From a virus (lineage: Duplodnaviria > Heunggongvirae > Uroviricota > Caudoviricetes): a stretch of DNA of 42,812 bases. Of the stretch, positions 1-42,812 are shown in pieces. The DNA is taken from IMG/VR virus record IMGVR_UViG_2872192773_000007. One strand, written 5' to 3'. How positions within the stretch are numbered: position 1 is the first letter of the stretch; each line of letters starts with the position of its first letter. Made by a program: the position numbers and the translations under genes. The notes beneath the pieces were generated by a model, which was not told where the DNA came from, did no database searches, and saw only the letters and a list, made by a program, of their open reading frames with translations.

Positions 1-436
1 ATGAAGCGTGAAGAAATCGCTGATCTGATGGCGTTTGTCGTCGTTGCAGAGGAGCGTAGCTTCACTCGCGCAGCAGCCCGCCTGAGCATGGTGCAGTCAG
101 CTTTAAGCCAGATAGTGCGCCGTATAGAAGAACGATTGGGATTGCGGCTTCTGACGCGAACCACGCGCAGCGTTGTACCCACTGAAGCGGGCGAGCATCT
201 TTTGTCTGTTCTTGGCCCTATATTGCATGACATAGATTCTGCCCTGACATCCCTGAGCGATCTGCAGAACCGCCCATCCGGGACAATACGTATTACTACT
301 GTAGAACATGCAGCAAAAACGATATTGTTACCAGCCATGCGCACATTCCTGAAATCGCATCCTGAAATTGATATTCAGCTTACCATTGATTATGGTTTGA
401 CCGATGTCGTTTCTGAACGTTTTGATGCAGGCGTCC
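1..436 (+). pseudogene. LysR-family transcriptional regulator, 3'-truncated by IS600
   Basis: ORF 1..483 begins MKREEIADLMAFVVVAEERSFTRAAARLSMVQSALSQ (LysR wHTH) and runs into the effector domain. Native sequence ends at 436, where the IS600 terminal inverted repeat starts. Confidence 0.85.
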
Positions 437-479
437 TGAGGTGTACTGGCAATAGCGGACACTACCATTTGTTCTTTTT

Positions 480-1298
480 TTAAGCAGCCATCTGATGATA
501 TTTTTCCCTGAAGGCTGCCGGGGAGATATTCCCCAGACGAGAGTGACGACGCTGACGATTGTAGAAAATCTCAATGTATTCCCGTATTACTGAGATGGCT
601 TCATCCCGGTTATTAAAACGATAGTGGCTCAGGCTCTCATTTTTCAGCGTTCCCCAGAAGCTTTCCATCGGAGCGTTGTCGTAACAGTTACCTTTACGCG
701 ACATTGATGTTTTCAGACCAGACTGCTCCTGTATGACCCGGTAATCGTATGCGCAGTACTGTGAACCTCGATCAGAGTGGTGGATTAGCCCGGCAGGTGG
801 GCGCTGGCTCCTGAGCGCCATAAACAGGGCTTTACCTGTCAGCTCTTTTGTCATGCGCTCTCCCATGGCGTAGCCGACAATTTCACACGTATAAACATCT
901 TTGATGCCAGCGAGGTACAACCATCCCTCCTGTGTGGCAACATACGTCAGGTCCGCCACCCAGACCTGATTTGGTGCTGTAGGAGCGAACGTCTGGTTCA
1001 GCAGATTTGGCGCAACTGGCAGATTGTGGTTCGGGTTCGTAGTCGCTCTGAACTTGCGTTTCTGCTTACAGCGTAGCCTCAGCTCCTTACGAAGACGTGC
1101 CAGTCGGTCACGACCAACGATGATGCCATTCTCTGCCAGCTCCGTCTGGAGCCGCCGGGTTCCATATGTTTCGCGAGTGCGGATATGTGCCACCTTAATC
1201 TCCAGTGTTAGCCGCTCATCACTTTGTTTTCTGTCTGAGGGTTCATGCTGTACCCAGTTGTAATAACCGCTCCTGGATACACCAAATACCTGACACAT
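480..1298 (-). CDS. IS600 OrfB transposase (DDE, rve domain)
   Basis: 272-aa ORF. It has the IS3-family integrase-core motifs (WVADLTY, HSDRGSQY, CYDNAPMESFW). Confidence 0.95.
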   Translation of the reverse strand: MCQVFGVSRSGYYNWVQHEPSDRKQSDERLTLEIKVAHIRTRETYGTRRLQTELAENGIIVGRDRLARLRKELRLRCKQKRKFRATTNPNHNLPVAPNLLNQTFAPTAPNQVWVADLTYVATQEGWLYLAGIKDVYTCEIVGYAMGERMTKELTGKALFMALRSQRPPAGLIHHSDRGSQYCAYDYRVIQEQSGLKTSMSRKGNCYDNAPMESFWGTLKNESLSHYRFNNRDEAISVIREYIEIFYNRQRRHSRLGNISPAAFREKYHQMAA

Positions 1299-1333
1299 CG
1301 CTTCAATGGGAAATTGTTGTCGCCATTGTTCGA

Positions 1334-1636
1334 TTAACGCGTATTTTTCAGCGACTCCTGTGCAAAATACACTGTTGCTTTTTTTAATATATCTCGCTCA
1401 AGGCGAGCTTCATTTAACGCCTTACGCAGTTGCAGAATTTCAGATTCCAGTTCAGCCACCGTGCGGGAACCAGGAGTACCGAGCCCTTTTCTGGCGGCGG
1501 TAACCCATTGTCCTAAAGTGCCTTCAGGAAGGGATAATCGGGAAGCGCCTTCACTGATCGAAAGTTGATTTTCAAGAACCGTTCTGACAGCTTCGGCTTT
1601 GAACTCTTTAGAGTAACGTTGGGTTTTTCTGCTCAT
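1334..1636 (-). CDS. IS600 OrfA (HTH transposase subunit)
   Basis: 100-aa [20 protein letters not shown]... with a leucine-zipper tail. An A7G slippery run lies near the 3' end. Confidence 0.95.
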   Translation of the reverse strand: MSRKTQRYSKEFKAEAVRTVLENQLSISEGASRLSLPEGTLGQWVTAARKGLGTPGSRTVAELESEILQLRKALNEARLERDILKKATVYFAQESLKNTR

Positions 1637-2163
1637 TATTAGCTCCTTCTGATGCCATTCTATTTCAGGAAGGAGTGTCCGTTAAACTCAGGCTACCTCA
1701 CTTATTCTAAGCAACCGGGTAGCATCATACGGGGCAATTATGGCCGCATTACCATACATGCAACTGTACATAGCTGATTACCTGGCTGACACCATGCATT
1801 TGTCAGCAGAGGAGCACGGCGCGTATTTGTTGCTGATGTTCAATTACTGGCAAACAGGAAAGCCAATACCCAAAAACAGGTTGGCAAAAATTGCCCGTCT
1901 GACTAACGAGCGATGGGTTGATGTTGAACCATCCTTGCGGGAGTTTTTTTGTGATAACGGCGACGAATGGATGCATCTTCGGATTGAGGAAGATCTGGCA
2001 TCTGTCAGAGAAAAATTAACCAAAAAATCAGCCGCAGGAAAAGCATCTGTTCAGGCCAGAAGAAGCAGAAAGGAAGCAGATGTTCAAACAAAACAAGAGA
2101 GAAATTTAACAGGTGTTCAAACAGATGTTGGAGTGGTGTTCGAACATGATGCTGGATTTGCCC

Positions 2164-3069
2164 CTATATTTCCAGACATCTGTTATCACTTAACCCATTA
2201 CAAGCCCGCTGCCGCAGATATTCCCGTGGCGAGCGATAACCCAGCGCACTATGCGGATGCCATTCGTTATAATGCTCGAACGCCTCTGCAAGGTTCTTTG
2301 CTGCCGTTAACCCGTCTGGTTTGGGCATGATACTGATGTAGTCACGCTTTATCGTTTTCACGAAGCTCTCTGCTATTCCGTTACTCTCCGGACTCCGCAC
2401 CGCCGTGTTCTTCGGTTCAAGTCCCAACATCCGGGCGAACTGGCGTGTTTCATTAGCCCGGTAGCATGAACCATTATCCGTCAGCCACTCCACTGGAGAC
2501 GACGGAAGATCGTTGCCGAAGCGGCGTTCCACTGCTCCCAGCATGACGTCCTGTACTGTTTCACTGTTGAAGCCGCCGGTAGTCACCGCCCAGTGCAGTG
2601 CCTCACGATCACAGCAGTCCAGCGCGAACGTGACACGCAGTCTCTCTCCGTTATCACAGCAGAACTCGAACCCGTCAGAGCACCATCGCTGATTGCTTTC
2701 TTTCACGGCCACTCTGCCTGTATGTGCCCGTTTCGATGGCGGTACAGCAGGTTTTCGCTCAAGCAACAGCGCATTCTGGCGCATGAGCCGGTAAACACGT
2801 TTGGCATTGATCGCAGGCATACCATCAAGTTCTGCCTGTCTGCGAAGCAGCGCCCATACCCGACGATAACCATACGTGGGCAGCTCTCCGATAACATGGT
2901 GTATACGGAGAAGCACATCCGTATCATCAGTGTGACGACTGCGGCGGCCATCCATCCAGTCATCGGTTCGTCTGAGAATGACGTGCAACTGCGCACGCGA
3001 CACCCGGAGACAACGGCTGACTAAGCTTACTCCCCATCCCCGGGCAATAAGGGCGCGTGCGCTATCCAC
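2164..3069 (-). CDS. insD: IS2 InsD transposase (OrfB)
   Basis: 301-aa [31 protein letters not shown]... with an rve-type core. Confidence 0.95.
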
Positions 3070-3392
3070 TTTTTTGCCCGTCCATATTCAACGGCTTCTT
3101 TGAGGAGTTCATTTTTCATCGTTTTCTTGCCGAGCAGGCGCTGGAGTTCTTTAATCTGCTTCATGGCGGCAGCAAGTTCAGAGGCAGGAACAACCTGTTC
3201 TCCGGCGGCCACAGCAGTAAGACTTCCTTCCTGGTATTGCTTACGCCAGAGAAATAACTGGCTGGCTGCTACACCATGTTGCCGGGCAACGAGGGAGACC
3301 GTCATCCCCGGTTCAAAGCTCTGCTGAACAATTGCGATCTTTTCCTGTGTGGTACGCCGTCTGCGTTTCTCCGGCCCTAAGACATCAATCAT
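3027..3392 (-). CDS. insC: IS2 InsC (OrfA)
   Basis: 121 aa counted from [26 protein letters not shown]. The ORF track extends 15 codons further upstream, to 3437. Confidence 0.9.
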
Positions 3393-4230
3393 CTGTTCTC
3401 CAATGACTAGTCTAAAAACTAGTATTAAGACTATCACTTAAATAAGTGATACTGGTTGTCTGGAGATTCAGGGGGCCAGTCTAGATGCCAACACAAAGGC
3501 AACTAATAAAGATACAGATAAAGATCTAAAAACAGATCTAACCCATCCCAAACCCTTCCCTTCCGGAAGGGAGTTTCGGGATTTTGTGGCTGGAGTGCTT
3601 GAGGGGAGATTATCTGGCGGTACTGCAGCGGAATTTTGTAATTCTGCGGTGGTTGCGTTGCAGGCTGCTGGCCTGGATGTCTGTCGTGAGTATCCGGTGC
3701 CAGAGCGTGGTGACGGTTGCGGAGGGCGGATTGATATCGTCGTGACTGACAGGAACGGTGTCCGGTGTGGGATCGAGCTTGACCGAAATTCTCCGCGACA
3801 GAAATCACTGCTCAAAATCGGTGCTGTTGAAACCGGGATATGTGTCTTGCGGCGCAGTGATATCGCAAGGCACACCGAGCAGGGAATTCTGGTTATCGGT
3901 GGGGCTGTTCGCCAGAAAAAATTTGACCCGTTGTCAGTTGATCTGCCCGACTGGTTGCCAGAAACACTCTGGCATGAGTGGGTCCAGTTCAGGCAGGCAT
4001 TGCGAAAACCGATTCGAACGGAGCTGGGCGCTAACGGGGCGATACGGGAACTGGAAAAATTCCGTCAGCAGGGTTTTACACCTGAGCAGGTGATTCGACA
4101 CAGCATCGCCAATGAATACCAGGGTCTGTTCGCGCCGAAAGGTGTTCGGCCTGAGACGTTGCTCCGACAGGTTAACACCGTCTCGTTGCCGGACAGTGCG
4201 ATCCCGCTAGGCTTCAGGGGGTAACAGACC

Positions 4231-4974
4231 ATGAAAAATATTGCGACAGGAGGCGTTCTGGAGCGTATCCGCAGACTGACCCCACCACATGTAACCGCCC
4301 CATTCAGAACGGTTGCGGAGTGGCGCGAGTGGCAACTTGCTGAAGGCCAGAAACGTTGCGAGGAGATCAACCGCCTGAATCGTCAGTTGCGGGTGGAAAA
4401 AATCCTCCGCTCCGGCATCCAGCCGTTGCACCGGAAGTGTTCGTTTGCGAATTACCGGGCGCAGAACGACGGTCAGCGACATGCACTGAGTCAGGCGAAA
4501 TCCATAGCTGACGAACTGATGACAGGCTGTACGAATTTTGTGTTCAGCGGTAAGCCCGGCACCGGAAAAAATCATCTTGCAGCCGCGATTGGCAACCGGC
4601 TGATGGCGAAGGGGCGTAGCGTGATTATCGTCACCGTGTCCGATGTCATGAGCGTGTTGCATGAGAGCTACGACAACGGCAAATCCGGTGAAAAATTTTT
4701 ACAGGAGCTTTGTGGTGTTGACCTGCTGGTCCTGGATGAAATTGGCATGCAGCGGGATACGAAAAACGAGCAGGTGGTACTGAACCAGATTGTTGATCGC
4801 CGGACGGCATCGTTACGCGGTGTGGGGATGCTGACAAATATTAACCATGCAGCGATGAATACACTTCTCGGCGAGCGGGTGATGGATCGCATGGTCATGA
4901 ACGGCGGGCGCTGGGTTAATTTTAACTGGGAGAGCTGGCGTCCGAATGTTAGCCATTCGAGGGTTGTTAAGTAG
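4231..4974 (+). CDS. ydaV: DnaC/IstB-like replicative helicase loader (Rac YdaV-like)
   Basis: 247 aa with Walker A GKPGTGKNHLAAAIG and Walker B LLVLDEIG. It sits immediately downstream of the ydaU-like gene, with an AGGGGG RBS. Confidence 0.9.
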   Translation: MKNIATGGVLERIRRLTPPHVTAPFRTVAEWREWQLAEGQKRCEEINRLNRQLRVEKILRSGIQPLHRKCSFANYRAQNDGQRHALSQAKSIADELMTGCTNFVFSGKPGTGKNHLAAAIGNRLMAKGRSVIIVTVSDVMSVLHESYDNGKSGEKFLQELCGVDLLVLDEIGMQRDTKNEQVVLNQIVDRRTASLRGVGMLTNINHAAMNTLLGERVMDRMVMNGGRWVNFNWESWRPNVSHSRVVK

Positions 4975-4988
4975 TTTCAGGAGGATTT

Positions 4989-5411
4989 ATGGCGAAACCT
5001 TTTACTCCCGAACAGCGGGAAGAACTGAAGACGCGAATTGTGGAACTCGTGCATCAGGACGGTCGGGTCACGATTCGGCAGTTGTCCGATGAAACAGGTA
5101 TCAGTCGTGCGTCTGTCGGTCGCTTATGCATAGAACTGGTCGCAAGTGGTGATGTATATAATTCTGGCTACGGCTTATTCCCGTCTGAACAGGCTCGCAA
5201 GGACTGGCAAAGCGCCCGCAAAAAACTCTCGAGAGTAAAGGTGAGGAAACCGGTTGTTGTTGATCCGGACCTTATCTGGTCATTACCTGACGGAGAAATA
5301 CGCCGCTACGACAGGCGCCTGAATATAATCTGTCGCGAGTGCCGGAAGAGCGAAGCTATGCAGCGTGTACTGGCTTTCTATCAGGGTAATTTTCAGGAGG
5401 CGATACTGTGA
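4989..5411 (+). CDS. Hypothetical phage protein with predicted winged-HTH
   Basis: 140-aa ORF starting 14 nt after ydaV, with RBS AGGAGG. It has an HTH-like segment, VTIRQLSDETGISRASVGRLCIELV. Confidence 0.6.
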   Translation: MAKPFTPEQREELKTRIVELVHQDGRVTIRQLSDETGISRASVGRLCIELVASGDVYNSGYGLFPSEQARKDWQSARKKLSRVKVRKPVVVDPDLIWSLPDGEIRRYDRRLNIICRECRKSEAMQRVLAFYQGNFQEAIL

Positions 5412-5468
5412 ATGAAATTAGCTATCAGGCTTCAATTACCGCTGGCATTCGCATCAAAGGAGAGGAGC

Positions 5469-5825
5469 ATGGAAATAAAACCAGAAGATGAGTTAAGCAA
5501 TATCGTTTTATTTCCGATAAAAGAGGATGACCCTCGTAATCAGGTTAATTTTCTTTATAAGCCATCGGAAAGACCATATTGCCATCACGCCTCTGTACGG
5601 GTTGACGAAAAAGAGCGTCAGGTCCGCTGTAAAATCTGCGGTGCGGTTGTGGAGCCGTTTGACTGGATGCTCTCTGTGGCAAAAAGAGAAACCAGACTGG
5701 CAGATGATGTAAGGCTATTGCGCCAGGAGGAACAGGAAAGGCGGAGAAATATAGAAAAGCTGATACAGATTGAGCGTAACGCGAAAGCGCGGATACGCAG
5801 GGCGACAAAATCCAGAACTGAATAA
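5469..5825 (+). CDS. Hypothetical phage protein (CxxC plus basic coiled-coil tail)
   Basis: The ORF is open from 5412. The internal ATG at 5469 is preceded by the strong RBS AAAGGAGAGGAG. Contains the motif CKICGAVVEPFDW. Confidence 0.55.
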   Translation: MEIKPEDELSNIVLFPIKEDDPRNQVNFLYKPSERPYCHHASVRVDEKERQVRCKICGAVVEPFDWMLSVAKRETRLADDVRLLRQEEQERRRNIEKLIQIERNAKARIRRATKSRTE

Positions 5826-5917
5826 TTAAATTTAGCACTGTTAAAAATTTAATCCTTAACCGGAGGGATTTCTGCACCCTCAAATCATCAGGAGACCGCC
5901 CGAAAGGGCGGTAATGA

Positions 5918-6136
5918 ATGGTTACATTATTTAGAAAAAAATATCCGCGAAAGAGTAGAACAACAGAATTCCTGTTTCTCATTCTGTTTATCGTGTTGAT
6001 GACACCGATATCCCCGCAAATTTTTGTCTGGATAATCGGAAAAATAATTGAGCCAGTTATTGAATTGTATAACGACGTGGTATGGGCGTCATTCAACACA
6101 CTGCACAATAAAATTAATCCGTATAAGGAAAGCTGA
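5918..6136 (+). CDS. Hypothetical small membrane protein (one TM helix)
   Basis: 72-aa ORF with the hydrophobic stretch FLFLILFIVLMTPISPQIFVWIIG. It is visibly AT-rich and its stop lies 1 nt before the HNH start. The RBS is weak. Confidence 0.35.
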   Translation: MVTLFRKKYPRKSRTTEFLFLILFIVLMTPISPQIFVWIIGKIIEPVIELYNDVVWASFNTLHNKINPYKES

Positions 6137-6137
6137 T

Positions 6138-6503
6138 ATGGCACTGACGAAAAAACAACGTGCAGAACTGCGCATGAAGTTCGGTGGTCGCTGCGCTTAT
6201 TGCGGCTGCGAACTTGGCGAAAAGTGGCATGCAGACCATGTAAAACCGGTCATTCGTTTTGATGGAAATATGCTTCACCAGGAACGTGACGATATATCCA
6301 ACATGGTACCAGAATGCCACCCATGCAATCTGCACAAGCATTGCAGTAGCCTGGAAGATTATCGACGAATTATCAGTGATGGTCGTCGTGAATTCCTTGC
6401 GTCCGGGAAAGGCAAAGCGCTGGTTCGTATGGGATTGGTTGAAATGAAATCTGACCCGGTTGTGTTCTGGTTTGAAAAATATCAAGAAGGGGCTACGGCA
6501 TGA
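6138..6503 (+). CDS. HNH endonuclease
   Basis: 121 aa from ATG 6138 (RBS AAGGAAAG). The motifs CAYCG ... HADHVKP ... CHPCNLHK fit the HNH/zinc-finger nuclease family. Confidence 0.8.
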   Translation: MALTKKQRAELRMKFGGRCAYCGCELGEKWHADHVKPVIRFDGNMLHQERDDISNMVPECHPCNLHKHCSSLEDYRRIISDGRREFLASGKGKALVRMGLVEMKSDPVVFWFEKYQEGATA

Positions 6504-7165
6504 CTACTATTACCAAAGAGCGACTGCAATGGCTGGCTAACATTTCTGGCCGCGATGATATTGACGATATAGACGGCGGTGAAATTCGTGAACTGGCGCT
6601 TATCGCTCTGGCATCACTGGAAGCAGAGCCTGTAGCGGAATGCATTGTTGAAGATGGGGGCATGTGTATTGACGGGTTCGGTGAGTATGTGGGTCACTCG
6701 CTGCCTGATGGAATGCATGAGCTTTATGCTGCCCCGCGAATGCGACAACCTGATGGATGGAAAGCCGTAGCTGTAGCGTGGAAGGTGACGTTTACTCAAG
6801 TTGACCAGGAATCTAATACGTTCACTGCTATATATTTTTACAAAGCGGAAGTTGAGCGTTGGGTACGACTGCATAAAGCATGTGATTTTCGGGCAGATAT
6901 AACACCGCTTTACGCAGCGCCGGCAGTGCCGGTTGCAGTAAACGACGACATGGCTTACGCATTCCATCACGCACTGTCAGATTCATCGCTTGGCTCTGAT
7001 GAAATCGAAGAAATTAAAACCGGTTTGCGTGCTGCCTTTGCCAACGTCACTATCCAACCAGAGCCGATAGTGCCGGATGAAATCGGGCCAAACGATAGTA
7101 ATACGTTTGATTATGTTGATGGCTGGAACGCCTGCCGCGCTGCCATGCTTAAGGGAGATAAATAA
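6500..7165 (+). CDS. Hypothetical acidic phage protein
   Basis: 221-aa ORF whose start overlaps the HNH stop (ATGA). It lies in the same operon-like run of nin-region genes. Confidence 0.6.
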   Translation: MTTITKERLQWLANISGRDDIDDIDGGEIRELALIALASLEAEPVAECIVEDGGMCIDGFGEYVGHSLPDGMHELYAAPRMRQPDGWKAVAVAWKVTFTQVDQESNTFTAIYFYKAEVERWVRLHKACDFRADITPLYAAPAVPVAVNDDMAYAFHHALSDSSLGSDEIEEIKTGLRAAFANVTIQPEPIVPDEIGPNDSNTFDYVDGWNACRAAMLKGDK

Positions 7166-7530
7166 TGATTAATCGAACCAAACTGGAGCACATTCTCGAA
7201 TATGCCAGGCAGCAGAAATGTATTGGGCAACTTTGTAAAATTCCACCAGGAGATATGGTTGAAATCGTGGAAATGGCCATGCGTAAGGCTGGCAACTCTC
7301 CGGTAACTCTGGCTGGCTGGATAAGCTGTAGTGATGCAGTTCCTGCTGAATATTGCGATGTGATTCTTCTCGATGATCTCGGGAATGTATTCCCCGGTTC
7401 CTGGGATAAGGTTTTTTGCCCCACTCGTGGCGGGAATAAGATGGCTTTTGTGGACAAAGACGGCGTTGAAGTAGAGAGCTCAACTCACTGGATGCCGCTA
7501 CCGGAACCACCGCAGGAGGTGAATCAATGA
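7165..7530 (+). CDS. DUF551-type phage protein
   Basis: 121 aa with the C-terminal motif HWMPLPEPP typical of DUF551. Its start overlaps the previous stop. Confidence 0.7.
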   Translation: MINRTKLEHILEYARQQKCIGQLCKIPPGDMVEIVEMAMRKAGNSPVTLAGWISCSDAVPAEYCDVILLDDLGNVFPGSWDKVFCPTRGGNKMAFVDKDGVEVESSTHWMPLPEPPQEVNQ

Positions 7531-7610
7531 CCTGGCCTGAGGCATTCACCACGGTAGGAATTGCGATGGCGGTGGCGCTGGTGGTGTATTCGATTTGCCG
7601 TTGGGGTTAA
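7527..7610 (+). CDS. Small hydrophobic peptide (27 aa)
   Basis: ATGA overlap with the DUF551 stop. It translates to MTWPEAFTTVGIAMAVALVVYSICRWG and is followed directly by a terminator. Confidence 0.4.
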   Translation: MTWPEAFTTVGIAMAVALVVYSICRWG

Positions 7611-7615
7611 CAAAC

Positions 7616-7646
7616 AAAAACCCCGGATTGATGGTCCGGGGTTTTT
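7616..7646 (+). terminator. Rho-independent terminator
   Basis: Stem AAAAACCCCGGA / TCCGGGGTTTTT with a 7-nt loop and a T-run. Confidence 0.8.
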
Positions 7647-7867
7647 GAAGGAAACAAAACAGAAACAGCAATTGCCGTTACCTGTTGTTACCATGGCAAG
7701 TAAACGTATCTCAGGCGAGCGCATTGCGCCGTTCTGACGCAGATAAATTAGCCTGGATAGAAGGTGCTGGCAATAAAAAATAGCGTTTTCTTATCGGTAT
7801 CGGTAAGATTGCTGCGGGTGCTTGAGGCTGTCTGCCTCGGGCATGCCACTGTAAGGCAGACAGAGAA

Positions 7868-7936
7868 AAGCCCCAGTTAACATTACGCGTCCTGCAAGAC
7901 GCTTAACATTAATCTGAGGCCCAATCTATGTCTCAC
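7868..7936 (-). ncRNA. sok: Sok-like antisense RNA of the hok module (approximate ends)
   Basis: A minus-strand promoter TTGCCT (7966-7971), 17-nt spacer, TAACCT (7943-7948) points into the mok start region. The antisense transcript would end at a hairpin followed by GGGGCUUUUCU. This is the same architecture as R1 hok/sok as I recall it. Confidence 0.5.
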
Positions 7937-8140
7937 AAATGTAGGTTAGCCTCTTACGTGCCGAAAGGCAAGGAGAAGCAGGCTATGAAGCAGCAAAAGG
8001 CGATGTTAATCGCCCTGATCGTCATCTGTTTAACCGTCATAGTGACGGCACTGGTAACGAGGAAAGACCTCTGCGAGGTACGAATCCGAACCGGCCAGAC
8101 GGAGGTCGCTGTCTTCACAGCTTACGAACCTGAGGAGTAA
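7928..8140 (+). CDS. mok: Mok (modulator of killing) reading frame
   Basis: 70-aa ORF that starts 19 codons upstream of hok and is in frame with it, as in chromosomal mokC/hokC. Confidence 0.6.
   Translation: MSHKCRLASYVPKGKEKQAMKQQKAMLIALIVICLTVIVTALVTRKDLCEVRIRTGQTEVAVFTAYEPEE
7985..8140 (+). CDS. hok: Hok/Gef-family membrane toxin (type I TA)
   Basis: 51 aa: MKQQKAMLIALIVICLTVIVTALVTRKDLCEVRIRTGQTEVAVFTAYEPEE, the Hok/Gef signature. The mRNA 5' GCGGGTGCTTGAGG (7814-7827) is complementary to the 3' CCTCAACGCACCCGC (8190-8204), which is a fold-back (tac/fbi) pairing. Confidence 0.9.
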   Translation: MKQQKAMLIALIVICLTVIVTALVTRKDLCEVRIRTGQTEVAVFTAYEPEE

Positions 8141-8207
8141 GAGACCAGGCGGGGGAGAAATCCCTCGCCACCTCTCATGTGTCAGGCATCCTCAACGCAC
8201 CCGCACT

Positions 8208-8230
8208 AAACCCGCTTCGGCGGGTTTTTT
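8208..8230 (+). terminator. Rho-independent terminator of hok mRNA
   Basis: AAACCCGC-TTCG-GCGGGTTTTTT. Confidence 0.85.
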
Positions 8231-8376
8231 GTTGCGTGCTGAATACGCAGGGTGAAAAATAACCATATATTTGATTATATACACAACAAAAAATAAAAGT
8301 CATTGTACTTGCACATTAAACAATCAAATATACGGCGTGAAATAAATATTTATCAGATTAATATTTTTGTCTCTAT

Positions 8377-8628
8377 GTGGATATAACCGTTTGTACTTAT
8401 AAACCTGGGGGCATCGTGGAAAAAATAAAGAAACTATTTAGTAGCAAATACGCAGTCATACGTCGTGATGACCTGTCAGTTATAGTCGAAATGGATTACT
8501 TCCCTGAAACCCCAAAATCAATAATGTATCGTAATGGTCGAAAGGCAATTTTTTTACCGATGAGGGTAAGTGACATTATGGGAAATGATAAACTGCTGGA
8601 TGAATTGCGAGTCAGAGCATCCTGTTAG
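8377..8628 (+). CDS. Hypothetical AT-rich moron-like ORF
   Basis: 83-aa ORF with a GTG start (an alternative GTG lies at VEKIKK). It sits in a markedly AT-rich stretch. No motif recognised. Confidence 0.3.
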   Translation: MDITVCTYKPGGIVEKIKKLFSSKYAVIRRDDLSVIVEMDYFPETPKSIMYRNGRKAIFLPMRVSDIMGNDKLLDELRVRASC

Positions 8629-8645
8629 TAGGTAATGACTCCAAC

Positions 8646-9149
8646 TTACTGATAGTGTTTTATGTTCAGATAATGCCCGATGACCTTGTCATGCAGCTCC
8701 ACCGATTTTGAGAACGACAGTGACTTCCGTACCAGCCTTGCCAGATGTTGTCTCAGATTCAGATTATGTCGCTCAATGCGCTGAGTGTAACGCTTGCTGA
8801 TAACGTGCAGCTTTCCCTTCAGGCGTGATTCATACAGCGGACAGCCATCCGTCATCCATACCACGACCTCAAAGGCCGACAGCAGGCTCAGAAGACGCTC
8901 CAGTGTGGCCAGAGTGCGTTCACCGAAGACGTGCGCCACAACCGTCCTCCGTATCCTGTCATACGCGTAAAACAGCCAGCGCTGACGTGATTTAGCACCG
9001 ACGTAGCCCCAATGTTCGTCCATTTCAGCGCAGACAATCACATCACTGCCCGGTTGTATGCGCGAGGTTACCGACTGCGGCCTGAGTTTTTTAAGTGACG
9101 TAAAACCGTGTTGAGGCCAACGCCCATAATGCGTGCACTGGCGCGACAT
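8646..9149 (-). CDS. insB: IS1 InsB
   Basis: 167-aa ORF, identical to the copy at 16643..17146. Confidence 0.9.
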
Positions 9150-9343
9150 CCGACGCCATTCATGGCCATATCAATGATTTTCTGGTGCGTACCGGGCTGA
9201 GAGGCGGTGTAAGTGAACTGTAGTTGCCATGTTTTACGGCAATGAGAGCAGAGATAGCGCTGATGTCCGGCAGTGCTTTTGCCGTTACGCACCACGCCTT
9301 CAGTAGCGGAGCAGGAAGGACATCTGATGGAAATGGAAGCCAC
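9068..9343 (-). CDS. insA: IS1 InsA
   Basis: 91-aa [42 protein letters not shown], with a zinc finger and an HTH. Confidence 0.9.
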
Positions 9344-9476
9344 GCAAGCACCTTAAAATCACCATCATACACTAAATCAGTAAGTTGGCAGCATTACCCT
9401 GTTAGTATTGGCATTAATTCTGGTATACTACATAACGGGCTGAACACCCATTCTACTGCGCCAGCGGAGAACTACG

Positions 9477-10076
9477 ATGGCGCATATACAACTGGTCAAA
9501 CAAACCTCTTCCGGATTACTTCTCCCGGCGACGCCGGAGAGTTGCGATTTTTTGCATCAAATCAAAATAGGTGAGTGGATACACGCAGACTTTAAGCGTG
9601 TGCGTAACTACGCATTCCACAAGCGTTTTTTCAAACTCCTGCAACTGGGATTTGATTACTGGACTCCGGTCGGTGGGGCGATCACGCCTCGCGAACGAAA
9701 ACTGGTATCAGGCTTCGTTGATTACCTGTGCGAATCAGTAGGTCGGGAACACACTCCAGCCCTGAGTGATGCCGCAGAGCAATACCTTAATACAGTTGCG
9801 ACATGCAGAACCCGGGATACGGCATTGCTAAAGTCGTTTGACGCTTTCCGCGAGTGGGTAACCATTCAGGCCGGATTTTACACCGAGCATATTTATCCTG
9901 ATGGTAGTCGTGGGCGCAGGGCAAAATCTATCGCATTTGCGAACATGGACGAAACCGAGTTTCAGCAGGTTTATAAATCTGTACTGAATGTGCTGTGGAA
10001 CTGGATCCTGTTCCGTAAATTTTCCTCTCCGGAGGAAGTCGAAAATGTGGCCGCGCAGTTACTGGAGTTTGCGTAA
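9477..10076 (+). CDS. DUF1367-type lambdoid nin-region protein
   Basis: 199-aa ORF with RBS GGAGA. Its position directly upstream of the ybcO-like gene and Q, together with the sequence, fits the YdfU/DUF1367 family (from memory). Confidence 0.6.
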   Translation: MAHIQLVKQTSSGLLLPATPESCDFLHQIKIGEWIHADFKRVRNYAFHKRFFKLLQLGFDYWTPVGGAITPRERKLVSGFVDYLCESVGREHTPALSDAAEQYLNTVATCRTRDTALLKSFDAFREWVTIQAGFYTEHIYPDGSRGRRAKSIAFANMDETEFQQVYKSVLNVLWNWILFRKFSSPEEVENVAAQLLEFA

Positions 10077-10366
10077 TGGTGGATTTACGTAAAGCGGCGC
10101 GGGGGCAGATGTGCACCGTCAGAATTCCTGGCTACTGCAATCACAATCCCGAAACTTCTGTGCTGGCGCATTACAGGCTGGCGGGGACGTGCGGAACAGC
10201 GACAAAACCACACGATATGCAGGCAGCGATTGCCTGTAGCTCATGCCACGATTTAATCGACGGGCGGGTAAAAACCAGCGATTACACCAAAGAAGAATTA
10301 CGCCTGATGCATGCAGAAGGTGTTTTTCGCACACAAGAAATCTGGAGAAAGGAAGGTTATTTATGA
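10076..10366 (+). CDS. YbcO-like protein (DUF1364, putative nuclease)
   Basis: 96 aa: MVDLRKAARGQMCTVRIPGYCNHNPETSVLAHYRLAG.CGT.TKP. This closely parallels DLP12 YbcO as I recall it. Confidence 0.75.
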   Translation: MVDLRKAARGQMCTVRIPGYCNHNPETSVLAHYRLAGTCGTATKPHDMQAAIACSSCHDLIDGRVKTSDYTKEELRLMHAEGVFRTQEIWRKEGYL

Positions 10367-10917
10367 TTTACCCAACAAATACAGGCAAAAGCGGGGAACA
10401 CCTTCGTCTCACCACGCTGGAAAGTGTCTGGATTCAGGGAAAACTGCGCATGTGGGGGCGCTGGTCGTATATTGGCGGCGGTAAGACGGGAAATATGTTT
10501 AACCAGTTGCTGGCATCCAAAAAATTGACGAAAACAGCCGTCAATGAAGCCCTGCGCAGGATGAAAAAAGCGGGAATAGAGAAACCTGAGCTGGAAGCGT
10601 TTTTGCGAGAGATGATCAATGGCAAGCAAAAGACCTGGCTGGCGCATTGTACTGATGCAGAGGCGTTATGTATTGATAGAGTCATAAGTGAGGTGCTGGC
10701 AGAGCATCCTGGATTGATTAGTGTCCTCCGGCAACGGTATGAAGGGCGGGGGATGACTAAGCGTAAAATGGCTGAATTGCTGAATGACGCACACCCTGAG
10801 TGGTGTTTCCGGACGTGCTGCAGTCGGGTAGATGTATGGCTAAATCTTGCTGAATATATGCTCTATCTACCGATGCGTGATGCATTCTCTTCCGGGGATC
10901 TAAAAACCGTTTGTTGA
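10363..10917 (+). CDS. Late-gene antiterminator Q-like protein (DUF1133 type)
   Basis: 184 aa from ATG 10363, with an ATGA overlap with the previous gene. It contains the motif KLRMWGRWS and is followed by a promoter plus short-transcript terminator, the classic Q/PR'/tR' layout. Confidence 0.7.
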   Translation: MIYPTNTGKSGEHLRLTTLESVWIQGKLRMWGRWSYIGGGKTGNMFNQLLASKKLTKTAVNEALRRMKKAGIEKPELEAFLREMINGKQKTWLAHCTDAEALCIDRVISEVLAEHPGLISVLRQRYEGRGMTKRKMAELLNDAHPEWCFRTCCSRVDVWLNLAEYMLYLPMRDAFSSGDLKTVC

Positions 10918-10943
10918 CTCAATCTGTTATCCGGGGCTATATT
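10914..10943 (+). promoter_or_regulatory. Candidate late promoter (PR'-like)
   Basis: TTGACT (10914-10919), 18-bp spacer, TATATT (10938-10943). It overlaps the Q stop codon, and hairpins follow at 10951-10968. Confidence 0.55.
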
Positions 10944-11000
10944 CCTCACGCGCCAGCAAAATCTGGCGTCGGGATTGGCGTCCCGGATGTTTACGGAGCG

Positions 11001-11031
11001 ATATGAGACGCGCCCGCGTCTTTTTTCATAT
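11001..11031 (+). terminator. Rho-independent terminator (tR'-like, Q target)
   Basis: GAGACGCG-CCC-GCGTCTTTTTT, about 65 nt downstream of the candidate late promoter. Confidence 0.75.
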
Positions 11032-11304
11032 CGTTTGCACAGTCACATTCGCGATTTATGGCGGGCTGTGTGGGGGAGCCGAAAGGCTCGCCGGTTTCCG
11101 TACCCGGTTACGCCAACCCTGCACAGTTCGCCACCAGTTCGATTGGCGTCGTCGGTGGCGATAATTTCCAAATGTACGGAGTTATCGTTATGACCACTCA
11201 AATCTCTGTTGAAACTCTCTCCCCGATCACCCATAACCAGTGAGGTAGCCTGAGTTTAACGGACACTCCTTCCTGAAATAGAATGGCATCAGAAGGAGCT
11301 AATA

Positions 11305-11607
11305 ATGAGCAGAAAAACCCAACGTTACTCTAAAGAGTTCAAAGCCGAAGCTGTCAGAACGGTTCTTGAAAATCAACTTTCGATCAGTGAAGGCGCTTCC
11401 CGATTATCTCTTCCTGAAGGCACTTTAGGACAATGGGTTACCGCCGCCAGAAAAGGGCTCGGTACTCCTGGTTCCCGCACGGTGGCTGAACTGGAATCTG
11501 AAATTCTGCAACTGCGTAAGGCGTTAAATGAAGCTCGCCTTGAGCGAGATATATTAAAAAAAGCAACAGCGTATTTTGCACAGGAGTCGCTGAAAAATAC
11601 GCGTTAA
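11305..11607 (+). CDS. IS600 OrfA
   Basis: 100-aa ORF. Confidence 0.95.
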   Translation: MSRKTQRYSKEFKAEAVRTVLENQLSISEGASRLSLPEGTLGQWVTAARKGLGTPGSRTVAELESEILQLRKALNEARLERDILKKATAYFAQESLKNTR

Positions 11608-11642
11608 TCGAACAATGGCGACAACAATTTCCCATTGAAGCG

Positions 11643-12461
11643 ATGTGTCAGGTATTTGGTGTATCCAGGAGCGGTTATTACAACTGGGTACAGCATGAAC
11701 CCTCAGACAGAAAACAAAGTGATGAGCGGCTAAAACTGGAGATTAAGGTGGCACATATCCGCACTCGCGAAACATATGGAACCCGGCGGCTCCAGACGGA
11801 GCTGGCAGAGAATGGCATCATCGTTGGTCGTGACCGACTGGCACGTCTTCGTAAGGAGCTAAGGCTACGCTGTAAGCAGAAACGCAAGTTCAGAGCGACT
11901 ACGAACCCGAACCACAATCTGCCAGTTGCGCCAAATCTGCTGAACCAGACGTTCGCTCCTACAGCACCAAATCAGGTCTGGGTGGCGGACCTGACGTATG
12001 TTGCCACACAGGAGGGATGGTTGTACCTCGCTGGCATCAAAGATGTTTATACGTGTGAAATTGTCGGCTACGCCATGGGAGAGCGCATGACAAAAGAGCT
12101 GACAGGTAAAGCCCTGTTTATGGCGCTCAGGAGCCAGCGCCCACCTGCCGGGCTAATCCACCACTCTGATCGAGGTTCACAGTACTGCGCATACGATTAC
12201 CGGGTCATACAGGAGCAGTCTGGTCTGAAAACATCAATGTCGCGTAAAGGTAACTGTTACGACAACGCTCCGATGGAAAGCTTCTGGGGAACGCTGAAAA
12301 ATGAGAGCCTGAGCCACTATCGTTTTAATAACCGGGATGAAGCCATCTCAGTAATACGGGAATACATTGAGATTTTCTACAATCGTCAGCGTCGTCACTC
12401 TCGTCTGGGGAATATCTCCCCGGCAGCCTTCAGGGAAAAATATCATCAGATGGCTGCTTAA
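11643..12461 (+). CDS. IS600 OrfB transposase
   Basis: 272-aa ORF. Confidence 0.95.
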   Translation: MCQVFGVSRSGYYNWVQHEPSDRKQSDERLKLEIKVAHIRTRETYGTRRLQTELAENGIIVGRDRLARLRKELRLRCKQKRKFRATTNPNHNLPVAPNLLNQTFAPTAPNQVWVADLTYVATQEGWLYLAGIKDVYTCEIVGYAMGERMTKELTGKALFMALRSQRPPAGLIHHSDRGSQYCAYDYRVIQEQSGLKTSMSRKGNCYDNAPMESFWGTLKNESLSHYRFNNRDEAISVIREYIEIFYNRQRRHSRLGNISPAAFREKYHQMAA

Positions 12462-13107
12462 AAAAAGAACAAATGGTAGTGTCCGCTATTGCCAGTACAC
12501 CTCACAGATTCCTGTTATTACCACCGAACTTTTGGCGCAGCTTTACGGCACTGAGCCGGTGCGTATTCGCCAGAATCATCATGAGAACAAAGTACGCTTC
12601 GTTGAAGGGAAACACTTTTTCAAAGTTGTTGGTAATGACCTTAAAGAATTGCGGGTCGCTTTAAACTACTCACAAAATCCAGTTTCACCCAAAGCCCGCT
12701 CCCTCATCCTCTGGACAGAACGAGGCGCAGCACGCCACGGCAAAATGCTCGAAACCGATCAGGCGTGGGATGTGTTCGAAAAACTGGAAGACTGCTATTT
12801 CAGTCAAAGGGATCCGTCAACGCCAGTTTCATGCCAGAAAAGTTACGACACGCGAGTTCTCTGTTATCAGAGAGGCGGTGTCACTGTTTCCACAATTCAG
12901 TTACGGGATGATGATATTGTTATTTCCCTTGAGTCATGGCTGGAACTGGCGAGAGCCAATGGTTGGTTTGTTGTTCGCAGAGATAAACTGGTGGAAAGGT
13001 TGATGCAGCTTTAAAAAAGTTCTTGCATTTTTGCACATAAACTGCTTCAATTCCGGTAAGCTTCGCAAAGCTGTATCGCGAGGCGAATAGCAGACATGGA
13101 CACTTGA

Positions 13108-13134
13108 AAGAACCCGCTTTATGCGGGTTTTTTT
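13108..13134 (+). terminator. Rho-independent terminator
   Basis: AACCCGC-TTTAT-GCGGGTTTTTTT. Confidence 0.8.
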
Positions 13135-13222
13135 GTGCCTGAAAAATGGCACAGGGCGTTAAACGCGCTGGTGGTCAGATGAGTTTGCAGATGTGATGAC
13201 ATATGGTTATTATTCTGCCTCC

Positions 13223-13299
13223 GGCCCTTTAGCTCAGTTGGTCAGAGCGAGCGACTCATAATCGCCAGGTCGCTGGTTCAAGTCCAGCAAGGGCCACCA
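13223..13299 (+). tRNA. tRNA with anticodon CAU (ileX/ileZ-like Ile2, or Met)
   Basis: Cloverleaf: acceptor GGCCCTT/AAGGGCC, anticodon loop CTCATAA, T-arm GCTGG-TTCAAGT-CCAGC, terminal CCA. It resembles E. coli ileX as I recall it. Confidence 0.85.
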
Positions 13300-13300
13300 A

Positions 13301-13377
13301 CCACCACTAGCTCATCCGGATAGAGCATCAACCTTCTAAGTTGACGGTGCGAGGTTCGAGTCCTCGGTGGTGGGCCA
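13301..13377 (+). tRNA. tRNA-Arg (anticodon UCU)
   Basis: Acceptor CCACCAC/GTGGTGG, anticodon arm TCAAC-CTTCTAA-GTTGA, T-arm CGAGG-TTCGAGT-CCTCG, terminal GCCA. Confidence 0.85.
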
Positions 13378-13379
13378 GC

Positions 13380-13455
<76 letters not shown>

Positions 13456-13458
13456 TAT

Positions 13459-13533
<75 letters not shown>

Positions 13534-13647
13534 TGACCTTTCTTAAAGTACTCCAACCTACTGAATCCTAAGGGATACGGCTTTAAGCCTCCTTGCAGAG
13601 TTACTTACTGTAACCCACTGTGTAACCCTCTCAGGGCATACAGACAT

Positions 13648-13720
13648 ATGATTCAGCTATCCAGTAGTCACAAACTTCCAGCAGTCTACTATCTCTACCA
13701 GCGTAACGGCGTCTACTACT
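13648..13720 (+). pseudogene. Tyrosine recombinase (integrase), N-terminal 24 codons only
   Basis: ATG 13648 encodes MIQLSSSHKLPAVYYLYQRNGVYY, ending at the IS911 end. It lies 115 nt downstream of tRNA-Gly in the same orientation, the classic tRNA-int island layout. Confidence 0.6.
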
Positions 13721-13728
13721 TGAAGTGG

Positions 13729-14897
<1,169 letters not shown>

Positions 14898-14969
14898 TGG
14901 AGCACCTGTGTTGTTCTGAGGTGAGCATATCACCTCTGTTCAGGTGGCCAAATTCAGTGTGCCACTTCA

Positions 14970-15389
14970 CTACCCGGTAAGAGCATCAAGAACGCTCATA
15001 GTGACCGCTGTGTGCCTCTGGTCGATGGGGCCTATGGTTTTATATTGGCTGACTTTATGGCGCTTGTAGAGACCCGTAGAGGCGCTGACGGTGATGACGC
15101 TATGGTGTTCGATGGTCTGCGTCTCATGAAGAACGGTTACGGTGAGCAGGTGAGTAAATGGTTTAATCGGACGTTGTTGCCTAAAGTCCTCGTAGACCGT
15201 AGCGGCTTAGCGTTTCACTCGTTTAGACATACAGTTGCGACCCAGTTAAAACAACATGGGGTCGAGTTGGCGTATGCACAGGCGATCATGGGGCATAGTT
15301 CAGGGTCTATTACGTACGACCGTTATGCTAAAGAGGTCGAGGTTGATAGGCTGGTCAATGTGATGGCTGATGTTTATAAGGAGACCTAG
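14970..15389 (+). pseudogene. Tyrosine recombinase C-terminal catalytic domain (5'-deleted)
   Basis: The in-frame translation from 14970 is LPGKSIKNAHSDRCVPLV...LAFHSFRHTVATQL...GHSSGSITYDRY. This gives the R...HxxR...Y catalytic residues, while the core-binding domain is missing. Confidence 0.8.
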
Positions 15390-15477
15390 AGGAGACCATA
15401 GTCTAGGATGACACTTACTACAGACCTGTGTGGTCATGTTTTTGACTCATAGTTTTCTCTACTTATCAAGGGATAAT

Positions 15478-15500
15478 TAATACGACTCACTATAGGGAGA
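15478..15500 (+). promoter_or_regulatory. Exact consensus bacteriophage T7 RNA polymerase class III promoter
   Basis: TAATACGACTCACTATAGGGAGA is read directly at 15478-15500 and is preceded by AATT. The predicted +1 is G15495, with transcription towards the repeats and the Rha-like gene. Confidence 0.9.
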
Positions 15501-15697
15501 AGGGACACAAAAAGTTTTCTCTTCTAGGACAACTAACCGTAACTTATCGCATCCTTTCAGGGGCGGGATGACCAATTACAGACACCAAGCGTTCTACTTA
15601 AAGTGAATGCTTCCTGTGTGCTCTGGGTCAGTCGATAAGTGAATAGCAATAAGACACAATCATCTTAATTATGGTCTCTAGTCCCTACAGGGGCTTA

Positions 15698-15791
15698 ACT
15701 TAAAGTTAACTTAAAGACACAATTAAAGATTAACTTATAGTATTACTTAAAGTTAACTTAAAGACACAATTAGAGATTAACTTTAAGTATT
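15698..15791 (+). repeat. 47-bp tandem repeat x2 built from TTAAAG-type submotifs
   Basis: Unit 1 (15698-15744) is ACTTAAAGTTAACTTAAAGACACAATTAAAGATTAACTTATAGTATT. Unit 2 (15745-15791) differs at 3 positions. Confidence 0.9.
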
Positions 15792-15882
15792 AAATAAAAG
15801 ATTTAATTAAAGACCAATTAAAGATTAACTCTAAGGGAATACCTTAAGGGGTGATGATATTTATAATAATCAATCACCAAAC

Positions 15883-15935
15883 CTATAGGTCTTCTCTAGG
15901 GTCTCTCTATAGGTCTCTCTAGGGTCTCCTCTAGG
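15883..15935 (+). repeat. Array of about 11-bp CTCTA(T)AGGGTCT repeats
   Basis: The sequence reads CTATAGGTCTTCTCTAGGGTCTCTCTATAGGTCTCTCTAGGGTCTCCTCTAGG. Confidence 0.85.
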
Positions 15936-15954
15936 CATTACCCCCAGAAGCTAA

Positions 15955-15986
15955 CTCTATGGCCCTCTATGGTCCTCTATGGCCCT
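15955..15986 (+). repeat. 10-bp tandem repeat CTCTATGGCC x3
   Basis: CTCTATGGCC CTCTATGGTC CTCTATGGCC CT. Confidence 0.9.
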
Positions 15987-16031
15987 GTACGTCATTCTTT
16001 AGGATGCCCTGTAGTTTCGTATAGCCTGATG

Positions 16032-16070
16032 CCTAGAGAGACCCTAGAGTGGCTCCTAGAGAGACCCTCC
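16032..16070 (-). repeat. Inverted copies of the CTCTAGGGTCTC repeat
   Basis: CCTAGAGAGACCCTAGAG ... CCTAGAGAGACCCTCC is the reverse complement of the 15883-15935 units. The two sets form a dyad around the 10-bp triplet repeat. Confidence 0.85.
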
Positions 16071-16228
16071 CAGTAGCTCCGCACAGCTACATCGTCATCA
16101 TCATAGTATTCAATCTCAAAGTCATTCTGTTTGCATCCTGTTGTCCTGCTGGTCTCCCTTCGCTTGGGGACTTTGAGTAGGTCAGTGGGGGTGCGACTTC
16201 AGGGTGCAAACAAAAAGGAAATCAAGCG

Positions 16229-16393
16229 ATGTCTCAACAACCACAACAACCACAACAACCACAACAAGAAATCAGCATCATTAACCTCGACCAGCTTGTG
16301 TCCATGACCTCAGTTGAAATTGCTGAGCTGACAGGCAAGGAGCACCGAAATGTCCTTCGTGATATTCGTAAGATGCTCGAAGAACTTAACGCG
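16229..16393 (+). pseudogene. Rha-family phage regulatory protein, N-terminal 55 codons, truncated by IS1
   Basis: RBS AAGGAA, then MSQQPQQPQQPQQEISIINLDQLVSMTSVEIAELTGKEHRNVLRDIRKMLEEL. The segment TSxEIAELTGKxHxNVLRDIRxML is the Phage_pRha signature. IS1 starts at 16394. Confidence 0.7.
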
Positions 16394-16448
16394 GGTAATG
16401 CTGCCAACTTACTGATTTAGTGTATGATGGTGATTTTAAGGTGCTTGC

Positions 16449-16724
16449 GTGGCTTCCATTTCCATCAGATGTCCTTCCTGCTCCGCTACTGAAGGCGTGG
16501 TGCGTAACGGCAAAAGCACTGCCGGACATCAGCGCTATCTCTGCTCTCATTGCCGTAAAACATGGCAACTACAGTTCACTTACACCGCCTCTCAGCCCGG
16601 TACGCACCAGAAAATCATTGATATGGCCATGAATGGCGTCGGATGTCGCGCCAGTGCACGCATTATGGGCGTTGGCCTCAACACGGTTTTACGTCACTTA
16701 AAAAACTCAGGCCGCAGTCGGTAA
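16449..16724 (+). CDS. insA: IS1 InsA
   Basis: 91-aa ORF. Confidence 0.9.
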
Positions 16725-17146
16725 CCTCGCGCATACAACCGGGCAGTGATGTGATTGTCTGCGCTGAAATGGACGAACATTGGGGCTACGTCGGTGCTAA
16801 ATCACGTCAGCGCTGGCTGTTTTACGCGTATGACAGGATACGGAGGACGGTTGTGGCGCACGTCTTCGGTGAACGCACTCTGGCCACACTGGAGCGTCTT
16901 CTGAGCCTGCTGTCGGCCTTTGAGGTCGTGGTATGGATGACGGATGGCTGTCCGCTGTATGAATCACGCCTGAAGGGAAAGCTGCACGTTATCAGCAAGC
17001 GTTACACTCAGCGCATTGAGCGACATAATCTGAATCTGAGACAACATCTGGCAAGGCTGGTACGGAAGTCACTGTCGTTCTCAAAATCGGTGGAGCTGCA
17101 TGACAAGGTCATCGGGCATTATCTGAACATAAAACACTATCAGTAA
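16643..17146 (+). CDS. insB: IS1 InsB
   Basis: 167-aa ORF. Confidence 0.9.
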
Positions 17147-17161
17147 GTTGGAGTCATTACC

Positions 17162-18110
17162 AAAAAAAGCAACAGCGTATTTTGCACAGGAGTCGCTGAA
17201 AAATACGCGTTAATCGAACAATGGCGACAACAATTTCCCATTGAAGCGATGTGTCAGGTATTTGGTGTATCCAGGAGCGGTTATTACAACTGGGTACAGC
17301 ATGAACCCTCAGACAGAAAACAAAGTGATGAGCGGCTAAAACTGGAGATTAAGGTGGCACATATCCGCACTCGCGAAACATATGGAACCCGGCGGCTCCA
17401 GACGGAGCTGGCAGAGAATGGCATCATCGTTGGTCGTGACCGACTGGCACGTCTTCGTAAGGAGCTGAGGCTACGCTGTAAGCAGAAACGCAAGTTCAGA
17501 GCGACTACGAACCCGAACCACAATCTGCCAGTTGCGCCAAATCTGCTGAACCAGACGTTCGCTCCTACAGCACCAAATCAGGTCTGGGTGGCGGACCTGA
17601 CGTATGTTGCCACACAGGAGGGATGGTTGTACCTCGCTGGCATCAAAGATGTTTATACGTGTGAAATTGTCGGCTACGCCATGGGAGAGCGCATGACAAA
17701 AGAGCTGACAGGTAAAGCCCTGTTTATGGCGCTCAGGAGCCAGCGCCCACCTGCCGGGCTAATCCACCACTCTGATCGAGGTTCACAGTACTGCGCATAC
17801 GATTACCGGGTCATACAGGAGCAGTCTGGTCTGAAAACATCAATGTCGCGTAAAGGTAACTGTTACGACAACGCTCCGATGGAAAGCTTCTGGGGAACGC
17901 TGAAAAATGAGAGCCTGAGCCACTATCGTTTTAATAACCGGGATGAAGCCATCTCAGTAATACGGGAATACATTGAGATTTTCTACAATCGTCAGCGTCG
18001 TCACTCTCGTCTGGGGAATATCTCCCCGGCAGCCTTCAGGGAAAAATATCATCAGATGGCTGCTTAAAAAAAGAACAAATGGTAGTGTCCGCTATTGCCA
18101 GTACACCTCA
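17162..18110 (+). mobile_element. IS600, 5'-truncated (corresponds to IS600 positions 316-1264)
   Basis: It starts inside the A7 run at the end of orfA and ends at the normal right IR (...GTACACCTCA). The left 315 bp is replaced by IS1. Confidence 0.9.
17249..18067 (+). CDS. IS600 OrfB (orphan, no OrfA)
   Basis: 272-aa ORF, intact, but without orfA or a frameshift partner. Confidence 0.8.
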   Translation: MCQVFGVSRSGYYNWVQHEPSDRKQSDERLKLEIKVAHIRTRETYGTRRLQTELAENGIIVGRDRLARLRKELRLRCKQKRKFRATTNPNHNLPVAPNLLNQTFAPTAPNQVWVADLTYVATQEGWLYLAGIKDVYTCEIVGYAMGERMTKELTGKALFMALRSQRPPAGLIHHSDRGSQYCAYDYRVIQEQSGLKTSMSRKGNCYDNAPMESFWGTLKNESLSHYRFNNRDEAISVIREYIEIFYNRQRRHSRLGNISPAAFREKYHQMAA

Positions 18111-18463
18111 GTAATCCATCCAGGCCTGTTGTTGCAGAGCTTGGCGATGATTCAGGCTGGCATTTTTTCAGCCAGAGAAACCCGGATAACAGCATAGTGT
18201 TCACTGTTAACGGACAGGTAATTCCGTTAAATTACGGAAACTTCGATGCCCGCTATAAATATCGAACAGAGGGGGTACAGGATGTACGGTATGGCCATGA
18301 AATGTATTACAGCCCCGGCAGTAACACCGTTTCGTGGAGATTTTGCGCACCTTCGGGACACGGGCTGTCAGGGATGGCGATATCGGATACCGGCCGTAAC
18401 TCAGCGGATAACGTTGACGGTGTGTATTACCGACCACTGCAAAAACTGATTAATGGCACCTAG
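18111..18463 (+). pseudogene. Phage tail-fibre protein, C-terminal fragment
   Basis: Past the IS600 end the frame reads ...AELGDDSGWHFFSQRNPDNSIVFTVNGQVIPLNYG...YYRPLQKLINGT*. The TAG at 18461 is followed in frame by YNVASI*, suggesting TGG>TAG. A tfa gene follows 3 nt later. Confidence 0.65.
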
Positions 18464-18485
18464 TATAACGTAGCGAGTATTTAAC

Positions 18486-19031
18486 AATGTTGCATTTAAA
18501 AAATATTACTACGGGTAATCCGAAAACAGCAGAACAATATCAGATGACAAAACGATATTCGGTCACCTGGCTTTTTTCAGAAGACGGAAAAAACTGGTAT
18601 GAAGAGCTGAAGAATTTCGCCAGGACACAATTAAAATAACTTACACCGGAGACGGTCGCGTGGTGTGGGTCGGTAAGGATGTGACAGGCATTGAACCCCG
18701 TAACGCCAGTGTTATTGAAGTTCCTGATATTACCGCCAACCGCCGCATTACCGCGCCGGGTTACTGGTTTTACCGCAATGATGAATTTGTCTTTGACTAC
18801 AGACTCAAAGCGGAAGATGAGCGTGATGCCCTTCTGGCTCAGGTCAGTGCCCGGACAGGGGAATGGGAAGAAGACCTGTTGCTGGGGCTAATCAGCGACG
18901 AAGACCGGGAAAAACTGAAAGCGTACCGCATTTACGCGAAATCGCTGCAGGCGATGGATTTCAGTGTCATCACTGATAAAACCTCATACAACGCCATTGA
19001 ATGGCCCGCTTCTCCGGAAATTTCTTCCTGA
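18486..19031 (+). pseudogene. Tail-fibre assembly protein (Tfa), frameshifted
   Basis: [19 protein letters not shown]...[11 protein letters not shown] stops at 18638. The homologous continuation, (Q)[20 protein letters not shown]...IEWPASPEISS, lies in another frame (ORF 18660..19031). Confidence 0.7.
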
Positions 19032-19054
19032 TTTAATTTATCGCGAGAAAAACT

Positions 19055-20244
19055 ATGTCTGTAGTGATATCAGGTGCGCTGACTGATGGCGCAGGTATCT
19101 CCATGTCCGGATACCATATTATTCTGAAATCCCGGGTAAACACCCCGGAAGTGGTGATGCACACTGTTGCTGATGTGATGACAGGAAACGATGGTGAATA
19201 CTGTTTCCATGCGCGGACTGGAAAATATGGTGTGTATCTGAAACAGGACTGGCACAACGAGTACAACGTTGGCGACATTGCTGTATATGAGGACTCAAAG
19301 CCCGGTACGCTGAATGACTTTCTGATTGCTCCTGATGAGGGCGACCTGAAACCAGATGTCGTCAAACGCTTTGAGGAAATGGTGGCGCAGGCGCAGCAGA
19401 GCAGGCCAAAAATGACATTGATGCTGCGCTGACCGGCACTCTGAAAACGGCTAACCATCTGTCTGAAATCGCAGCAGCAGGCGAAAAGGCACAACAGAAG
19501 TCCCGGGATAATCTGGGGCTGAAAAGTGCGGCCACGATGGAAGCACAGAGCGACATTTACGACCGGACAAAAGGCCGTCTGGCGATACCCGGCGCATTCG
19601 GCTTTGGGTGTGCTTTTCTGCCTGAAGATGTTATCCGTTTTGACACTAAGAGTGATTTCCTGGCCTGGGTAAGGAATGCGCTGCCAGGTGAATATTCCGT
19701 TGCTGGCCCCTACGGCATCATCATACCCGACACACGGTTTGAAGGGGTGCTCAGCATCCGGTGGACTGATGCACGCCCTGAGACAACAGAACCGCGGTAC
19801 AGAGCCAAATCCCTTACTTTTTACGGCATTAACGGCCCCATTTATCACACCCGCTACCGCTACTGGCCCATATCCAGACTGACTGACTGGGTGAAAATAA
19901 ATATAACCACAGAAGATATTATTTACAGAATCGTGGCGAGCTCTGTCCGCAACAGATGGGGAGACCCTGACATTGGCGGGCTGATTATTGCTGCGTACCA
20001 GGGAGAAGCTGACGGTGATAAAGTCATCAGACTTGTCAGGGGGCAGTCATACAGAGGCTCACGACTGGGACCGGTGGGGATTTCAGTGCCCAGTACTCCC
20101 ACCGGAACGTATATAGCATCCCCACAATTTTTCATTACGGGATGTTCAGAGCATTCATTACCGGGGTCATATTGCGCCCTGTCCGGGGTGCCGGATGCTC
20201 ATGTCTCTGGCGCAATGCCCGGGCTTTTTATTCGCACATCGTGA
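19055..20244 (+). pseudogene. Tail-fibre protein (prophage tail-fibre N-terminal domain), frameshifted
   Basis: The N-terminus MSVVISGALTDGAGISMSGYHIILKSRVN...VYEDSKPGTLNDFL matches the StfR-type N-domain. The frame breaks near 19400, and the reading AKNDIDAALTG...MEAQSDIY... continues in frame +1 to 20244. Confidence 0.7.
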
Positions 20245-20254
20245 GGAATGCACC

Positions 20255-20818
20255 GTGGAAATTAAAAAAATCATTAATCCCCGTTATACCGAAAGTGGCG
20301 CAGTAGACTGTGACGTTTTTTTTGACGACAGGGACCAGGCAGTCCCCTACACAGCCACCGCTGATGATGTCGCTCCGACGGGTCAGCAAATCTGGCAGGA
20401 ACTGCAAAGCGGCAAATGGGGTGAGATAGCCCCATTCACTGTGACACCAGAAATGCTGGAAGCGGCCAGAGAGGCCAGACGTCAGGAAATTGAAGCATGG
20501 CGCGCAGAACAGGAGGCGAAGCTGTTCACGTTTGAATGGAACGGTCGTATCTGGAATGCTGGTCCCGACTCACTGGGCCGCCTGTCCCCGGTAGTCATGC
20601 TGGCAAAATCTGTCACAGCACAAACACATATGGCGTGGAGCGATGCCGATAATCAGCAGGTGAAACTGTCGATGCCGGAACTGGAAGAACTGGCGGCAGC
20701 AATGGTGCAGGCGCAGGTCGATCGCAACGATGAGATTTATCGCCGTCAGCGGGAGCTGAAGGAAGAGCTGAATAGTCTGAAGGATTTGAATTCGGTTAGG
20801 AATTTTATCGTGGAATAA
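20255..20818 (+). CDS. Tail-fibre-associated/assembly-like protein (DUF4376-like)
   Basis: GTG 20255 with RBS GAGGA, 187 aa: VEIKKIINPRYTESGAVDCDVFFDD...FEWNGRIWNAGPDSLGRL. A near-identical paralogue lies at 37413..37976. Confidence 0.7.
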   Translation: MEIKKIINPRYTESGAVDCDVFFDDRDQAVPYTATADDVAPTGQQIWQELQSGKWGEIAPFTVTPEMLEAAREARRQEIEAWRAEQEAKLFTFEWNGRIWNAGPDSLGRLSPVVMLAKSVTAQTHMAWSDADNQQVKLSMPELEELAAAMVQAQVDRNDEIYRRQRELKEELNSLKDLNSVRNFIVE

Positions 20819-20829
20819 CAGAAGCTGCG

Positions 20830-20895
20830 GCACGTCGTATGCAGGAACGTGCCGCGGTTGGCTGGTAAACTTTCGATAGTGCGAGTATTGAATGA
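20830..20895 (+). repeat. Conserved prophage-end sequence (copy 1)
   Basis: GCACGTCGTATGCAGGAACGTGCCGCGGTTGGCTGG...TTCGATAGTGCGAGTATTGAATGA recurs with a few substitutions at 40156..40220. Confidence 0.8.
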
Positions 20896-21018
20896 TTTCT
20901 AGGCGTTATCGATTTTACGTATTTTTTGCATGATAGAATTCGTACCTCCTCCCAACGACCTTCCATGGCTTTCCGGACTTCTGTAGGCTGGCGGACGATG
21001 CTGTCCTCGGATGTTGTG

Positions 21019-21876
21019 CTAATTGGGTGATAACAGATCCTGTGTATGGGCGTTTCCCTTTGTGCGTGCGTTGATGCTGGTAACGGTAAACGTCATGATG
21101 AACACGACCGCGAATAAGACGACAATCGTCGGAGCTGGTGCGCTGTCGATAAAAAAGGACAGCCAGACACCAGTCATTGACACTATTACCGATATGCCAG
21201 TCGCCAGTAGGAGCGCAATATGAAAGCGTTGTGTCAGGAGTACTGCAATGGCGCCAGGCGCAATGAGCAGAGAAATAGAGAGAATGATACCTACTGCTTT
21301 CAGCGTCGCCACAATGGTCAGGGAAACCATGCACAGCAGCCCATAATGCAGCCATCTCGTATGCAAACCGCTTACCTGCGCCTGTTGATAATCAAAGCTG
21401 AACAGCAAAAAATCCCGCCATTTTACGCTAATAACAAGTGTAACCAGCCCGGCAATAATCACCGTCTGGATTATATCGCCGATGGTTATCCCGAGCATGT
21501 CGCCGAAAAGAATATGGTCAAGATGTACGTCTGGTTTAATTGCAATATACAAGATCAGACCTGCGGCAAACATGCCAGAAAAAACAATCCCCATAACTGT
21601 ATCTTGCTTGATTCGGCTGTTGTCTTTCAGGTATCCCGTCGCCACCGCGCAGAATACTCCGGCGACGAATGCCCCTGTAGCCAGAGGTAACCCCAGAATC
21701 CAGGTAAGCACGATGCCAGGAAAAACCGCATGACTCATCGCGTCACCCATCAGTGCCCAACCTTTCAGGACCAGAAAGACCGACAGCAGCGCACAGGGTA
21801 TGGAAACTACCAGTGAAATCAGCAGTGCGTGACTCATAAAGGTGAACTGCAGTGGCTCCAGTAATAATGCCATCAT
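21019..21876 (-). CDS. sitD: Iron/manganese ABC transporter permease SitD
   Basis: 285-aa polytopic membrane ORF. It is the last gene of a 4-gene operon with overlapping start and stop codons. Confidence 0.9.
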   Translation of the reverse strand: MMALLLEPLQFTFMSHALLISLVVSIPCALLSVFLVLKGWALMGDAMSHAVFPGIVLTWILGLPLATGAFVAGVFCAVATGYLKDNSRIKQDTVMGIVFSGMFAAGLILYIAIKPDVHLDHILFGDMLGITIGDIIQTVIIAGLVTLVISVKWRDFLLFSFDYQQAQVSGLHTRWLHYGLLCMVSLTIVATLKAVGIILSISLLIAPGAIAVLLTQRFHIALLLATGISVIVSMTGVWLSFFIDSAPAPTIVVLFAVVFIMTFTVTSINARTKGNAHTQDLLSPN

Positions 21877-22730
21877 GAGCGATCCTCCAGCGCTTTATGC
21901 GCACGCCGACGATTTGCCAAAAGTCCATGGGTGGGCGCAAATACAAATGCTAAAAGAAACAGCAGTGTCTGCGCCACCACGATGATTCCACCTGTCGCGC
22001 CGTCCAGAAAGTAACTGACCCACGCGCCGAGGAAACTGGTTACACTGCCAATAGTTACAGCAATTATGAGCAGGCGGGGAAAACGATCGGTTAACAACCA
22101 TGCTGTTGCACCGGGAGTCACCACCAGACAGATCACCAGAAACGCACCAACCGTTTGCAGCGCCGCAACGGTCGAAACCGACAGCAGGGTGAAGAAGAGG
22201 ATTTTTAATCTGCCCGGATGTAATCCAATAGCACGGGCGTGATTCTCGTCGAAAAAGGTCACCATAAGATCTTTCCATTTGAAAAAAAGCACGATGATCG
22301 AGAGAATGCCAATGATAGTGAGTTGCAGGATATCCGCCGGATCGATTGCCAGAATATTGCCCAGGACGATGGTCTGAATGTTCACGGATGTCGGGTTCAA
22401 TGACACCATAAACAGCCCCAGGCCAAAAAAGGACGAGAAGATCAGGCCGATGATGGCATCTTCTTTTAAGCGGGTGCGTTGGTTAAGAAACAGCATGCTG
22501 CCCGCTGCCAGTCCGCCGGAAAAGAAGGCTCCCAGAGAAAACGGAAGCCCCAGCATATATGCCCCCGCAACACCCGGGACAATAGAGTGCGACAGCGCAT
22601 CGCCAATCAGCGACCAGCCTTTTAGCATCAGATAGCATGACAGGAAAGCGCAGAGACCGCCGACCATTGCCGAGACCCACATCGCATTGAGCATATATTC
22701 ATAGCTGAAGGGTTCCAGTAGCACGTTCAT
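21873..22730 (-). CDS. sitC: Iron/manganese ABC transporter permease SitC
   Basis: 285-aa polytopic membrane ORF of the ABC-3 family. Confidence 0.9.
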
Positions 22731-23554
22731 CTTGCTTCCCTCTGCACCGCTGACGGTCGATGTGCCACAAAAGGGCGTTCATCGTCAGTAATAATGCTTT
22801 CTTCCGAGCCGTTAAGTGTGACATGGCGCAGTACGCCGCTAAAAGCCAGCTCCAGGTTCTCGGCTGTAAAAGTGGTGTCTGTCGGCCCGCTTGCCAGGAC
22901 GGTGCCTTTGACCATGACCGTATAATCGCAAAATGTCGTGACTGAGCCGAGATTGTGCGTTGAGACAAGCATCGTTTTGCCTTCCGCGCGTAACTCCCTC
23001 AACAGGCTGATGATTTTCGCTTCGGTTTTCACATCAACGCCGGTAAAAGGTTCATCCAGCAGGATCACATCACCCTGCTGTGCAATTGCTCTCGCCAGAA
23101 AGACGCGTTTCTTTTGTCCACCGGAAAGCTCGCCGATTTGACGATGGCGAAAATCCACCATATCGACACGTTCCAGCGCATCGGTGACAATCTGACGATC
23201 CCTCTTTTTGGCTATACGCAACATACCCATATGCCCATAGCGGCCCATCATCACCACATCTTCCACCAGTACAGGAAATGACCAGTCAACCTCTTCTGAC
23301 TGAGGGACGTAGGCAACCAGGTTTTTCTGTAGCGCCTGTCGCGTGGGAATACCCAGAACAGATATCTTTCCGCTGGTCAGACGCACAAATCCCATAATCG
23401 CTTTAAACAACGTCGATTTTCCGGAACCGTTTACCCCAACCAGAGCGGCAATAGATCCACTTGGTACTGTGAAGGATGCATCGCGCAGTGCTGTGTGCCC
23501 GTTACGCCAGGTGACAGTAACATCATTAACGACAATGCCTGCAGATTGCATCAT
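22727..23554 (-). CDS. sitB: Iron/manganese ABC transporter ATPase SitB
   Basis: 275 aa with Walker [13 protein letters not shown] signature LSGGQKKR and Walker B ILLDEP. Confidence 0.95.
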
Positions 23555-24468
23555 TATTTCTCCCTTTTCCCGGCTTTAATTCCCTGTACCAGCGTACTGG
23601 TAGTAACCTTAAGAAGGTCGATATACGTAGGTACCGGGCCGTTTTCTGTGCTCAGGGAATCGACATAGAGCACACCGCCGTAGTGTGCGCCGGTTTCACG
23701 CGCAACCTGACGCGCTGGTTTATCGGAAATCGTACTCTCGCTAAAGACTGCCGGGATATGATTTTTCTTAACTATATCAACAACCTTACGTACCTGCTGC
23801 GGTGTTCCTTGTTGATCGGCATTAATCGGCCACAGATAAAGCTCTTTTAGCCCCAAATCGCGTGCGAGATAAGAAAAAGCCCCTTCACTGGTGACCATCC
23901 ATCGCTGATTCTCAGGGAGTTCCGTAATCTGCTTACGCAGGGGGGCAAGGGTTTGGGTAATCTTGGCTTTATAAGTATCGGCATTACGTTGGTAGGTTTG
24001 TGCATTTGCCGGATCGTATTTTATCAACGCATCACGAATATTATCGACGTAAATCAGAGCATTATCTGGCGACATCCATGCATGGGGATTAGGTTTGCCC
24101 TCATAGGGTCCTTCGGTGATCCCTACTGGCGTCACACCCGAAGAGACAATTACTTCTGGAACCCCATTGAGATGCTGGTAAAAGCGTTGGAACCACAATT
24201 CCAGATTCATACCATTGGCGAGAATCAGTTGTGCCCCCTGCGCACGTTTAATATCGCCAGGGGTAGGCTGATACTCATGAATTTCTGCACCAGGCTTGGT
24301 TATGGATGAGACTTCTGCAGCATCTCCAGCCACGTTTTTGGCCATATCCGCGATGATGGTAAATGTTGTAATGACCTTGAATTTTTCAGTTGCACTTGCC
24401 TGAAATGCGATCGAGCAGGTGAGGGCGAGGCACCCCAAGAGCATGGTTACTTTTTTTATTGAGTGCAT
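23554..24468 (-). CDS. sitA: Periplasmic metal-binding protein SitA
   Basis: 304 aa with a signal peptide ([26 protein letters not shown]) and a cluster-9 (ZnuA/MntC-type) solute-binding fold. Confidence 0.95.
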
Positions 24469-24500
24469 AATTTAGTACCTATAGTGAGCAAAATTAGAAC

Positions 24501-24522
24501 AAACATAGCAACGGCTATGTTT
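24501..24522 (-). promoter_or_regulatory. MntR box
   Basis: The near-perfect palindrome AAACATAGCAACGGCTATGTTT lies 33-54 bp upstream of sitA and matches the E. coli mntH MntR site as I recall it. Confidence 0.75.
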
Positions 24523-24544
24523 TATAGCATAACCTATACAAAAT

Positions 24545-24563
24545 GAAAATAATTATCATTAAC
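24545..24563 (-). promoter_or_regulatory. Fur box
   Basis: GAAAATAATTATCATTAAC matches the consensus GATAATGATAATCATTATC at 15 of 19 positions. Confidence 0.7.
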
Positions 24564-24675
24564 AGCTTTGAGGCCTAAAACAGGGATTAGGTTGTTTCCT
24601 GCTGGCGACATGATATTGAGGAAAAAAGTAGAGCAGCTATTAGGCTTTGAAATGACTTTATGAGGAAAATTGTTG

Positions 24676-24931
24676 ATGGCAAAAATGGGGCAAAACGCTG
24701 TATAAGGGGCAAAAAAGGGGCAAAAAAGGGGCAAAAAAGAGTGGGTTATCGTAGCTTATTGTTGTCGCTGATAATGTTTAACATATTGAAAAATAAATAA
24801 AATACTTATGAGTCAGATAGTTGTGATTTTTGCCCTTACTTGTTCAGGTCGTATTGTTCTTTCTTTGTAATTTGTTGATTTTCTTGCATTATTTCAGTTC
24901 TCTGGTACTAAATGGGGCAAATTGGGGGCAA
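24676..24931 (+). repeat. Dispersed/tandem GGGGCAAA(A) motif array
   Basis: Direct copies start at 24687, 24706, 24717, 24728, 24914 and 24925. The middle three form a perfect 11-bp tandem (AGGGGCAAAAA x3). One inverted copy lies at 24828-24834. Confidence 0.85.
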
Positions 24932-24940
24932 ACTTTGCAA

Positions 24941-25580
24941 CTACGATAACCGCGCATTCAACATGGCTATCTGTTCGTCGTTCATGTCATCAATCCACAT
25001 ACCGTAAATTTCATACACCATTTGCGCAGTTTCATGCCCCATCTGGCTGGCTATAAATGCCGGGTTCGCTCCTGCCGTCAACAGCCAGCAGGCAAAAGTA
25101 TGTCGCGTGTGGTACGGATTACGGCGGCGAATACCAGCACGTTTTACTGCTGCATTCCATCTTGTACCCAAACTGCTTACCGAGTAATAAGGTTTCTGTT
25201 TTTCGTTACACACCCTGGGCATGAAAACAAAATGCAGTTTTTGTTTTTCAGTTCTGCCGTACTCCCGATGATAAAAAGTGATTTCGCTTTTGCGATGATG
25301 CCCGGTCAGTTTGTATTGCTCCTTCAGTGCTTCAAGAGCCGGCTGCAGTAATGTTACCGTCCGGATCCCGGCATTTGTTTTTGGGGGACCGAACATATCA
25401 AGTATCGTCAGGTTTCTTCTGACATTCACAATTCCCTTCTCGAAATCCACATCCTCCCACGCCAGAGCTGCCAGTTCCCCGTGACGAAGCCCGGAGTAAA
25501 CGGCAAATTTCCACAAGTTTTGGCTCTGTCCTTTTTCACTTTCCATTAATGCATTGAATTCTGTTTTAGATAACGGGTCA
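24941..25580 (-). pseudogene. Lambda-type integrase, C-terminal catalytic part (cut by IS1)
   Basis: ...LRHGELAALAWEDVDF...PYHTRHTFACWLLTAGANPAFIASQMGHETAQMVYEIYGMWI. The residues upstream of 25580 come from the IS1 end. Confidence 0.85.
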
Positions 25581-25635
25581 GGTAATGCTGCCAACTTACT
25601 GATTTAGTGTATGATGGTGATTTTAAGGTGCTTGC

Positions 25636-25911
25636 GTGGCTTCCATTTCCATCAGATGTCCTTCCTGCTCCGCTACTGAAGGCGTGGTGCGTAACGGCAA
25701 AAGCACTGCCGGACATCAGCGCTATCTCTGCTCTCATTGCCGTAAAACATGGCAACTACAGTTCACTTACACCGCCTCTCAGCCCGGTACGCACCAGAAA
25801 ATCATTGATATGGCCATGAATGGCGTCGGATGTCGCGCCAGTGCACGCATTATGGGCGTTGGCCTCAACACGGTTTTACGTCACTTAAAAAACTCAGGCC
25901 GCAGTCGGTAA
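25636..25911 (+). CDS. insA: IS1 InsA
   Basis: 91-aa ORF. Confidence 0.9.
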
Positions 25912-26333
25912 CCTCGCGCATACAACCGGGCAGTGATGTGATTGTCTGCGCTGAAATGGACGAACATTGGGGCTACGTCGGTGCTAAATCACGTCAGCGC
26001 TGGCTGTTTTACGCGTATGACAGGATACGGAGGACGGTTGTGGCGCACGTCTTCGGTGAACGCACTCTGGCCACACTGGAGCGTCTTCTGAGCCTGCTGT
26101 CGGCCTTTGAGGTCGTGGTATGGATGACGGATGGCTGGCCGCTGTATGAATCACGCCTGAAGGGAAAGCTGCACATTATCAGCAAGCGTTACACTCAGCG
26201 CATTGAGCGACATAATCTGAATCTGAGACAACATCTGGCAAGGCTGGTACGGAAGTCACTGTCGTTCTCAAAATCGGTGGAGCTGCATGACAAGGTCATC
26301 GGGCATTATCTGAACATAAAACACTATCAGTAA
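25830..26333 (+). CDS. insB: IS1 InsB (variant: W and I substitutions relative to the other two copies)
   Basis: 167-aa ORF. It reads [20 protein letters not shown] where the other copies read [20 protein letters not shown]. Confidence 0.9.
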
Positions 26334-26348
26334 GTTGGAGTCATTACC

Positions 26349-26520
26349 CACCGGAACTGATTTGATGAACTATCAACGCTCTTAAATTCCCGGCCTTTTT
26401 AATGTTACTGTTAGTAATCTCCCAGCCTTTCAATGTTTCCCGACATCGTTTTCCTCGAAACATGAACCAGATGCGAATGTATTTACCTCGAATCTCGACA
26501 CCTGTTGGTAATTTAGACAT
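26349..26520 (-). pseudogene. Lambda-type integrase, N-terminal arm-binding part
   Basis: ATG at 26520, then MSKLPTGVEIRGKYIRIWFMFRGKRCRETLKGWEITNSNIKKAGNLRALIVHQISSG. Confidence 0.8.
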
Positions 26521-26521
26521 A

Positions 26522-26694
26522 TCATGAGTCTTTGATAAACTGATTTATCTTCGGATAGTTGTACCAGATAATCCCTCGCTTACTGTCTGGCTTCCCTAAA
26601 GGAGATACTCGTTTGAAGTGGAAGCCTTCCACCCAACAGTTCTGGCGGTATGCTTCAATTTGTCTGGCACCCAGACCAGTGCGAAGCATCAGGC
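26522..26694 (-). pseudogene. Excisionase-like protein (DUF1233 type), probably 5'-truncated by IS629
   Basis: ...[47 protein letters not shown]. The stop lies 1 nt before the int ATG, and the IS629 end lies 5 nt upstream of the first Met. Confidence 0.6.
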
Positions 26695-26736
26695 TGAACC
26701 GCCCCGGGTTTCCTGGAGAGTGTTTTATCTGTGAAC

Positions 26737-27619
<883 letters not shown>

Positions 27620-27623
<4 letters not shown>

Positions 27624-27946
27624 TTTTTCCAGAGGCGGTCGAACTCCGCCTTCGCAAAATAAGCGGAAGCCTGGCGAAGGATATCGTTACTGCGGTGCAG
27701 TTCACGATTTTCACGCTCCAGCTCTTTCAGACGCTGACGTTCAGCGGTGGTGAGCCCTCCATCACCGCCCCCGGTATCCCGCTCATGCTGGCGAACCCAG
27801 ACACGCAGAGTCTCCGGCGTACAGCCAATCTTTGGGGCAATGGAACAAATTGTCGCCCATTGTGAGTCATATTCGCCCTGACTTTCCAGAACCATACGGA
27901 CTGCCCGTTGACGGACTTCGGGGGAAAAACGAGTATTTTTAGTCAT
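27620..27946 (-). CDS. IS629 OrfA
   Basis: 108-aa [34 protein letters not shown]. Confidence 0.9.
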
Positions 27947-28020
27947 CCTGTTTACCTCTTTCTCAGGAAGTTTAGTCTCCAGGATTCCCGGGGCGGTTCA
28001 TTCCCAAAATGCACTTGGTT

Positions 28021-28361
28021 TTACACCGGAATATTCTCATCGTATCCTGCTTGTTGCGTTTCGTTTTGTGTTTGTGGATCCGGGAATGCATATTCAACGC
28101 CTTCCAGTTCAATCCATAGTGCATTACGACCAGCTTTGATTGTCGGCCAGTCCATACCTTTGATTCTTTCCCATGAGCGGGAGGTGAATGTTTTTTCCAG
28201 CAAATCAGCTTTTGCGCGTTTGGCGTCGTTACTGGTGCCCCCATGGTGCTTGTTGAGCAACTCGATAATTTCATCAAGTTAATTTCATCAAGTGCGATTT
28301 CTTTTGCACGCTTTTCTTTTAGCCATGTCGGTGTACCGTCGTTGGCAAATAATTCACTGTT
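28021..28361 (-). pseudogene. Hypothetical early-left phage gene, 5'-truncated by IS911 and frameshifted by a 14-bp tandem duplication
   Basis: The reading ...NSELFANDGTPTWLKEKRAKEIALDEI is broken at the duplicated TAATTTCATCAAGT (28266-28293). It then continues as ...ELLNKHHGGTSNDAKRAKADLLEKTF...DENIPV*. Confidence 0.55.
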
Positions 28362-28369
28362 TGAAGTGG

Positions 28370-29538
<1,169 letters not shown>

Positions 29539-29610
29539 TGGAGCACCTGTGTTGTTCTGAGGTGAGCATATCACCTCTGTTCAGGTGGCCAAATTCAGTG
29601 TGCCACTTCA

Positions 29611-29861
29611 CAGCCATGTACCGGATGTGTTCTGCCATGCGCTCCTGAAACTCAACATCATCATCAAATGCGTGGCTGATTGCCTGTTTATTGGCACCGT
29701 GGCGTTGCAAATGGTCGATGCAGAGCGATTCAAACAGGTGCTGAGGCAGACCTTTTTCCAGGTCGTCCGCCAGTTCCGTTTCTTTTTCTTCACGAACGAT
29801 CTGCTGGTAGTGACGAGCCCATGCCATTTCTTCAATACGATCAAAAATCGGATAAGCGCTC
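29611..29861 (-). pseudogene. gam: Lambda Gam-like RecBCD inhibitor, truncated at both ends (IS600 / IS911)
   Basis: ...[70 protein letters not shown] closely parallels lambda Gam as I recall it. Confidence 0.85.
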
Positions 29862-29925
29862 TGAGGTAGCCTGAGTTTAACGGACACTCCTTCCTGAAAT
29901 AGAATGGCATCAGAAGGAGCTAATA

Positions 29926-30228
29926 ATGAGCAGAAAAACCCAACGTTACTCTAAAGAGTTCAAAGCCGAAGCTGTCAGAACGGTTCTTGAAAATCAACTT
30001 TCGATCAGTGAAGGCGCTTCCCGATTATCTCTTCCTGAAGGCACTTTAGGACAATGGGTTACCGCCGCCAGAAAAGGGCTCGGTACTCCTGGTTCCCGCA
30101 CGGTGGCTGAACTGGAATCTGAAATTCTGCAACTGCGTAAGGCGTTAAATGAAGCTCGCCTTGAGCGAGATATATTAAAAAAAGCAACAGCGTATTTTGC
30201 ACAGGAGTCGCTGAAAAATACGCGTTAA
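29926..30228 (+). CDS. IS600 OrfA
   Basis: 100-aa ORF. Confidence 0.95.
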
Positions 30229-30263
30229 TCGAACAATGGCGACAACAATTTCCCATTGAAGCG

Positions 30264-31082
30264 ATGTGTCAGGTATTTGGTGTATCCAGGAGCGGTTATT
30301 ACAACTGGGTACAGCATGAACCCTCAGACAGAAAACAAAGTGATGAGCGGCTAAAACTGGAGATTAAGGTGGCACATATCCGCACTCGCGAAACATATGG
30401 AACCCGGCGGCTCCAGACGGAGCTGGCAGAGAATGGCATCATCGTTGGTCGTGACCGACTGGCACGTCTTCGTAAGGAGCTGAGGCTACGCTGTAAGCAG
30501 AAACGCAAGTTCAGAGCGACTACGAACCCGAACCACAATCTGCCAGTTGCGCCAAATCTGCTGAACCAGACGTTCGCTCCTACAGCACCAAATCAGGTCT
30601 GGGTGGCGGACCTGACGTATGTTGCCACACAGGAGGGATGGTTGTACCTCGCTGGCATCAAAGATGTTTATACGTGTGAAATTGTCGGCTACGCCATGGG
30701 AGAGCGCATGACAAAAGAGCTGACAGGTAAAGCCCTGTTTATGGCGCTCAGGAGCCAGCGCCCACCTGCCGGGCTAATCCACCACTCTGATCGAGGTTCA
30801 CAGTACTGCGCATACGATTACCGGGTCATACAGGAGCAGTCTGGTCTGAAAACATCAATGTCGCGTAAAGGTAACTGTTACGACAACGCTCCGATGGAAA
30901 GCTTCTGGGGAACGCTGAAAAATGAGAGCCTGAGCCACTATCGTTTTAATAACCGGGATGAAGCCACCTCAGTAATACGGGAATACATTGAGATTTTCTA
31001 CAATCGTCAGCGTCGTCACTCTCGTCTGGGGAATATCTCCCCGGCAGCCTTCAGGGAAAAATATCATCAGATGGCTGCTTAA
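30264..31082 (+). CDS. IS600 OrfB
   Basis: 272-aa ORF, with one substitution (EATSVIRE) relative to the other copies. Confidence 0.95.
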   Translation: MCQVFGVSRSGYYNWVQHEPSDRKQSDERLKLEIKVAHIRTRETYGTRRLQTELAENGIIVGRDRLARLRKELRLRCKQKRKFRATTNPNHNLPVAPNLLNQTFAPTAPNQVWVADLTYVATQEGWLYLAGIKDVYTCEIVGYAMGERMTKELTGKALFMALRSQRPPAGLIHHSDRGSQYCAYDYRVIQEQSGLKTSMSRKGNCYDNAPMESFWGTLKNESLSHYRFNNRDEATSVIREYIEIFYNRQRRHSRLGNISPAAFREKYHQMAA

Positions 31083-31125
31083 AAAAAGAACAAATGGTAG
31101 TGTCCGCTATTGCCAGTACACCTCA

Positions 31126-31137
31126 CAGGCTACCTCA
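31126..31137 (-). mobile_element. 12-bp remnant of an inverted IS600 left end
   Basis: CAGGCTACCTCA is the reverse complement of the IS600 left terminus TGAGGTAGCCTG. It abuts the right end of the full copy. Confidence 0.7.
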
Positions 31138-32554
31138 AGGCAGCCAGTAATTTGTCTGCATCGACAGGATTTTTGGGCGGAATGTTTTTCCGGGCTTCAT
31201 GGAGTTCTGCCCGTAGTTCCTGATATTTCTCATCAACAGAATTTACCTGTGACTGAGCATCCAGCGGCTGCGTGTTCTGATGATGTTCAGTTGCATCCGG
31301 TTCCATTGTTTCAGCCGTTGCCTGTTCATCTGCCATTGCGCCAGATGGCTGCGTTTTTTCTTCATCATCCTGTTTTCCTTCTTCTGTTACACGTTGCGGC
31401 ATCGGGGCAGAGGAGCGACCGCAGGCAATATCCACGATTTCCGGATCAGGGTTGGCATGATCGGTTTCAGTCAGTACCTTGTTCAGATATTCAGTGACGT
31501 GAGCGGGGATGACCTCGATACCAATCGGTGCTTCTTTCACTGACGCAACCACGATGGCGCGGGAATAATCCATCCCGCCAGGCATGGTGATGAATTTGTC
31601 GCGGAAAACAGAAAAGGGCGGTTTATTTTCAGCGATAATTTCCTCGACACGTTTAGCGTGTGCCGGATGAAGGTTATAAATGTCCACGTCCATTGAACGA
31701 GCCAGTACGCCAGTGGCTACGTCGCGCGCCAGTGACGTCAGATCGTGAACGAAACCTTCGCCGCGATCGGTGAGGTTCCCGCCGCCAGCATTAGCGCCGG
31801 AAGCCGTGCGCGTGATGCGTGAAACACGATTTCCTTTCATCCACTCTTTTGTCAGCAGACCGCGATCGGTGTAGTCTGCGTCCATGTATGCTTCGAAAAA
31901 AGCAGTCATCAGCCCCAGGCTTGAATTGCCTGGATTAGGGAAAACTCTGTCAGTATCACGCACCAGTTTGTGGAGATCGCGAATTTCCAGCGGATCGAGC
32001 AGGCTGGTTTTGTGGGAAACAGCCAGGGCAGTAACAGCTGGTAGTTCTTCATCCCGAGCAATGTGTAATGCCTGGAGTTCGTCGCGTGAAACGTGCGTTA
32101 CTGGTTTTTCGCTGCCGTGTTGCGCAAGCCAGCGAATGGGCAGTTCCTGACCGGAAACTGGCAGGAGCATGTTCTCCTCAATTTCTGTCATGTCTTCGCC
32201 GTTGACGTTGGTATTGTCAGTGCTGGCCGGTTTGTCCTGAACAGAGGGAGAAGATGCGATAAATACCATTGTGATGCCATCTTCCCCGCCTTTTTCGTAA
32301 CGGTTGCAGAATTCCGTATCAAATACGCCTTCTGGCGGGAGGTCATCAACAACGGGCAAATTGACGCGAACAGGTTTTTTAAAGTCATCTTCATCGTAGC
32401 CTGCATCGTCAATCGCAACAGCACCACGGGAGATGGCAATGGATAATTTTTTCGCTTCAGCCCAGTAAAAACCGCCTTTAATACCGAGACGTTTTCTTAC
32501 TTTGTCATTTTTTGCTTCGTAATACAGTGGGTAAACTTGTTTATCGGTGTTCAT
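31130..32554 (-). pseudogene. recE: RecE (exonuclease VIII) N-terminal half, C-terminal nuclease domain lost
   Basis: 474 aa. The stretch [45 protein letters not shown]...[12 protein letters not shown] matches Rac RecE residues of about 100-475 as I recall them. The stop codon is supplied by the IS600 remnant. Confidence 0.85.
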
Positions 32555-32653
32555 TGTTTTTTAACCTCAACTCAGATTAAAATTACTGCGAGTGATGAAT
32601 AAATGTCCCAGGTTCTTCATTCAGGCCTGCACAGTGTGCAGGCTTTCTTTTTT

Positions 32654-32929
32654 TCAGATTTCACCTTTTAATTTCATTGCAATCAGAGTTGCCAGAAATT
32701 CGGCTTTTTTTTCTGCGGGCAGATTCTTTCCTATGTGCACCAGACACATTTTTTTTACACCATCGTTAAGTGTTTTAACGTTGCCTGATGGACCGTCGAT
32801 ATCAACCACAGTGAATGGGGTTTCTTTATTTTCTGTCTTAATCACGTAGCCAATACGCTTTCCTTCCAGATTAACCTCGTGAACAATGTCATCAGTAGTT
32901 ACAACAGTGGCTTCATAACTGGTAATCAT
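32654..32929 (-). CDS. racC: Rac prophage protein RacC
   Basis: 91 aa from MITSYEATVVTTDDIVHEVNLEGKRIGYVIKTENKETPFTVVDIDGPSGNVKTL. Confidence 0.85.
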   Translation of the reverse strand: MITSYEATVVTTDDIVHEVNLEGKRIGYVIKTENKETPFTVVDIDGPSGNVKTLNDGVKKMCLVHIGKNLPAEKKAEFLATLIAMKLKGEI

Positions 32930-33003
32930 GTTTTTCTCCTTAATTAAGGTTGAGCGAATCCCTGCCATTGCTGGCATAAATTCAGTTTCGGATAGTCAGT
33001 TAA

Positions 33004-33174
33004 TTAAAGTTCGTGTGCCATCTGGTCTTTTTCGGCACAGATTTCACTACAATATTTTTTCATTTCCGTCGTTGGTATAACTCCACGCATGAAATGAAGT
33101 GGTCTTGTAATGATTTTGCTTTCTTCAATTTCTTTATTGCAAAGGTGATAAGCACATTTTATTTTCTTAGTCAT
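33004..33174 (-). CDS. ydaE: Rac prophage zinc-binding protein YdaE
   Basis: 56 aa, too short for the ORF track: [56 protein letters not shown]. Its ATG overlaps the kilR stop by 1 nt. Confidence 0.75.
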   Translation of the reverse strand: MTKKIKCAYHLCNKEIEESKIITRPLHFMRGVIPTTEMKKYCSEICAEKDQMAHEL

Positions 33175-33395
33175 TACCATGACTCCGCCTTTACAGGTAA
33201 ACCATCACGACCGAGGAAGACTTTAATCATGCAGTCAGAAATGCATGTTTTTGTAGTCAGGCTACGAATATAAAGTTTTCGCTTTTTAATATTGTTTGCC
33301 GAGGCGATATATGTCCGACCTTCATGAAGAACATAATCGCCAGGAGTCACACACTGACGTGGTATTTCATCAGTTCCGAAGTGATGAGCAATCAT
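33174..33395 (-). CDS. kilR: KilR, FtsZ-inhibiting killing protein of Rac
   Basis: 73 aa: [51 protein letters not shown]... Confidence 0.85.
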
Positions 33396-33471
33396 GGAAG
33401 CCTCCTTAATAAACAGTCTTACAAAGGAAATCTCAGGAAAGTTATTTAATACTTAGCAGCTGGATTTGCCC

Positions 33472-34377
33472 CTATATTTCCAGACATCTGTTATCACTTA
33501 ACCCATTACAAGCCCGCTGCCGCAGATATTCCCGTGGCGAGCGATAACCCAGCGCACTATGCGGATGCCATTCGTTATAATGCTCGAACGCCTCTGCAAG
33601 GTTCTTTGCTGCCGTTAACCCGTCTGGTTTGGGCATGATACTGATGTAGTCACGCTTTATCGTTTTCACGAAGCTCTCTGCTATTCCGTTACTCTCCGGA
33701 CTCCGCACCGCCGTGTTCTTCGGTTCAAGTCCCAACATCCGGGCGAACTGGCGTGTTTCATTAGCCCGGTAGCATGAACCATTATCCGTCAGCCACTCCA
33801 CTGGAGACGACGGAAGATCGTTGCCGAAGCGGCGTTCCACTGCTCCCAGCATGACGTCCTGTACTGTTTCACTGTTGAAGCCGCCGGTAGTCACCGCCCA
33901 GTGCAGTGCCTCACGATCACAGCAGTCCAGCGCGAACGTGACACGCAGTCTCTCTCCGTTATCACAGCAGAACTCGAACCCGTCAGAGCACCATCGCTGA
34001 TTGCTTTCTTTCACGGCCACTCTGCCTGTATGTGCCCGTTTCGATGGCGGTACAGCAGGTTTTCGCTCAAGCAACAGCGCATTCTGGCGCATGAGCCGGT
34101 AAACACGTTTGGCATTGATCGCAGGCATACCATCAAGTTCTGCCTGTCTGCGAAGCAGCGCCCATACCCGACGATAACCATACGTGGGCAGCTCTCCGAT
34201 AACATGGTGTATACGGAGAAGCACATCCGTATCATCAGTGTGACGACTGCGGCGGCCATCCATCCAGTCATCGGTTCGTCTGAGAATGACGTGCAACTGC
34301 GCACGCGACACCCGGAGACAACGGCTGACTAAGCTTACTCCCCATCCCCGGGCAATAAGGGCGCGTGCGCTATCCAC
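33472..34377 (-). CDS. insD: IS2 InsD
   Basis: 301-aa ORF. Confidence 0.95.
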
Positions 34378-34700
34378 TTTTTTGCCCGTCCATATTCAAC
34401 GGCTTCTTTGAGGAGTTCATTTTTCATCGTTTTCTTGCCGAGCAGGCGCTGGAGTTCTTTAATCTGCTTCATGGCGGCAGCAAGTTCAGAGGCAGGAACA
34501 ACCTGTTCTCCGGCGGCCACAGCAGTAAGACTTCCTTCCTGGTATTGCTTACGCCAGAGAAATAACTGGCTGGCTGCTACACCATGTTGCCGGGCAACGA
34601 GGGAGACCGTCATCCCCGGTTCAAAGCTCTGCTGAACAATTGCGATCTTTTCCTGTGTGGTACGCCGTCTGCGTTTCTCCGGCCCTAAGACATCAATCAT
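34335..34700 (-). CDS. insC: IS2 InsC
   Basis: 121 aa from MIDVLGPEK. Confidence 0.9.
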
Positions 34701-34791
34701 CTGTTCTCCAATGACTAGTCTAAAAACTAGTATTAAGACTATCACTTAAATAAGTGATACTGGTTGTCTGGAGATTCAGGGGGCCAGTCTA

Positions 34792-35333
34792 GCAGCTGCT
34801 CTACGGTCATATTTTTAATTGCGCTCCGGTTTACAAGAGCCCACCCCTGTTTTTCCAGATAAAACTGGAAAGTATCCAGGGTACAGACCAGTGCACCGTC
34901 AGGAACAGTTTCGGTGAATCTGATATTGCCGTGTTCGTCGAAGTGCACAACCAGAGTGCGACCGTTACCCGGAATCATCTTGTCAGCGGACGGGGTATTA
35001 TTCTGGTGCAGTTCTGCCTCCATGCGGTCGAACATCAGCGATGTAGGCCTCTTTGAATGCAGCGGCTTTTTTCCCAGTGAAGCCCATCACCAGGAAAACG
35101 AAGCCGTTTTTGGTGATTTGGTACATTGGACGTTTTTCGCCTTTGGTGTCGGTGTAGGTGACGTCCTCAAAATTGAGGGCGTTAAATTCAGGTGAGCATT
35201 CAGTATTTGCGATGGCACGTAACACATTGTCGTGTCGTTTGTGGAAGAACTCTGCAACCGCAACAGACGTAGTGACAGCGCGACCGTTTTCGATGGTTAC
35301 GTCAGGGTGAGAAAGGGCAGGGATAGTAGCCAT
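34792..35333 (-). pseudogene. Rha-family phage regulatory protein, frameshifted and with IS2 near the 3' end
   Basis: ATG 35333 (RBS GAGGA), then MATIPALSHPDVTIENGRAVTTSVAVAEFFHKRHDNVLRAIAN...KKAAAFKEAYIA. The frame slips near 35035 into MFDRMEAELHQ...MTVEQLL. The last 3 codons (SIK*) lie beyond the IS2, at 33442-33455. Confidence 0.7.
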
Positions 35334-35362
35334 GATGGCATCCTCGAGTGATAAGTTAATTA

Positions 35363-35471
35363 ACTCACCACCGAGGTTTTCCACGACCATAAGGGTGGTG
35401 AGACGTACAGGGGTGGAAATACCGGTCACTCGAGAACCCGGCCAGTCTTGCGACTGCCCTGCACATCCCAC
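35363..35471 (-). ncRNA. Candidate structured leader/antisense-type RNA upstream of rha (c4-like architecture?)
   Basis: On the minus strand, a closing stem GGTGGGA...TCCACCC encloses two hairpins, CAGTC-GCAA-GACTG (GNRA loop) and CCGG-GTTCTCGAGTGA-CCGG. A further hairpin, CTCACCACC...GGTGGTGAG, follows. No plausible coding potential. Confidence 0.3.
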
Positions 35472-35500
35472 CATAATTTGAATGGAGCTGTGCATTACGC

Positions 35501-35524
35501 ATAAAAAAACCGCTTCAGCGCGGC
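35501..35524 (-). terminator. Rho-independent terminator (minus strand)
   Basis: AGCCGCG-CTGA-AGCGGTTTTTTT, read on the minus strand. Confidence 0.7.
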
Positions 35525-36106
35525 TATGCGCTCGAGTAACGTTCGGGTTTCCACGCCCGGCCCCCGTTTTATGAGGTGCAGATGCACTATAATTCCACCC
35601 GTTCTGGTTTTCAATAGCTACATTCAACATTTTCTCTTACCTTTCATCACCGAAGTGAACTTTGTTGATGCGGTGCCTGGTGCCTCCAGGTGACGTTAAC
35701 CAGTTAACAATTAACGCCGGATACAGGGAAACCCATAACCACCCGATACGTGGGAACTAATCGCTTTTTAACTGTTCCGCGTGCGCTCAGCCGCATTCAC
35801 CGCATCACAAAATTCACTTTAAAAAGGGCGGACATCAGCCAGCAATGAAACTGATGCCGCCAAAGGTACCAATCAACATGGAGTGTTGTGGCGTGGTTGT
35901 CACTTAAGCGTATGGTCAACCTGACAACCCGGTGTCCTCAACGGGGAAGGAATAACTCCGCCATACTTACCGCCGCGTCATTTCGCGTTGTGTGCCTGCT
36001 TTTAACTACGTCAGGCGAGGTGGTTCCTGTTATTCCCCAACAACAAGAAATTTGTATAATCTGAATACCCCAACAATAAGAAGAGTGAGCAAGTGATGTA
36101 TTAGCG

Positions 36107-36553
36107 ATGTCAGCTCTCAAAGAGACTGCATCAATGTTAAAATTATTCAATGAAGCAAAAACTCAGGCTGAGGTTGATCGCGCTGTGTCTGAAATAAACT
36201 CTAAGTTGTCAAGCATTCAGCTTGAATATTTGTCTCTCATTGATGAGCTGACAATCTCTAAAAGCAATGAGGCTGCGCTCAAAGCAAAACTCACGGAGAT
36301 AGAAAAGTTTAAGTTCCAAAGTGAAGACTGCGAACCTCGCTAATTGATTACTGGAACGATTGTGTATGCCAGACAGTGCAATACTAGCTCTGGCAAGATT
36401 ACCATGTATTTTTGTCCAGAATGTTTTGCGAAGAGAGCAATATCTATATTGCAACCTTTCCCTATCGAGGAAGGCGATAAATATACGAAAACTCAATGCC
36501 CCTCCTGTAAAAATGAGTATCTCATGGACTACAATTTCAATAATGATTTTTGA
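36107..36553 (+). pseudogene. Hypothetical coiled-coil + zinc-ribbon protein split by an in-frame TAA
   Basis: ORFs 36107..36343 and 36344..36553 are in the same frame and separated only by the TAA at 36341-36343. The C-terminal part has CPECF...CPSCK. The region is AT-rich. Confidence 0.5.
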
Positions 36554-36709
36554 GTCAAGGTATTCAGATTTTTAAAGAACATGCCGGATACTCACCCGTG
36601 TCCGGCGCACGCACTCCACCTCACCCGTGGAGAACTCCTTAATTACCAACCTTGGCTTCGTTGGTTAGCCATTAACGCTGGTATGTAATCATTCTGGCAA
36701 TGCTTAATT

Positions 36710-36770
36710 TGAAGTGGCACACTGAATTTGGCCACCTGAACAGAGGTGATATGCTCACCTCAGAACAACA
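36710..36770 (+). mobile_element. Solo 61-bp IS911 left-end fragment
   Basis: TGAAGTGGCACACTGAATTTGGCCACCTGAACAGAGGTGATATGCTCACCTCAGAACAACA is identical to the IRL end of the full copies. It then diverges. Confidence 0.9.
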
Positions 36771-36852
36771 GTAAGCGCCCCATCAGCGACGTCTTGTGAA
36801 AATTGTCCTGTCTGGCAACAATCGCGCCCATCTATATTGATGGACACGAACG

Positions 36853-37234
36853 ATGAATTCCCAGACAACAAAAGATATTCCCTGCTTCCGTTCTTATTTG
36901 CCTGATGCCCTGCGTTTAAGATTTGAAGATAAACTGACCATCCGGGCCATCGCTCAGCGTCTGGGTCTCAGTCATTCCACAATACATACGCTTTTTCAGC
37001 GATTTCTTGCATCCGGTATCGCATGGCCATTGCCCGATTCAGTTTCATTCGCTCAACTTGACGCCATCCTTTATGCCAACAGAAAGAAGGAATTAACAGA
37101 GCCTCAAATCAGAGAAGGCTCATGGCGAAAAGAACGGCGAACCAGCTATAGCCGTGAATTTAAGGTCCGTCTGGCTAAGCAGGCGTTACAGCCTGGGGCT
37201 GTTGTTGCCCGGATCGCCAGAGAACACGATATCA
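36853..37234 (+). pseudogene. Transposase-like HTH protein fragment (IS21-like N-terminal HTH plus IS66/IS3-type HTH), 3'-truncated
   Basis: MNSQTTKDIPCFRSYLPDALRLRFEDKLTIRAIAQRLGLSHSTIHTLFQRFLASGIAWPLPD...RRTSYSREFKVRLAKQALQPGAVVARIAREHDI. Homology ends at 37234, where the tail-fibre duplicate begins. Confidence 0.45.
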
Positions 37235-37402
37235 GGGATTTCAGTGCCCAGTACTCCCACCGGAACGTATATAGCATCCCCACAATTTTTCATTACGGGA
37301 TGTTCAGAGCATTCATTACCGGGGTCATATTGCGCCCTGTCCGGGGTGCCGGATGCTCATGTCTCTGGCGCAATGCCCGGGCTTTTTATTCGCACATCGT
37401 GA
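37235..37402 (+). pseudogene. Tail-fibre protein 3' fragment (duplicate of 20077..20244)
   Basis: It matches copy 1 at a constant offset of 17158 bp, with the identical encoded peptide ISVPSTPTGTYIASPQFFITGCSEHSLPGSYCALSGVPDAHVSGAMPGLFIRTS. Confidence 0.85.
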
Positions 37403-37412
37403 GGAATGCACC

Positions 37413-37976
37413 GTGGAAATTAAAAAAATCATTAATCCCCGTTATACCGAAAGTGGCGCAGTAGACTGTGACGTTTTTTTTGACGACAGGGACCAGGCAG
37501 TCCCCTACACAGCCACCGCTGATGATGTCGCTCCGACGGGTCAGCAAATCTGGCAGGAACTGCAAAGCGGCAAATGGGGTGAGATAGCCCCATTCACTGT
37601 GACACCAGAAATGCTGGAAGCGGCCAGAGAGGCCAGACGTCAGGAAATTGAAGCATGGCGCGCAGAACAGGAGGCGAAGCTGTTCACGTTTGAATGGAAC
37701 GGTCGTATCTGGAATGCTGGTCCCGATTCACTGGGCCGCCTGTCCCCGGTAGTCATGCTGGCAAAATCTGTCACAGCACAAACACATATGGCGTGGAGCG
37801 ATGCCGATAATCAGCAGGTGAAACTGTCGATGCCGGAACTGGAAGAACTGGCGGCAGCAATGGTGCAGGCGCAGGTCGATCGCAACGATGAGATTTATCG
37901 CCGTCAGCGTGAAATGAAAGAGGAGCTGAGCGGTCTGGATGATTTGGCTTCAATTCGGGCGTTTGACGTTGAGTAA
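37413..37976 (+). CDS. Tail-fibre-associated/assembly-like protein (paralogue of 20255..20818)
   Basis: The protein is identical to copy 1 over about the first 165 residues. It then diverges at the C-terminus (REMKEELSGLDDLASIRAFDVE vs RELKEELNSLKDLNSVRNFIVE). Confidence 0.7.
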   Translation: MEIKKIINPRYTESGAVDCDVFFDDRDQAVPYTATADDVAPTGQQIWQELQSGKWGEIAPFTVTPEMLEAAREARRQEIEAWRAEQEAKLFTFEWNGRIWNAGPDSLGRLSPVVMLAKSVTAQTHMAWSDADNQQVKLSMPELEELAAAMVQAQVDRNDEIYRRQREMKEELSGLDDLASIRAFDVE

Positions 37977-38091
37977 TGAATAAGCCGCAACTGGCGGAAT
38001 CACAGAAGACCGCTTTGCTTACCGAAGCGGAGTCTGTCATCCGGCAGCCGGGGCGTGCTGTCAGGCTGAACAGGGAAACGGATGAATCCGG

Positions 38092-38119
38092 GGAGGCCCG
38101 GGGGCGGGCCTCCGTTTTT
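38092..38119 (+). terminator. Rho-independent terminator
   Basis: GGAGGCCCG-GGGG-CGGGCCTCC followed by GTTTTT. Confidence 0.75.
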
Positions 38120-38155
38120 CCGGAGTCAGTCCGGTCTGTGGTTTATGCGATGTGA

Positions 38156-39871
38156 TTATGAATGGTGCAGTTGTGAGCCGTTTTCAGGCAATCGCAGGGC
38201 CAGTACCTCGTCAGTCAGCTGACGGTAAATCTGCTGTTCAGTCTCACGCATCACCTGTGCACCGGCTTCCCTCTCCGCATCCGCATCACCGCTCAGACCT
38301 GATGCTTTCAGCCGGTCAGCCACCCTCTGAGGGTACTCATTCTCCAGCATCTCATATTTCTGCTCTTCTGCCAGCGCCCAGCGGTCAGCTTCCGTACGCT
38401 TCAGTACAGCATGCCATGGTCCCCAGAGGGAGAACCAGTCCGTAAATTCATTCTCTTCACGGCTTCTGACCATGGCTTCGGCAGTGCGGAGGTCATTTGC
38501 TGTCACTCCCGACACGCCATAGAAACGCATTTCCTTCACGGCAGTGGAGAGCTGAAGTTTCTCTGCGAGCATGGTCTGGAAGGCCAGGTAGACTTCTATC
38601 TCATCCACAAAATGGAGAGTTCTGACTTTATCCCGGGCAATATCCTCCAGAATTTCGAGGCGGAACATTTCCCTGCCCAGGGAGAGCAGAGCGCCGGTAT
38701 CATTATCGAAAAGGCCTTCTGATGCCTGATGGACCAGGAGGGTTTTCCGGAGATTGTTCCATGTGAGCGCGACACGGTCCTCACAGCTTTCAGTGGCATC
38801 AGCAGCAACAGCGAAAGACTGCTGTCGAAGCTCTGCAGAGGTACTGAGTTTTTCCAGCCATGCAGCGACCTGTTCACGGAATCCGGAGGTATTGCGTGCA
38901 GAGACGGTATCGGAAAGGCGGTCAAGGAACGCGGAAAAGGTGTTGGCGTGCTCTTCATGTTCAAAAGCATGCCATATCTGTGATACATCAGATTGTTTGT
39001 TTTCCGGGAACCATGCTGTCACGGCATCAGCCAGGGGGCGATGGAGTGTATTCTGTTGTCCGTCACTCATGGAGAAGTAAATCCGTGGGCCGTGGTAGTC
39101 CGGTTGGGCGGTTTGTTGCGACAGAGACTCCCTGATCCGTGAGGACAGAGGATTGTCTTCGAGGATGATAGTGCAGGTCGGATCAAGGCTAAGTATATTT
39201 TCCGGAATGTGTGTGATGCGATTCTCGCGGCACCGGAAAAATATCTCGGTTTCCTCTGAGTGATGATTTCTTACAGGTACGGCTGGTAGGCTTTCCAGAA
39301 GATTAGTACTTACATCGAGCGCTTCCAGTGATTCAGGTAACTCAGGGAGAAATGTCAGCTGGTTATTTCTTACTGAGAGCACTTCCAGCGATGTAGGTAA
39401 TTCAGGAAGCATGGTTAGCTGATTGTTATCTGCATTAATATATTCCAGCAATGCAGGCAATTCAGGAAGCATGGTTAGTTGGTTGTTATCTACATCAAGA
39501 TGTTTCAGAGATGCGGGTAATTCAGGAAGTGTTGACAGGCGATTGTCACAGGCGTCAAGGTATTCCAGCGATGCTGGCAATTCTGGTAATGATATTAGGG
39601 CATTCTGAGTAATTTCCAGAACAGTGATTTGAGGTGGTAAGTTGTCAGGTAGCGAGGACAGATTTAAACGATTCAGTTGAAGCTCACTGAACTGATTGAT
39701 GAGACATTCTTTAAGTAGGGAGACCGCTTCATTCCGATTTTCACCGGGGAGCGCTTGTTTTTCCCATTTATCCCATGCTGAAAAGTAATCAGCATATGTA
39801 CCGGAAATAGTGTTATAAAAAGAATTTTGGGACAATGAAAAGTTATTATTTATCGGTAACATGATGGACAT
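38156..39871 (-). CDS. ipaH: IpaH-family type III secreted NEL E3 ubiquitin ligase (LRR + novel E3 ligase domain)
   Basis: 571-aa ORF. The canonical start is probably the MLPINNNFSL Met at 39862. It has LRR repeats (LPELPxSLxxLxxxxNQLTxLPE) and a conserved C-terminal domain with the catalytic-Cys motif ESCEDRVALTWNNL. Confidence 0.95.
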   Translation of the reverse strand: MSIMLPINNNFSLSQNSFYNTISGTYADYFSAWDKWEKQALPGENRNEAVSLLKECLINQFSELQLNRLNLSSLPDNLPPQITVLEITQNALISLPELPASLEYLDACDNRLSTLPELPASLKHLDVDNNQLTMLPELPALLEYINADNNQLTMLPELPTSLEVLSVRNNQLTFLPELPESLEALDVSTNLLESLPAVPVRNHHSEETEIFFRCRENRITHIPENILSLDPTCTIILEDNPLSSRIRESLSQQTAQPDYHGPRIYFSMSDGQQNTLHRPLADAVTAWFPENKQSDVSQIWHAFEHEEHANTFSAFLDRLSDTVSARNTSGFREQVAAWLEKLSTSAELRQQSFAVAADATESCEDRVALTWNNLRKTLLVHQASEGLFDNDTGALLSLGREMFRLEILEDIARDKVRTLHFVDEIEVYLAFQTMLAEKLQLSTAVKEMRFYGVSGVTANDLRTAEAMVRSREENEFTDWFSLWGPWHAVLKRTEADRWALAEEQKYEMLENEYPQRVADRLKASGLSGDADAEREAGAQVMRETEQQIYRQLTDEVLALRLPENGSQLHHS

Positions 39872-39990
39872 TCAGTTAAAGCCGATGGACAAATGGCTTT
39901 GTTAAAAGAAATAAGTAGGAGTTTTTATGAAGTTCATTCCATGAAATGAACTTCAGCACTTTTTTATTATAAAAGGACAAACAAAATTGG

Positions 39991-40007
39991 CTGTAAAAAA
40001 ACGATAC
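39991..40007 (-). promoter_or_regulatory. MxiE box
   Basis: The minus strand reads GTATCGTTTTTTTACAG, matching the consensus GTATCGTTTTTTTANAG. A TATAAT lies 19 nt downstream (39966-39971). Confidence 0.85.
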
Positions 40008-40155
40008 TGTTTCAGTTAACTGTGAATAGCTTGCTTGCACCGTATTGTTCTTGTTTTTCGGTTAGTTAAACATCGTACTTCATATTTGAACGTTCTGCCG
40101 GAATGCATTATCAATAGAGGTAAAGTCGCAACCCCAAATCGTAAAGGAAACCGTA

Positions 40156-40220
40156 GCACGTCGTATGCAAGAACGTGCCACGGCTGGCTGATGGATGTTC
40201 GATAGCGCGAGTTTGAATGA
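40156..40220 (+). repeat. Conserved prophage-end sequence (copy 2)
   Basis: GCACGTCGTATGCAAGAACGTGCCACGGCTGGCTGATGGATGTTCGATAGCGCGAGTTTGAATGA is homologous to 20830..20895. Confidence 0.8.
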
Positions 40221-41123
40221 AAATCAGCCGGAGATGATTTTACATAATTGCTACGGAATTATTCAATACAGGAATTGCTTGCGTCTGCATGGATTGACCT
40301 GAAATATTCCCGAAAATTTCTCTAAAAAACTCGAAAAAAATGGTAACTGGTTGAATGTATTAATATGCAATGGTACGTGTCAGGGATTAAAAGATGAACG
40401 TAAATTTATTCAACGCATTAATTTTAAAGGGTTTTATTGTTTGTTGACGAAAACAGGAATCATGTTCGGTCTCTTTTTATCTGTTAAAAGCCAGAAGCAT
40501 TTCCTTCGCTGACTTTATAGTCAACCATAACACACACTCTACTGTCTGAGTCCAGCGTTTTTTAACATTCTTGTTAAGATTATGTGATCTTTAGCGCGGG
40601 AGGAAAATATTGATGAAACAGCCTGCGCCCGTTTATCAGAGAATTGCGGGTCATCAATGGCGACATATCTGGCTTTCTGGCGATATACACGGTTGTCTTG
40701 AGCAGTTGCGCCGCAAATTATGGCATTGTCGTTTTGATCCGTGGCGAGATTTACTTATCTCAGTGGGAGACGTTATCGATCGTGGGCCGCAAAGTTTACG
40801 TTGTCTGCAGTTACTGGAACAACATTGGGTTCGTGCGGTAAGAGGCAATCATGAACAGATGGCGATGGATGCGCTGGCATTCCAGCAGATGTCTTTGTGG
40901 TTGATGAATGGCGGCGACTGGTTTATTGCGCTGGCAGATAATCAACAGAAACAAGCGAAAACGGCGCTGGAAAAATGTCAGCATTTGCCCTTTATTCTTG
41001 AAGTACACAGTCGCACCGGCAAGCATGTTATTGCTCATGCCGATTATCCAGATGATGTTTGAGGTAGCCTGAGTTTAACGGACACTCCTTCCTGAAATAG
41101 AATGGCATCAGAAGGAGCTAATA

Positions 41124-41426
41124 ATGAGCAGAAAAACCCAACGTTACTCTAAAGAGTTCAAAGCCGAAGCTGTCAGAACGGTTCTTGAAAATCAACTTTC
41201 GATCAGTGAAGGCGCTTCCCGATTATCTCTTCCTGAAGGCACTTTAGGACAATGGGTTACCGCCGCCAGAAAAGGGCTCGGTACTCCTGGTTCCCGCACG
41301 GTGGCTGAACTGGAATCTGAAATTCTGCAACTGCGTAAGGCGTTAAATGAAGCTCGCCTTGAGCGAGATATATTAAAAAAAGCAACAGCGTATTTTGCAC
41401 AGGAGTCGCTGAAAAATACGCGTTAA
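41124..41426 (+). CDS. IS600 OrfA
   Basis: 100-aa ORF. Confidence 0.95.
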   Translation: MSRKTQRYSKEFKAEAVRTVLENQLSISEGASRLSLPEGTLGQWVTAARKGLGTPGSRTVAELESEILQLRKALNEARLERDILKKATAYFAQESLKNTR

Positions 41427-41461
41427 TCGAACAATGGCGACAACAATTTCCCATTGAAGCG

Positions 41462-42280
41462 ATGTGTCAGGTATTTGGTGTATCCAGGAGCGGTTATTAC
41501 AACTGGGTACAGCATGAACCCTCAGACAGAAAACAAAGTGATGAGCGGCTAAAACTGGAGATTAAGGTGGCACATATCCGCACTCGCGAAACATATGGAA
41601 CCCGGCGGCTCCAGACGGAGCTGGCAGAGAATGGCATCATCGTTGGTCGTGACCGACTGGCACGTCTTCGTAAGGAGCTGAGGCTACGCTGTAAGCAGAA
41701 ACGCAAGTTCAGAGCGACTACGAACCCGAACCACAATCTGCCAGTTGCGCCAAATCTGCTGAACCAGACGTTCGCTCCTACAGCACCAAATCAGGTCTGG
41801 GTGGCGGACCTGACGTATGTTGCCACACAGGAGGGATGGTTGTACCTCGCTGGCATCAAAGATGTTTATACGTGCGAAATTGTCGGCTACGCCATGGGAG
41901 AGCGCATGACAAAAGAGCTGACAGGTAAAGCCCTGTTTATGGCGCTCAGGAGCCAGCGCCCACCTGCCGGGCTAATCCACCACTCTGATCGAGGTTCACA
42001 GTACTGCGCATACGATTACCGGGTCATACAGGAGCAGTCTGGTCTGAAAACATCAATGTCGCGTAAAGGTAACTGTTACGACAACGCTCCGATGGAAAGC
42101 TTCTGGGGAACGCTGAAAAATGAGAGCCTGAGCCACTATCGTTTTAATAACCGGGATGAAGCCATCTCAGTAATACGGGAATACATTGAGATTTTCTACA
42201 ATCGTCAGCGTCGTCACTCTCGTCTGGGGAATATCTCCCCGGCAGCCTTCAGGGAAAAATATCATCAGATGGCTGCTTAA
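41462..42280 (+). CDS. IS600 OrfB
   Basis: 272-aa ORF. Confidence 0.95.
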   Translation: MCQVFGVSRSGYYNWVQHEPSDRKQSDERLKLEIKVAHIRTRETYGTRRLQTELAENGIIVGRDRLARLRKELRLRCKQKRKFRATTNPNHNLPVAPNLLNQTFAPTAPNQVWVADLTYVATQEGWLYLAGIKDVYTCEIVGYAMGERMTKELTGKALFMALRSQRPPAGLIHHSDRGSQYCAYDYRVIQEQSGLKTSMSRKGNCYDNAPMESFWGTLKNESLSHYRFNNRDEAISVIREYIEIFYNRQRRHSRLGNISPAAFREKYHQMAA

Positions 42281-42536
42281 AAAAAGAACAAATGGTAGTG
42301 TCCGCTATTGCCAGTACACCTCAGTTTATGAATGGCAAAAGGACGTTGATTTGCATCAGGTCTTGTGGAGCCGCTCGCGATTAGGTGAACGCCCAAAAGG
42401 GCAGGGAATTACAGGTGCTGATCATTTCTGGTTTGGTCATACACCGTTGCGACATCGCGTGGATATTGGCAACCTGCATTATATTGATACCGGTGCTGTC
42501 TTTGGGGGCTAACTGACTCTTGTGCAACTGCAATAA

Positions 42537-42728
42537 TTAAAAATCACCATACTCCTGTGCTGGTCGCCAGAAACCATCTATAAAATCCTCAATCGGAAAA
42601 CAACCGCCATGGCGGATCCGTTGATCGCTCATAGAATAAAGACACTGCTGTTCCGTGTTGTAGACATCCACAACAATATCTTCACAACCGCCATCTAGGT
42701 AGCAAACAAAAAGTACCAGCGCGAACAT
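42537..42728 (-). CDS. yebW: Small conserved protein YebW
   Basis: 63 aa from MFALVLFVCYLDGGCEDIVVDVYNTEQQCLYSMSDQRIRHGGCFPIEDFIDGFWRPAQEYGDF. It is the neighbour of pphA in E. coli K-12 as I recall. The ORF track extends 28 codons upstream to the window edge. Confidence 0.8.
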   Translation of the reverse strand: MFALVLFVCYLDGGCEDIVVDVYNTEQQCLYSMSDQRIRHGGCFPIEDFIDGFWRPAQEYGDF

Positions 42729-42812
42729 TTCATCCCCGAAGTGTGGTGCCGTACCGTTAAGTTTAGGAGAGATTTTACAACGGGGGAATAACCAGGACAA
42801 ATAACCCGCCAT

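Follow-up and report, generated by a model that had tools for sequence, protein, structure and literature searches.

An intact Rac/ttcA-type attP between sit and int in a Shigella flexneri prophage block, probably left by a co-integrate of two lambdoid phages

The 42,812-nt stretch of DNA analysed here (the window) carries a prophage block with an intact attP between the sit operon and int, and the block is probably the decayed remnant of a co-integrate in which two related lambdoid phages, R and Y, were joined by homologous recombination. R denotes a sit-carrying phage of the Rac/ttcA attachment type and Y an ipaH-carrying prophage at the yebY|pphA site. The window reads ydaU-ydaV-nin-Q-tRNAs...tail fibre-sitDCBA-attP-int-xis-gam-recE-kilR-rha, the order of a lambdoid vegetative map. 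As reference we used a complete, normally arranged prophage of ~49 kb in E. coli FDAARGOS_944 (L001 coordinates in the alignments), which reads ttcA|intR xisR..gam recE..rha..cI cro ydaT ydaU ydaV..Q tRNAs lysis head tail..tail fibre DUF4376 sitDCBA|uspF. The ydaU-to-tRNA segment of this reference runs colinear with positions 1701-13533 (96-99.6% identity), and its attL-int-xis-AAA-gam-recE-rha segment with positions 24840-35863. Between these, the tail fibre-DUF4376-sitDCBA-attR arm of EIEC VL7S7 aligns with 19391-24882 at 99.4% identity. The virion map of the isolated sit phage ev207 likewise runs tail fibre-sit-attP-int-xis-gam. This colinearity and the exact attP show that the circularly permuted, attP-intact Rac-like order proposed in a preliminary description of the window is real. 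At least 10 complete S. flexneri chromosomes, independent of one another, have the identical arrangement.

Alignments of att sequences place a base-perfect attP of the Rac/ttcA type at 24750-24940, and a four-way comparison of attB, attL, attR and attP resolves an exact P-O-P' site at the sit/int junction. The core is TTGTTCAGGTCGTATTGTTCTTTCTT (26 bp, 24840-24865). The 90 bp to its left are the phage side of attR, which in prophages of normal arrangement forms the arm after sitA, while the sequence to its right is the phage side of attL, the arm preceding intR, including the phage-borne ttcA start codon. With its flanking motifs the intact site spans 24687-24940 (unstranded; att alignments, motif counts, tandem-repeat search): in the P arm RGGGCAAA occurs four times in direct orientation (24687-24735) and once inverted (24829-24836), and the P' arm holds the ttcA start and two further motifs (24914-24932). 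Seven of the 15 RGGGCAAA motifs found (3.8 expected) fall in the attP region. A chance match is excluded. A repeat array had been described from sit to int; it is present, but proves to be a short 11-bp unit, AAGGGGCAAAA, repeated 3.3 times (24704-24739) in the P arm. The sit-int junction is free of IS elements, the closest being an IS1 copy 715 bp off, inside int. The attP is a fossil, since int and xis are dead, and its uncut state is best read as R having been kept in its circular (vegetative) permutation.

The iron/manganese ABC transporter sitDCBA (21019-24468, minus strand) is 99.4% identical to the sit adjoining attR in E. coli. Normal E. coli prophages carry sit between tail fibres and attR, and isolated lambdoid phages such as ev207 carry it between tail fibres and int; both bear out the suggestion that sit was phage cargo beside attP. 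That lambdoid phages carry sit as cargo has been well documented before and is not new; sit is reported from 70% of infant-gut lambda isolates (PMC6969025). We further note that in S. boydii Sb227 a tRNA/Q-like segment lies near sit at the normal uspF junction.

The map had also been described as opened between the immunity and replication genes. The gap is indeed there, with the cI, cro and ydaT genes absent from the window, but it is not a single cut: its two ends are unrelated rearrangement junctions, and their coincidence stems from two separate events. The ydaU-side end is an IS600 inversion breakpoint and the immunity-side end an internal deletion associated with IS911 and IS66. On the left, the chromosomal flank is a 5' fragment of pgrR (ycjZ; 1-436, plus strand; LysR N-terminus; 99.3% to pgrR, 5218 E. 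coli genomes), whose truncated 160-aa product is named from S. flexneri; ycjX-ycjF-tyrR-tpx..ycjY lie upstream, and K-12 pgrR sits about 25 kb ahead of ttcA. IS600 copy a (437-1700, minus; self-BLAST) joins pgrR' to ydaU' with no 3-bp target duplication (flanks tcc / ctt).

From this junction to the tRNAs the plus-strand genes follow the reference. The DUF1376 replication gene ydaU (1701-4224; PF07120; colinear with L001 11554-12741) lacks only its first 12 nt, abutted by IS600 copy a, and is split by a simple IS2 insertion (2151-3484, target duplication GATGC). It is followed by a ydaV-like IstB/DnaC ATPase gene (4231-4974) and then, up to 8630, by DUF977, DUF4014, HNH-like, DUF551 and hok genes (98.4-98.8% to the reference; annotation, Pfam). 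A simple insertion of IS1 copy a (8631-9398, minus, 9-bp duplication ctgttagta) precedes the nin-region genes for DUF1367, YbcO/DUF1364 and a DUF1133 Q-like antiterminator (9477-10917; 96.3%; Pfam). Another simple insertion, IS600 copy b (11241-12504, plus, duplication cag), precedes an ORF6N protein gene and the phage tRNA cluster (12505-13533; ARAGORN; 98.6%). The tRNAs are CAT (Met by ARAGORN, Ile in RefSeq), Arg-TCT, Thr-TGT and Gly-TCC, and the reference has the same four ahead of its holin. At the 3' end of the phage tRNA-Gly lies an integrative-island remnant (13534-16392, plus), recognised by alignment to a glyU-associated island of E. coli 2018-05-2CC. It starts with att-proximal sequence and integrase codons 1-24 (13646-13719), is interrupted by IS911 copy a (13720-14970; no target duplication, about 1.2 kb of integrase gone), and continues with the integrase C-terminus (14971-15389, a tyrosine recombinase match) and AT-rich repeats (15695-16267; TRF); other S. 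flexneri genomes have an intact 534-aa integrase at this position. In place of the lysis, head and tail genes, IS1 copy b directly adjoins the 3'-terminal 950 bp of IS600 copy c (16393-18111, plus; self-BLAST, flanks); L001 and L016 show the missing set. The remaining late genes (18112-20818, plus; 97-99% to VL7S7; Pfam) are a 122-aa ORF, a tail-fibre assembly gene (18660-19031; Caudo_TAP in identical S. flexneri loci), a tail-fibre N-terminal-domain gene that is frameshifted in the window (19055-20244; phage_tail_N in identical S. flexneri loci) and DUF4376 copy a (20195-20818).

Beyond attP the left-arm genes, all on the minus strand, are eroded. The inactivated intR (24941-26520) consists of its 3' 640 bp (98.5% to the reference intR), IS1 copy c (25581-26348; no target duplication, 425 bp of int lost) and its 5' 172 bp (94.8%). 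In xisR (26522-26694; reference alignment; Pfam DUF1233, 55 aa) the 5' end is cut off by an IS3-family element with IS629-like ends (26695-28000, minus; NCBIfam transpos_IS3 on three ORFs; ends, flanks), which has no target duplication and where the DUF1187 region is missing. A 3' fragment of an AAA_24 ATPase gene (28001-28360) and a gam fragment (29612-29861) are separated by IS911 copy b (28361-29611), where 823 bp were lost; both genes are intact in other S. flexneri strains. IS600 copy d with a 12-bp inverted IS600 end (29862-31137, plus, the end at 31126-31137; self-BLAST, flanks) marks the place where the recE C-terminus and recT are missing. Then come the N-terminal 474 codons of recE, a 91-aa ORF in the racC position (PRK09790), ydaE and kilR (31138-33395; Pfam Exonuc_VIII, YdaE, KilR), a simple insertion of IS2 copy b (33459-34792, minus, duplication GCAGC), and a segment (34742-36709) with a 97-aa ORF, rha (34998-35630; TIGR02681) and the immunity-side sequence. 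Of the latter, 35981-36709 has no counterpart in the FDAARGOS_944 sit phage and aligns at 96-99.5% identity with the ydfC-side region of the EIEC VL40 ipaH3 prophage. The internal deletion is marked by two IS fragments (36710-37234, plus; self-BLAST, flanks), a 61-bp IS911 end (36710-36770) and the 5' part of an IS66-family tnpA (36771-37234); a tail-fibre assignment for the latter was rejected on its tnpA sequence.

The right flank is the native attR side of a different prophage, that of the yebY|pphA site (tail fibre-DUF4376-ipaH|pphA-yebW). The prophage end (37235-39871) comprises a tail-fibre C-terminus/DUF4376 copy b (plus) and ipaH (38156-39871, minus), followed by pphA and yebW (40610-42812, unstranded), and pphA is split by a simple IS600 insertion (41060-42323, 3-bp duplication gtt). 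Positions 37235-41059 and 42324-42812 are 99.5% and 98.8% identical to VL40. The ipaH|pphA-yebW junction, in inverted chromosomal orientation, is the only native chromosomal junction of the block; beyond yebW, S. flexneri genomes continue yebV-rsmF-yebT-yebS-proQ, in descending K-12 order. In M90T the locus tags (paper supplement) place tpx at 1314, sitB/A at 1347/1348 and a yebS-like gene at 1363, from where a broadly descending K-12 order, with local rearrangements, extends to fnr (1779) and ynaJ (1781); about 12 tags past ynaJ, a 'putative phage integrase' (1793), copD (1795), yobA (1796) and ptrB (1800) ascend. By this tag order the pgrR..pphA segment is inverted, with nothing between pgrR and ttcA deleted. 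From the same tag order we infer that the other end of this terminus-spanning inversion lies in the prophage remnant beside yebY. Published work, through one TtcA comparison, indicates that ttcA is unoccupied in S. flexneri: in strains 301, 2457T, 8401 and 2002017, ttcA is reported to lack a rac-like prophage and TtcA to keep its ancestral N-terminus (Liu et al. 2015, PMC4632033). Our readings of mppA-yebY and ttcA-uspF draw on the M90T tag order and this comparison.

In the proposed co-integrate, R would have joined Y through long, near-identical shared segments, either the early left arm or the tail fibre/DUF4376 region. We infer that recombination joined them, by which route it did so and where the crossover fell, favouring the left arm as its site. 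Left-arm proteins of R and Y are identical (DUF1187, AAA and Gam each have one WP accession in both phages), KilR is identical in prophages at both att sites, and a 712-bp repeat is common to both tail-fibre/DUF4376 regions. A circular R, excised from ttcA or newly infecting, could have entered resident Y by a single crossover. Alternatively, an inversion spanning the terminus would have arisen between prophages R and Y, and IntR/XisR recombination between the now-inverted attL and attR would have followed, restoring attB at ttcA-uspF and creating attP; both routes would give the same product. EIEC VL7S7 offers a natural precedent, carrying both reciprocal inversion hybrids (ttcA|intR..cI cro ydaT | Y replication..ipaH3|pphA and yebY|int_Y..recE..IS1..tail fibre-sit|uspF), and shows the first step of this possible second route. 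A later IS600-mediated inversion with ends in pgrR and the start of ydaU would have split the co-integrate, leaving the int_Y end at yebY and placing pgrR' beside ydaU. Insertions of IS1, IS2, IS600, IS911, IS629-like and IS66-like elements, several leading to deletions, would then have removed the lysis/head/tail genes and, in the right-hand phage, the stretch from immunity to tail; 425 bp of int and the xis start would have gone as well, together with some of AAA/gam, the C-terminal part of recE and recT.

The assignment of segments to R and Y from EIEC proxies is weak because lambdoid phages are mosaics, and the crossover could instead lie in the tail fibre/DUF4376 homology. The R circle would then comprise only 20789-37946 (sit-attP-int..rha..), with ydaU to the tail fibre belonging to the resident ipaH prophage; the halves would be two phages and the order not the permutation of one genome. 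Campbell-type insertion leaves direct repeats flanking the insert, which the 712-bp repeats (20077-20788 in copy a, 37235-37946 in copy b) fit, and prophages with yebY-type integrases commonly have a ydaT-ydaU-ydaV-nin-Q backbone, so this backbone need not be R. However, the ydaU-to-tRNA and tail fibre-sit segments both match the one FDAARGOS_944 sit prophage at 96-99.6%, which holds both halves and sit in the usual order, whereas 35981-36709 matches the VL40 ipaH prophage. Diagnostic 3' sites are sit-type in copy a and ipaH-type in copy b, with no visible crossover, and copy b is bounded on its left by the IS66 fragment rather than by an end of homology. We regard this version as unlikely. 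The private SNPs that the two repeats share point to later gene conversion, which has blurred ancestry.

The earlier proposal, two lysogens in tandem at the phage's own site that IS deletions later trimmed, was reasonable because internal-attP tandem arrays exist at ttcA in E. coli. Two Rac-type phages would have entered ttcA in turn (attL-A-attP-B-attR), and deletions would have taken A's left arm with chromosome and B's right part. Tandem integration is characterised by an internal attP, and an attP-type junction occurs at ttcA in 38 of 5426 complete E. coli genomes; in H22 a full sit prophage gives way to attP, remnants of int (231 bp) and sitD, and uspF, and in APEC O1 that same remnant stands after a CDT phage. 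The position and orientation of pgrR also fit such a deletion. Yet the right flank is ipaH|pphA-yebW, not attR|uspF; the required pgrR-to-ydaU deletion would take mppA..fnr..ttcA and ynaJ, and of these M90T still has fnr and ynaJ, beside the phage integrase and copD; and TtcA persists in its ancestral form. A rescue requires an extra B x Y inversion and a means of stripping attL from ttcA, and we hold this history to be improbable. Even less can be said for IS-mediated transposition or inversion of half a prophage as the cause of int lying beside tail fibres and sit. IS sequence accounts for about 36% of the window, and target duplications are absent at eight IS-bounded junctions, but the clean P-core-P' junction refutes this idea, and the IS1 inside int made only a local removal. 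Mis-joined reads of an excised circular phage deserve practically no credence: Rac-like prophages can excise, but int and xis are both broken here, and the recurrence of the arrangement shows that it is not an assembly artefact, the junction and the IS1 lesion in int being shared by those independent chromosomes and many drafts.

Further observations sit against the co-integrate. The closeness of pgrR to ttcA, oriented as in a simple deletion from a ttcA-sited array, becomes a coincidence, softened only by the tendency of inversions towards rough symmetry about the terminus, and chromosomal attP junctions of the Rac/ttcA type are tandem arrays in the E. coli genomes inspected. The co-integrate remains our preferred reading, with the cargo sitABCD and ipaH as what selection would have kept. 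The finding would be one of genome archaeology, a sit phage trapped in a neighbouring ipaH prophage by ordinary recombination, with no new mechanism.

Compared with the single complete, normally ordered prophage of E. coli FDAARGOS_944, our reference, the window holds the genes of a sit-carrying phage of the Rac/ttcA attachment type (R) in permuted order. The reference reads ttcA | intR, xisR, DUF1187, AAA, gam, recE ... rha ... cI, cro, ydaT, ydaU and ydaV, later followed by nin, Q, tRNAs, lysis, terminase, portal, capsid, tail, J, lom, tail-fibre, DUF4376 and sitDCBA | uspF. The window is colinear with its ydaU through the four tRNAs at 1701-13533 (96-99.6% identity) and with its attL through rha at 24840-35863, and 19391-24882 is 99.4% identical to the EIEC strain VL7S7 over tail fibre, DUF4376, sitDCBA and 400 bp past sitA. 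The tail fibre-sit and attL-rha alignments overlap at 24840-24882. A four-way alignment of attB (the empty chromosomal site in ttcA), attL, attR and the window identifies 24840-24865 as the 26-bp core TTGTTCAGGTCGTATTGTTCTTTCTT, with the phage arm of attR on one side and that of attL on the other; the attL-type arm, to the right, carries the phage-borne ttcA start codon. The junction is an uncut attP, with int and xis, both inactivated, directly beside it and the tail fibres and b-region cargo on its opposite side. Relative to the compared loci L001/L016, the window is less than a complete single phage genome, as cI, cro, ydaT, holin, terminase, portal, capsid and tail shaft genes are missing. 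The permuted order and intact attP read from the sequence in the preliminary description are thus confirmed by the colinear segments and the att alignment, and its view of sit as phage cargo next to attP agrees with the tail-end position of sit in other prophages and in isolated phages.

RGGGCAAA, a motif expected 3.8 times in the window, is present in 15 copies, seven of them within 24687-24932. In direct orientation, the P arm holds four of these and the P′ arm two; the remaining one is inverted and adjoins the core. This layout is as expected of arm-type IntR sites, and the copies are candidates for that role. What had been described as a repeat array is a real repeat, but it resolves into an 11-bp AAGGGGCAAAA unit in 3.3 copies that is part of the P-arm motif set. 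Alignments with other S. flexneri loci break at 24695-24719, which suggests that the copy number of this unit varies from strain to strain. The empty attB of E. coli was defined, in the order uspF-ttcA-dbpA, from the two E. coli representatives returned by the TtcA search, among whose results there was no S. flexneri member. A third TtcA N-terminus, MSQNQQIT, is found in E. coli with an empty attB (P0166/P0170; locus L064 around 9826-10000). It blends native (MSQNQEIS) and phage-type (MQENQQIT) residues, its DNA is P′-like for 17 nt past the core, and it may be the scar of an earlier Rac-type integration and excision. Matches in H20/H22 were considered as the same sit-int junction in E. coli and rejected, being two non-colinear pieces.

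The source of the window is Shigella flexneri, as the truncated 160-aa PgrR′ (1-483) exactly matches proteins named from this species. This protein is present on many S. flexneri chromosomes, one S. flexneri chromosome (CP097828.1) is 99.99% identical to 13554-34468, and the uncut attP with permuted order recurs in at least ten independent finished S. flexneri genomes. Used as look-up queries, IpaH and both DUF4376 copies (a at sit, b at ipaH) return solely the window's own context in S. flexneri, and KilR returns that context plus E. coli prophages at both att sites. Some S. flexneri loci show further changes. In one chromosome (CP127081.1; L026/L038) the sit segment is inverted relative to ipaH with IS1 at the junction, a strain-specific rearrangement, and in CP182555.1 (L042) the segment from ORF6N through the tRNAs to the island is gone, apparently via recombination of two direct IS600 copies. 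A draft contig (L039; GCA_900484635.1, UDPV01000119.1) passes at 5156-6037 from the C-terminal 170 codons of ipaH into DUF4376 copy a, of which it has the last 58 codons, and on to sitDCBA-attP-int′, the ipaH-DUF4376a junction expected if the ~18-kb sit..ipaH segment were duplicated in tandem or excised as a circle.

The right flank (37235-41059) is 99.5% identical to the tail fibre-DUF4376-ipaH3-pphA sequence of EIEC strain VL40, which is there the right end of a prophage between yebY and pphA. Beyond a simple IS600 insertion, 42324-42812 resumes pphA-yebW, and the right att junction of this ipaH-carrying prophage (Y), ipaH|pphA, is read directly. The yebY-site prophage of VL40 has its own integrase and excisionase, and its DUF1187, AAA and Gam are identical to those of the ttcA-site phage. 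Locus L028 (GCA_900486255.1, UDVR01000062.1), from a strain encoding the identical 571-aa IpaH, differs from VL40 and VL7S7 in what precedes ipaH: its tail module there is intact and lambda-like (tape measure..J-lom-tail fibre-DUF4376), and theirs is of the contractile type. Phages with different tails thus share the ipaH cargo end.

S. flexneri genomes continue past the window with yebV-rsmF-yebT-yebS-proQ, the descending K-12 order. The left flank (1-436) is pgrR, which follows ycjX-ycjF-tyrR-tpx...ycjY and runs in the ascending K-12 direction. With pgrR ascending on the left and yebW onward descending on the right, the window lies at an inversion junction, and ydaU to yebW forms a single block that is oriented as is native to the yebY|pphA site. 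The gene order of M90T, taken from the locus tags in an FNR RNA-seq supplement (PMC4229854), places tpx at 1314, sitB/sitA at 1347/1348, a yebS-like gene at 1363 and cspC at 1373. Broadly descending K-12 order with further local rearrangements follows, with azoR at 1749, fnr at 1779 and ynaJ at 1781, and then, ascending, a 'putative phage integrase' at 1793, copD at 1795, yobA at 1796, ptrB at 1800 and edd at 1806 (PMC4229854). This order indicates that nothing is deleted between pgrR and ttcA, that the azoR-fnr interval is too small for a Rac-size prophage, and that the other inversion end lies beside yebY, within a short, integrase-bearing prophage remnant. It would also place the left junction of Y at this integrase, beside yebY/copD and about 12 tags from ynaJ. 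Independently, S. flexneri 301, 2457T, 8401 and 2002017 have no rac-like prophage in ttcA and keep the ancestral TtcA N-terminus (Liu et al., 2015; PMC4632033); that the attB of R is empty in S. flexneri rests on this report and on the few M90T tags between azoR and fnr.

The partner of the truncated pgrR was sought with full-length PgrR, which returned full-length homologues only, and with its C-terminal half, which returned a 145-aa fragment (P0140) on a few short Logan contigs. On these (L020 1-60, Logan ERR14063669) an IS1 end at pgrR nt 442 is followed by the pgrR 3′ part-mppA-ynaI-ynaJ-uspE-fnr, that is, another IS at another position than the window's IS600 at nt 436. The IS1-pgrR state of these few contigs is probably not the general S. 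flexneri state. The protein P0165, from the search toward the reciprocal inversion junction, is on one metagenome contig only.

We propose that R would lie in circular permutation inside Y at yebY|pphA, and that the composite would later have been split by an IS600 inversion and eroded. As a whole, this account is on balance probable; the joining event and its route are what we infer. An uncut attP means that R was not inserted by its own integrase, and the kilobases of near-identical sequence common to R and Y make homologous recombination the obvious joining event. Such sequence is indeed present: besides the identical DUF1187, AAA and Gam, a 712-bp repeat is 98.5% identical, and KilR is encoded by prophages at both sites. 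With the EIEC prophages as proxies, the crossover would fall in the early left arm: the sit phage is matched by both ydaU..tRNA and tail fibre..sit but lacks 35981-36709, for which Y of VL40 is the match (96-99.5%).

The same data bear on the other ways in which this layout could have arisen. The preliminary description preferred a tandem double lysogen at the phage's own site, trimmed by IS deletions. Tandem lysogeny at ttcA is a real phenomenon, with an attP-type junction in 38 of 5426 E. coli genomes, and an internal attP between copies, as found in the window, is what such an array contains. In H22 and APEC O1 this junction stands between a full prophage and an old int...sitD remnant at uspF, and the chromosomal P-core-P′ junction is followed by an int remnant as in the window. 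These arrays, however, keep attL at ttcA and attR at uspF, and their second element is an old, short remnant. A tandem array should end in attL (ttcA|int) and attR (cargo|uspF), yet the flanks here are pgrR′::IS600 and ipaH|pphA-yebW; ttcA is reported unoccupied in S. flexneri (PMC4632033); and the simple deletion from the flanking chromosome that the array needs is at odds with M90T, where two genes of the pgrR-ttcA interval, fnr and ynaJ, are kept at the far end of the inversion. Both the mechanism and the site of that proposal thus appear wrong, and we consider it distinctly improbable. The other suggestion made there, that IS-mediated transposition or inversion made the junction, fails on the junction sequence itself, as neither the IS map of the window nor the att alignment places an IS or IS end between sitA and int; the chance of an IS-made sit-int junction is negligible. 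Smaller still is that of an assembly artefact, which the same junction in many independent genomes excludes.

A variant closer to our account would put the crossover in the tail fibre/DUF4376 homology, with the ydaU..tail-fibre half derived from the ipaH phage. The direct repeats at 20077-20788 and 37235-37946 (712 bp, tail-fibre C-terminus/DUF4376), which flank sit-attP-int..rha, would then be the duplicated crossover site. The EIEC proxy comparisons speak against this, and we regard it as unlikely; phage mosaicism and the evident gene conversion between the repeats keep it alive. Both copies carry two SNPs found in none of four reference copies, which suggests the gene conversion, and they differ solely in their last 35 bp or so. 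An attempt to locate the crossover by SNPs in the repeat was dropped, given these common private SNPs and differences at the 3′ end alone. The repeats are also an obvious place for recombination to produce the RecA-dependent sit loss that has been reported in S. flexneri.

Co-integration of R in Y could have followed two routes. A circular R genome might have entered Y by a single crossover. Alternatively, R and Y would first have recombined in an inversion spanning the terminus, after which IntR/XisR would have recombined the now-inverted attL and attR, restoring attB and creating attP. The arrangement of that first step exists today in VL7S7, where ttcA|intR...cI cro ydaT is joined to Y-type replication genes...ipaH3|pphA and the reciprocal hybrid reads yebY|int_Y...recE...IS1...tail fibre-sit|uspF. 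These reciprocal hybrids (NZ_CM177009.1; L062, L003) indicate a ~0.5-Mb terminus-spanning inversion by recombination of two prophages. VL7S7 also has an IS911 in the AAA-gam interval, close to where IS911b lies in the window and in some S. flexneri strains, reflecting a hot spot or shared history. That attP was made by the phage integrase acting on the chromosome after such an inversion is a tentative suggestion to which we give a low probability. If true, ~0.5 Mb around the terminus would have been flipped back, ttcA healed and a whole phage genome moved into another prophage, and a site-specific recombinase would have driven a large inversion of the chromosome as S. flexneri came into being.

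By either route, an IS600 inversion between pgrR and the start of ydaU would later have split the composite, and IS insertions and deletions would have stripped most phage functions while sitABCD and ipaH stayed. IS make up ~36% of the window. Target duplications mark five simple insertions: IS2a (2151-3484; GATGC), IS1a (8631-9398; ctgttagta), IS600b (11241-12504; cag), IS2b (33459-34792; GCAGC) and IS600e (41060-42323; gtt). Four elements lack duplications and lie within otherwise colinear sequence, each with a local loss: IS1c (25581-26348; 425 bp of int), an element of the IS3 family whose ends resemble IS629 (26695-28000; about 350 bp, with DUF1187 and the xis start), IS911b (28361-29611; 823 bp of AAA-gam) and IS600d (29862-31125; the recE C-terminus and recT). 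Directly after IS600d, a 12-bp inverted IS600 terminus (31126-31137) is the trace of a second IS600 once at the recE breakpoint. Larger junctions, also without duplications, are formed by IS600a (437-1700; pgrR′ | ydaU′), by IS1b and the partial IS600c′ (16393-17161 and 17162-18111), which stand where lysis, head and tail genes would be, and by fragments at 36710-37234 between the immunity side and the tail-fibre C-terminus. The latter are a 61-bp IS911 end (36710-36770) and a 464-bp IS66-family tnpA fragment (36771-37234); a reading of the second as a divergent tail-fibre segment was rejected.

IS911a (13720-14970), likewise without duplication, is local and lies inside the integrase of an integrative island (13534-16392, represented by 13534-13719 and 14971-16392) at the 3′ end of the phage-encoded tRNA-Gly(TCC) (13459-13533). 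It is flanked by integrase codons 1-24 and the last 125 codons, and most other S. flexneri genomes have an intact 534-aa tyrosine integrase (DUF6538 + Phage_integrase) there. The sequence after the tRNA matches an island adjoining chromosomal glyU in E. coli. The segment 14971-16392, considered as an unrelated IS-shuffled fragment, is instead the remnant of this tRNA-Gly-integrated island, a mobile element with the phage tRNA gene as attachment site and possibly a satellite-like element.

Several known systems share parts of this layout. The vegetative map of sit lambdoid phages (ev207; 'Lambda_' infant-gut isolates, Mathieu et al., 2020, PMC6969025) has the same order, tail fibre-sitDCBA-attP-int-xis-...gam-exo/recombinase-kil, and sit is 98.2% identical to that of the window. 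However, ev207 is complete and packaged, and its integrase and att (an icd fragment) are different, whereas the window has its map in the chromosome, with a Rac/ttcA attP and without head, tail, lysis and immunity genes. Rac (K-12) and the Rac-type sit prophages at ttcA|uspF (FDAARGOS_944, strain 41, S. boydii Sb227) share with the window the integrase/excisionase type, the 26-bp ttcA core, the early left arm with gam, recE, ydaE, kilR and rha, the ydaU/ydaV module and, in the Rac-type ones, sit next to attR. They are integrated through attP, with int and sit at opposite ends and ttcA and uspF flanking, in contrast to the window, which has an uncut attP, no adjacent ttcA, and pgrR′::IS600 and ipaH|pphA as flanks. 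The VL7S7 hybrids resemble it in that the same Rac-site sit phage and yebY-site ipaH3 phage recombined across the terminus, and, as in its right part, intR and the left arm are linked to ipaH3|pphA; they differ in having attL at ttcA and attR at uspF, these two in inverted orientation, no attP and a crossover between ydaT and the replication genes.

With sitABCD among phage genes in phage-derived, IS-rich S. flexneri DNA, the window is the same region as the S. flexneri 'PAI sit'. The passage on it in PMC7545054, summarising Fisher et al. (2009), describes PAI sit as unstable, IS-rich and rearranged by homologous, not site-specific, recombination, and that passage does not mention an intact attP, permuted order or embedding in an ipaH prophage. 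SitABCD is on 70% of infant-gut E. coli lambda-like phages (PMC6969025) and 'at the tail end' of a prophage in E. coli 042 (PMC2808357). Together with the PAI sit descriptions, these reports mean that the cargo claim was already known. We found no prior statement of an intact Rac-type attP within the sit island or of its co-integrate with the ipaH prophage. Recombination between prophages, tandem arrays and erosion by IS are well known, and the R/Y co-integrate adds one more case to a known type of event, with no new mechanism.

What the co-integrate explains is the layout of a well-used S. flexneri virulence region: the sit island and the adjacent ipaH island would be one decayed two-phage co-integrate, neither two independent islands nor a prophage at its own site. 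It would also account for a ttcA reported unoccupied in genomes that carry a Rac-type int, xis and attP, and the region provides a clean natural attP for the Rac integrase, with candidate arm-type sites.

Follow-up and report, generated by a model that had tools for sequence, protein, structure and literature searches.

The window, by which we mean the whole 42,812-nucleotide stretch of DNA analyzed here, carries a perfect T7 promoter that is real and natural, and this promoter proved to be the hallmark of a family of mobile islands inserted at tRNA-Gly genes in at least ten genera, including Escherichia, Klebsiella, Serratia, Yersinia, Citrobacter and Morganella. Its pattern of conservation suggests that the promoter is probably part of a selected, phage-polymerase-responsive module of the island, which would drive rightward transcription on infection. 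The preliminary description had treated such a promoter in a bacterial chromosome as unusual and meaningful, and in this it was right; the site is, however, not an isolated oddity. Nor are T7-group promoters confined to phage genomes, as had been assumed, since the island family carries promoters of the T7, K11/KP32, Przondovirus and BA14/Kvp1 types.

On the plus strand, the 23-mer TAATACGACTCACTATAGGGAGA matches the T7 class III consensus, from −17 to +6, at 23 of 23 positions and is directly preceded by AATT, as is T7 phiOR; both features had been described correctly. No second site with three or fewer mismatches occurs in the window, and none of 100 dinucleotide-preserving shuffles of the window produced any promoter match, so chance occurrence was rejected, in agreement with the earlier estimate. 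Transcription is predicted to start at the G at 15495 and to run toward the cargo, with GGGAGAAGGGACACAAAAAG as the initially transcribed sequence. When the promoter was aligned together with its flanks, T7 phiOR gave the best match, with 32 of 34 positions identical and a gap of 2 nt (AATTAATACGACTCACTATAGGGAGA[GG]AGGGAC); the resemblance to phiOR given in the preliminary description is therefore correct. The two sites share the same 23 bp, the upstream AATT and the AGGGAC motif of the initial transcript. They differ in that phiOR sits at the right end of the phage genome and the window site in a bacterial integrative island, where it is followed by neither a terminal repeat nor gene 19.5 but by a conserved, island-specific 110-nt block. 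As the preliminary description had also stated, the transcribed sequence differs from that of pET/phi10, and vector DNA gave no match. The form TAATACGACTCACTATAGGGAGA, which is the one found at phiOR, is present in 279 T7-type phage records. A search for sigma-70-like sites revealed no excess.

Across 16 islands, pairwise identity of the 23-mer was 0.84 compared with 0.34 and 0.42 in the flanks, and in the seven islands with the exact T7 form, which represent four unrelated flank types, it was 1.00 compared with 0.40 and 0.37. This conservation pattern implies that T7 RNAP would use the site at 15478–15500, and it suggests that selection probably acts on the promoter itself, which is kept in the island control region. 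The window has a single copy of the promoter unit, E. coli FT130 and EC17CM13 each have two, and S. flexneri L077 has three in tandem; the islands of the different genera carry one to four promoters each, with up to four in Klebsiella; many contain tandem promoters at a spacing of ~110 bp. All promoters face the cargo, and additional ones lie between cargo genes. Klebsiella islands bear a K11/KP32-type promoter, a second, Przondovirus type, and also the T7 type. Of the 309 phage records in which the K11/KP32-type form was detected, at ~10 copies per genome, 293 are Klebsiella; the second Przondovirus-type form was detected in 337 records (327 Klebsiella phages and 5 Przondovirus). BA14/Kvp1-type variants characterize the islands of Serratia and Citrobacter. 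At homologous slots with identical flanks, specificity is swapped between close relatives, and overall the promoter specificity tracks the local phages of the host.

Two readings would deprive the promoter of any role in the island. According to one of them, T7-promoter vector DNA was joined to the chromosome, either as a laboratory contaminant or by faulty assembly; exact T7 promoters are a standard part of cloning vectors, and an IS element flanks the segment on either side, a situation in which misassembly is common. Yet the segment was present in 91 of the 5,426 complete genomes of E. coli, with all 95 places chromosomal and none on plasmids, and nothing relevant to the promoter region came up in the plasmid collection. 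An independent S. flexneri assembly (L077) contains the same locus at 99.5–99.8% identity and without IS911, and the IS1-truncated product of the downstream gene was encountered again in numerous S. flexneri records (5a M90T among them), one cluster comprising 141 contigs. Together with the spread over at least ten genera, the presence of the island in 25 metagenome contigs and the transcribed sequence unlike pET/phi10, these findings exclude vector contamination or misassembly for practical purposes, and the search of independent assemblies proposed in the preliminary description has thus answered the worry it was meant to address. The other reading regards the site as inert debris of a captured T7-like genome, in which the promoter was kept by chance or by hitch-hiking; a phiOR-like context and an origin-like AT-rich array are what captured phage DNA would be expected to show. 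However, blastn against 50,697 phage records retrieved only IS911 at normal stringency and only promoter and AT-rich matches at E ≤ 10, and beyond the promoter and a ~50-nt match there was no extended similarity to any of these records, which led us to reject a T7-like prophage fragment. Phage debris is also contradicted by a 23-mer perfectly kept inside diverged flanks, and it fits poorly with specificity modules that are exchanged at fixed slots and suit the phages of each host genus, and with a promoter copy number ranging from one to four. We give this reading very little chance.

The islands are 4.2–6.9 kb long and are bounded by att sites, which are direct repeats of the 3′ end of tRNA-Gly. 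Their genes all lie on the same strand, and ~1 kb of the island is non-coding. In the intact order, attL (tRNA-Gly) is followed by the integrase, in most cases by RAZR/PD-T7-4, by one to four phage-RNAP promoters and the 110-nt block, and then by the AT-rich origin-like array, the leader stem-loop, a KilA-N/Rha-type gene with further cargo, and attR. The integrase and the control region are conserved, whereas the cargo differs between islands. Annotation of the cargo with Pfam, PADLOC, PHROGs and NCBIfam yielded only KilA-N, Rha, DUF6971 and DUF4145, and matches to known defence families were weak at best. No replication initiator (primase, helicase or Rep) was found among the island proteins with Pfam, PHROGs and NCBIfam, nor were terminase, TerS or capsid-remodelling genes, and a hairpin-plus-T-run scan detected no Tphi-like terminator at the island end. 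One E. coli island is 93–96% identical to Klebsiella islands over its full length, against ~74% for the adjacent chromosome. Judging from these identities, transfer of the island across genera, with no transfer genes present, seems clear.

Table 1. Features of the island copy in the window and of its insertion site.
Feature	Position	Strand	Remarks
tRNA-Gly (anticodon UCC)	13459–13533	+	ARAGORN; last gene of the lambdoid-prophage tRNA cluster
Island left end	13534–13720	+	includes integrase codons 1–24, ATG at 13649
IS911 (IS3 family), not part of the island	13721–14969	−	terminal inverted repeats TGAAGTGG... at both ends
Tyrosine integrase, 3′ part, pseudogene	14970–15389	+	residues ~400–539, catalytic HxxR...Y
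Promoter-bearing repeat unit, ~121 bp	15402–15529	+	single copy in the window
T7 class III-type promoter	15478–15500	+	exact consensus; conserved across islands; start predicted
Conserved block, ~110 nt	15536–15650	+	cross-genus alignment
AT-rich array	15695–15848	+	TTAACTTAAAG / TTAAAGAC units; TRF and repeat finder
Short AT-rich hairpin, GGTGATGA...TCAATCACC	15850–15878	+	closes the array; read in the sequence
Iteron region	15883–16068	.	variable between islands; rich in T7 primase pentamers
Leader extended stem-loop	16132–16195	+	just 5′ of the first cargo gene; conserved leader is 16118–16228
Rha-family cargo gene, 5′ end, 55 codons	16229–16393	+	Pfam Phage_pRha, E = 1.2e-9

The copy in the window (Table 1) is a relic, because IS911 has destroyed its integrase and IS1 its cargo; the promoter, block, array and leader are all intact. 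T7 RNAP would still transcribe this copy, and nothing further would be done. It occupies the tRNA-Gly of a prophage, not the chromosomal glyU site, and its left attachment site is the 3′ end of that tRNA gene: the match to E. coli homologues of the prophage region ends at 13533, and window positions 13511–13626 are 87–89% identical to the tRNA end joined to the left end of the E. coli islands. The island left end shows 99.8% identity to the intact S. flexneri locus L077 (positions 1–1213). The insertion of IS911, whose end in the window matches the IS911 annotated in phage Sf6, has cost the integrase gene 1,111 bp; L077 has no such insertion. In a tblastn comparison, the remaining 3′ part was 97% identical to residues 400–539 of the E. 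coli island integrase, and the Pfam domain Phage_integrase was found on the full-length homologue. No RAZR was identified in the window by tblastn, the integrase stop at 15389 being followed directly by non-coding DNA. The hairpin that closes the array has a counterpart in E. coli and Klebsiella islands, and the iterons comprise four copies of GGTCTCTCTAG (15883–15935), three of CTCTATGGCC (15955–15986) and three of the inverted CCTAGAGAGAC (16032–16068). At the right end, the Rha-family gene is interrupted by IS1, whose inverted repeat begins at ~16394. Its close homologues, mostly from S. flexneri, are all likewise truncated, and when a full-length counterpart of the fragment was sought, truncated copies alone were returned.

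The 110-nt block was found in all islands of the family and would fall in the 5′ part of a phage-polymerase transcript. Its alignment from Shigella to Morganella (A2) has a mean column identity of 85%. The closing stem ACTTATCG/CGATAAGT contains one compensatory pair, the internal hairpin has a different hairpin in its place in Klebsiella, and the fold has a z of −1.8. A search of positions 15380–16400 for Rfam families revealed none, the sole match being a spurious miRNA (E = 0.15), and a short ORF in the block was rejected because indels between genera break its reading frame. We regard the block as a candidate structured RNA or DNA cis-site. For the leader stem-loop, RNAalifold predicted 21 pairs, three of which are changed on both sides, and many are G·U pairs, possible only in plus-strand RNA. 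In the leader alignment 94.7% of cells were paired, compared with 40–56% with slid partners, while the shuffle control was marginal (38/500). Covariation of the block and the leader as RNA is modest.

The primary origin of T7 consists of the tandem promoters phi1.1A and phi1.1B and an abutting AT-rich element with gene 4 primase sites; the island has such promoters and primase sites and a similar, though differently placed, AT-rich array. The phage-RNAP promoters, one here and two or three in relatives, direct transcription into an origin-like array, in which 44 of 52 positions agree with the element that follows phi1.1A/phi1.1B at the origin of phages IME15 and Ebrios, and 54 of 72 with the left end of Kvp1. 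Smith-Waterman comparison of the array with T7-group origins gave z values of 15.7, 12.7 and 11.2, and 6.9 with the T7 ori. The primase pentamers GGGTC, TGGTC and GTGTC occur 18 times in 15390–16228 (839 bp) against 4.0 ± 1.7 in shuffled sequence, a 4.5-fold enrichment reached in 0 of 500 shuffles; the sites are mostly inside repeat units, from which the enrichment largely comes, and are therefore not independent. In contrast to the T7 element, which lies next to the start, the island array adjoins no promoter and is located ~200 nt downstream of the start, behind the conserved block; it is moreover an array of 11/23/47-bp repeats that is missing or different in Morganella and Edaphovirga islands. 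The terminal repeats of T7 and Kvp1 have no homologue in the islands. Similarity to the phage ends is limited to a single 18/19 match to the Kvp1 terminal repeat, in one island, and a 19/22 match in island DNA to the part of T7 that precedes the terminal repeat, both short, with z = 4.6–7.8 relative to mononucleotide shuffles. The class II pause/termination signal ATCTGTT has no exact site in seven islands, the nearest being TTCTGTT in the leader.

In most islands, the gene after the integrase is PD-T7-4/RAZR (PADLOC E = 2e-100), a system that defends against T7, T3 and other phages (PMC9519451; PMC13017515); RAZR is an experimentally proven anti-T7 RNase whose trigger is the T7 portal (PMC13017515). 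The published locus (Vassallo et al. 2022, PMC9519451; PMC13017515) encodes a zinc-finger and DUF4145/HEPN protein beside an integrase, as do the relatives of the window island but not the window variant. The overlap with the integrase gene, reported as frequent for PD-T7-4 (PMC9519451), is shared by most islands as an overlap of the integrase stop codon. The two papers make no mention of adjacent phage-polymerase promoters, an origin-like array or cargo (PMC9519451; PMC13017515). RAZR lies upstream of the island promoters and functions from its own upstream region (PMC13017515), so the promoters are not needed for RAZR defence.

Since the promoters and the origin look-alike fit the T7-like phages of each host, we hypothesize that the module is probably switched on only when a phage supplies the RNAP. 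In an uninfected cell it would be silent because host RNAP does not read phage promoters. Once a T7-like phage infects, the polymerase of the phage would fire the island promoters, and the conserved block, array and cargo would be transcribed by a route immune to the phage shut-off of host RNAP. The T7 origin has the same arrangement of promoter, AT-rich DNA and primase sites, so the phage replisome might well amplify the island too; we see about even chances that it does. The outcome may be an infection-triggered defence, a satellite-like spread of the island, or both, although its transfer in virions appears doubtful.

A bolder reading makes the island a true phage satellite, a natural 'T7 phagemid' that on infection would be excised, form concatemers from its T7-type origin, enter T7-group capsids (6–9 copies per 40-kb head) and be transduced, with the promoters and end-like repeats acting as origin and packaging signals. 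This would extend rather than contradict the phage-responsive module, and we regard it as rather unlikely. It would account for a 4.2–6.9-kb element with an intact integrase and att sites that moves between genera without transfer genes and also integrates into a secondary tRNA-Gly inside a prophage; the phiOR-like promoter context, the array similar to T7 SRL heptamer repeats and origins, and the short matches to the Kvp1 terminal repeat and the T7 pre-terminal-repeat segment point the same way. Precedents are available as well: according to PMC13236587, which cites Chung & Hinkle 1990, T7 replicates and packages multimeric plasmids that contain its ori, pac site and terminal repeat, and PICMIs are minimalist satellites of virulent phages packaged as concatemers (PMC10803314). 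The engineered T7 phagemids and transducing plasmids of the former source resemble the island as small DNAs with a T7 promoter and origin features and are replicated by T7 as multimers, but in that account they need both pac and a terminal repeat, and the latter has no homologue in the island. Terminase and capsid genes and the ATCTGTT pause site are likewise among the features not found, no free circular or concatemeric form was seen in the metagenome, viral or small ENA/Logan contigs, and the RAZR of most islands aborts infection upon portal-ring formation, which seems contrary to the use of helper capsids. The full version of this idea, a first natural satellite of the T7 group (Autographiviridae) that senses several phage RNAPs through swappable promoter modules, replicates through a mimic of the T7 origin and travels between genera in T7-like capsids while aborting its helper, is more doubtful still. 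P4-like satellites, PICIs, PLE and PICMIs are, like the present elements, small integrase-bearing islands at tRNA genes; they are silent until a specific phage infects and often carry anti-phage genes (PMC10085698; PMC10803314), and PICMIs are equally tiny and dependent on a virulent helper (PMC10803314). The island differs from them in its proposed sensor, a single-subunit phage RNAP promoter in multi-specificity arrays, and in that replication-initiator, packaging and capsid-remodelling genes were not found.

The island could instead be a pure defence cassette, in which the phage polymerase would ensure that cargo with a toxic or interfering action (DNA binders of the KilA-N/Rha type, small membrane proteins and others) is made in infected cells alone, the origin-like DNA being incidental and the integrase a route of arrival. 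We take this to be possible, if on balance unlikely. It is in keeping with promoters that all face the cargo and in part lie between cargo genes, with cargo that varies as in defence hotspots next to a constant integrase and control region, with the conserved leader RNA stem-loop and with the proven anti-T7 RAZR on the island (PMC13017515); multi-specificity promoter arrays would widen the range of phages sensed. However, the cargo has no convincing match to a known defence family, an incidental origin is hard to accept for the origin similarity (z up to 15.7) or for the enrichment of primase sites, and the 110-nt block is left unexplained. We see little chance that the arrays and origin mimic serve as a decoy, titrating phage RNAP and replication proteins with no gene product needed. 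Tandem strong class III-type promoters, the expansion of the unit from one to three copies and the origin-like DNA would suit such a role, but, short of massive amplification of the island, one to four sites could not compete with hundreds of phage genomes that carry ~17 promoters each, and the conserved leader and co-oriented cargo argue for use of the transcript. The reading we prefer is still that of a selected module that would be transcribed by the phage polymerase on infection.

Few viruses have been studied as thoroughly as T7 and its relatives. To our knowledge, no bacterial element that listens for the private RNA polymerase of the T7 group has been described, and in the openly readable full-text literature we found no description of phage-polymerase promoters in a tRNA-Gly island or of a T7-group satellite. 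By using the phage polymerase, and perhaps the replisome, such an island would bypass the phage shut-off of host transcription, and its swappable multi-specificity promoter arrays form a record of the T7-like phages faced by a lineage. If T7-like phages do mobilise the islands, there would be a reason why so major a group of virulent phages seems to have no known satellites, and the spread of RAZR/PD-T7-4 between genera would be explained. Wild strains of E. coli, Shigella and Klebsiella with such an island have strong chromosomal promoters of the T7/K11 type, which makes them relevant to T7-based expression, Autographiviridae phage therapy and biocontainment. Useful parts could be drawn from the leader elements and from the natural variants of the promoter.

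Elements with related integrases of at most 80% identity (from Pectobacterium, Proteus, Buttiauxella and others, and at a second locus of S. flexneri SFBU1023) were left out of the family and treated as different because they are without the conserved block. The 25 metagenome contigs displayed no terminal overlaps and no circular or concatemeric island copies, and no free forms were present in 3 viral contigs or in small ENA/Logan contigs. All contigs checked for free forms start in the tRNA or have their att sites in the integrated arrangement, and the ENA contigs of 4.1–4.6 kb start inside the tRNA. The three IMG/VR matches, judging from their identifiers, seem to come from isolate genomes in which they were called as proviruses. 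One of these three contains IS1 and has a Shigella-like look.

The promoter lies in a fragment of the window with insertion sequences on both sides. The preliminary description had reported an exact T7 class III promoter consensus (TAATACGACTCACTATAGGGAGA) preceded by AATT, and the site was recovered as a 23/23 match at 15478-15500 on the + strand, with AATT directly 5'. No second site at up to three mismatches was found in the whole 42.8-kb window, and none of 100 dinucleotide-preserving shuffles contained the 23-mer, which bears out the view that it exceeds chance. The suspected likeness to the T7 phiOR context also held: the initially transcribed sequence, GGGAGAAGGGACAC, is unlike the phi10/pET context, and the promoter with its flanks aligned best to T7 phiOR, with 32 of 34 positions matching and a gap of 2 nt. 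By sequence, the site belongs to the T7 class III promoter family, and it is very probably a functional promoter for a T7-type RNA polymerase.

A search of independent Shigella assemblies recovered the same locus in S. flexneri (L077) at 99.5-99.8% identity. This copy is free of IS911, retains an intact 534-aa integrase (from a cluster of 769 member sequences), and carries the exact promoter three times in tandem as a 121-bp unit. Close homologs of the truncated Rha product were all truncated too; most come from S. flexneri, strain 5a M90T among them, and one cluster was found on 141 contigs. The segment is therefore genuine and lineage-wide. The window copy is a decayed relic of a small integrative island; real and natural, it points to a widespread island family tied to T7-group RNA polymerases.

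Layout of the island relic in the window, with the conserved block in relatives
Feature	Position	Remarks
tRNA-Gly (UCC)	13459-13533	last gene of lambdoid-prophage tRNA cluster
Island left end, 187 bp	after 13533, up to 13720	matches island family; integrase start codon at 13649
IS911	13721-14969	
Tyrosine integrase gene, last 140 codons	14970-15389	97% identity to E. coli island integrase
Repeat-rich non-coding DNA bearing the promoter, 839 bp	15390-16228	
Conserved block, ~110 nt	15536-15650	in every island of the family
Conserved block in relatives	L013 8468-8580; L017 7948-8060; L019 7930-8042; L029 9425-9540	
AT-rich array	15695-15848	units TTAACTTAAAG / TTAAAGAC
Iterons	15883-16068	vary between islands
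Leader	16118-16228	stem-loop of ~21 pairs at 16132-16195
Rha-family gene, first 55 codons	16229-16393	Pfam E = 1.2e-9; cut off by IS1

The relic is nested inside a prophage, its site being the tRNA-Gly(UCC) of a lambdoid cluster (13223-13533 and 13534-13720) that comprises Ile/Met-CAT, Arg-TCT, Thr-TGT, and Gly-TCC; in E. coli homologs of the prophage region, the match ends at the end of tRNA-Gly. The attachment site in E. coli, Klebsiella, and other hosts is, in contrast, the chromosomal tRNA-Gly by actS. The Rha-family gene begins with a perfect (CAACAACCA)x3.7 repeat (16235-16267) that encodes QQP repeats and could be slippage-prone.

The promoter-bearing segment was detected in 91 out of 5,426 complete E. 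coli genomes, chromosomal every time, and none was found in the plasmid collection. The E. coli islands span 4.2-6.9 kb and end in a direct repeat of the tRNA-Gly 3' end beside actS. All genes are on one strand, in the order integrase (~540 aa), DUF4145 gene (in most variants), ~1 kb of non-coding DNA, and one to four cargo genes. The DUF4145 gene, which overlaps the integrase stop in most E. coli variants, is PD-T7-4 (PADLOC E = 2e-100), later characterized as RAZR, whose assembly around the T7 portal ring leads this HEPN RNase to abort infection (PMC13017515); in the original PD-T7-4 screen, the gene 'often overlaps an integrase gene' (PMC9519451). Neither of these two papers mentions phage promoters beside it. 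The promoter has a set orientation and place within an integrative island and is linked to a proven anti-T7 gene, the window variant being one without RAZR. In every island, the first cargo gene encodes a KilA-N or Rha-type protein; no function could be assigned to the remaining cargo, which includes a 157-aa protein, DUF6971, a 375-aa protein, and small membrane proteins.

Integrases more than 80% identical occur in Klebsiella, Serratia, Yersinia, Citrobacter, Raoultella, Cedecea, Plesiomonas, Rouxiella, Morganella, and Edaphovirga. The island is mobile across genera: a Klebsiella-type copy in E. coli strain 22F46 from river water (L008, 2370-8803) shares 93-96% identity over its full length with K. 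pneumoniae islands, against ~74% for the adjacent chromosome, which indicates recent transfer between genera. Its promoters, in E. coli, are of the K11/KP32 and Przondovirus types. In E. coli 2018-05-2CC (L001, 17023-28833), the small island is followed at its tRNA-Gly by another integrase, in a segment with an arsenic-resistance operon and an ABC-three-component-type system (DUF2326 + 'middle component 6'); here islands have accumulated in tandem at a single att site.

Among seven E. coli islands with unrelated sequence on both sides of the 23-mer (four flank types), pairwise identity was 1.00 within the exact 23-mer vs 0.40 and 0.37 in the 40-nt flanks. For the promoter nearest the conserved block in 16 islands from ten taxa, it was 0.84 vs 0.34 and 0.42. 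Promoter specificities differ among the islands of other genera and match phages specific to their hosts. Klebsiella islands hold as many as four promoters, which fall into three types: AATTAGGGCACACTATAGGGAGA, the form in phages K11, KP32, and K5, labelled 'promoter' in K11 (309 phage records, 293 of Klebsiella; ~10 copies per genome); AATTAGGTAGCACTATAGGGAGA, the second Przondovirus type (337 records, including 327 Klebsiella phages and 5 Przondovirus; 11-13 copies per genome); and the exact T7 form. The promoters of Serratia and Citrobacter islands, TAATACGACTCACTAATGGGAGG and TAATAGGACTCACTATTGGGAGG, match the BA14/Kvp1/285P/FE44 group, with the best match of the Citrobacter variant at the phiOR position of these phages. 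Closely related Klebsiella-type islands hold different specificity modules in homologous slots with identical flanks, 25 metagenome island copies display many combinations of modules, and the promoter unit ranges from one to three copies within the Shigella/E. coli lineage. The footprint, host-matched types, slot swaps, and copy number are as expected if the promoters were selected to be recognized by polymerases of local phages. Neutral debris would yield no such patterns.

In Serratia islands, an extra phage-type promoter, TAATACGACTCACTAATGGAAGA, lies between cargo genes 1 and 2 (L017 8832; L018 2915), much as promoters precede individual genes in the T7 genome. Many island promoters of differing specificity have a short GTCAA(G/T/C) motif 8-14 nt upstream (40-nt flanks; e.g., ...tatcaagggataat, ...gtgtcaagcattttg, ...gaagtcaacagaatt), which the canonical T7 promoter does not include.

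In the conserved block 3' of the promoter, alignment columns average 85% identity across islands ranging from Shigella to Morganella. The block is better conserved than the neighboring protein genes, and frame-shifting indels show it to be non-coding. Thermodynamic and covariation support for an RNA structure is modest (z = -1.8): a possible closing stem, ACTTATCG/CGATAAGT, shows one compensatory change, while in Klebsiella the internal hairpin is replaced, not mutated, by a different one at the same place. The block matched no Rfam family.

The AT-rich array matches, at 44 of 52 positions, the T7-type primary origin of Teseptimavirus IME15 and Ebrios, an AT-rich element placed after the tandem phi1.1A/phi1.1B promoters. 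A Kvp1 segment downstream of the left-end promoter is matched as well (54/72 positions), and Smith-Waterman scores against shuffled controls gave z = 15.7, 12.7, 11.2, 6.9 (T7 ori), and 5.1. T7 primase pentamers, most of them within repeat units, number 18 in the 839-bp region vs 4.0 +/- 1.7 expected, a count reached in 0/500 shuffles. Many islands have tandem promoters ~110 bp apart, resembling the T7 origin in this respect. The region appears origin-like in sequence but differs from the T7 origin in spacing and in its universality among islands.

In the conserved leader stem-loop, 94.7% of cells are paired vs 40-56% with partners slid; three pairs vary at both partners, several G.U pairs could form in + strand RNA only, and the shuffle control is marginal (38/500). 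This evidence argues for rightward transcription of the region into the cargo. Sigma-70-like sites in the region are no more frequent than by chance.

In E. coli FT130 (L002, 14430-14590), the integrase stop is directly followed by a 13-nt unit, GATGACCATAGGC, repeated ~12 times in tandem, and then by GTGGTCCTAT repeats, which may all be protein-binding iterons; a mere vestige persists at 15390-15440 of the window. Between the AT-rich array and cargo of FT130 (L002, 15380-15425), three copies of AATCAATACGA and then CTTACTAATAGGAGACA form a degenerate element that looks like a promoter and resembles T7 phi1.1A (AATCAATACGACTCACTATAGAGGGACA); the window lacks it.

We hypothesize that infection would bring a polymerase that transcribes the island module, so that cargo would be expressed in spite of host RNA polymerase shut-off; T7 Gp2 and Gp0.7 inhibit the host enzyme. 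The promoter, AT-rich element, and primase sites could further draw in the phage replisome, as T7 origins carried on plasmids do (PMC13236587, citing Chung & Hinkle 1990). Infection-triggered cargo transcription from the promoter is likely, and the chances that the phage replisome replicates the island region are about even. Packaging and transduction seem improbable and form the weakest link, because no terminal-repeat homolog, class II pause site, or packaging gene was found in the islands, nor free circular or concatemeric copies among metagenome/virome contigs, and RAZR would seem to oppose use of a helper capsid.

The island resembles satellites and defense islands such as P4-like elements, PICIs, PLE, and PICMIs (PMC10085698, PMC10803314). 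It was not classed as a phage satellite because the replication-initiator and packaging features of that class were not found. The published RAZR/PD-T7-4 locus overlaps the island, with the promoter-origin module and cargo not described there. No prior account of an island family with phage-polymerase promoters was found in the openly accessible full-text literature. Islands wired to T7-group phage RNA polymerases form a family that is widespread and apparently undescribed. The novelty is the arrays of single-subunit-polymerase promoters together with the origin mimic; phage-responsive mobile and defense islands are already known.

This part of the window is saturated with IS elements, namely at least three copies of IS1, IS911, and another IS3-family element twice (8646-12461, 13721-14969, 16394-18067, 25546-26333), which disrupt lambdoid-prophage genes (NinB-, Rus-, and Q-like ORFs at 9477-10917; tail-fiber-like ORFs at 18095-20818). 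A second integrase gene (24941-25594, - strand) is likewise cut by IS1. Beside the prophage remnants lies an ABC-type metal uptake operon (21019-24468, - strand), presumably sitABCD, encoding a periplasmic binding protein, an ATPase, and two permeases.

Follow-up and report, generated by a model that had tools for sequence, protein, structure and literature searches.

The window analysed in this study, a stretch of 42,812 nucleotides of DNA, carries a perfect T7 promoter with an extremely AT-rich block of TTAAAG words behind it, and the question raised by this locus is what such a block may be doing there. The first-pass annotation had compared it to a T7 origin or genome left end and had considered a role as an origin and/or as a packaging mimic. 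Our analysis has placed the block in a small island integrated at tRNA-Gly. We give about an even chance to the reading that it is the AT-rich half of a T7-type RNA polymerase-primed origin, by which the island would exploit T7-like phages.

The island in the window and its relatives

The tRNA-Gly gene at 13459-13533 forms the left attachment side of the island and aligns with the glyU side of the related E. coli island L001; in the relatives the 3' end of the tRNA is repeated at the far island end. An insertion sequence of 1,251 bp has taken away roughly 400 codons from the start of the integrase gene. The surviving part (14964-15383) shows 97.9% identity to the L001 integrase in tblastn, residues 1-399 being lost, and the full-length relative of this integrase is matched by Pfam Phage_integrase. 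The cargo gene fragment left by IS1 (16229-16392) also matches PHROG anti-repressor families, and further IS1 copies, 99.7-100% identical, are found at 8631-9399 and 25581-26348. The window copy is an IS-truncated remnant in which the cis module is intact.

The related islands are 4.2-6.6 kb long and are integrated at tRNA-Gly in E. coli, Klebsiella, Proteus, Citrobacter and other genera. They encode a tyrosine recombinase of 544 aa, and the 3' end of tRNA-Gly recurs in them as direct repeats of 17-27 bp lying 4.2-6.6 kb apart; it is in these relatives that an integrase and attachment sites bounding a discrete element are present. The family is apparently undescribed previously, as no description of it or of a natural T7 satellite was found in the literature searched. 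The first-pass annotation had not noticed that the block belongs to a family of mobile tRNA-Gly mini-islands.

Many copies encode RAZR (PD-T7-4), an anti-T7 defence gene, which in many islands sits directly after the integrase and overlaps it (PADLOC E = 1.9e-101 and 8.3e-99), and the regulator downstream of the same block is Rha in the window and KilA-N in L004. Screening of the island proteins, with Pfam, PHROGs and PADLOC for the E. coli-type genes and Pfam and PADLOC for the genes of L007, L012 and L023, revealed no recognisable replication initiator or primase and none that would redirect packaging or capsids. A PDB sequence search with two of these genes gave no match. Family and PDB sequence searches gave no identification for a 157-aa protein, gene A and gene C (~330-400 aa), and gene B matched DUF6971 alone.

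Promoters matched to the phages of the host are directly observed in the family. The E. coli islands carry T7-type promoters; the Klebsiella islands carry K11-type AATTAGGGCACACTATAGGGAG and Przondovirus-type AATTAGGTAGCAC... promoters, the latter being found in 262 Klebsiella phage records with 10-12 sites each; and the Proteus and Kluyvera islands carry ICP3-type promoters. The promoter is sometimes duplicated or triplicated, promoter cassettes are shuffled among island copies, and promoter specificity tracks the T7-like phages of the host. An extra promoter sits between the module and the first gene in the relatives, and hence the module is not needed simply for cargo expression. In the window, the ~88-bp deletion has removed this second T7-like promoter of the island, AATACGACTTACTAATAGGAGA, which is kept in L001, L004, L038, L044 and L053.

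The IS-ridden state of the window copy may also be read as the sign of an inert relic, left over from a degraded temperate T7-like prophage and having no present function; integrase-bearing T7-like phages do exist (LUZ100). However, many genera have intact islands flanked by direct repeats, in which the compact order is the same and phage structural and replication genes are missing. Moreover, a near-invariant leader, perfect host-phage-matched promoters and cassette exchange among copies are not what a relic would lead one to expect, and beyond the promoters there is no significant homology to deposited phages. We consider this explanation very improbable.

Anatomy of the cis module

The module consists, in this order, of one or more phage RNA polymerase promoters, a leader of ~100 nt, a G-run, a TTAAAG array, an AT-loop hairpin and repeats rich in GGGTC/TGGTC (Table 1). 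This anatomy and its conservation were directly observed: about 30 related copies retain the order from promoter(s) through leader, G-run and AT array to hairpin, with the array varying in length. Distant islands with unrelated leaders show the same architecture, having G-runs upstream of arrays of ACCTAAAG, GACCTTAAG or CTTAAAG together with an AT-loop hairpin.

Table 1. Coordinates of the island features in the window.
Feature	Position	Strand	Remarks
tRNA-Gly (TCC)	13459-13533	+	ARAGORN; end of Met-Arg-Thr-Gly tRNA cluster
Insertion sequence, 1,251 bp	13720-14970		100% identical second copy at 28361-29611
Integrase remnant	14964-15389	+	Residues 400-539 of a ~544-aa tyrosine recombinase, with remaining codons and stop
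T7 class III consensus promoter, perfect	15478-15500	+	TAATACGACTCACTATAGGGAGA, +1 at 15495
Leader of ~100 nt, conserved	15541-15640	+	Predicted to be structured; downstream of phage promoter
Junction TGGTCTCTAGTCCCTACAGGGGCTTA	15672-15697	+	TGGTC primase-type site, then G-run abutting the AT array
AT-rich TTAAAG array	15698-15848	+	Includes 47-bp duplication 15698-15791; 3' end is ATTAACTCTAAGGGAATACCTTAAGG
Hairpin palindrome	15850-15878	+	GGTGATGAT[ATTTATAATA]ATCAATCACC
Short-repeat field	15883-16068		Three repeat types
GGTCTCTCTAG x4	15883-15935		In short-repeat field
CTCTATGGCC x3	15955-15989		In short-repeat field
Inverted CCTAGAGAGACC copies	16032-16068		In short-repeat field
Deletion junction	16071-16076		~88 bp lost relative to L001 10155-10243 (blastn breakpoints)
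5' untranslated region of first cargo gene	16100-16228	+	Inverted repeat 16125-16145 / 16195-16215
Rha/Ant-type regulator, N-terminal fragment	16229-16392	+	Pfam Phage_pRha E = 6e-10
IS1	16393-17161		Cuts Rha/Ant-type cargo gene

The promoter TAATACGACTCACTATAGGGAGA agrees with the consensus at 23/23 positions and matches T7 phiOR and phiOL. The AT-rich block at 15675-15880 was found with all the features described in the first-pass annotation, including its distance of about 180 bp from the promoter (+1 G at 15495, block start at 15675). Its GC content is 25.7%, while the window as a whole has 49%, and no other 206-nt stretch of the 42.8 kb is so rich in AT. TTAAAG occurs seven times on its + strand (15 times in the whole window) against 0.19 +/- 0.43 expected from mononucleotide shuffles of the block, and the complement CTTTA has a single occurrence in it. 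The 47-bp tandem duplication is real, 15698-15744 and 15745-15791 being identical at 44/47 positions, and Tandem Repeats Finder gave periods of 11, 23 and 47 in the block. Across the ~30 related copies the array is 40-224 nt long, and TAAAG is strand-asymmetric in every one of them; all close relatives carry such an AT-rich region in the orientation of the promoter. We propose the array as a putative unwinding and RNA-to-DNA transition zone. The 'TCTC' with which the block starts is a mere 4-nt likeness to the start of T7 and was given no weight.

The leader is nearly invariant across genera and is predicted to be closed by the stem ACUUAUCG/CGAUAAGU. RNAalifold gave 34 pairs, four of them with compensatory changes that come mostly from the Klebsiella sequence; the folding z-score is -1.8, and the search against Rfam returned a chance miRNA match alone (E = 0.14). 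The G-run (GGGG at 15690-15693 in the window) keeps its place relative to the leader anchor, at +143 to +150, throughout the ~30 copies. At the other end of the array, the palindrome-flanked AT core GGTGAT...ATCACC was also confirmed (GGTGATGATATTTATAATAATCAATCACC at 15850-15878). As single-stranded DNA the hairpin has a folding energy of -4.8 kcal/mol (z = -2.4), and its stems GGTGAT/ATCACC are invariant across copies with loops of 7-17 nt.

T7 helicase-primase recognises 5'-(G/T)GGTC-3' or GTGTC. Primase-type sites are present on the + strand as TGGTC at 15672 and 15970 and as GGGTC at 15899 and 15922. The non-coding region has 18 such pentamers against 4.0 +/- 2.0 in shuffles, an excess which has its source in the tandem repeats and is missing from L007, L009 and L021. 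A likeness of the repeat field to the arrays flanking the T7 terminal repeat was considered and set aside, as it consists largely of one word, CATCCTAAAGA, matching many T7 copies. Further downstream, 16100-16228 is conserved in L001, L004 and L008 although it precedes different genes. Promoter-like sites for sigma-70 occur in the module region at no higher frequency than in shuffles, and the search for intrinsic terminators there was negative.

Leader, array and hairpin, all of which follow the promoter on the transcribed strand, may act as one non-coding RNA made by the phage polymerase. Such an RNA could serve as a sensor or decoy, or could regulate the phage or the genes downstream, for instance by mimicking T7 mRNA leaders, and the array would matter as RNA rather than as DNA. 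The near-invariance, predicted structure and compensatory changes of the leader agree with this possibility, as do the invariant stems with loops of varying length, as would be expected if a single strand folds, and the words such as TTAACTTTAAG which the array shares with transcribed T7 leaders. However, the array tolerates a gain or loss of repeats over the whole range of 40-224 nt, no Rfam family was matched, and the leader has a z-score of just -1.8 with no terminator after it. A function in RNA is also compatible with priming, as a primer RNA would look identical. We regard a purely RNA-level role as unlikely.

Comparison with T7 origins and T7 genome ends

T7 replication starts at phi1.1A/B, with phiOR and phi6.5 as secondary origins (PMC8373140, citing Rabkin and Richardson 1988). 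The 7- and 8-mers of the block are enriched at two of these places, on the + strand only, with 26 shared words against 8.3 +/- 3.7 for T7 5820-6010 (primary origin) and 21 against 7.9 +/- 3.4 for T7 18430-18650 (phi6.5); none of the 500 shuffles (0/500) reached either count. A local alignment scan that took in every 150-nt window of the two genomes, T7 and K11, gave the best alignments at 5951, 401, 201, 18551 and 39326 in T7 and at 40526, 5801, 17801 and 501 in K11, all on the + strand. The T7 sites lie just downstream of phi1.1B, phi6.5, phiOR and phiOL, the last being a further T7 secondary origin, and the K11 sites lie at the equivalent promoters. The top alignment scores were 31-50, where the genome median is ~15 and the 99th percentile ~27; natural AT-rich controls from the window scored 24-30 at scattered sites. 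The hairpin has a counterpart in position and sequence after phiOR in T7, T3, K11 and Kvp1. The resemblance to a T7 origin proposed in the first-pass annotation is thus borne out as a motif-level likeness, which is directly observed.

Several observations count against the origin reading. The AT region of T7 lies tens of nucleotides from its promoter and the island array 180 nt; the conserved island leader has no phage counterpart; the words of the block are also common to T7 intergenic leaders generally; and L012, L015 and L020 have promoters with a weak or absent AT-rich block.

The similarity to T7-like phages anticipated in the first-pass annotation exists at the T7 and K11 origin promoters at the level of motifs, but it does not extend to significant homology. 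In blastn of 15400-16230 against 50,697 phage records nothing was found at E <= 1e-5, and at E <= 10 the matches were short, individually insignificant and mostly to T7-like Klebsiella phages. For the Proteus island the match to phages was confined to the promoter. The resemblance between block and phages is one of motif and architecture.

Protein binding offers another explanation for phased TTAAAG repeats (11-12 bp) next to a palindrome, which may bind H-NS, IHF or an island protein for silencing or regulation with no link to replication. AT-rich phased repeats, here with periods of 11, 23 and 47, are typical of binding and curvature elements, and the islands encode KilA-N or Rha DNA-binding proteins. 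Yet the same block stands beside different regulators in the window and in L004, and the variable distance between the arms of the hairpin (7 to 17 nt) speaks against a site for a dimeric protein. General silencing also fails to explain the oriented likeness to origins or the strand asymmetry of TAAAG, and we hold this explanation to be quite improbable.

As regards the genome end, the first-pass annotation was right about T7, which starts with TCTCACAG and has a CCTAAAG array after its terminal repeat (12 TAAAG in T7 173-373). The island array is TTAAAG-based, and ACCTAAAG occurs in L008 and L021. The counts for the block against the left-hand T7 array were reached by 8/500 shuffles at k = 7 and 2/500 at k = 8, and there was no enrichment against the right-hand repeat array or the phiOR window. 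No terminal-repeat-like sequence was found in the island. The element GTGTCCCTATCTGTT, which T7 and K11 share at the right edge of their repeats, has no match within three mismatches in 15390-16228. Its core ATCTGTT, the class II pause core of the T7 junction (PacB + PacC), does not occur in the non-coding parts of the window, L001, L004, L007, L012 and L023. In the absence of a terminal repeat and junction element, the origin reading is supported and the genome-end or packaging reading is not; of the dual role suggested in the first-pass annotation, the resemblance to an origin has stood, whereas the likeness to a genome left end or concatemer junction was not upheld.

The block and adjacent repeats may still imitate a T7 end for the terminase, alone or beside an origin function. 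T7 has CCTAAAG arrays, oriented in the same way, flanking its terminal repeat, and L008 and L021 use exactly ACCTAAAGACC. The reverse complement of 15880-16080 shares 22 words with T7 143-343 (3.8 +/- 3.6 expected) and 19 with T7 39604-39804 (6.6 +/- 3.6), an excess that stems largely from the one word noted above. The hairpin has its counterpart after phiOR, an origin reportedly needed for efficient plasmid packaging, and small islands of 4.2-6.6 kb with intact flanking repeats are expected of elements packaged as concatemers. Apart from the missing terminal repeat, GTGTCCCTATCTGTT and ATCTGTT and the lack of k-mer enrichment in the right-hand array and phiOR window, this imitation is opposed by the finding of no island sequence among the 50,697 phage records, and it appears unlikely to us.

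No circles, concatemers or copy-number signal were seen in the assemblies examined (IMG/VR, ENA and metagenome contigs), which also counts against the origin reading. The three IMG/VR matches are contigs of 6.3-44.5 kb, longer than the island, and the two with the tRNA side align as integrated; the ENA contigs of ~4.2 kb contain the tRNA, and their ends do not overlap; and among 21 metagenome contigs those reaching an island end have the integrated arrangement, the others being too short. In the plasmid collection IS1 was the sole match.

Proposed function and comparison with known systems

A possible course of events, all steps of which are inferred, can be outlined as follows. The phage RNA polymerase would start at the island promoter (15478-15500) and transcribe the structured leader and the G-run. 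The transcript would then stay hybridised in the easily melted TTAAAG array and be extended by the phage DNA polymerase. At the hairpin and the GGGTC/TGGTC sites exposed on the displaced + strand, the helicase-primase of the phage could load and prime in the opposite direction. The outcome would be a helper-dependent amplification of the island and, with it, a higher dose of cargo genes such as KilA-N or Rha and, in many copies, RAZR. The amplified island could also compete with the phage for replication proteins, and the amplification would yield concatemers that might be transduced.

Further, the mini-islands may tentatively be seen as a novel class of elements that operate by pure cis-mimicry, either minimal satellites of virulent T7-like phages or defence cassettes that replicate. 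They would have no replication or packaging proteins of their own and would rely on the helper promoter and origin mimicry for transcription, amplification and possibly transduction as concatemers; the interchangeable promoter cassettes would set the triggering phages, and the TTAAAG array with the hairpin would be the origin.

Few virulent phages have been studied as thoroughly as T7. Wild strains of E. coli, Klebsiella and their relatives harbour mobile mini-islands in which perfect promoters for the local T7-like phages stand beside an origin-like module, often together with RAZR. If the origin works, these would be natural host elements borrowing the whole transcription and replication apparatus of a phage through DNA mimicry alone. 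They would then provide a mechanism for infection-triggered amplification, and perhaps spread, of defence genes, as well as naturally evolved orthogonal sets of promoter and origin parts. The role of the hairpin conserved after phiOR in T7-group phages may also be approached through the island copy.

The overlap of RAZR with the integrase fits the remark in a passage of the PD-T7-4 preprint that the homologues 'often overlap an integrase gene' (bioRxiv 10.1101/2022.05.12.491691). That passage mentions the overlapping integrase alone and not the module of promoter, leader, AT array and hairpin, and in the RAZR paper (PMC13017515) the terms 'integrase' and 'satellite' are absent. The window copy and the L001/L004 type differ from this locus in having no RAZR.

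Plasmids with a T7 origin and concatemer junction are reported to be packaged during infection (Chung and Hinkle 1990, cited in PMC9860248). Such engineered plasmids, to which the T7 ori plasmids of PMC8373140 also belong, resemble the islands in being small and without replication genes of their own, and the islands, like them, would be expected to be replicated wholly by T7 proteins from a promoter-based origin. The plasmids are laboratory constructs of authentic T7 DNA including the junction needed for packaging, whereas the islands are natural, integrate themselves by their own recombinase and have no recognisable junction.

The closest architectural counterpart compared here is the T7 origin itself. 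Both have a phage RNA polymerase promoter, sometimes in tandem, followed by a co-directional AT-rich region with the same word family (TTAACTTTAAG, ATTAAAGA, ACTTTAAGTAT, AACTCTAAG) and the GGTGAT...ATCACC AT-loop hairpin as after phiOR. (G/T)GGTC primase-type sites also lie nearby, but are not in excess in L007, L009 and L021. On the other hand, the island module is chromosomal and bacterial rather than in a phage, it has a leader and G-run with 180 nt between promoter and AT region, and its array has been expanded through tandem duplication, with no significant blastn homology.

PICMIs of Vibrionaceae integrate next to fis, use three core proteins for excision and replication, and are packaged as concatemers (PMC10803314). 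Like the islands, they are very small, integrative and linked to virulent phages, with defence cargo and no capsid-remodelling genes (PMC10803314). The islands are putative satellites. Whereas PICMIs depend on their core proteins, the islands use a tRNA-Gly site and, in place of a recognised replication protein, have helper-type RNA polymerase promoters and an origin-like cis module.

The AT-rich block and T7-like replication origins

The block lies in non-coding DNA flanked on one side by the 3' end of a tyrosine-recombinase gene and on the other by a gene for a Rha-type regulator, and the features described for it in the first-pass annotation were found to be present. The promoter upstream, TAATACGACTCACTATAGGGAGA, is a perfect T7 consensus, and the block begins 180 nt past its start site. 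With 25.7% GC against 49% in the whole window, it is the lowest-GC 206-nt stretch of all 42.8 kb in a window scan. TTAAAG occurs 7 times on its + strand compared with about 0.2 in composition-matched shuffles of the block (15 in the whole window), and the complement CTTTA is present in a single copy. The 47-bp tandem duplication has an identity of 44/47, sub-periods of 11 and 23 were also detected within the block repeats, and the palindrome GGTGATGATATTTATAATAATCAATCACC lies at 15850-15878.

The same annotation had likened the block to a T7 origin or genome end. Its 7- and 8-mers were compared with T7 regions using 500 dinucleotide-preserving shuffles; 26 were found in the primary origin region (5820-6010; 8.3 +/- 3.7 in shuffles) and 21 in the phi6.5 region (7.9 +/- 3.4), counts attained by 0/500 shuffles and with enrichment on the + strand only. 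The left-hand repeat array plus the region of phiOL, which is likewise an origin in T7, gave a weaker enrichment, and neither the phiOR window nor the right-hand array gave any. Strings common to the block and T7 include TTAACTTTAAG, TTAATTAGAGATTTAAATTAAAGA, ACTTTAAGTAT and AAGATTTAACTCTAAGAGGAAT. In a local alignment scan of all 150-nt windows on both strands of the T7 and K11 genomes, the top alignments were all on the + strand, with scores of 31-50 where the genome has its median at about 15 and its 99th percentile at about 27; eight natural AT-rich stretches of the window, taken as controls, reached 24-30, with hits scattered over both strands. Replication of T7 is described as starting at phi1.1A/B, with phiOR and phi6.5 as secondary origins (PMC8373140). 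The resemblance to origin regions was borne out at motif level by k-mers and alignments, but the genome-end part was not, as no terminal repeat was found in the island (the small tRNA-Gly integrative element to which the block belongs) and neither the right-edge element of the T7/K11 repeats, GTGTCCCTATCTGTT, nor its core ATCTGTT has a copy in its non-coding DNA.

A counterpart of the island hairpin stands at the corresponding position, about 100 nt past phiOR, in four phages (Table). Folded as single-stranded DNA, phage and island hairpins are similar and modest (-3.3 to -6.9 kcal/mol). In the T7 group this AT-loop hairpin lies just upstream of gene 19.5, and both stem arms vary between phages.

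Table. Positions of the features in the window, fetched loci (L) and reference phages
Feature	Sequence	Position	Remark
T7 consensus promoter	window	15478-15500	
Leader	window	15541-15640	
AT-rich block	window	15675-15880	
Tandem duplication	window	15698-15744 / 15745-15791	
Palindrome	window	15850-15878	
Short tandem repeats	window	15379-15440, 15883-16068	
Short tandem repeats	L004 (FT130)	5436-5590	
Short tandem repeats	L001	9430-9460	
Inverted repeat in cargo 5' untranslated region	window	16125-16215	
Integrase remnant	window	14964-15383	residues 400-539
tRNA cluster	window	13223-13533	Met (CAT), Arg (TCT), Thr (TGT), Gly (TCC)
tRNA-Gly	window	13459-13533	
1,251-bp element, 2 copies	window	13720-14970, 28361-29611	first copy in integrase gene
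IS1, 3 copies	window	8631-9399, 16393-17161, 25581-26348	second copy in Rha gene
272-aa transposase ORF, 5 copies	window	480-1298, 11643-12461, 17249-18067, 30264-31082, 41462-42280	
Promoter slots	L007 (Klebsiella)	7276-7825	also L035-L051
RAZR (DUF4145/HEPN RNase)	L008; L029; L030; L007	6609-7230; 1861-2502; 1842-2483; 6609-7241	directly after integrase gene
Gene C	L007; L012; L014; L020; L023	9614-10822; 9775-10761; 9806-10870; 9877-10857; 9505-10602	
Top alignments, +	T7	5951; 401; 201; 18551; 39326	first after phi1.1B, second after phiOL, fourth after phi6.5
Top alignments, +	K11	40526; 5801; 17801; 501	first after phiOR, second after promoter behind RNA polymerase gene
Hairpin	T7	39329-39355	GGTGAT[..]ATCACC
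Hairpin	T3 (L033)	~240-265	GGTGATAT[..]ATAATCACC
Hairpin	K11	40603-40625	GAGGGTAGTGAT[..]ATCACCCTC
Hairpin	Kvp1 (L034)	~323-352	GGGATG[..]CATCCC

Mini-islands and their conserved module

The promoter-to-block module was found in 91 of 5,426 complete E. coli genomes, every copy being chromosomal and none annotated. In E. coli NCTC10973, FT130 and E110019 it belongs to an element of 4.2-4.3 kb at the glyU tRNA-Gly gene, and the borders of this element are direct repeats (23 bp) of the tRNA's 3' end. The element runs from a 544-aa integrase through roughly 1 kb of non-coding sequence to a KilA-N gene, with a 157-aa gene added in some. The integrase family is >80% identical across E. coli, Shigella, Klebsiella, Serratia, Yersinia, Citrobacter, Raoultella and Plesiomonas. 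Comparison of 20 species-representative loci and 21 metagenome contigs gave islands of 4.2-6.6 kb with a shared order: integrase, optional RAZR, 1-3 phage promoters, leader, G-run, AT array, hairpin, short repeats, additional phage promoter, conserved 5' untranslated region, gene A (KilA-N, Rha or other), gene B (~160 aa; DUF6971 in Klebsiella) and optional gene C (~330-400 aa). The gene C protein, common to larger islands and 29-81% identical between genera, has no match in Pfam and PADLOC, and its Klebsiella member has no PDB sequence match; it is a candidate for the core function of the island. Blastn against deposited phages gave no significant homology, the plasmids searched hold no copy, and no excised, circular or concatemeric island was present in any assembly examined.

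The window's island copy is a decayed remnant. A 1,251-bp insertion sequence has deleted all of the integrase gene except its last part, IS1 interrupts the Rha gene, and a deletion of ~88 bp at about 16076 has removed the promoter between module and cargo gene. The remnant adjoins the tRNA-Gly (TCC) of a tight four-tRNA cluster, whereas E. coli copies use chromosomal glyU, and the genes around the cluster suggest a lambdoid prophage remnant. Other genes there are Shigella-like, lambdoid prophage remnants among them (IpaH, a metal ABC transporter, a DnaC-like protein and RecE); repeated insertion sequences crowd the window and have broken up island and adjacent prophage genes.

One rival explanation takes the block as an inert relic, and beside the decay of this copy stands the constancy of the module in about 30 copies with a common leader. 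The G-run is fixed at +143 to +150 from the leader anchor, and the array, of 40-224 nt, has 21-29% GC, with higher values in the two shortest, 41-nt arrays (37% in L008, 32% in L043). Each array holds 2-10 TAAAG on the + strand against 0-2 of the complement. GGTGAT...ATCACC stems are invariant among copies with that hairpin (loops 7-17 nt), and a RAZR-bearing E. coli sub-family and L008 carry a different hairpin in its place. The module order also holds in distant islands whose leaders are unrelated, with array units ACCTAAAG, GACCTTAAG or CTTAAAG and hairpin stems differing on both arms, e.g. TGGGATTGAT...ATCATCCCA in Lonsdalea. A second rival, a protein-binding or silencing array, may be read from the repeats and has to be set beside this strand bias.

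By the T7 primase-type site definition given in PMC12839067, such pentamers number 18 in the non-coding region of the window, compared with 4.0 +/- 2.0 in shuffles, and the FT130 copy has 32 (G/T)GGTC sites on both strands compared with 6.4 +/- 2.4; this excess stems from tandem repeats and some sub-families are without it. The short tandem repeats beside the module are variable, e.g. GATGACCATAGGC (~12 copies in FT130), CTATGTGGTCC and GGTCTCTCTAG.

The leader of ~100 nt between promoter and block is nearly invariant across genera (window, L001, L004-L008, L013, L024, L026-L055). Its predicted structure has the closing stem ACUUAUCG/CGAUAAGU, with compensatory changes at four predicted pairs, mainly from the Klebsiella sequence. 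No Rfam family was matched, by the leader or otherwise, and no phage counterpart of the leader was found; sigma-70 promoter-like sites are not in excess and no terminator was found. A third rival holds that the leader-array-hairpin transcript acts at the RNA level. The same block precedes different genes (Rha in the window, KilA-N in FT130) and a separate promoter lies between module and cargo genes, hence the module is more than just an extended 5' leader of the cargo. The 5' untranslated region of the first cargo gene is kept whether Rha or KilA-N stands behind it, and its 21-nt inverted repeat TTCTGTTTGCATCCTGTTGTC / GACTTCAGGGTGCAAACAAAA, beside the ribosome-binding site, may be a translational control element.

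Promoter specificity and the RAZR gene

E. coli copies have 1-3 T7 consensus promoters each. Klebsiella copies carry a T7-type promoter plus AATTAGGGCACACTATAGGGAG, which through +5 (22/23 positions) is identical to the K11 phi1.05 promoter, and also AATTAGGTAGCACTATAGGGAG, with matches in 262 records of T7-like Klebsiella phages, 10-12 sites per record. Proteus and Kluyvera copies have AATTAACCCACACTATAGGGAG, matching promoters of ICP3 and N4, both T7-like phages of Vibrio, and additional variants occur in other genera. That promoter and host vary together is the strongest evidence for a family tuned to the RNA polymerases that infecting T7-like phages bring in. Klebsiella-type copies have three slots filled by T7-type, K11-type or Przondovirus AATTAGGTAGCAC-type cassettes in combinations that vary by copy; the mixed cassettes suggest an exchange that widens or alters the range of triggering phages.

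The optional gene behind the integrase is the anti-T7 defence gene RAZR, earlier named PD-T7-4 (PADLOC E = 1.9e-101 and 8.3e-99). It adjoins the integrase in many islands, the two genes overlapping in L029 and L030, and is absent from the window's copy. RAZR is described as a HEPN RNase that the T7 portal protein switches on (PMC13017515), and the discovery preprint states that PD-T7-4 'often overlaps an integrase gene' (10.1101/2022.05.12.491691). In the former, searched by terms, and in the PD-T7-4 passage of the latter, the cis module is not mentioned.

Proposed function and known systems

The best-supported reading of the sequence comparisons is that the block would supply the AT-rich half of a T7-type origin primed by RNA polymerase, in a host mini-island that would be transcribed, and probably replicated, by the infecting phage. 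The phage transcript may prime DNA synthesis in the array, while the hairpin and primase-type sites would be offered on the displaced strand, where the helicase-primase could load. Amplification of the island would increase the dosage of its defence and regulatory genes, and may set it in competition with the phage. The island might conceivably also be packaged as concatemers, since engineered plasmids that carry a T7 origin together with the junction do become packaged (Chung and Hinkle 1990, cited in PMC9860248), but no junction mimic was found in the island.

The island falls outside the defined satellite families, since its integration site differs and it is without recognised replication or hijacking proteins. 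Closest to it among known systems are the origins of T7 itself, T7-origin plasmids built in the laboratory, the RAZR locus and PICMI, the mini-satellites of virulent vibriophages (PMC10803314).

Follow-up and report, generated by a model that had tools for sequence, protein, structure and literature searches.

Variable tandem-repeat tracts in the leader of a T7-promoter-bearing tRNA-Gly mini-island

In this study, we analysed a repeat array and its surroundings in a 42.8-kb stretch of DNA, referred to here as the window (the stretch at its full length). The window is chromosomal DNA riddled with IS elements, in which remnants of lambdoid prophages and sitABCD are found, and it is assigned to Shigella flexneri because near-identical truncated Rha proteins are found in this organism. 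The idea that the locus is a T7-like phage genome end was ruled out, as the region is chromosomal, IS-riddled and of Shigella type and its phage matches are to IS1 only. The part of interest begins with the 3′ fragment of a tyrosine integrase gene on the + strand (14970..15389), of which about 139 C-terminal codons are left; the remainder has been lost to an IS3-family insertion ending at 14969. The fragment is homologous to the 3′ end of the genes for 534-543-aa integrases that follow tRNA-Gly in E. coli, and a full-length relative of this integrase is assigned to the Pfam family Phage_integrase. Next comes a perfect T7 class III promoter of 23 nt, TAATACGACTCACTATAGGGAGA (15478..15500, + strand), which is aimed at the leader and the cargo gene behind it. 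This promoter is identical to T7 phi13 at 27 of 27 positions, reaches the maximum score (39.2) on a matrix built from the 17 promoters of T7, and is the only match without mismatches in the window, compared with none in 100 shuffles.

Between the promoter and an IS1-truncated Rha-like gene lies an ORF-free leader of approximately 0.75 kb (~730 nt), in which no sigma-70 promoters and no intrinsic terminators were found above chance and from which the T7 class II pause signal ATCTGTT is absent. The most widely conserved leader element, block A (CGCATCCTTTCAGGGGCGGGATG, 15548..15570, + strand), has exact matches in Klebsiella, Morganella, Rouxiella, Edaphovirga and Enterobacteriaceae RIT691, always 3′ of T7-group promoter variants; it is also present in three IMG/VR contigs, which, judged by their UViG identifiers, appear to be provirus calls from isolate genomes. 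Block B (GGTCAGTCGATAAGTGAATAG, 15626..15646, + strand) is present in both branches of the island family described below and in other genera. It is followed by an AT-rich repeat tract (15695..15830, + strand; GC content 17-22%), which is built from units TTAACTTAAAG / AAAGACACAATTAAAGATTAAC arranged in a 47-nt super-unit, has periods of 11, 23 and 47 according to Tandem Repeats Finder and ends about 50 nt upstream of the left arm of the array. A small hairpin, GGTGATGA...TCAATCACC (15850..15878, + strand), is invariant or nearly so in the alignment of the E. coli relatives and is present in loci L007 and L013 as well. Downstream of the array, block D (16105..16215, + strand) is conserved across branches and genera and extends as far as the ribosome-binding site that precedes the first cargo gene. 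An RNA stem is possible in this block, for which RNAalifold gave a 30-pair consensus with no double-sided covariation. The first cargo gene is reduced to its N-terminal part with a variable QQP repeat (16229..16389, + strand); the ORF at 16229-16420 starts as a Rha-family N terminus (Pfam PF09669, E=6e-10) and is cut where IS1 homology starts at about 16390. No full-length homologue of this Rha gene was obtained, the retrieved copies being truncated or short.

The array lies mid-leader, approximately 400 bp downstream of the promoter. Its left arm (15883..15938, + strand) has four to five tandem units of the form CTCTA(TA)GG(G)TCT, with CTCTAGGCAT at its end; units CTCTAGGGTCT and CTCTATAGGTCT alternate, and Tandem Repeats Finder reports a period of 12 with 4.1 copies and a super-period of 24 (23-24 nt) with 2.1 copies. 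This bears out the direct units that the first-pass annotation of this DNA had placed at 15883-15935. The central tract (15955..15986, + strand) is formed by three 10-nt units CTCTATGG(C/T)C, the middle one being CTCTATGGTC, and a degenerate fourth (period 10, 3.2 copies); a 10-bp triplet had been described at this location and with this period, both of which hold, but it had been called perfect, whereas the units are 90% matched. Then follows a near-invariant unique centre of 37 nt, CATTCTTTAGGATGCC.TGTAGTTTCGTAT.GCCTGA (15993..16029, + strand), which includes an inverted CATCCTAAAG, a T7 SRL-type unit, and is conserved in all copies of the glyU branch; this near-invariance suggests that the centre may have some function. 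The right arm (16029..16068, - strand) starts with ATGCCT and continues with about three units CCTAGAGAGACC / CCTAGAGTGGCTC, which are the reverse complement of the left-arm unit; Tandem Repeats Finder delimits this tract at 16032-16068 with a period of 11. Inverted units had been proposed at 16032-16070, and the inverted right tract confirms them, together with an exact inverted repeat of 16 nt (15894-15909 / 16034-16049), the longest exact one. A second inverted repeat between the outer tracts spans 31 nt with 84% identity.

The repeats exist, far beyond chance. When 15875-16075 was shuffled 500 times with its dinucleotides preserved, exact inverted repeats reached at most 13 nt, compared with 16 nt in the array; the tandem self-match of the array is 26/36 compared with a maximum of 23 in these shuffles, and the three copies of the 12-mer CTCTAGGGTCTC in the window, where 0.08 would be expected, all lie within the array locus. 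No ORF of at least 50 aa runs across the array, as had been noted before; the ORFs that do overlap it are 20-43 aa long and non-conserved. A coding role for the array was rejected, since there are only these tiny ORFs and the indels among relatives are not multiples of three.

The window copy is a decayed fragment of a tRNA-Gly integrative mini-island. In intact E. coli copies, tRNA-Gly (glyU) is followed by the gene for the 534-543-aa integrase, about 1 kb of non-coding DNA and a set of one to four small genes. These relatives are flanked on both sides by copies of the 3′ end of the tRNA, a direct repeat of 23 bp, and are therefore complete integrative elements of 4.2-6.4 kb; in the window, the integrase is truncated and an att site was not found. 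At least about 1% of complete E. coli genomes contain the island, which is also present in S. Typhi. Among 5426 such E. coli genomes, the promoter with its initial transcribed sequence was found in 58, on the chromosome only and never on plasmids. Perfect T7 class III promoters are present in every glyU-branch locus examined, in one to three copies. Directly after the right arm, relatives carry a second promoter, which scores 37.1 in L023 and 24.7 in L001; the corresponding segment has been deleted from the window. L007, L008 and the Klebsiella pneumoniae locus L013 form a second branch, in which K11/przondovirus-type promoters are added, and those of L007 match 371 Klebsiella phage records (przondoviruses) at 8-11 places each. 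More generally, the islands of Klebsiella, Morganella, Rouxiella and Edaphovirga carry host-specific T7-group promoter variants, and in the last three genera and another enterobacterium each copy of block A stands behind a different variant. In the second branch, the gene between integrase and promoters is PD-T7-4/RAZR (PADLOC, E=8e-99), and the island family often adjoins RAZR/PD-T7-4. PD-T7-4, which had earlier been noted as often overlapping an integrase gene (PMC9519451), is now named RAZR; it is an RNase of the HEPN type that the portal protein of T7 activates (PMC13017515). In the literature searched, these two papers included, we found no prior account of islands bearing phage RNA polymerase promoters. 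Protein scans of L001, L002, L004, L007 and the window yielded only the integrase, KilA-N/Rha-like proteins, RAZR, DUF6971 and unknowns, and a search of their integrase and cargo proteins with Pfam, PADLOC and PHROGs revealed no Rep protein or primase.

Comparison with these relatives shows how variable the array is. Relative to six E. coli relatives, the left arm of the window is a 35-nt insertion; these relatives carry CCTATAGGTCTCCTCAAGGCAT only, and their right arm is ATGCCTAGCGTGGCTCAGAGACCCT. Because each of their arms is a single unit, the array goes back to a short and imperfect inverted repeat (GGTCTC..AGGCAT / ATGCCT..GAGACC). This ancestral repeat encloses the central (CTSTATGGYC) tract of two to four units and the near-invariant 37-nt centre; the central tract of the relatives changes in 10-bp steps between two and four copies, with match spans of 165, 177 and 187 bp. 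The unexpanded form, with one outer unit per arm, is found in about 50 complete E. coli genomes and in all four metagenome copies, whereas the expanded form was found in none of the 5426 complete E. coli genomes and in none of the four metagenome copies. Further variants were recovered by using the Rha-like protein as a handle. At 16 loci, the left arm ranges from two to nine units and the right arm from one to 13, independently of each other, and the dyad region measures 141-350 nt. Thus, L026-L028 have about seven left units and a single right unit, L023 has about eight and about 14, and S. Typhi L022 has one and two. In L019, the left arm is expanded and the right arm has about four units; an IS3-family element has inserted inside this left arm, which shows that an IS insertion within the array is tolerated. 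L024 and L025 have neither arm; they carry the same first gene behind an unrelated leader. More distant islands (the second branch and other genera), in which the other parts of the leader are retained, likewise lack the array tract.

A variable-number tandem repeat is defined by copy numbers that differ in whole units between close relatives, and the array is one of several such tracts, because other tracts of the leader also change in copy number: GATGACCATAGGC occurs one to 13 times, CTCTAA one to four times, the 47-nt AT unit two to four times and AATCAATACG one to three times. As judged from these alignments, the array is a hypervariable tract that has grown from a short inverted repeat and not a conserved dyad iteron set, and the striking dyad of the window is a derived and lineage-specific state. 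The unit CTCTAGGGTCT is common to both expanded arms and absent from unexpanded arms, and these shared units suggest to us that templated exchange between the arms may have acted besides slippage. Both arms are expanded in several lineages, which could reflect selection for a stem rather than drift.

The first-pass annotation had interpreted the locus as a dyad, iteron-like array for cooperative protein binding, with the Rha-like gene downstream as the nearest candidate binder. A period of about 10-12 bp and inverted sets of units are indeed present, the adjacent tract is AT-rich (17-22% GC), and the first cargo genes of the islands have DNA-binding-type domains, Rha (E=6e-10) and, with a weak match, KilA-N; in addition, expansions are seen only in the lineage with a Rha-type first gene. 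A Rha/KilA-N-type protein, the integrase or a T7 protein might therefore be proposed as the binder. What does not hold up is the conserved design: the arms vary independently, most relatives are unexpanded, neither copy number nor symmetry is conserved, and the distant branch lacks the tract. Nor is the Rha-like gene a consistent partner, as S. Typhi L022 and L024/L025 share this gene but have an unexpanded array or none at all. The array likewise does not track the neighbouring gene in repeat number, a co-variation that had been put forward as a check, and islands with a KilA-N-type first gene keep the basal repeat. Moreover, the islands examined encode no Rep-like initiator, and the units are shorter than typical iterons. 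We therefore consider a cooperative binding array of this kind unlikely. As to conservation in homologous elements, on which the earlier interpretation had been made to depend, the arrays are largely unconserved, but this is not so for the ancestral inverted repeat and the invariant centre. Integrase arm sites were considered separately and are unlikely, as the tract lies about 2 kb from both att ends.

An explanation at the RNA level has also to be weighed. T7 mRNAs are processed at RNase III hairpins, and the two arms could pair in a transcript made by T7 RNA polymerase, so that RNase III would cut the stem and separate or stabilise the cargo message. The array is downstream of the only promoter, and, as RNA, window positions 15875-16078 form a stem some 40 bp long (dG -87.3 kcal/mol, z = -6.2); structure is also seen over the entire leader (z = -7.2 for the window, -3.4 for L001). 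However, the equivalent region of the unexpanded L002 folds no better than shuffled sequence (z = -0.14), and this absence of a significant stem extends to the unexpanded majority, intact islands included. Fold stability across loci follows the expansion of the arms, and since the stem is stable in expanded copies only, a strong hairpin is not a conserved property. L026-L028, with a long left arm, offer only a single right unit for pairing, and the leader has no match to Rfam families. A processing site is on these grounds an improbable role for the array.

The first-pass annotation had also pointed to T7 proteins, and a link to T7 was strengthened: a perfect T7 promoter points into the repeats, which are closely preceded by an AT-rich tract similar to T7 origins. 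T7 origins are defined by a T7 promoter that is followed by an AT-rich region. With 7- and 8-mers of the AT-rich tract, the best window of the T7 genome is the primary origin at 5901-5961 (z ~8), followed by phiOL (321), and gapped local alignment of the tract is best at T7 5901 and 301-401 (z ~5.5). In blastn searches with the leader after removal of the promoters, the only weakly significant phage matches were to T7-group phages; all involve the AT tract, at positions around 6.2 kb or close to the left end, with E values down to 4e-4. The features of a T7 origin that are present in the island are thus a promoter in the rightward-priming orientation and a T7-origin-like AT-rich region downstream of it, although the tract starts about 195 nt after +1 and in T7 directly after the promoter. 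T7 primase pentamers are three- to fourfold enriched in leaders of the glyU branch (21-30/kb compared with 5.5-8.6 in shuffled sequence), a count that is inflated by the repeated units; the density is 10.1/kb in T7 itself and 6.7/kb in the whole window. GGGTC or TGGTC is present in several unit families, several unit types have no primase site, unexpanded dyads have one or two only, and the L007-branch leaders show no enrichment. It has been reported that plasmids equipped with the origin, the pac site and the terminal repeat of T7 are replicated and transduced by this phage (PMC13236587, PMC9860248). A role of the leader in T7-driven replication is possible.

We also considered whether the array mimics a packaging or concatemer-junction site, so that the phage terminase would package the island as a satellite or would be titrated, with interference in phage growth as the result. 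When 7-mers of the window array are compared with T7, the highest-scoring T7 windows flank the terminal repeat (39601-39700, z ~5), and the best gapped match of the L023 array is also at T7 39601 (z 5.7). Furthermore, T7 packages plasmids with an origin and concatemer junction, and pac-bearing DNA hampers phage growth (PMC9860248, PMC13236587). Against this, the island module has no match to the T7 terminal repeat, which phagemid transduction requires (word-7 blastn, T7 1-160 and 39778-39937), the gapped alignments of other array variants peak at other T7 positions, and the k-mer matches to the left flank (T7 174-333) are due to a single 10-mer, the inverted CATCCTAAAG. A resemblance to T7 genome ends was set aside for the same reasons, namely that the k-mer signal is in part one 10-mer and is not reproduced by gapped alignment across variants. 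No phage record shows homology to the array at E<=5 or E<=10, and neither the array 24-mer nor the unit is found in IMG/VR. Because the terminal repeat is unmatched and the gapped peaks are inconsistent, the packaging explanation is not accepted, and we regard it as very unlikely.

Another explanation would derive the units from decayed or decoy T7-type promoter cores, rightward in the left arm and leftward in the right arm, which would be relics of promoter duplication or traps for the RNA polymerase. With a matrix of the core (-11 to +2), the best scores outside the promoters are found in the arrays, 13.0 on the + strand in the left arm and 7.9 on the - strand in the right arm, compared with a background maximum of 5.9 in 30 kb, and L023 has eight core matches compared with a shuffle maximum of four. 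The super-period of 23-24 nt equals the length of the promoter, promoters are frequently duplicated in these leaders, and the second promoter of the relatives (L023, L001) directly follows the right arm. However, unexpanded copies have no promoter-core matches, so that the resemblance arises at unit junctions and not by ancestry; the units do not include the element at -17 to -12 and depart from the promoter at positions -10 and -6, and full-matrix scores are about 0 compared with at least 26 for real promoters. As it is confined to expanded variants, the core resemblance is a lead and not evidence of ancestry, and we think a promoter origin of the array quite unlikely.

The explanation that we prefer, with a probability of roughly 0.55, is a composite one, in which the array consists of variable tandem tracts in the leader of a mini-island driven by T7 RNA polymerase promoters and is dispensable for this module. 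According to this proposal, a short imperfect inverted repeat would have grown, with expansion in the Shigella flexneri/EIEC lineage, into the opposed variable tandem tracts that flank a third variable tract and the invariant centre within an untranslated leader. The cargo genes of the 4-6 kb island, which have one to three perfect T7 class III promoters upstream, would stay silent until an infecting T7-group phage supplies its RNA polymerase, which would then fire the promoter and transcribe through the leader into the cargo. The promoter and the T7-origin-like AT tract may in addition let the T7 replisome start DNA synthesis at this site, to which the repeat tracts would add T7 primase pentamers (GGGTC/TGGTC) on both strands, and expanded tracts could fold into the 40-bp stem, either in the transcript or in a displaced strand. 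Tract lengths would drift through replication slippage and template switching between the arms; the dyad tracts would be slippage-prone and dispensable, contributing no more than primase sites or, once expanded, a hairpin, and neither the exact number of units nor their symmetry would be required for the module. In the window, integrase and cargo have both been cut by IS elements, so the array there is probably neutral and most likely free of selection.

A more far-reaching proposal gives the same parts a dedicated purpose. The leader could be a cis-acting hijack cassette of an undescribed class of mini-islands that parasitise T7-group phages or defend against them, in which stacked promoters would sense the infection, the AT tract would recruit the phage replisome for amplification, and the arrays would be sites for the primase-helicase or the small terminase that diversify in an arms race. 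We put this forward tentatively and believe that it is rather unlikely to be correct as a whole. Taken alone, the array is a hypervariable repeat tract, and the surrounding island, which seems to be wired to a phage polymerase, is of greater interest. The setting is a compact island found across the Enterobacterales, with promoters matched to the host genus, an origin-like tract and, often next to it, the experimentally validated anti-T7 gene RAZR/PD-T7-4. If the composite explanation is true, this would be a natural case of a cell or mobile element that detects infection through the polymerase of a virulent phage and possibly employs the phage replisome for amplification; its cis elements would also lend themselves to testing, with the repeat tracts as natural copy-number variants.

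Several known systems can be compared with the island. The T7 primary origin (phi1.1A/phi1.1B and an AT-rich region) and the secondary origin at phiOL resemble the island, in which one to three T7 promoters are followed by an AT-rich tract (78-83% AT), and the k-mers and alignments of the island tract are shared specifically with T7 5900-6010 and 300-470 and the equivalents in T7-group phages; primase sites may be a further common point, as they also cluster nearby in glyU-branch leaders, in a count that the repeated units inflate. In contrast to these origins, the island tract is a variable 47-nt repeat about 195 nt from the start site, and the element is chromosomal, has no phage genes and has only putative origin activity. 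The SRL and SRR arrays of T7 are likewise non-coding, with short units (7-12 nt) in direct and inverted orientation beside T7 promoters, and they share the vocabulary CCTATAGG, AGGGTCT, TAGAGAG and CCTAAAG with the island array. Homology is not demonstrable, since the best T7 windows differ between island variants, and the island, unlike T7, has no terminal repeat. The origins of SaPI/PICI elements also combine short repeats with an AT-rich tract in a small, integrase-bearing and phage-responsive island, a response that for the present island is presumed; SaPI origins have a cognate rep/pri gene and fixed iterons, whereas the present island lacks a rep gene and its repeats are free to vary in number. 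PICMI (phage-inducible chromosomal minimalist islands) and the defence hotspots of P4-like satellites are also comparable, as very small integrative elements with anti-phage cargo that need a virulent or helper phage or react to one. As in satellites, the relatives of the window copy have an integrase and att bounds; no packaging signal was found in them. The island differs from PICMI and P4-like elements in that no genes for replication, excision control or packaging were identified and in that its induction appears to be hard-wired through promoters for the single-subunit RNA polymerase of the phage. Finally, in whole-unit copy-number differences and in having several tracts within 1 kb, the leader resembles bacterial VNTR and contingency tracts, from which it is set apart by non-coding units of 10-13 nt that form an inverted pair within a leader presumably transcribed by a phage polymerase.

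A perfect 23-nt T7 class III promoter is located in a Shigella chromosome on the plus strand of the window (15478-15500), where it is directed into the leader and the cargo; 27 nt are identical to T7 phi13 when the upstream AATT and the next A are counted. The Shigella-type copy in L019, an expanded-array locus, has three perfect T7 promoters in tandem, at 628, 749 and 869, and the left arm of its dyad array is interrupted by an IS3-family element (1290-2535). A second promoter is found directly 3' of the right arm (13144-13166 in L001, an E. coli glyU-branch locus, and 2769-2791 in the expanded-array locus L023). In L023 it is near-perfect, scoring 37.1; most E. coli copies have a degenerate form of it, with a score of 24.7 in L001. 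Its upstream half, AATCAATACG, is present one to three times, and in the window the second-promoter segment is deleted.

Other islands carry promoters of further types. In two loci of the second branch, L007 (3795-4370) and L013 (2960-3540), a single leader stacks T7-type, K11-type and przondovirus-type variant promoters, and these mixed-specificity stacks adjoin RAZR/PD-T7-4. L024 and L025 share block D and the first gene with the island of the window, but their leader is unrelated; L024 has another promoter family in tandem at 1550-1640, with three copies of ACTATCACTATAGGGGGAC followed by ..CACTATAGGGAGAGACC, and the same type of promoter is present in L025 as two isolated single copies (1915-1935 and 2335-2350).

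Blocks A and D of the leader are conserved. Block A, CGCATCCTTTCAGGGGCGGGATG, which is located at 15548-15570 of the window and also present in L010-L014, is identical in at least five Enterobacterales genera, while the flanking leader is divergent; a comparison with Rfam gave no match for this block. Block D (16105-16228; alignment A2) ends at the ribosome-binding site of the cargo. By eye, a long-range helix can be seen in this alignment with three compensatory states, namely GTTTGCA/TGCAAAC, ATCTGC/GCAGAT and AAATATGCA/TGCATATTT, and the RNAalifold consensus contains no double-sided covariation in block D. At 16235-16267, 3.7 copies of CAACAACCA code for a QQP repeat at the Rha N terminus. 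Since the Rha-type proteins in S. flexneri copies range from 51 to 63 aa in length, this suggests that the copy number of the QQP repeat varies among them.

Elsewhere in the window, four tRNA genes (Met, Arg, Thr and Gly-tcc) are clustered at 13223-13533, a short distance upstream of the integrase-truncating IS. Five ORFs have an equal length of 272 aa (480-1298, 11643-12461, 17249-18067, 30264-31082 and 41462-42280), at least two of which are identical copies of an IS3-family transposase orfB. Additional IS1 and IS3-family copies are present, and the window is therefore heavily rearranged by insertion sequences. Two tandem repeats, a perfect one of AAGGGGCAAAA (24704-24739; 3.3 copies) and one with a 60-nt unit (39317-39529; 3.5 copies), are unrelated to the dyad array.

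Two further repeat tracts of the leader vary in copy number. Directly after the integrase stop codon, GATGACCATAGGC is repeated about 1 to 13 times (L001 12399-12450; L002, likewise of the glyU branch, 12399-12565; window 15390-15410); after this tract the opposite strand carries units of the TGTGGTCC type. Together these form a second inverted repeat arrangement, and the repeats hold T7 primase sites. The AT-rich repeat tract (window 15695-15830), with a GC content of 17-22%, is built on a 47-nt super-unit that is present in two to four copies across relatives, and inside T7 the tract most closely matches the primary replication origin and the phiOL region.
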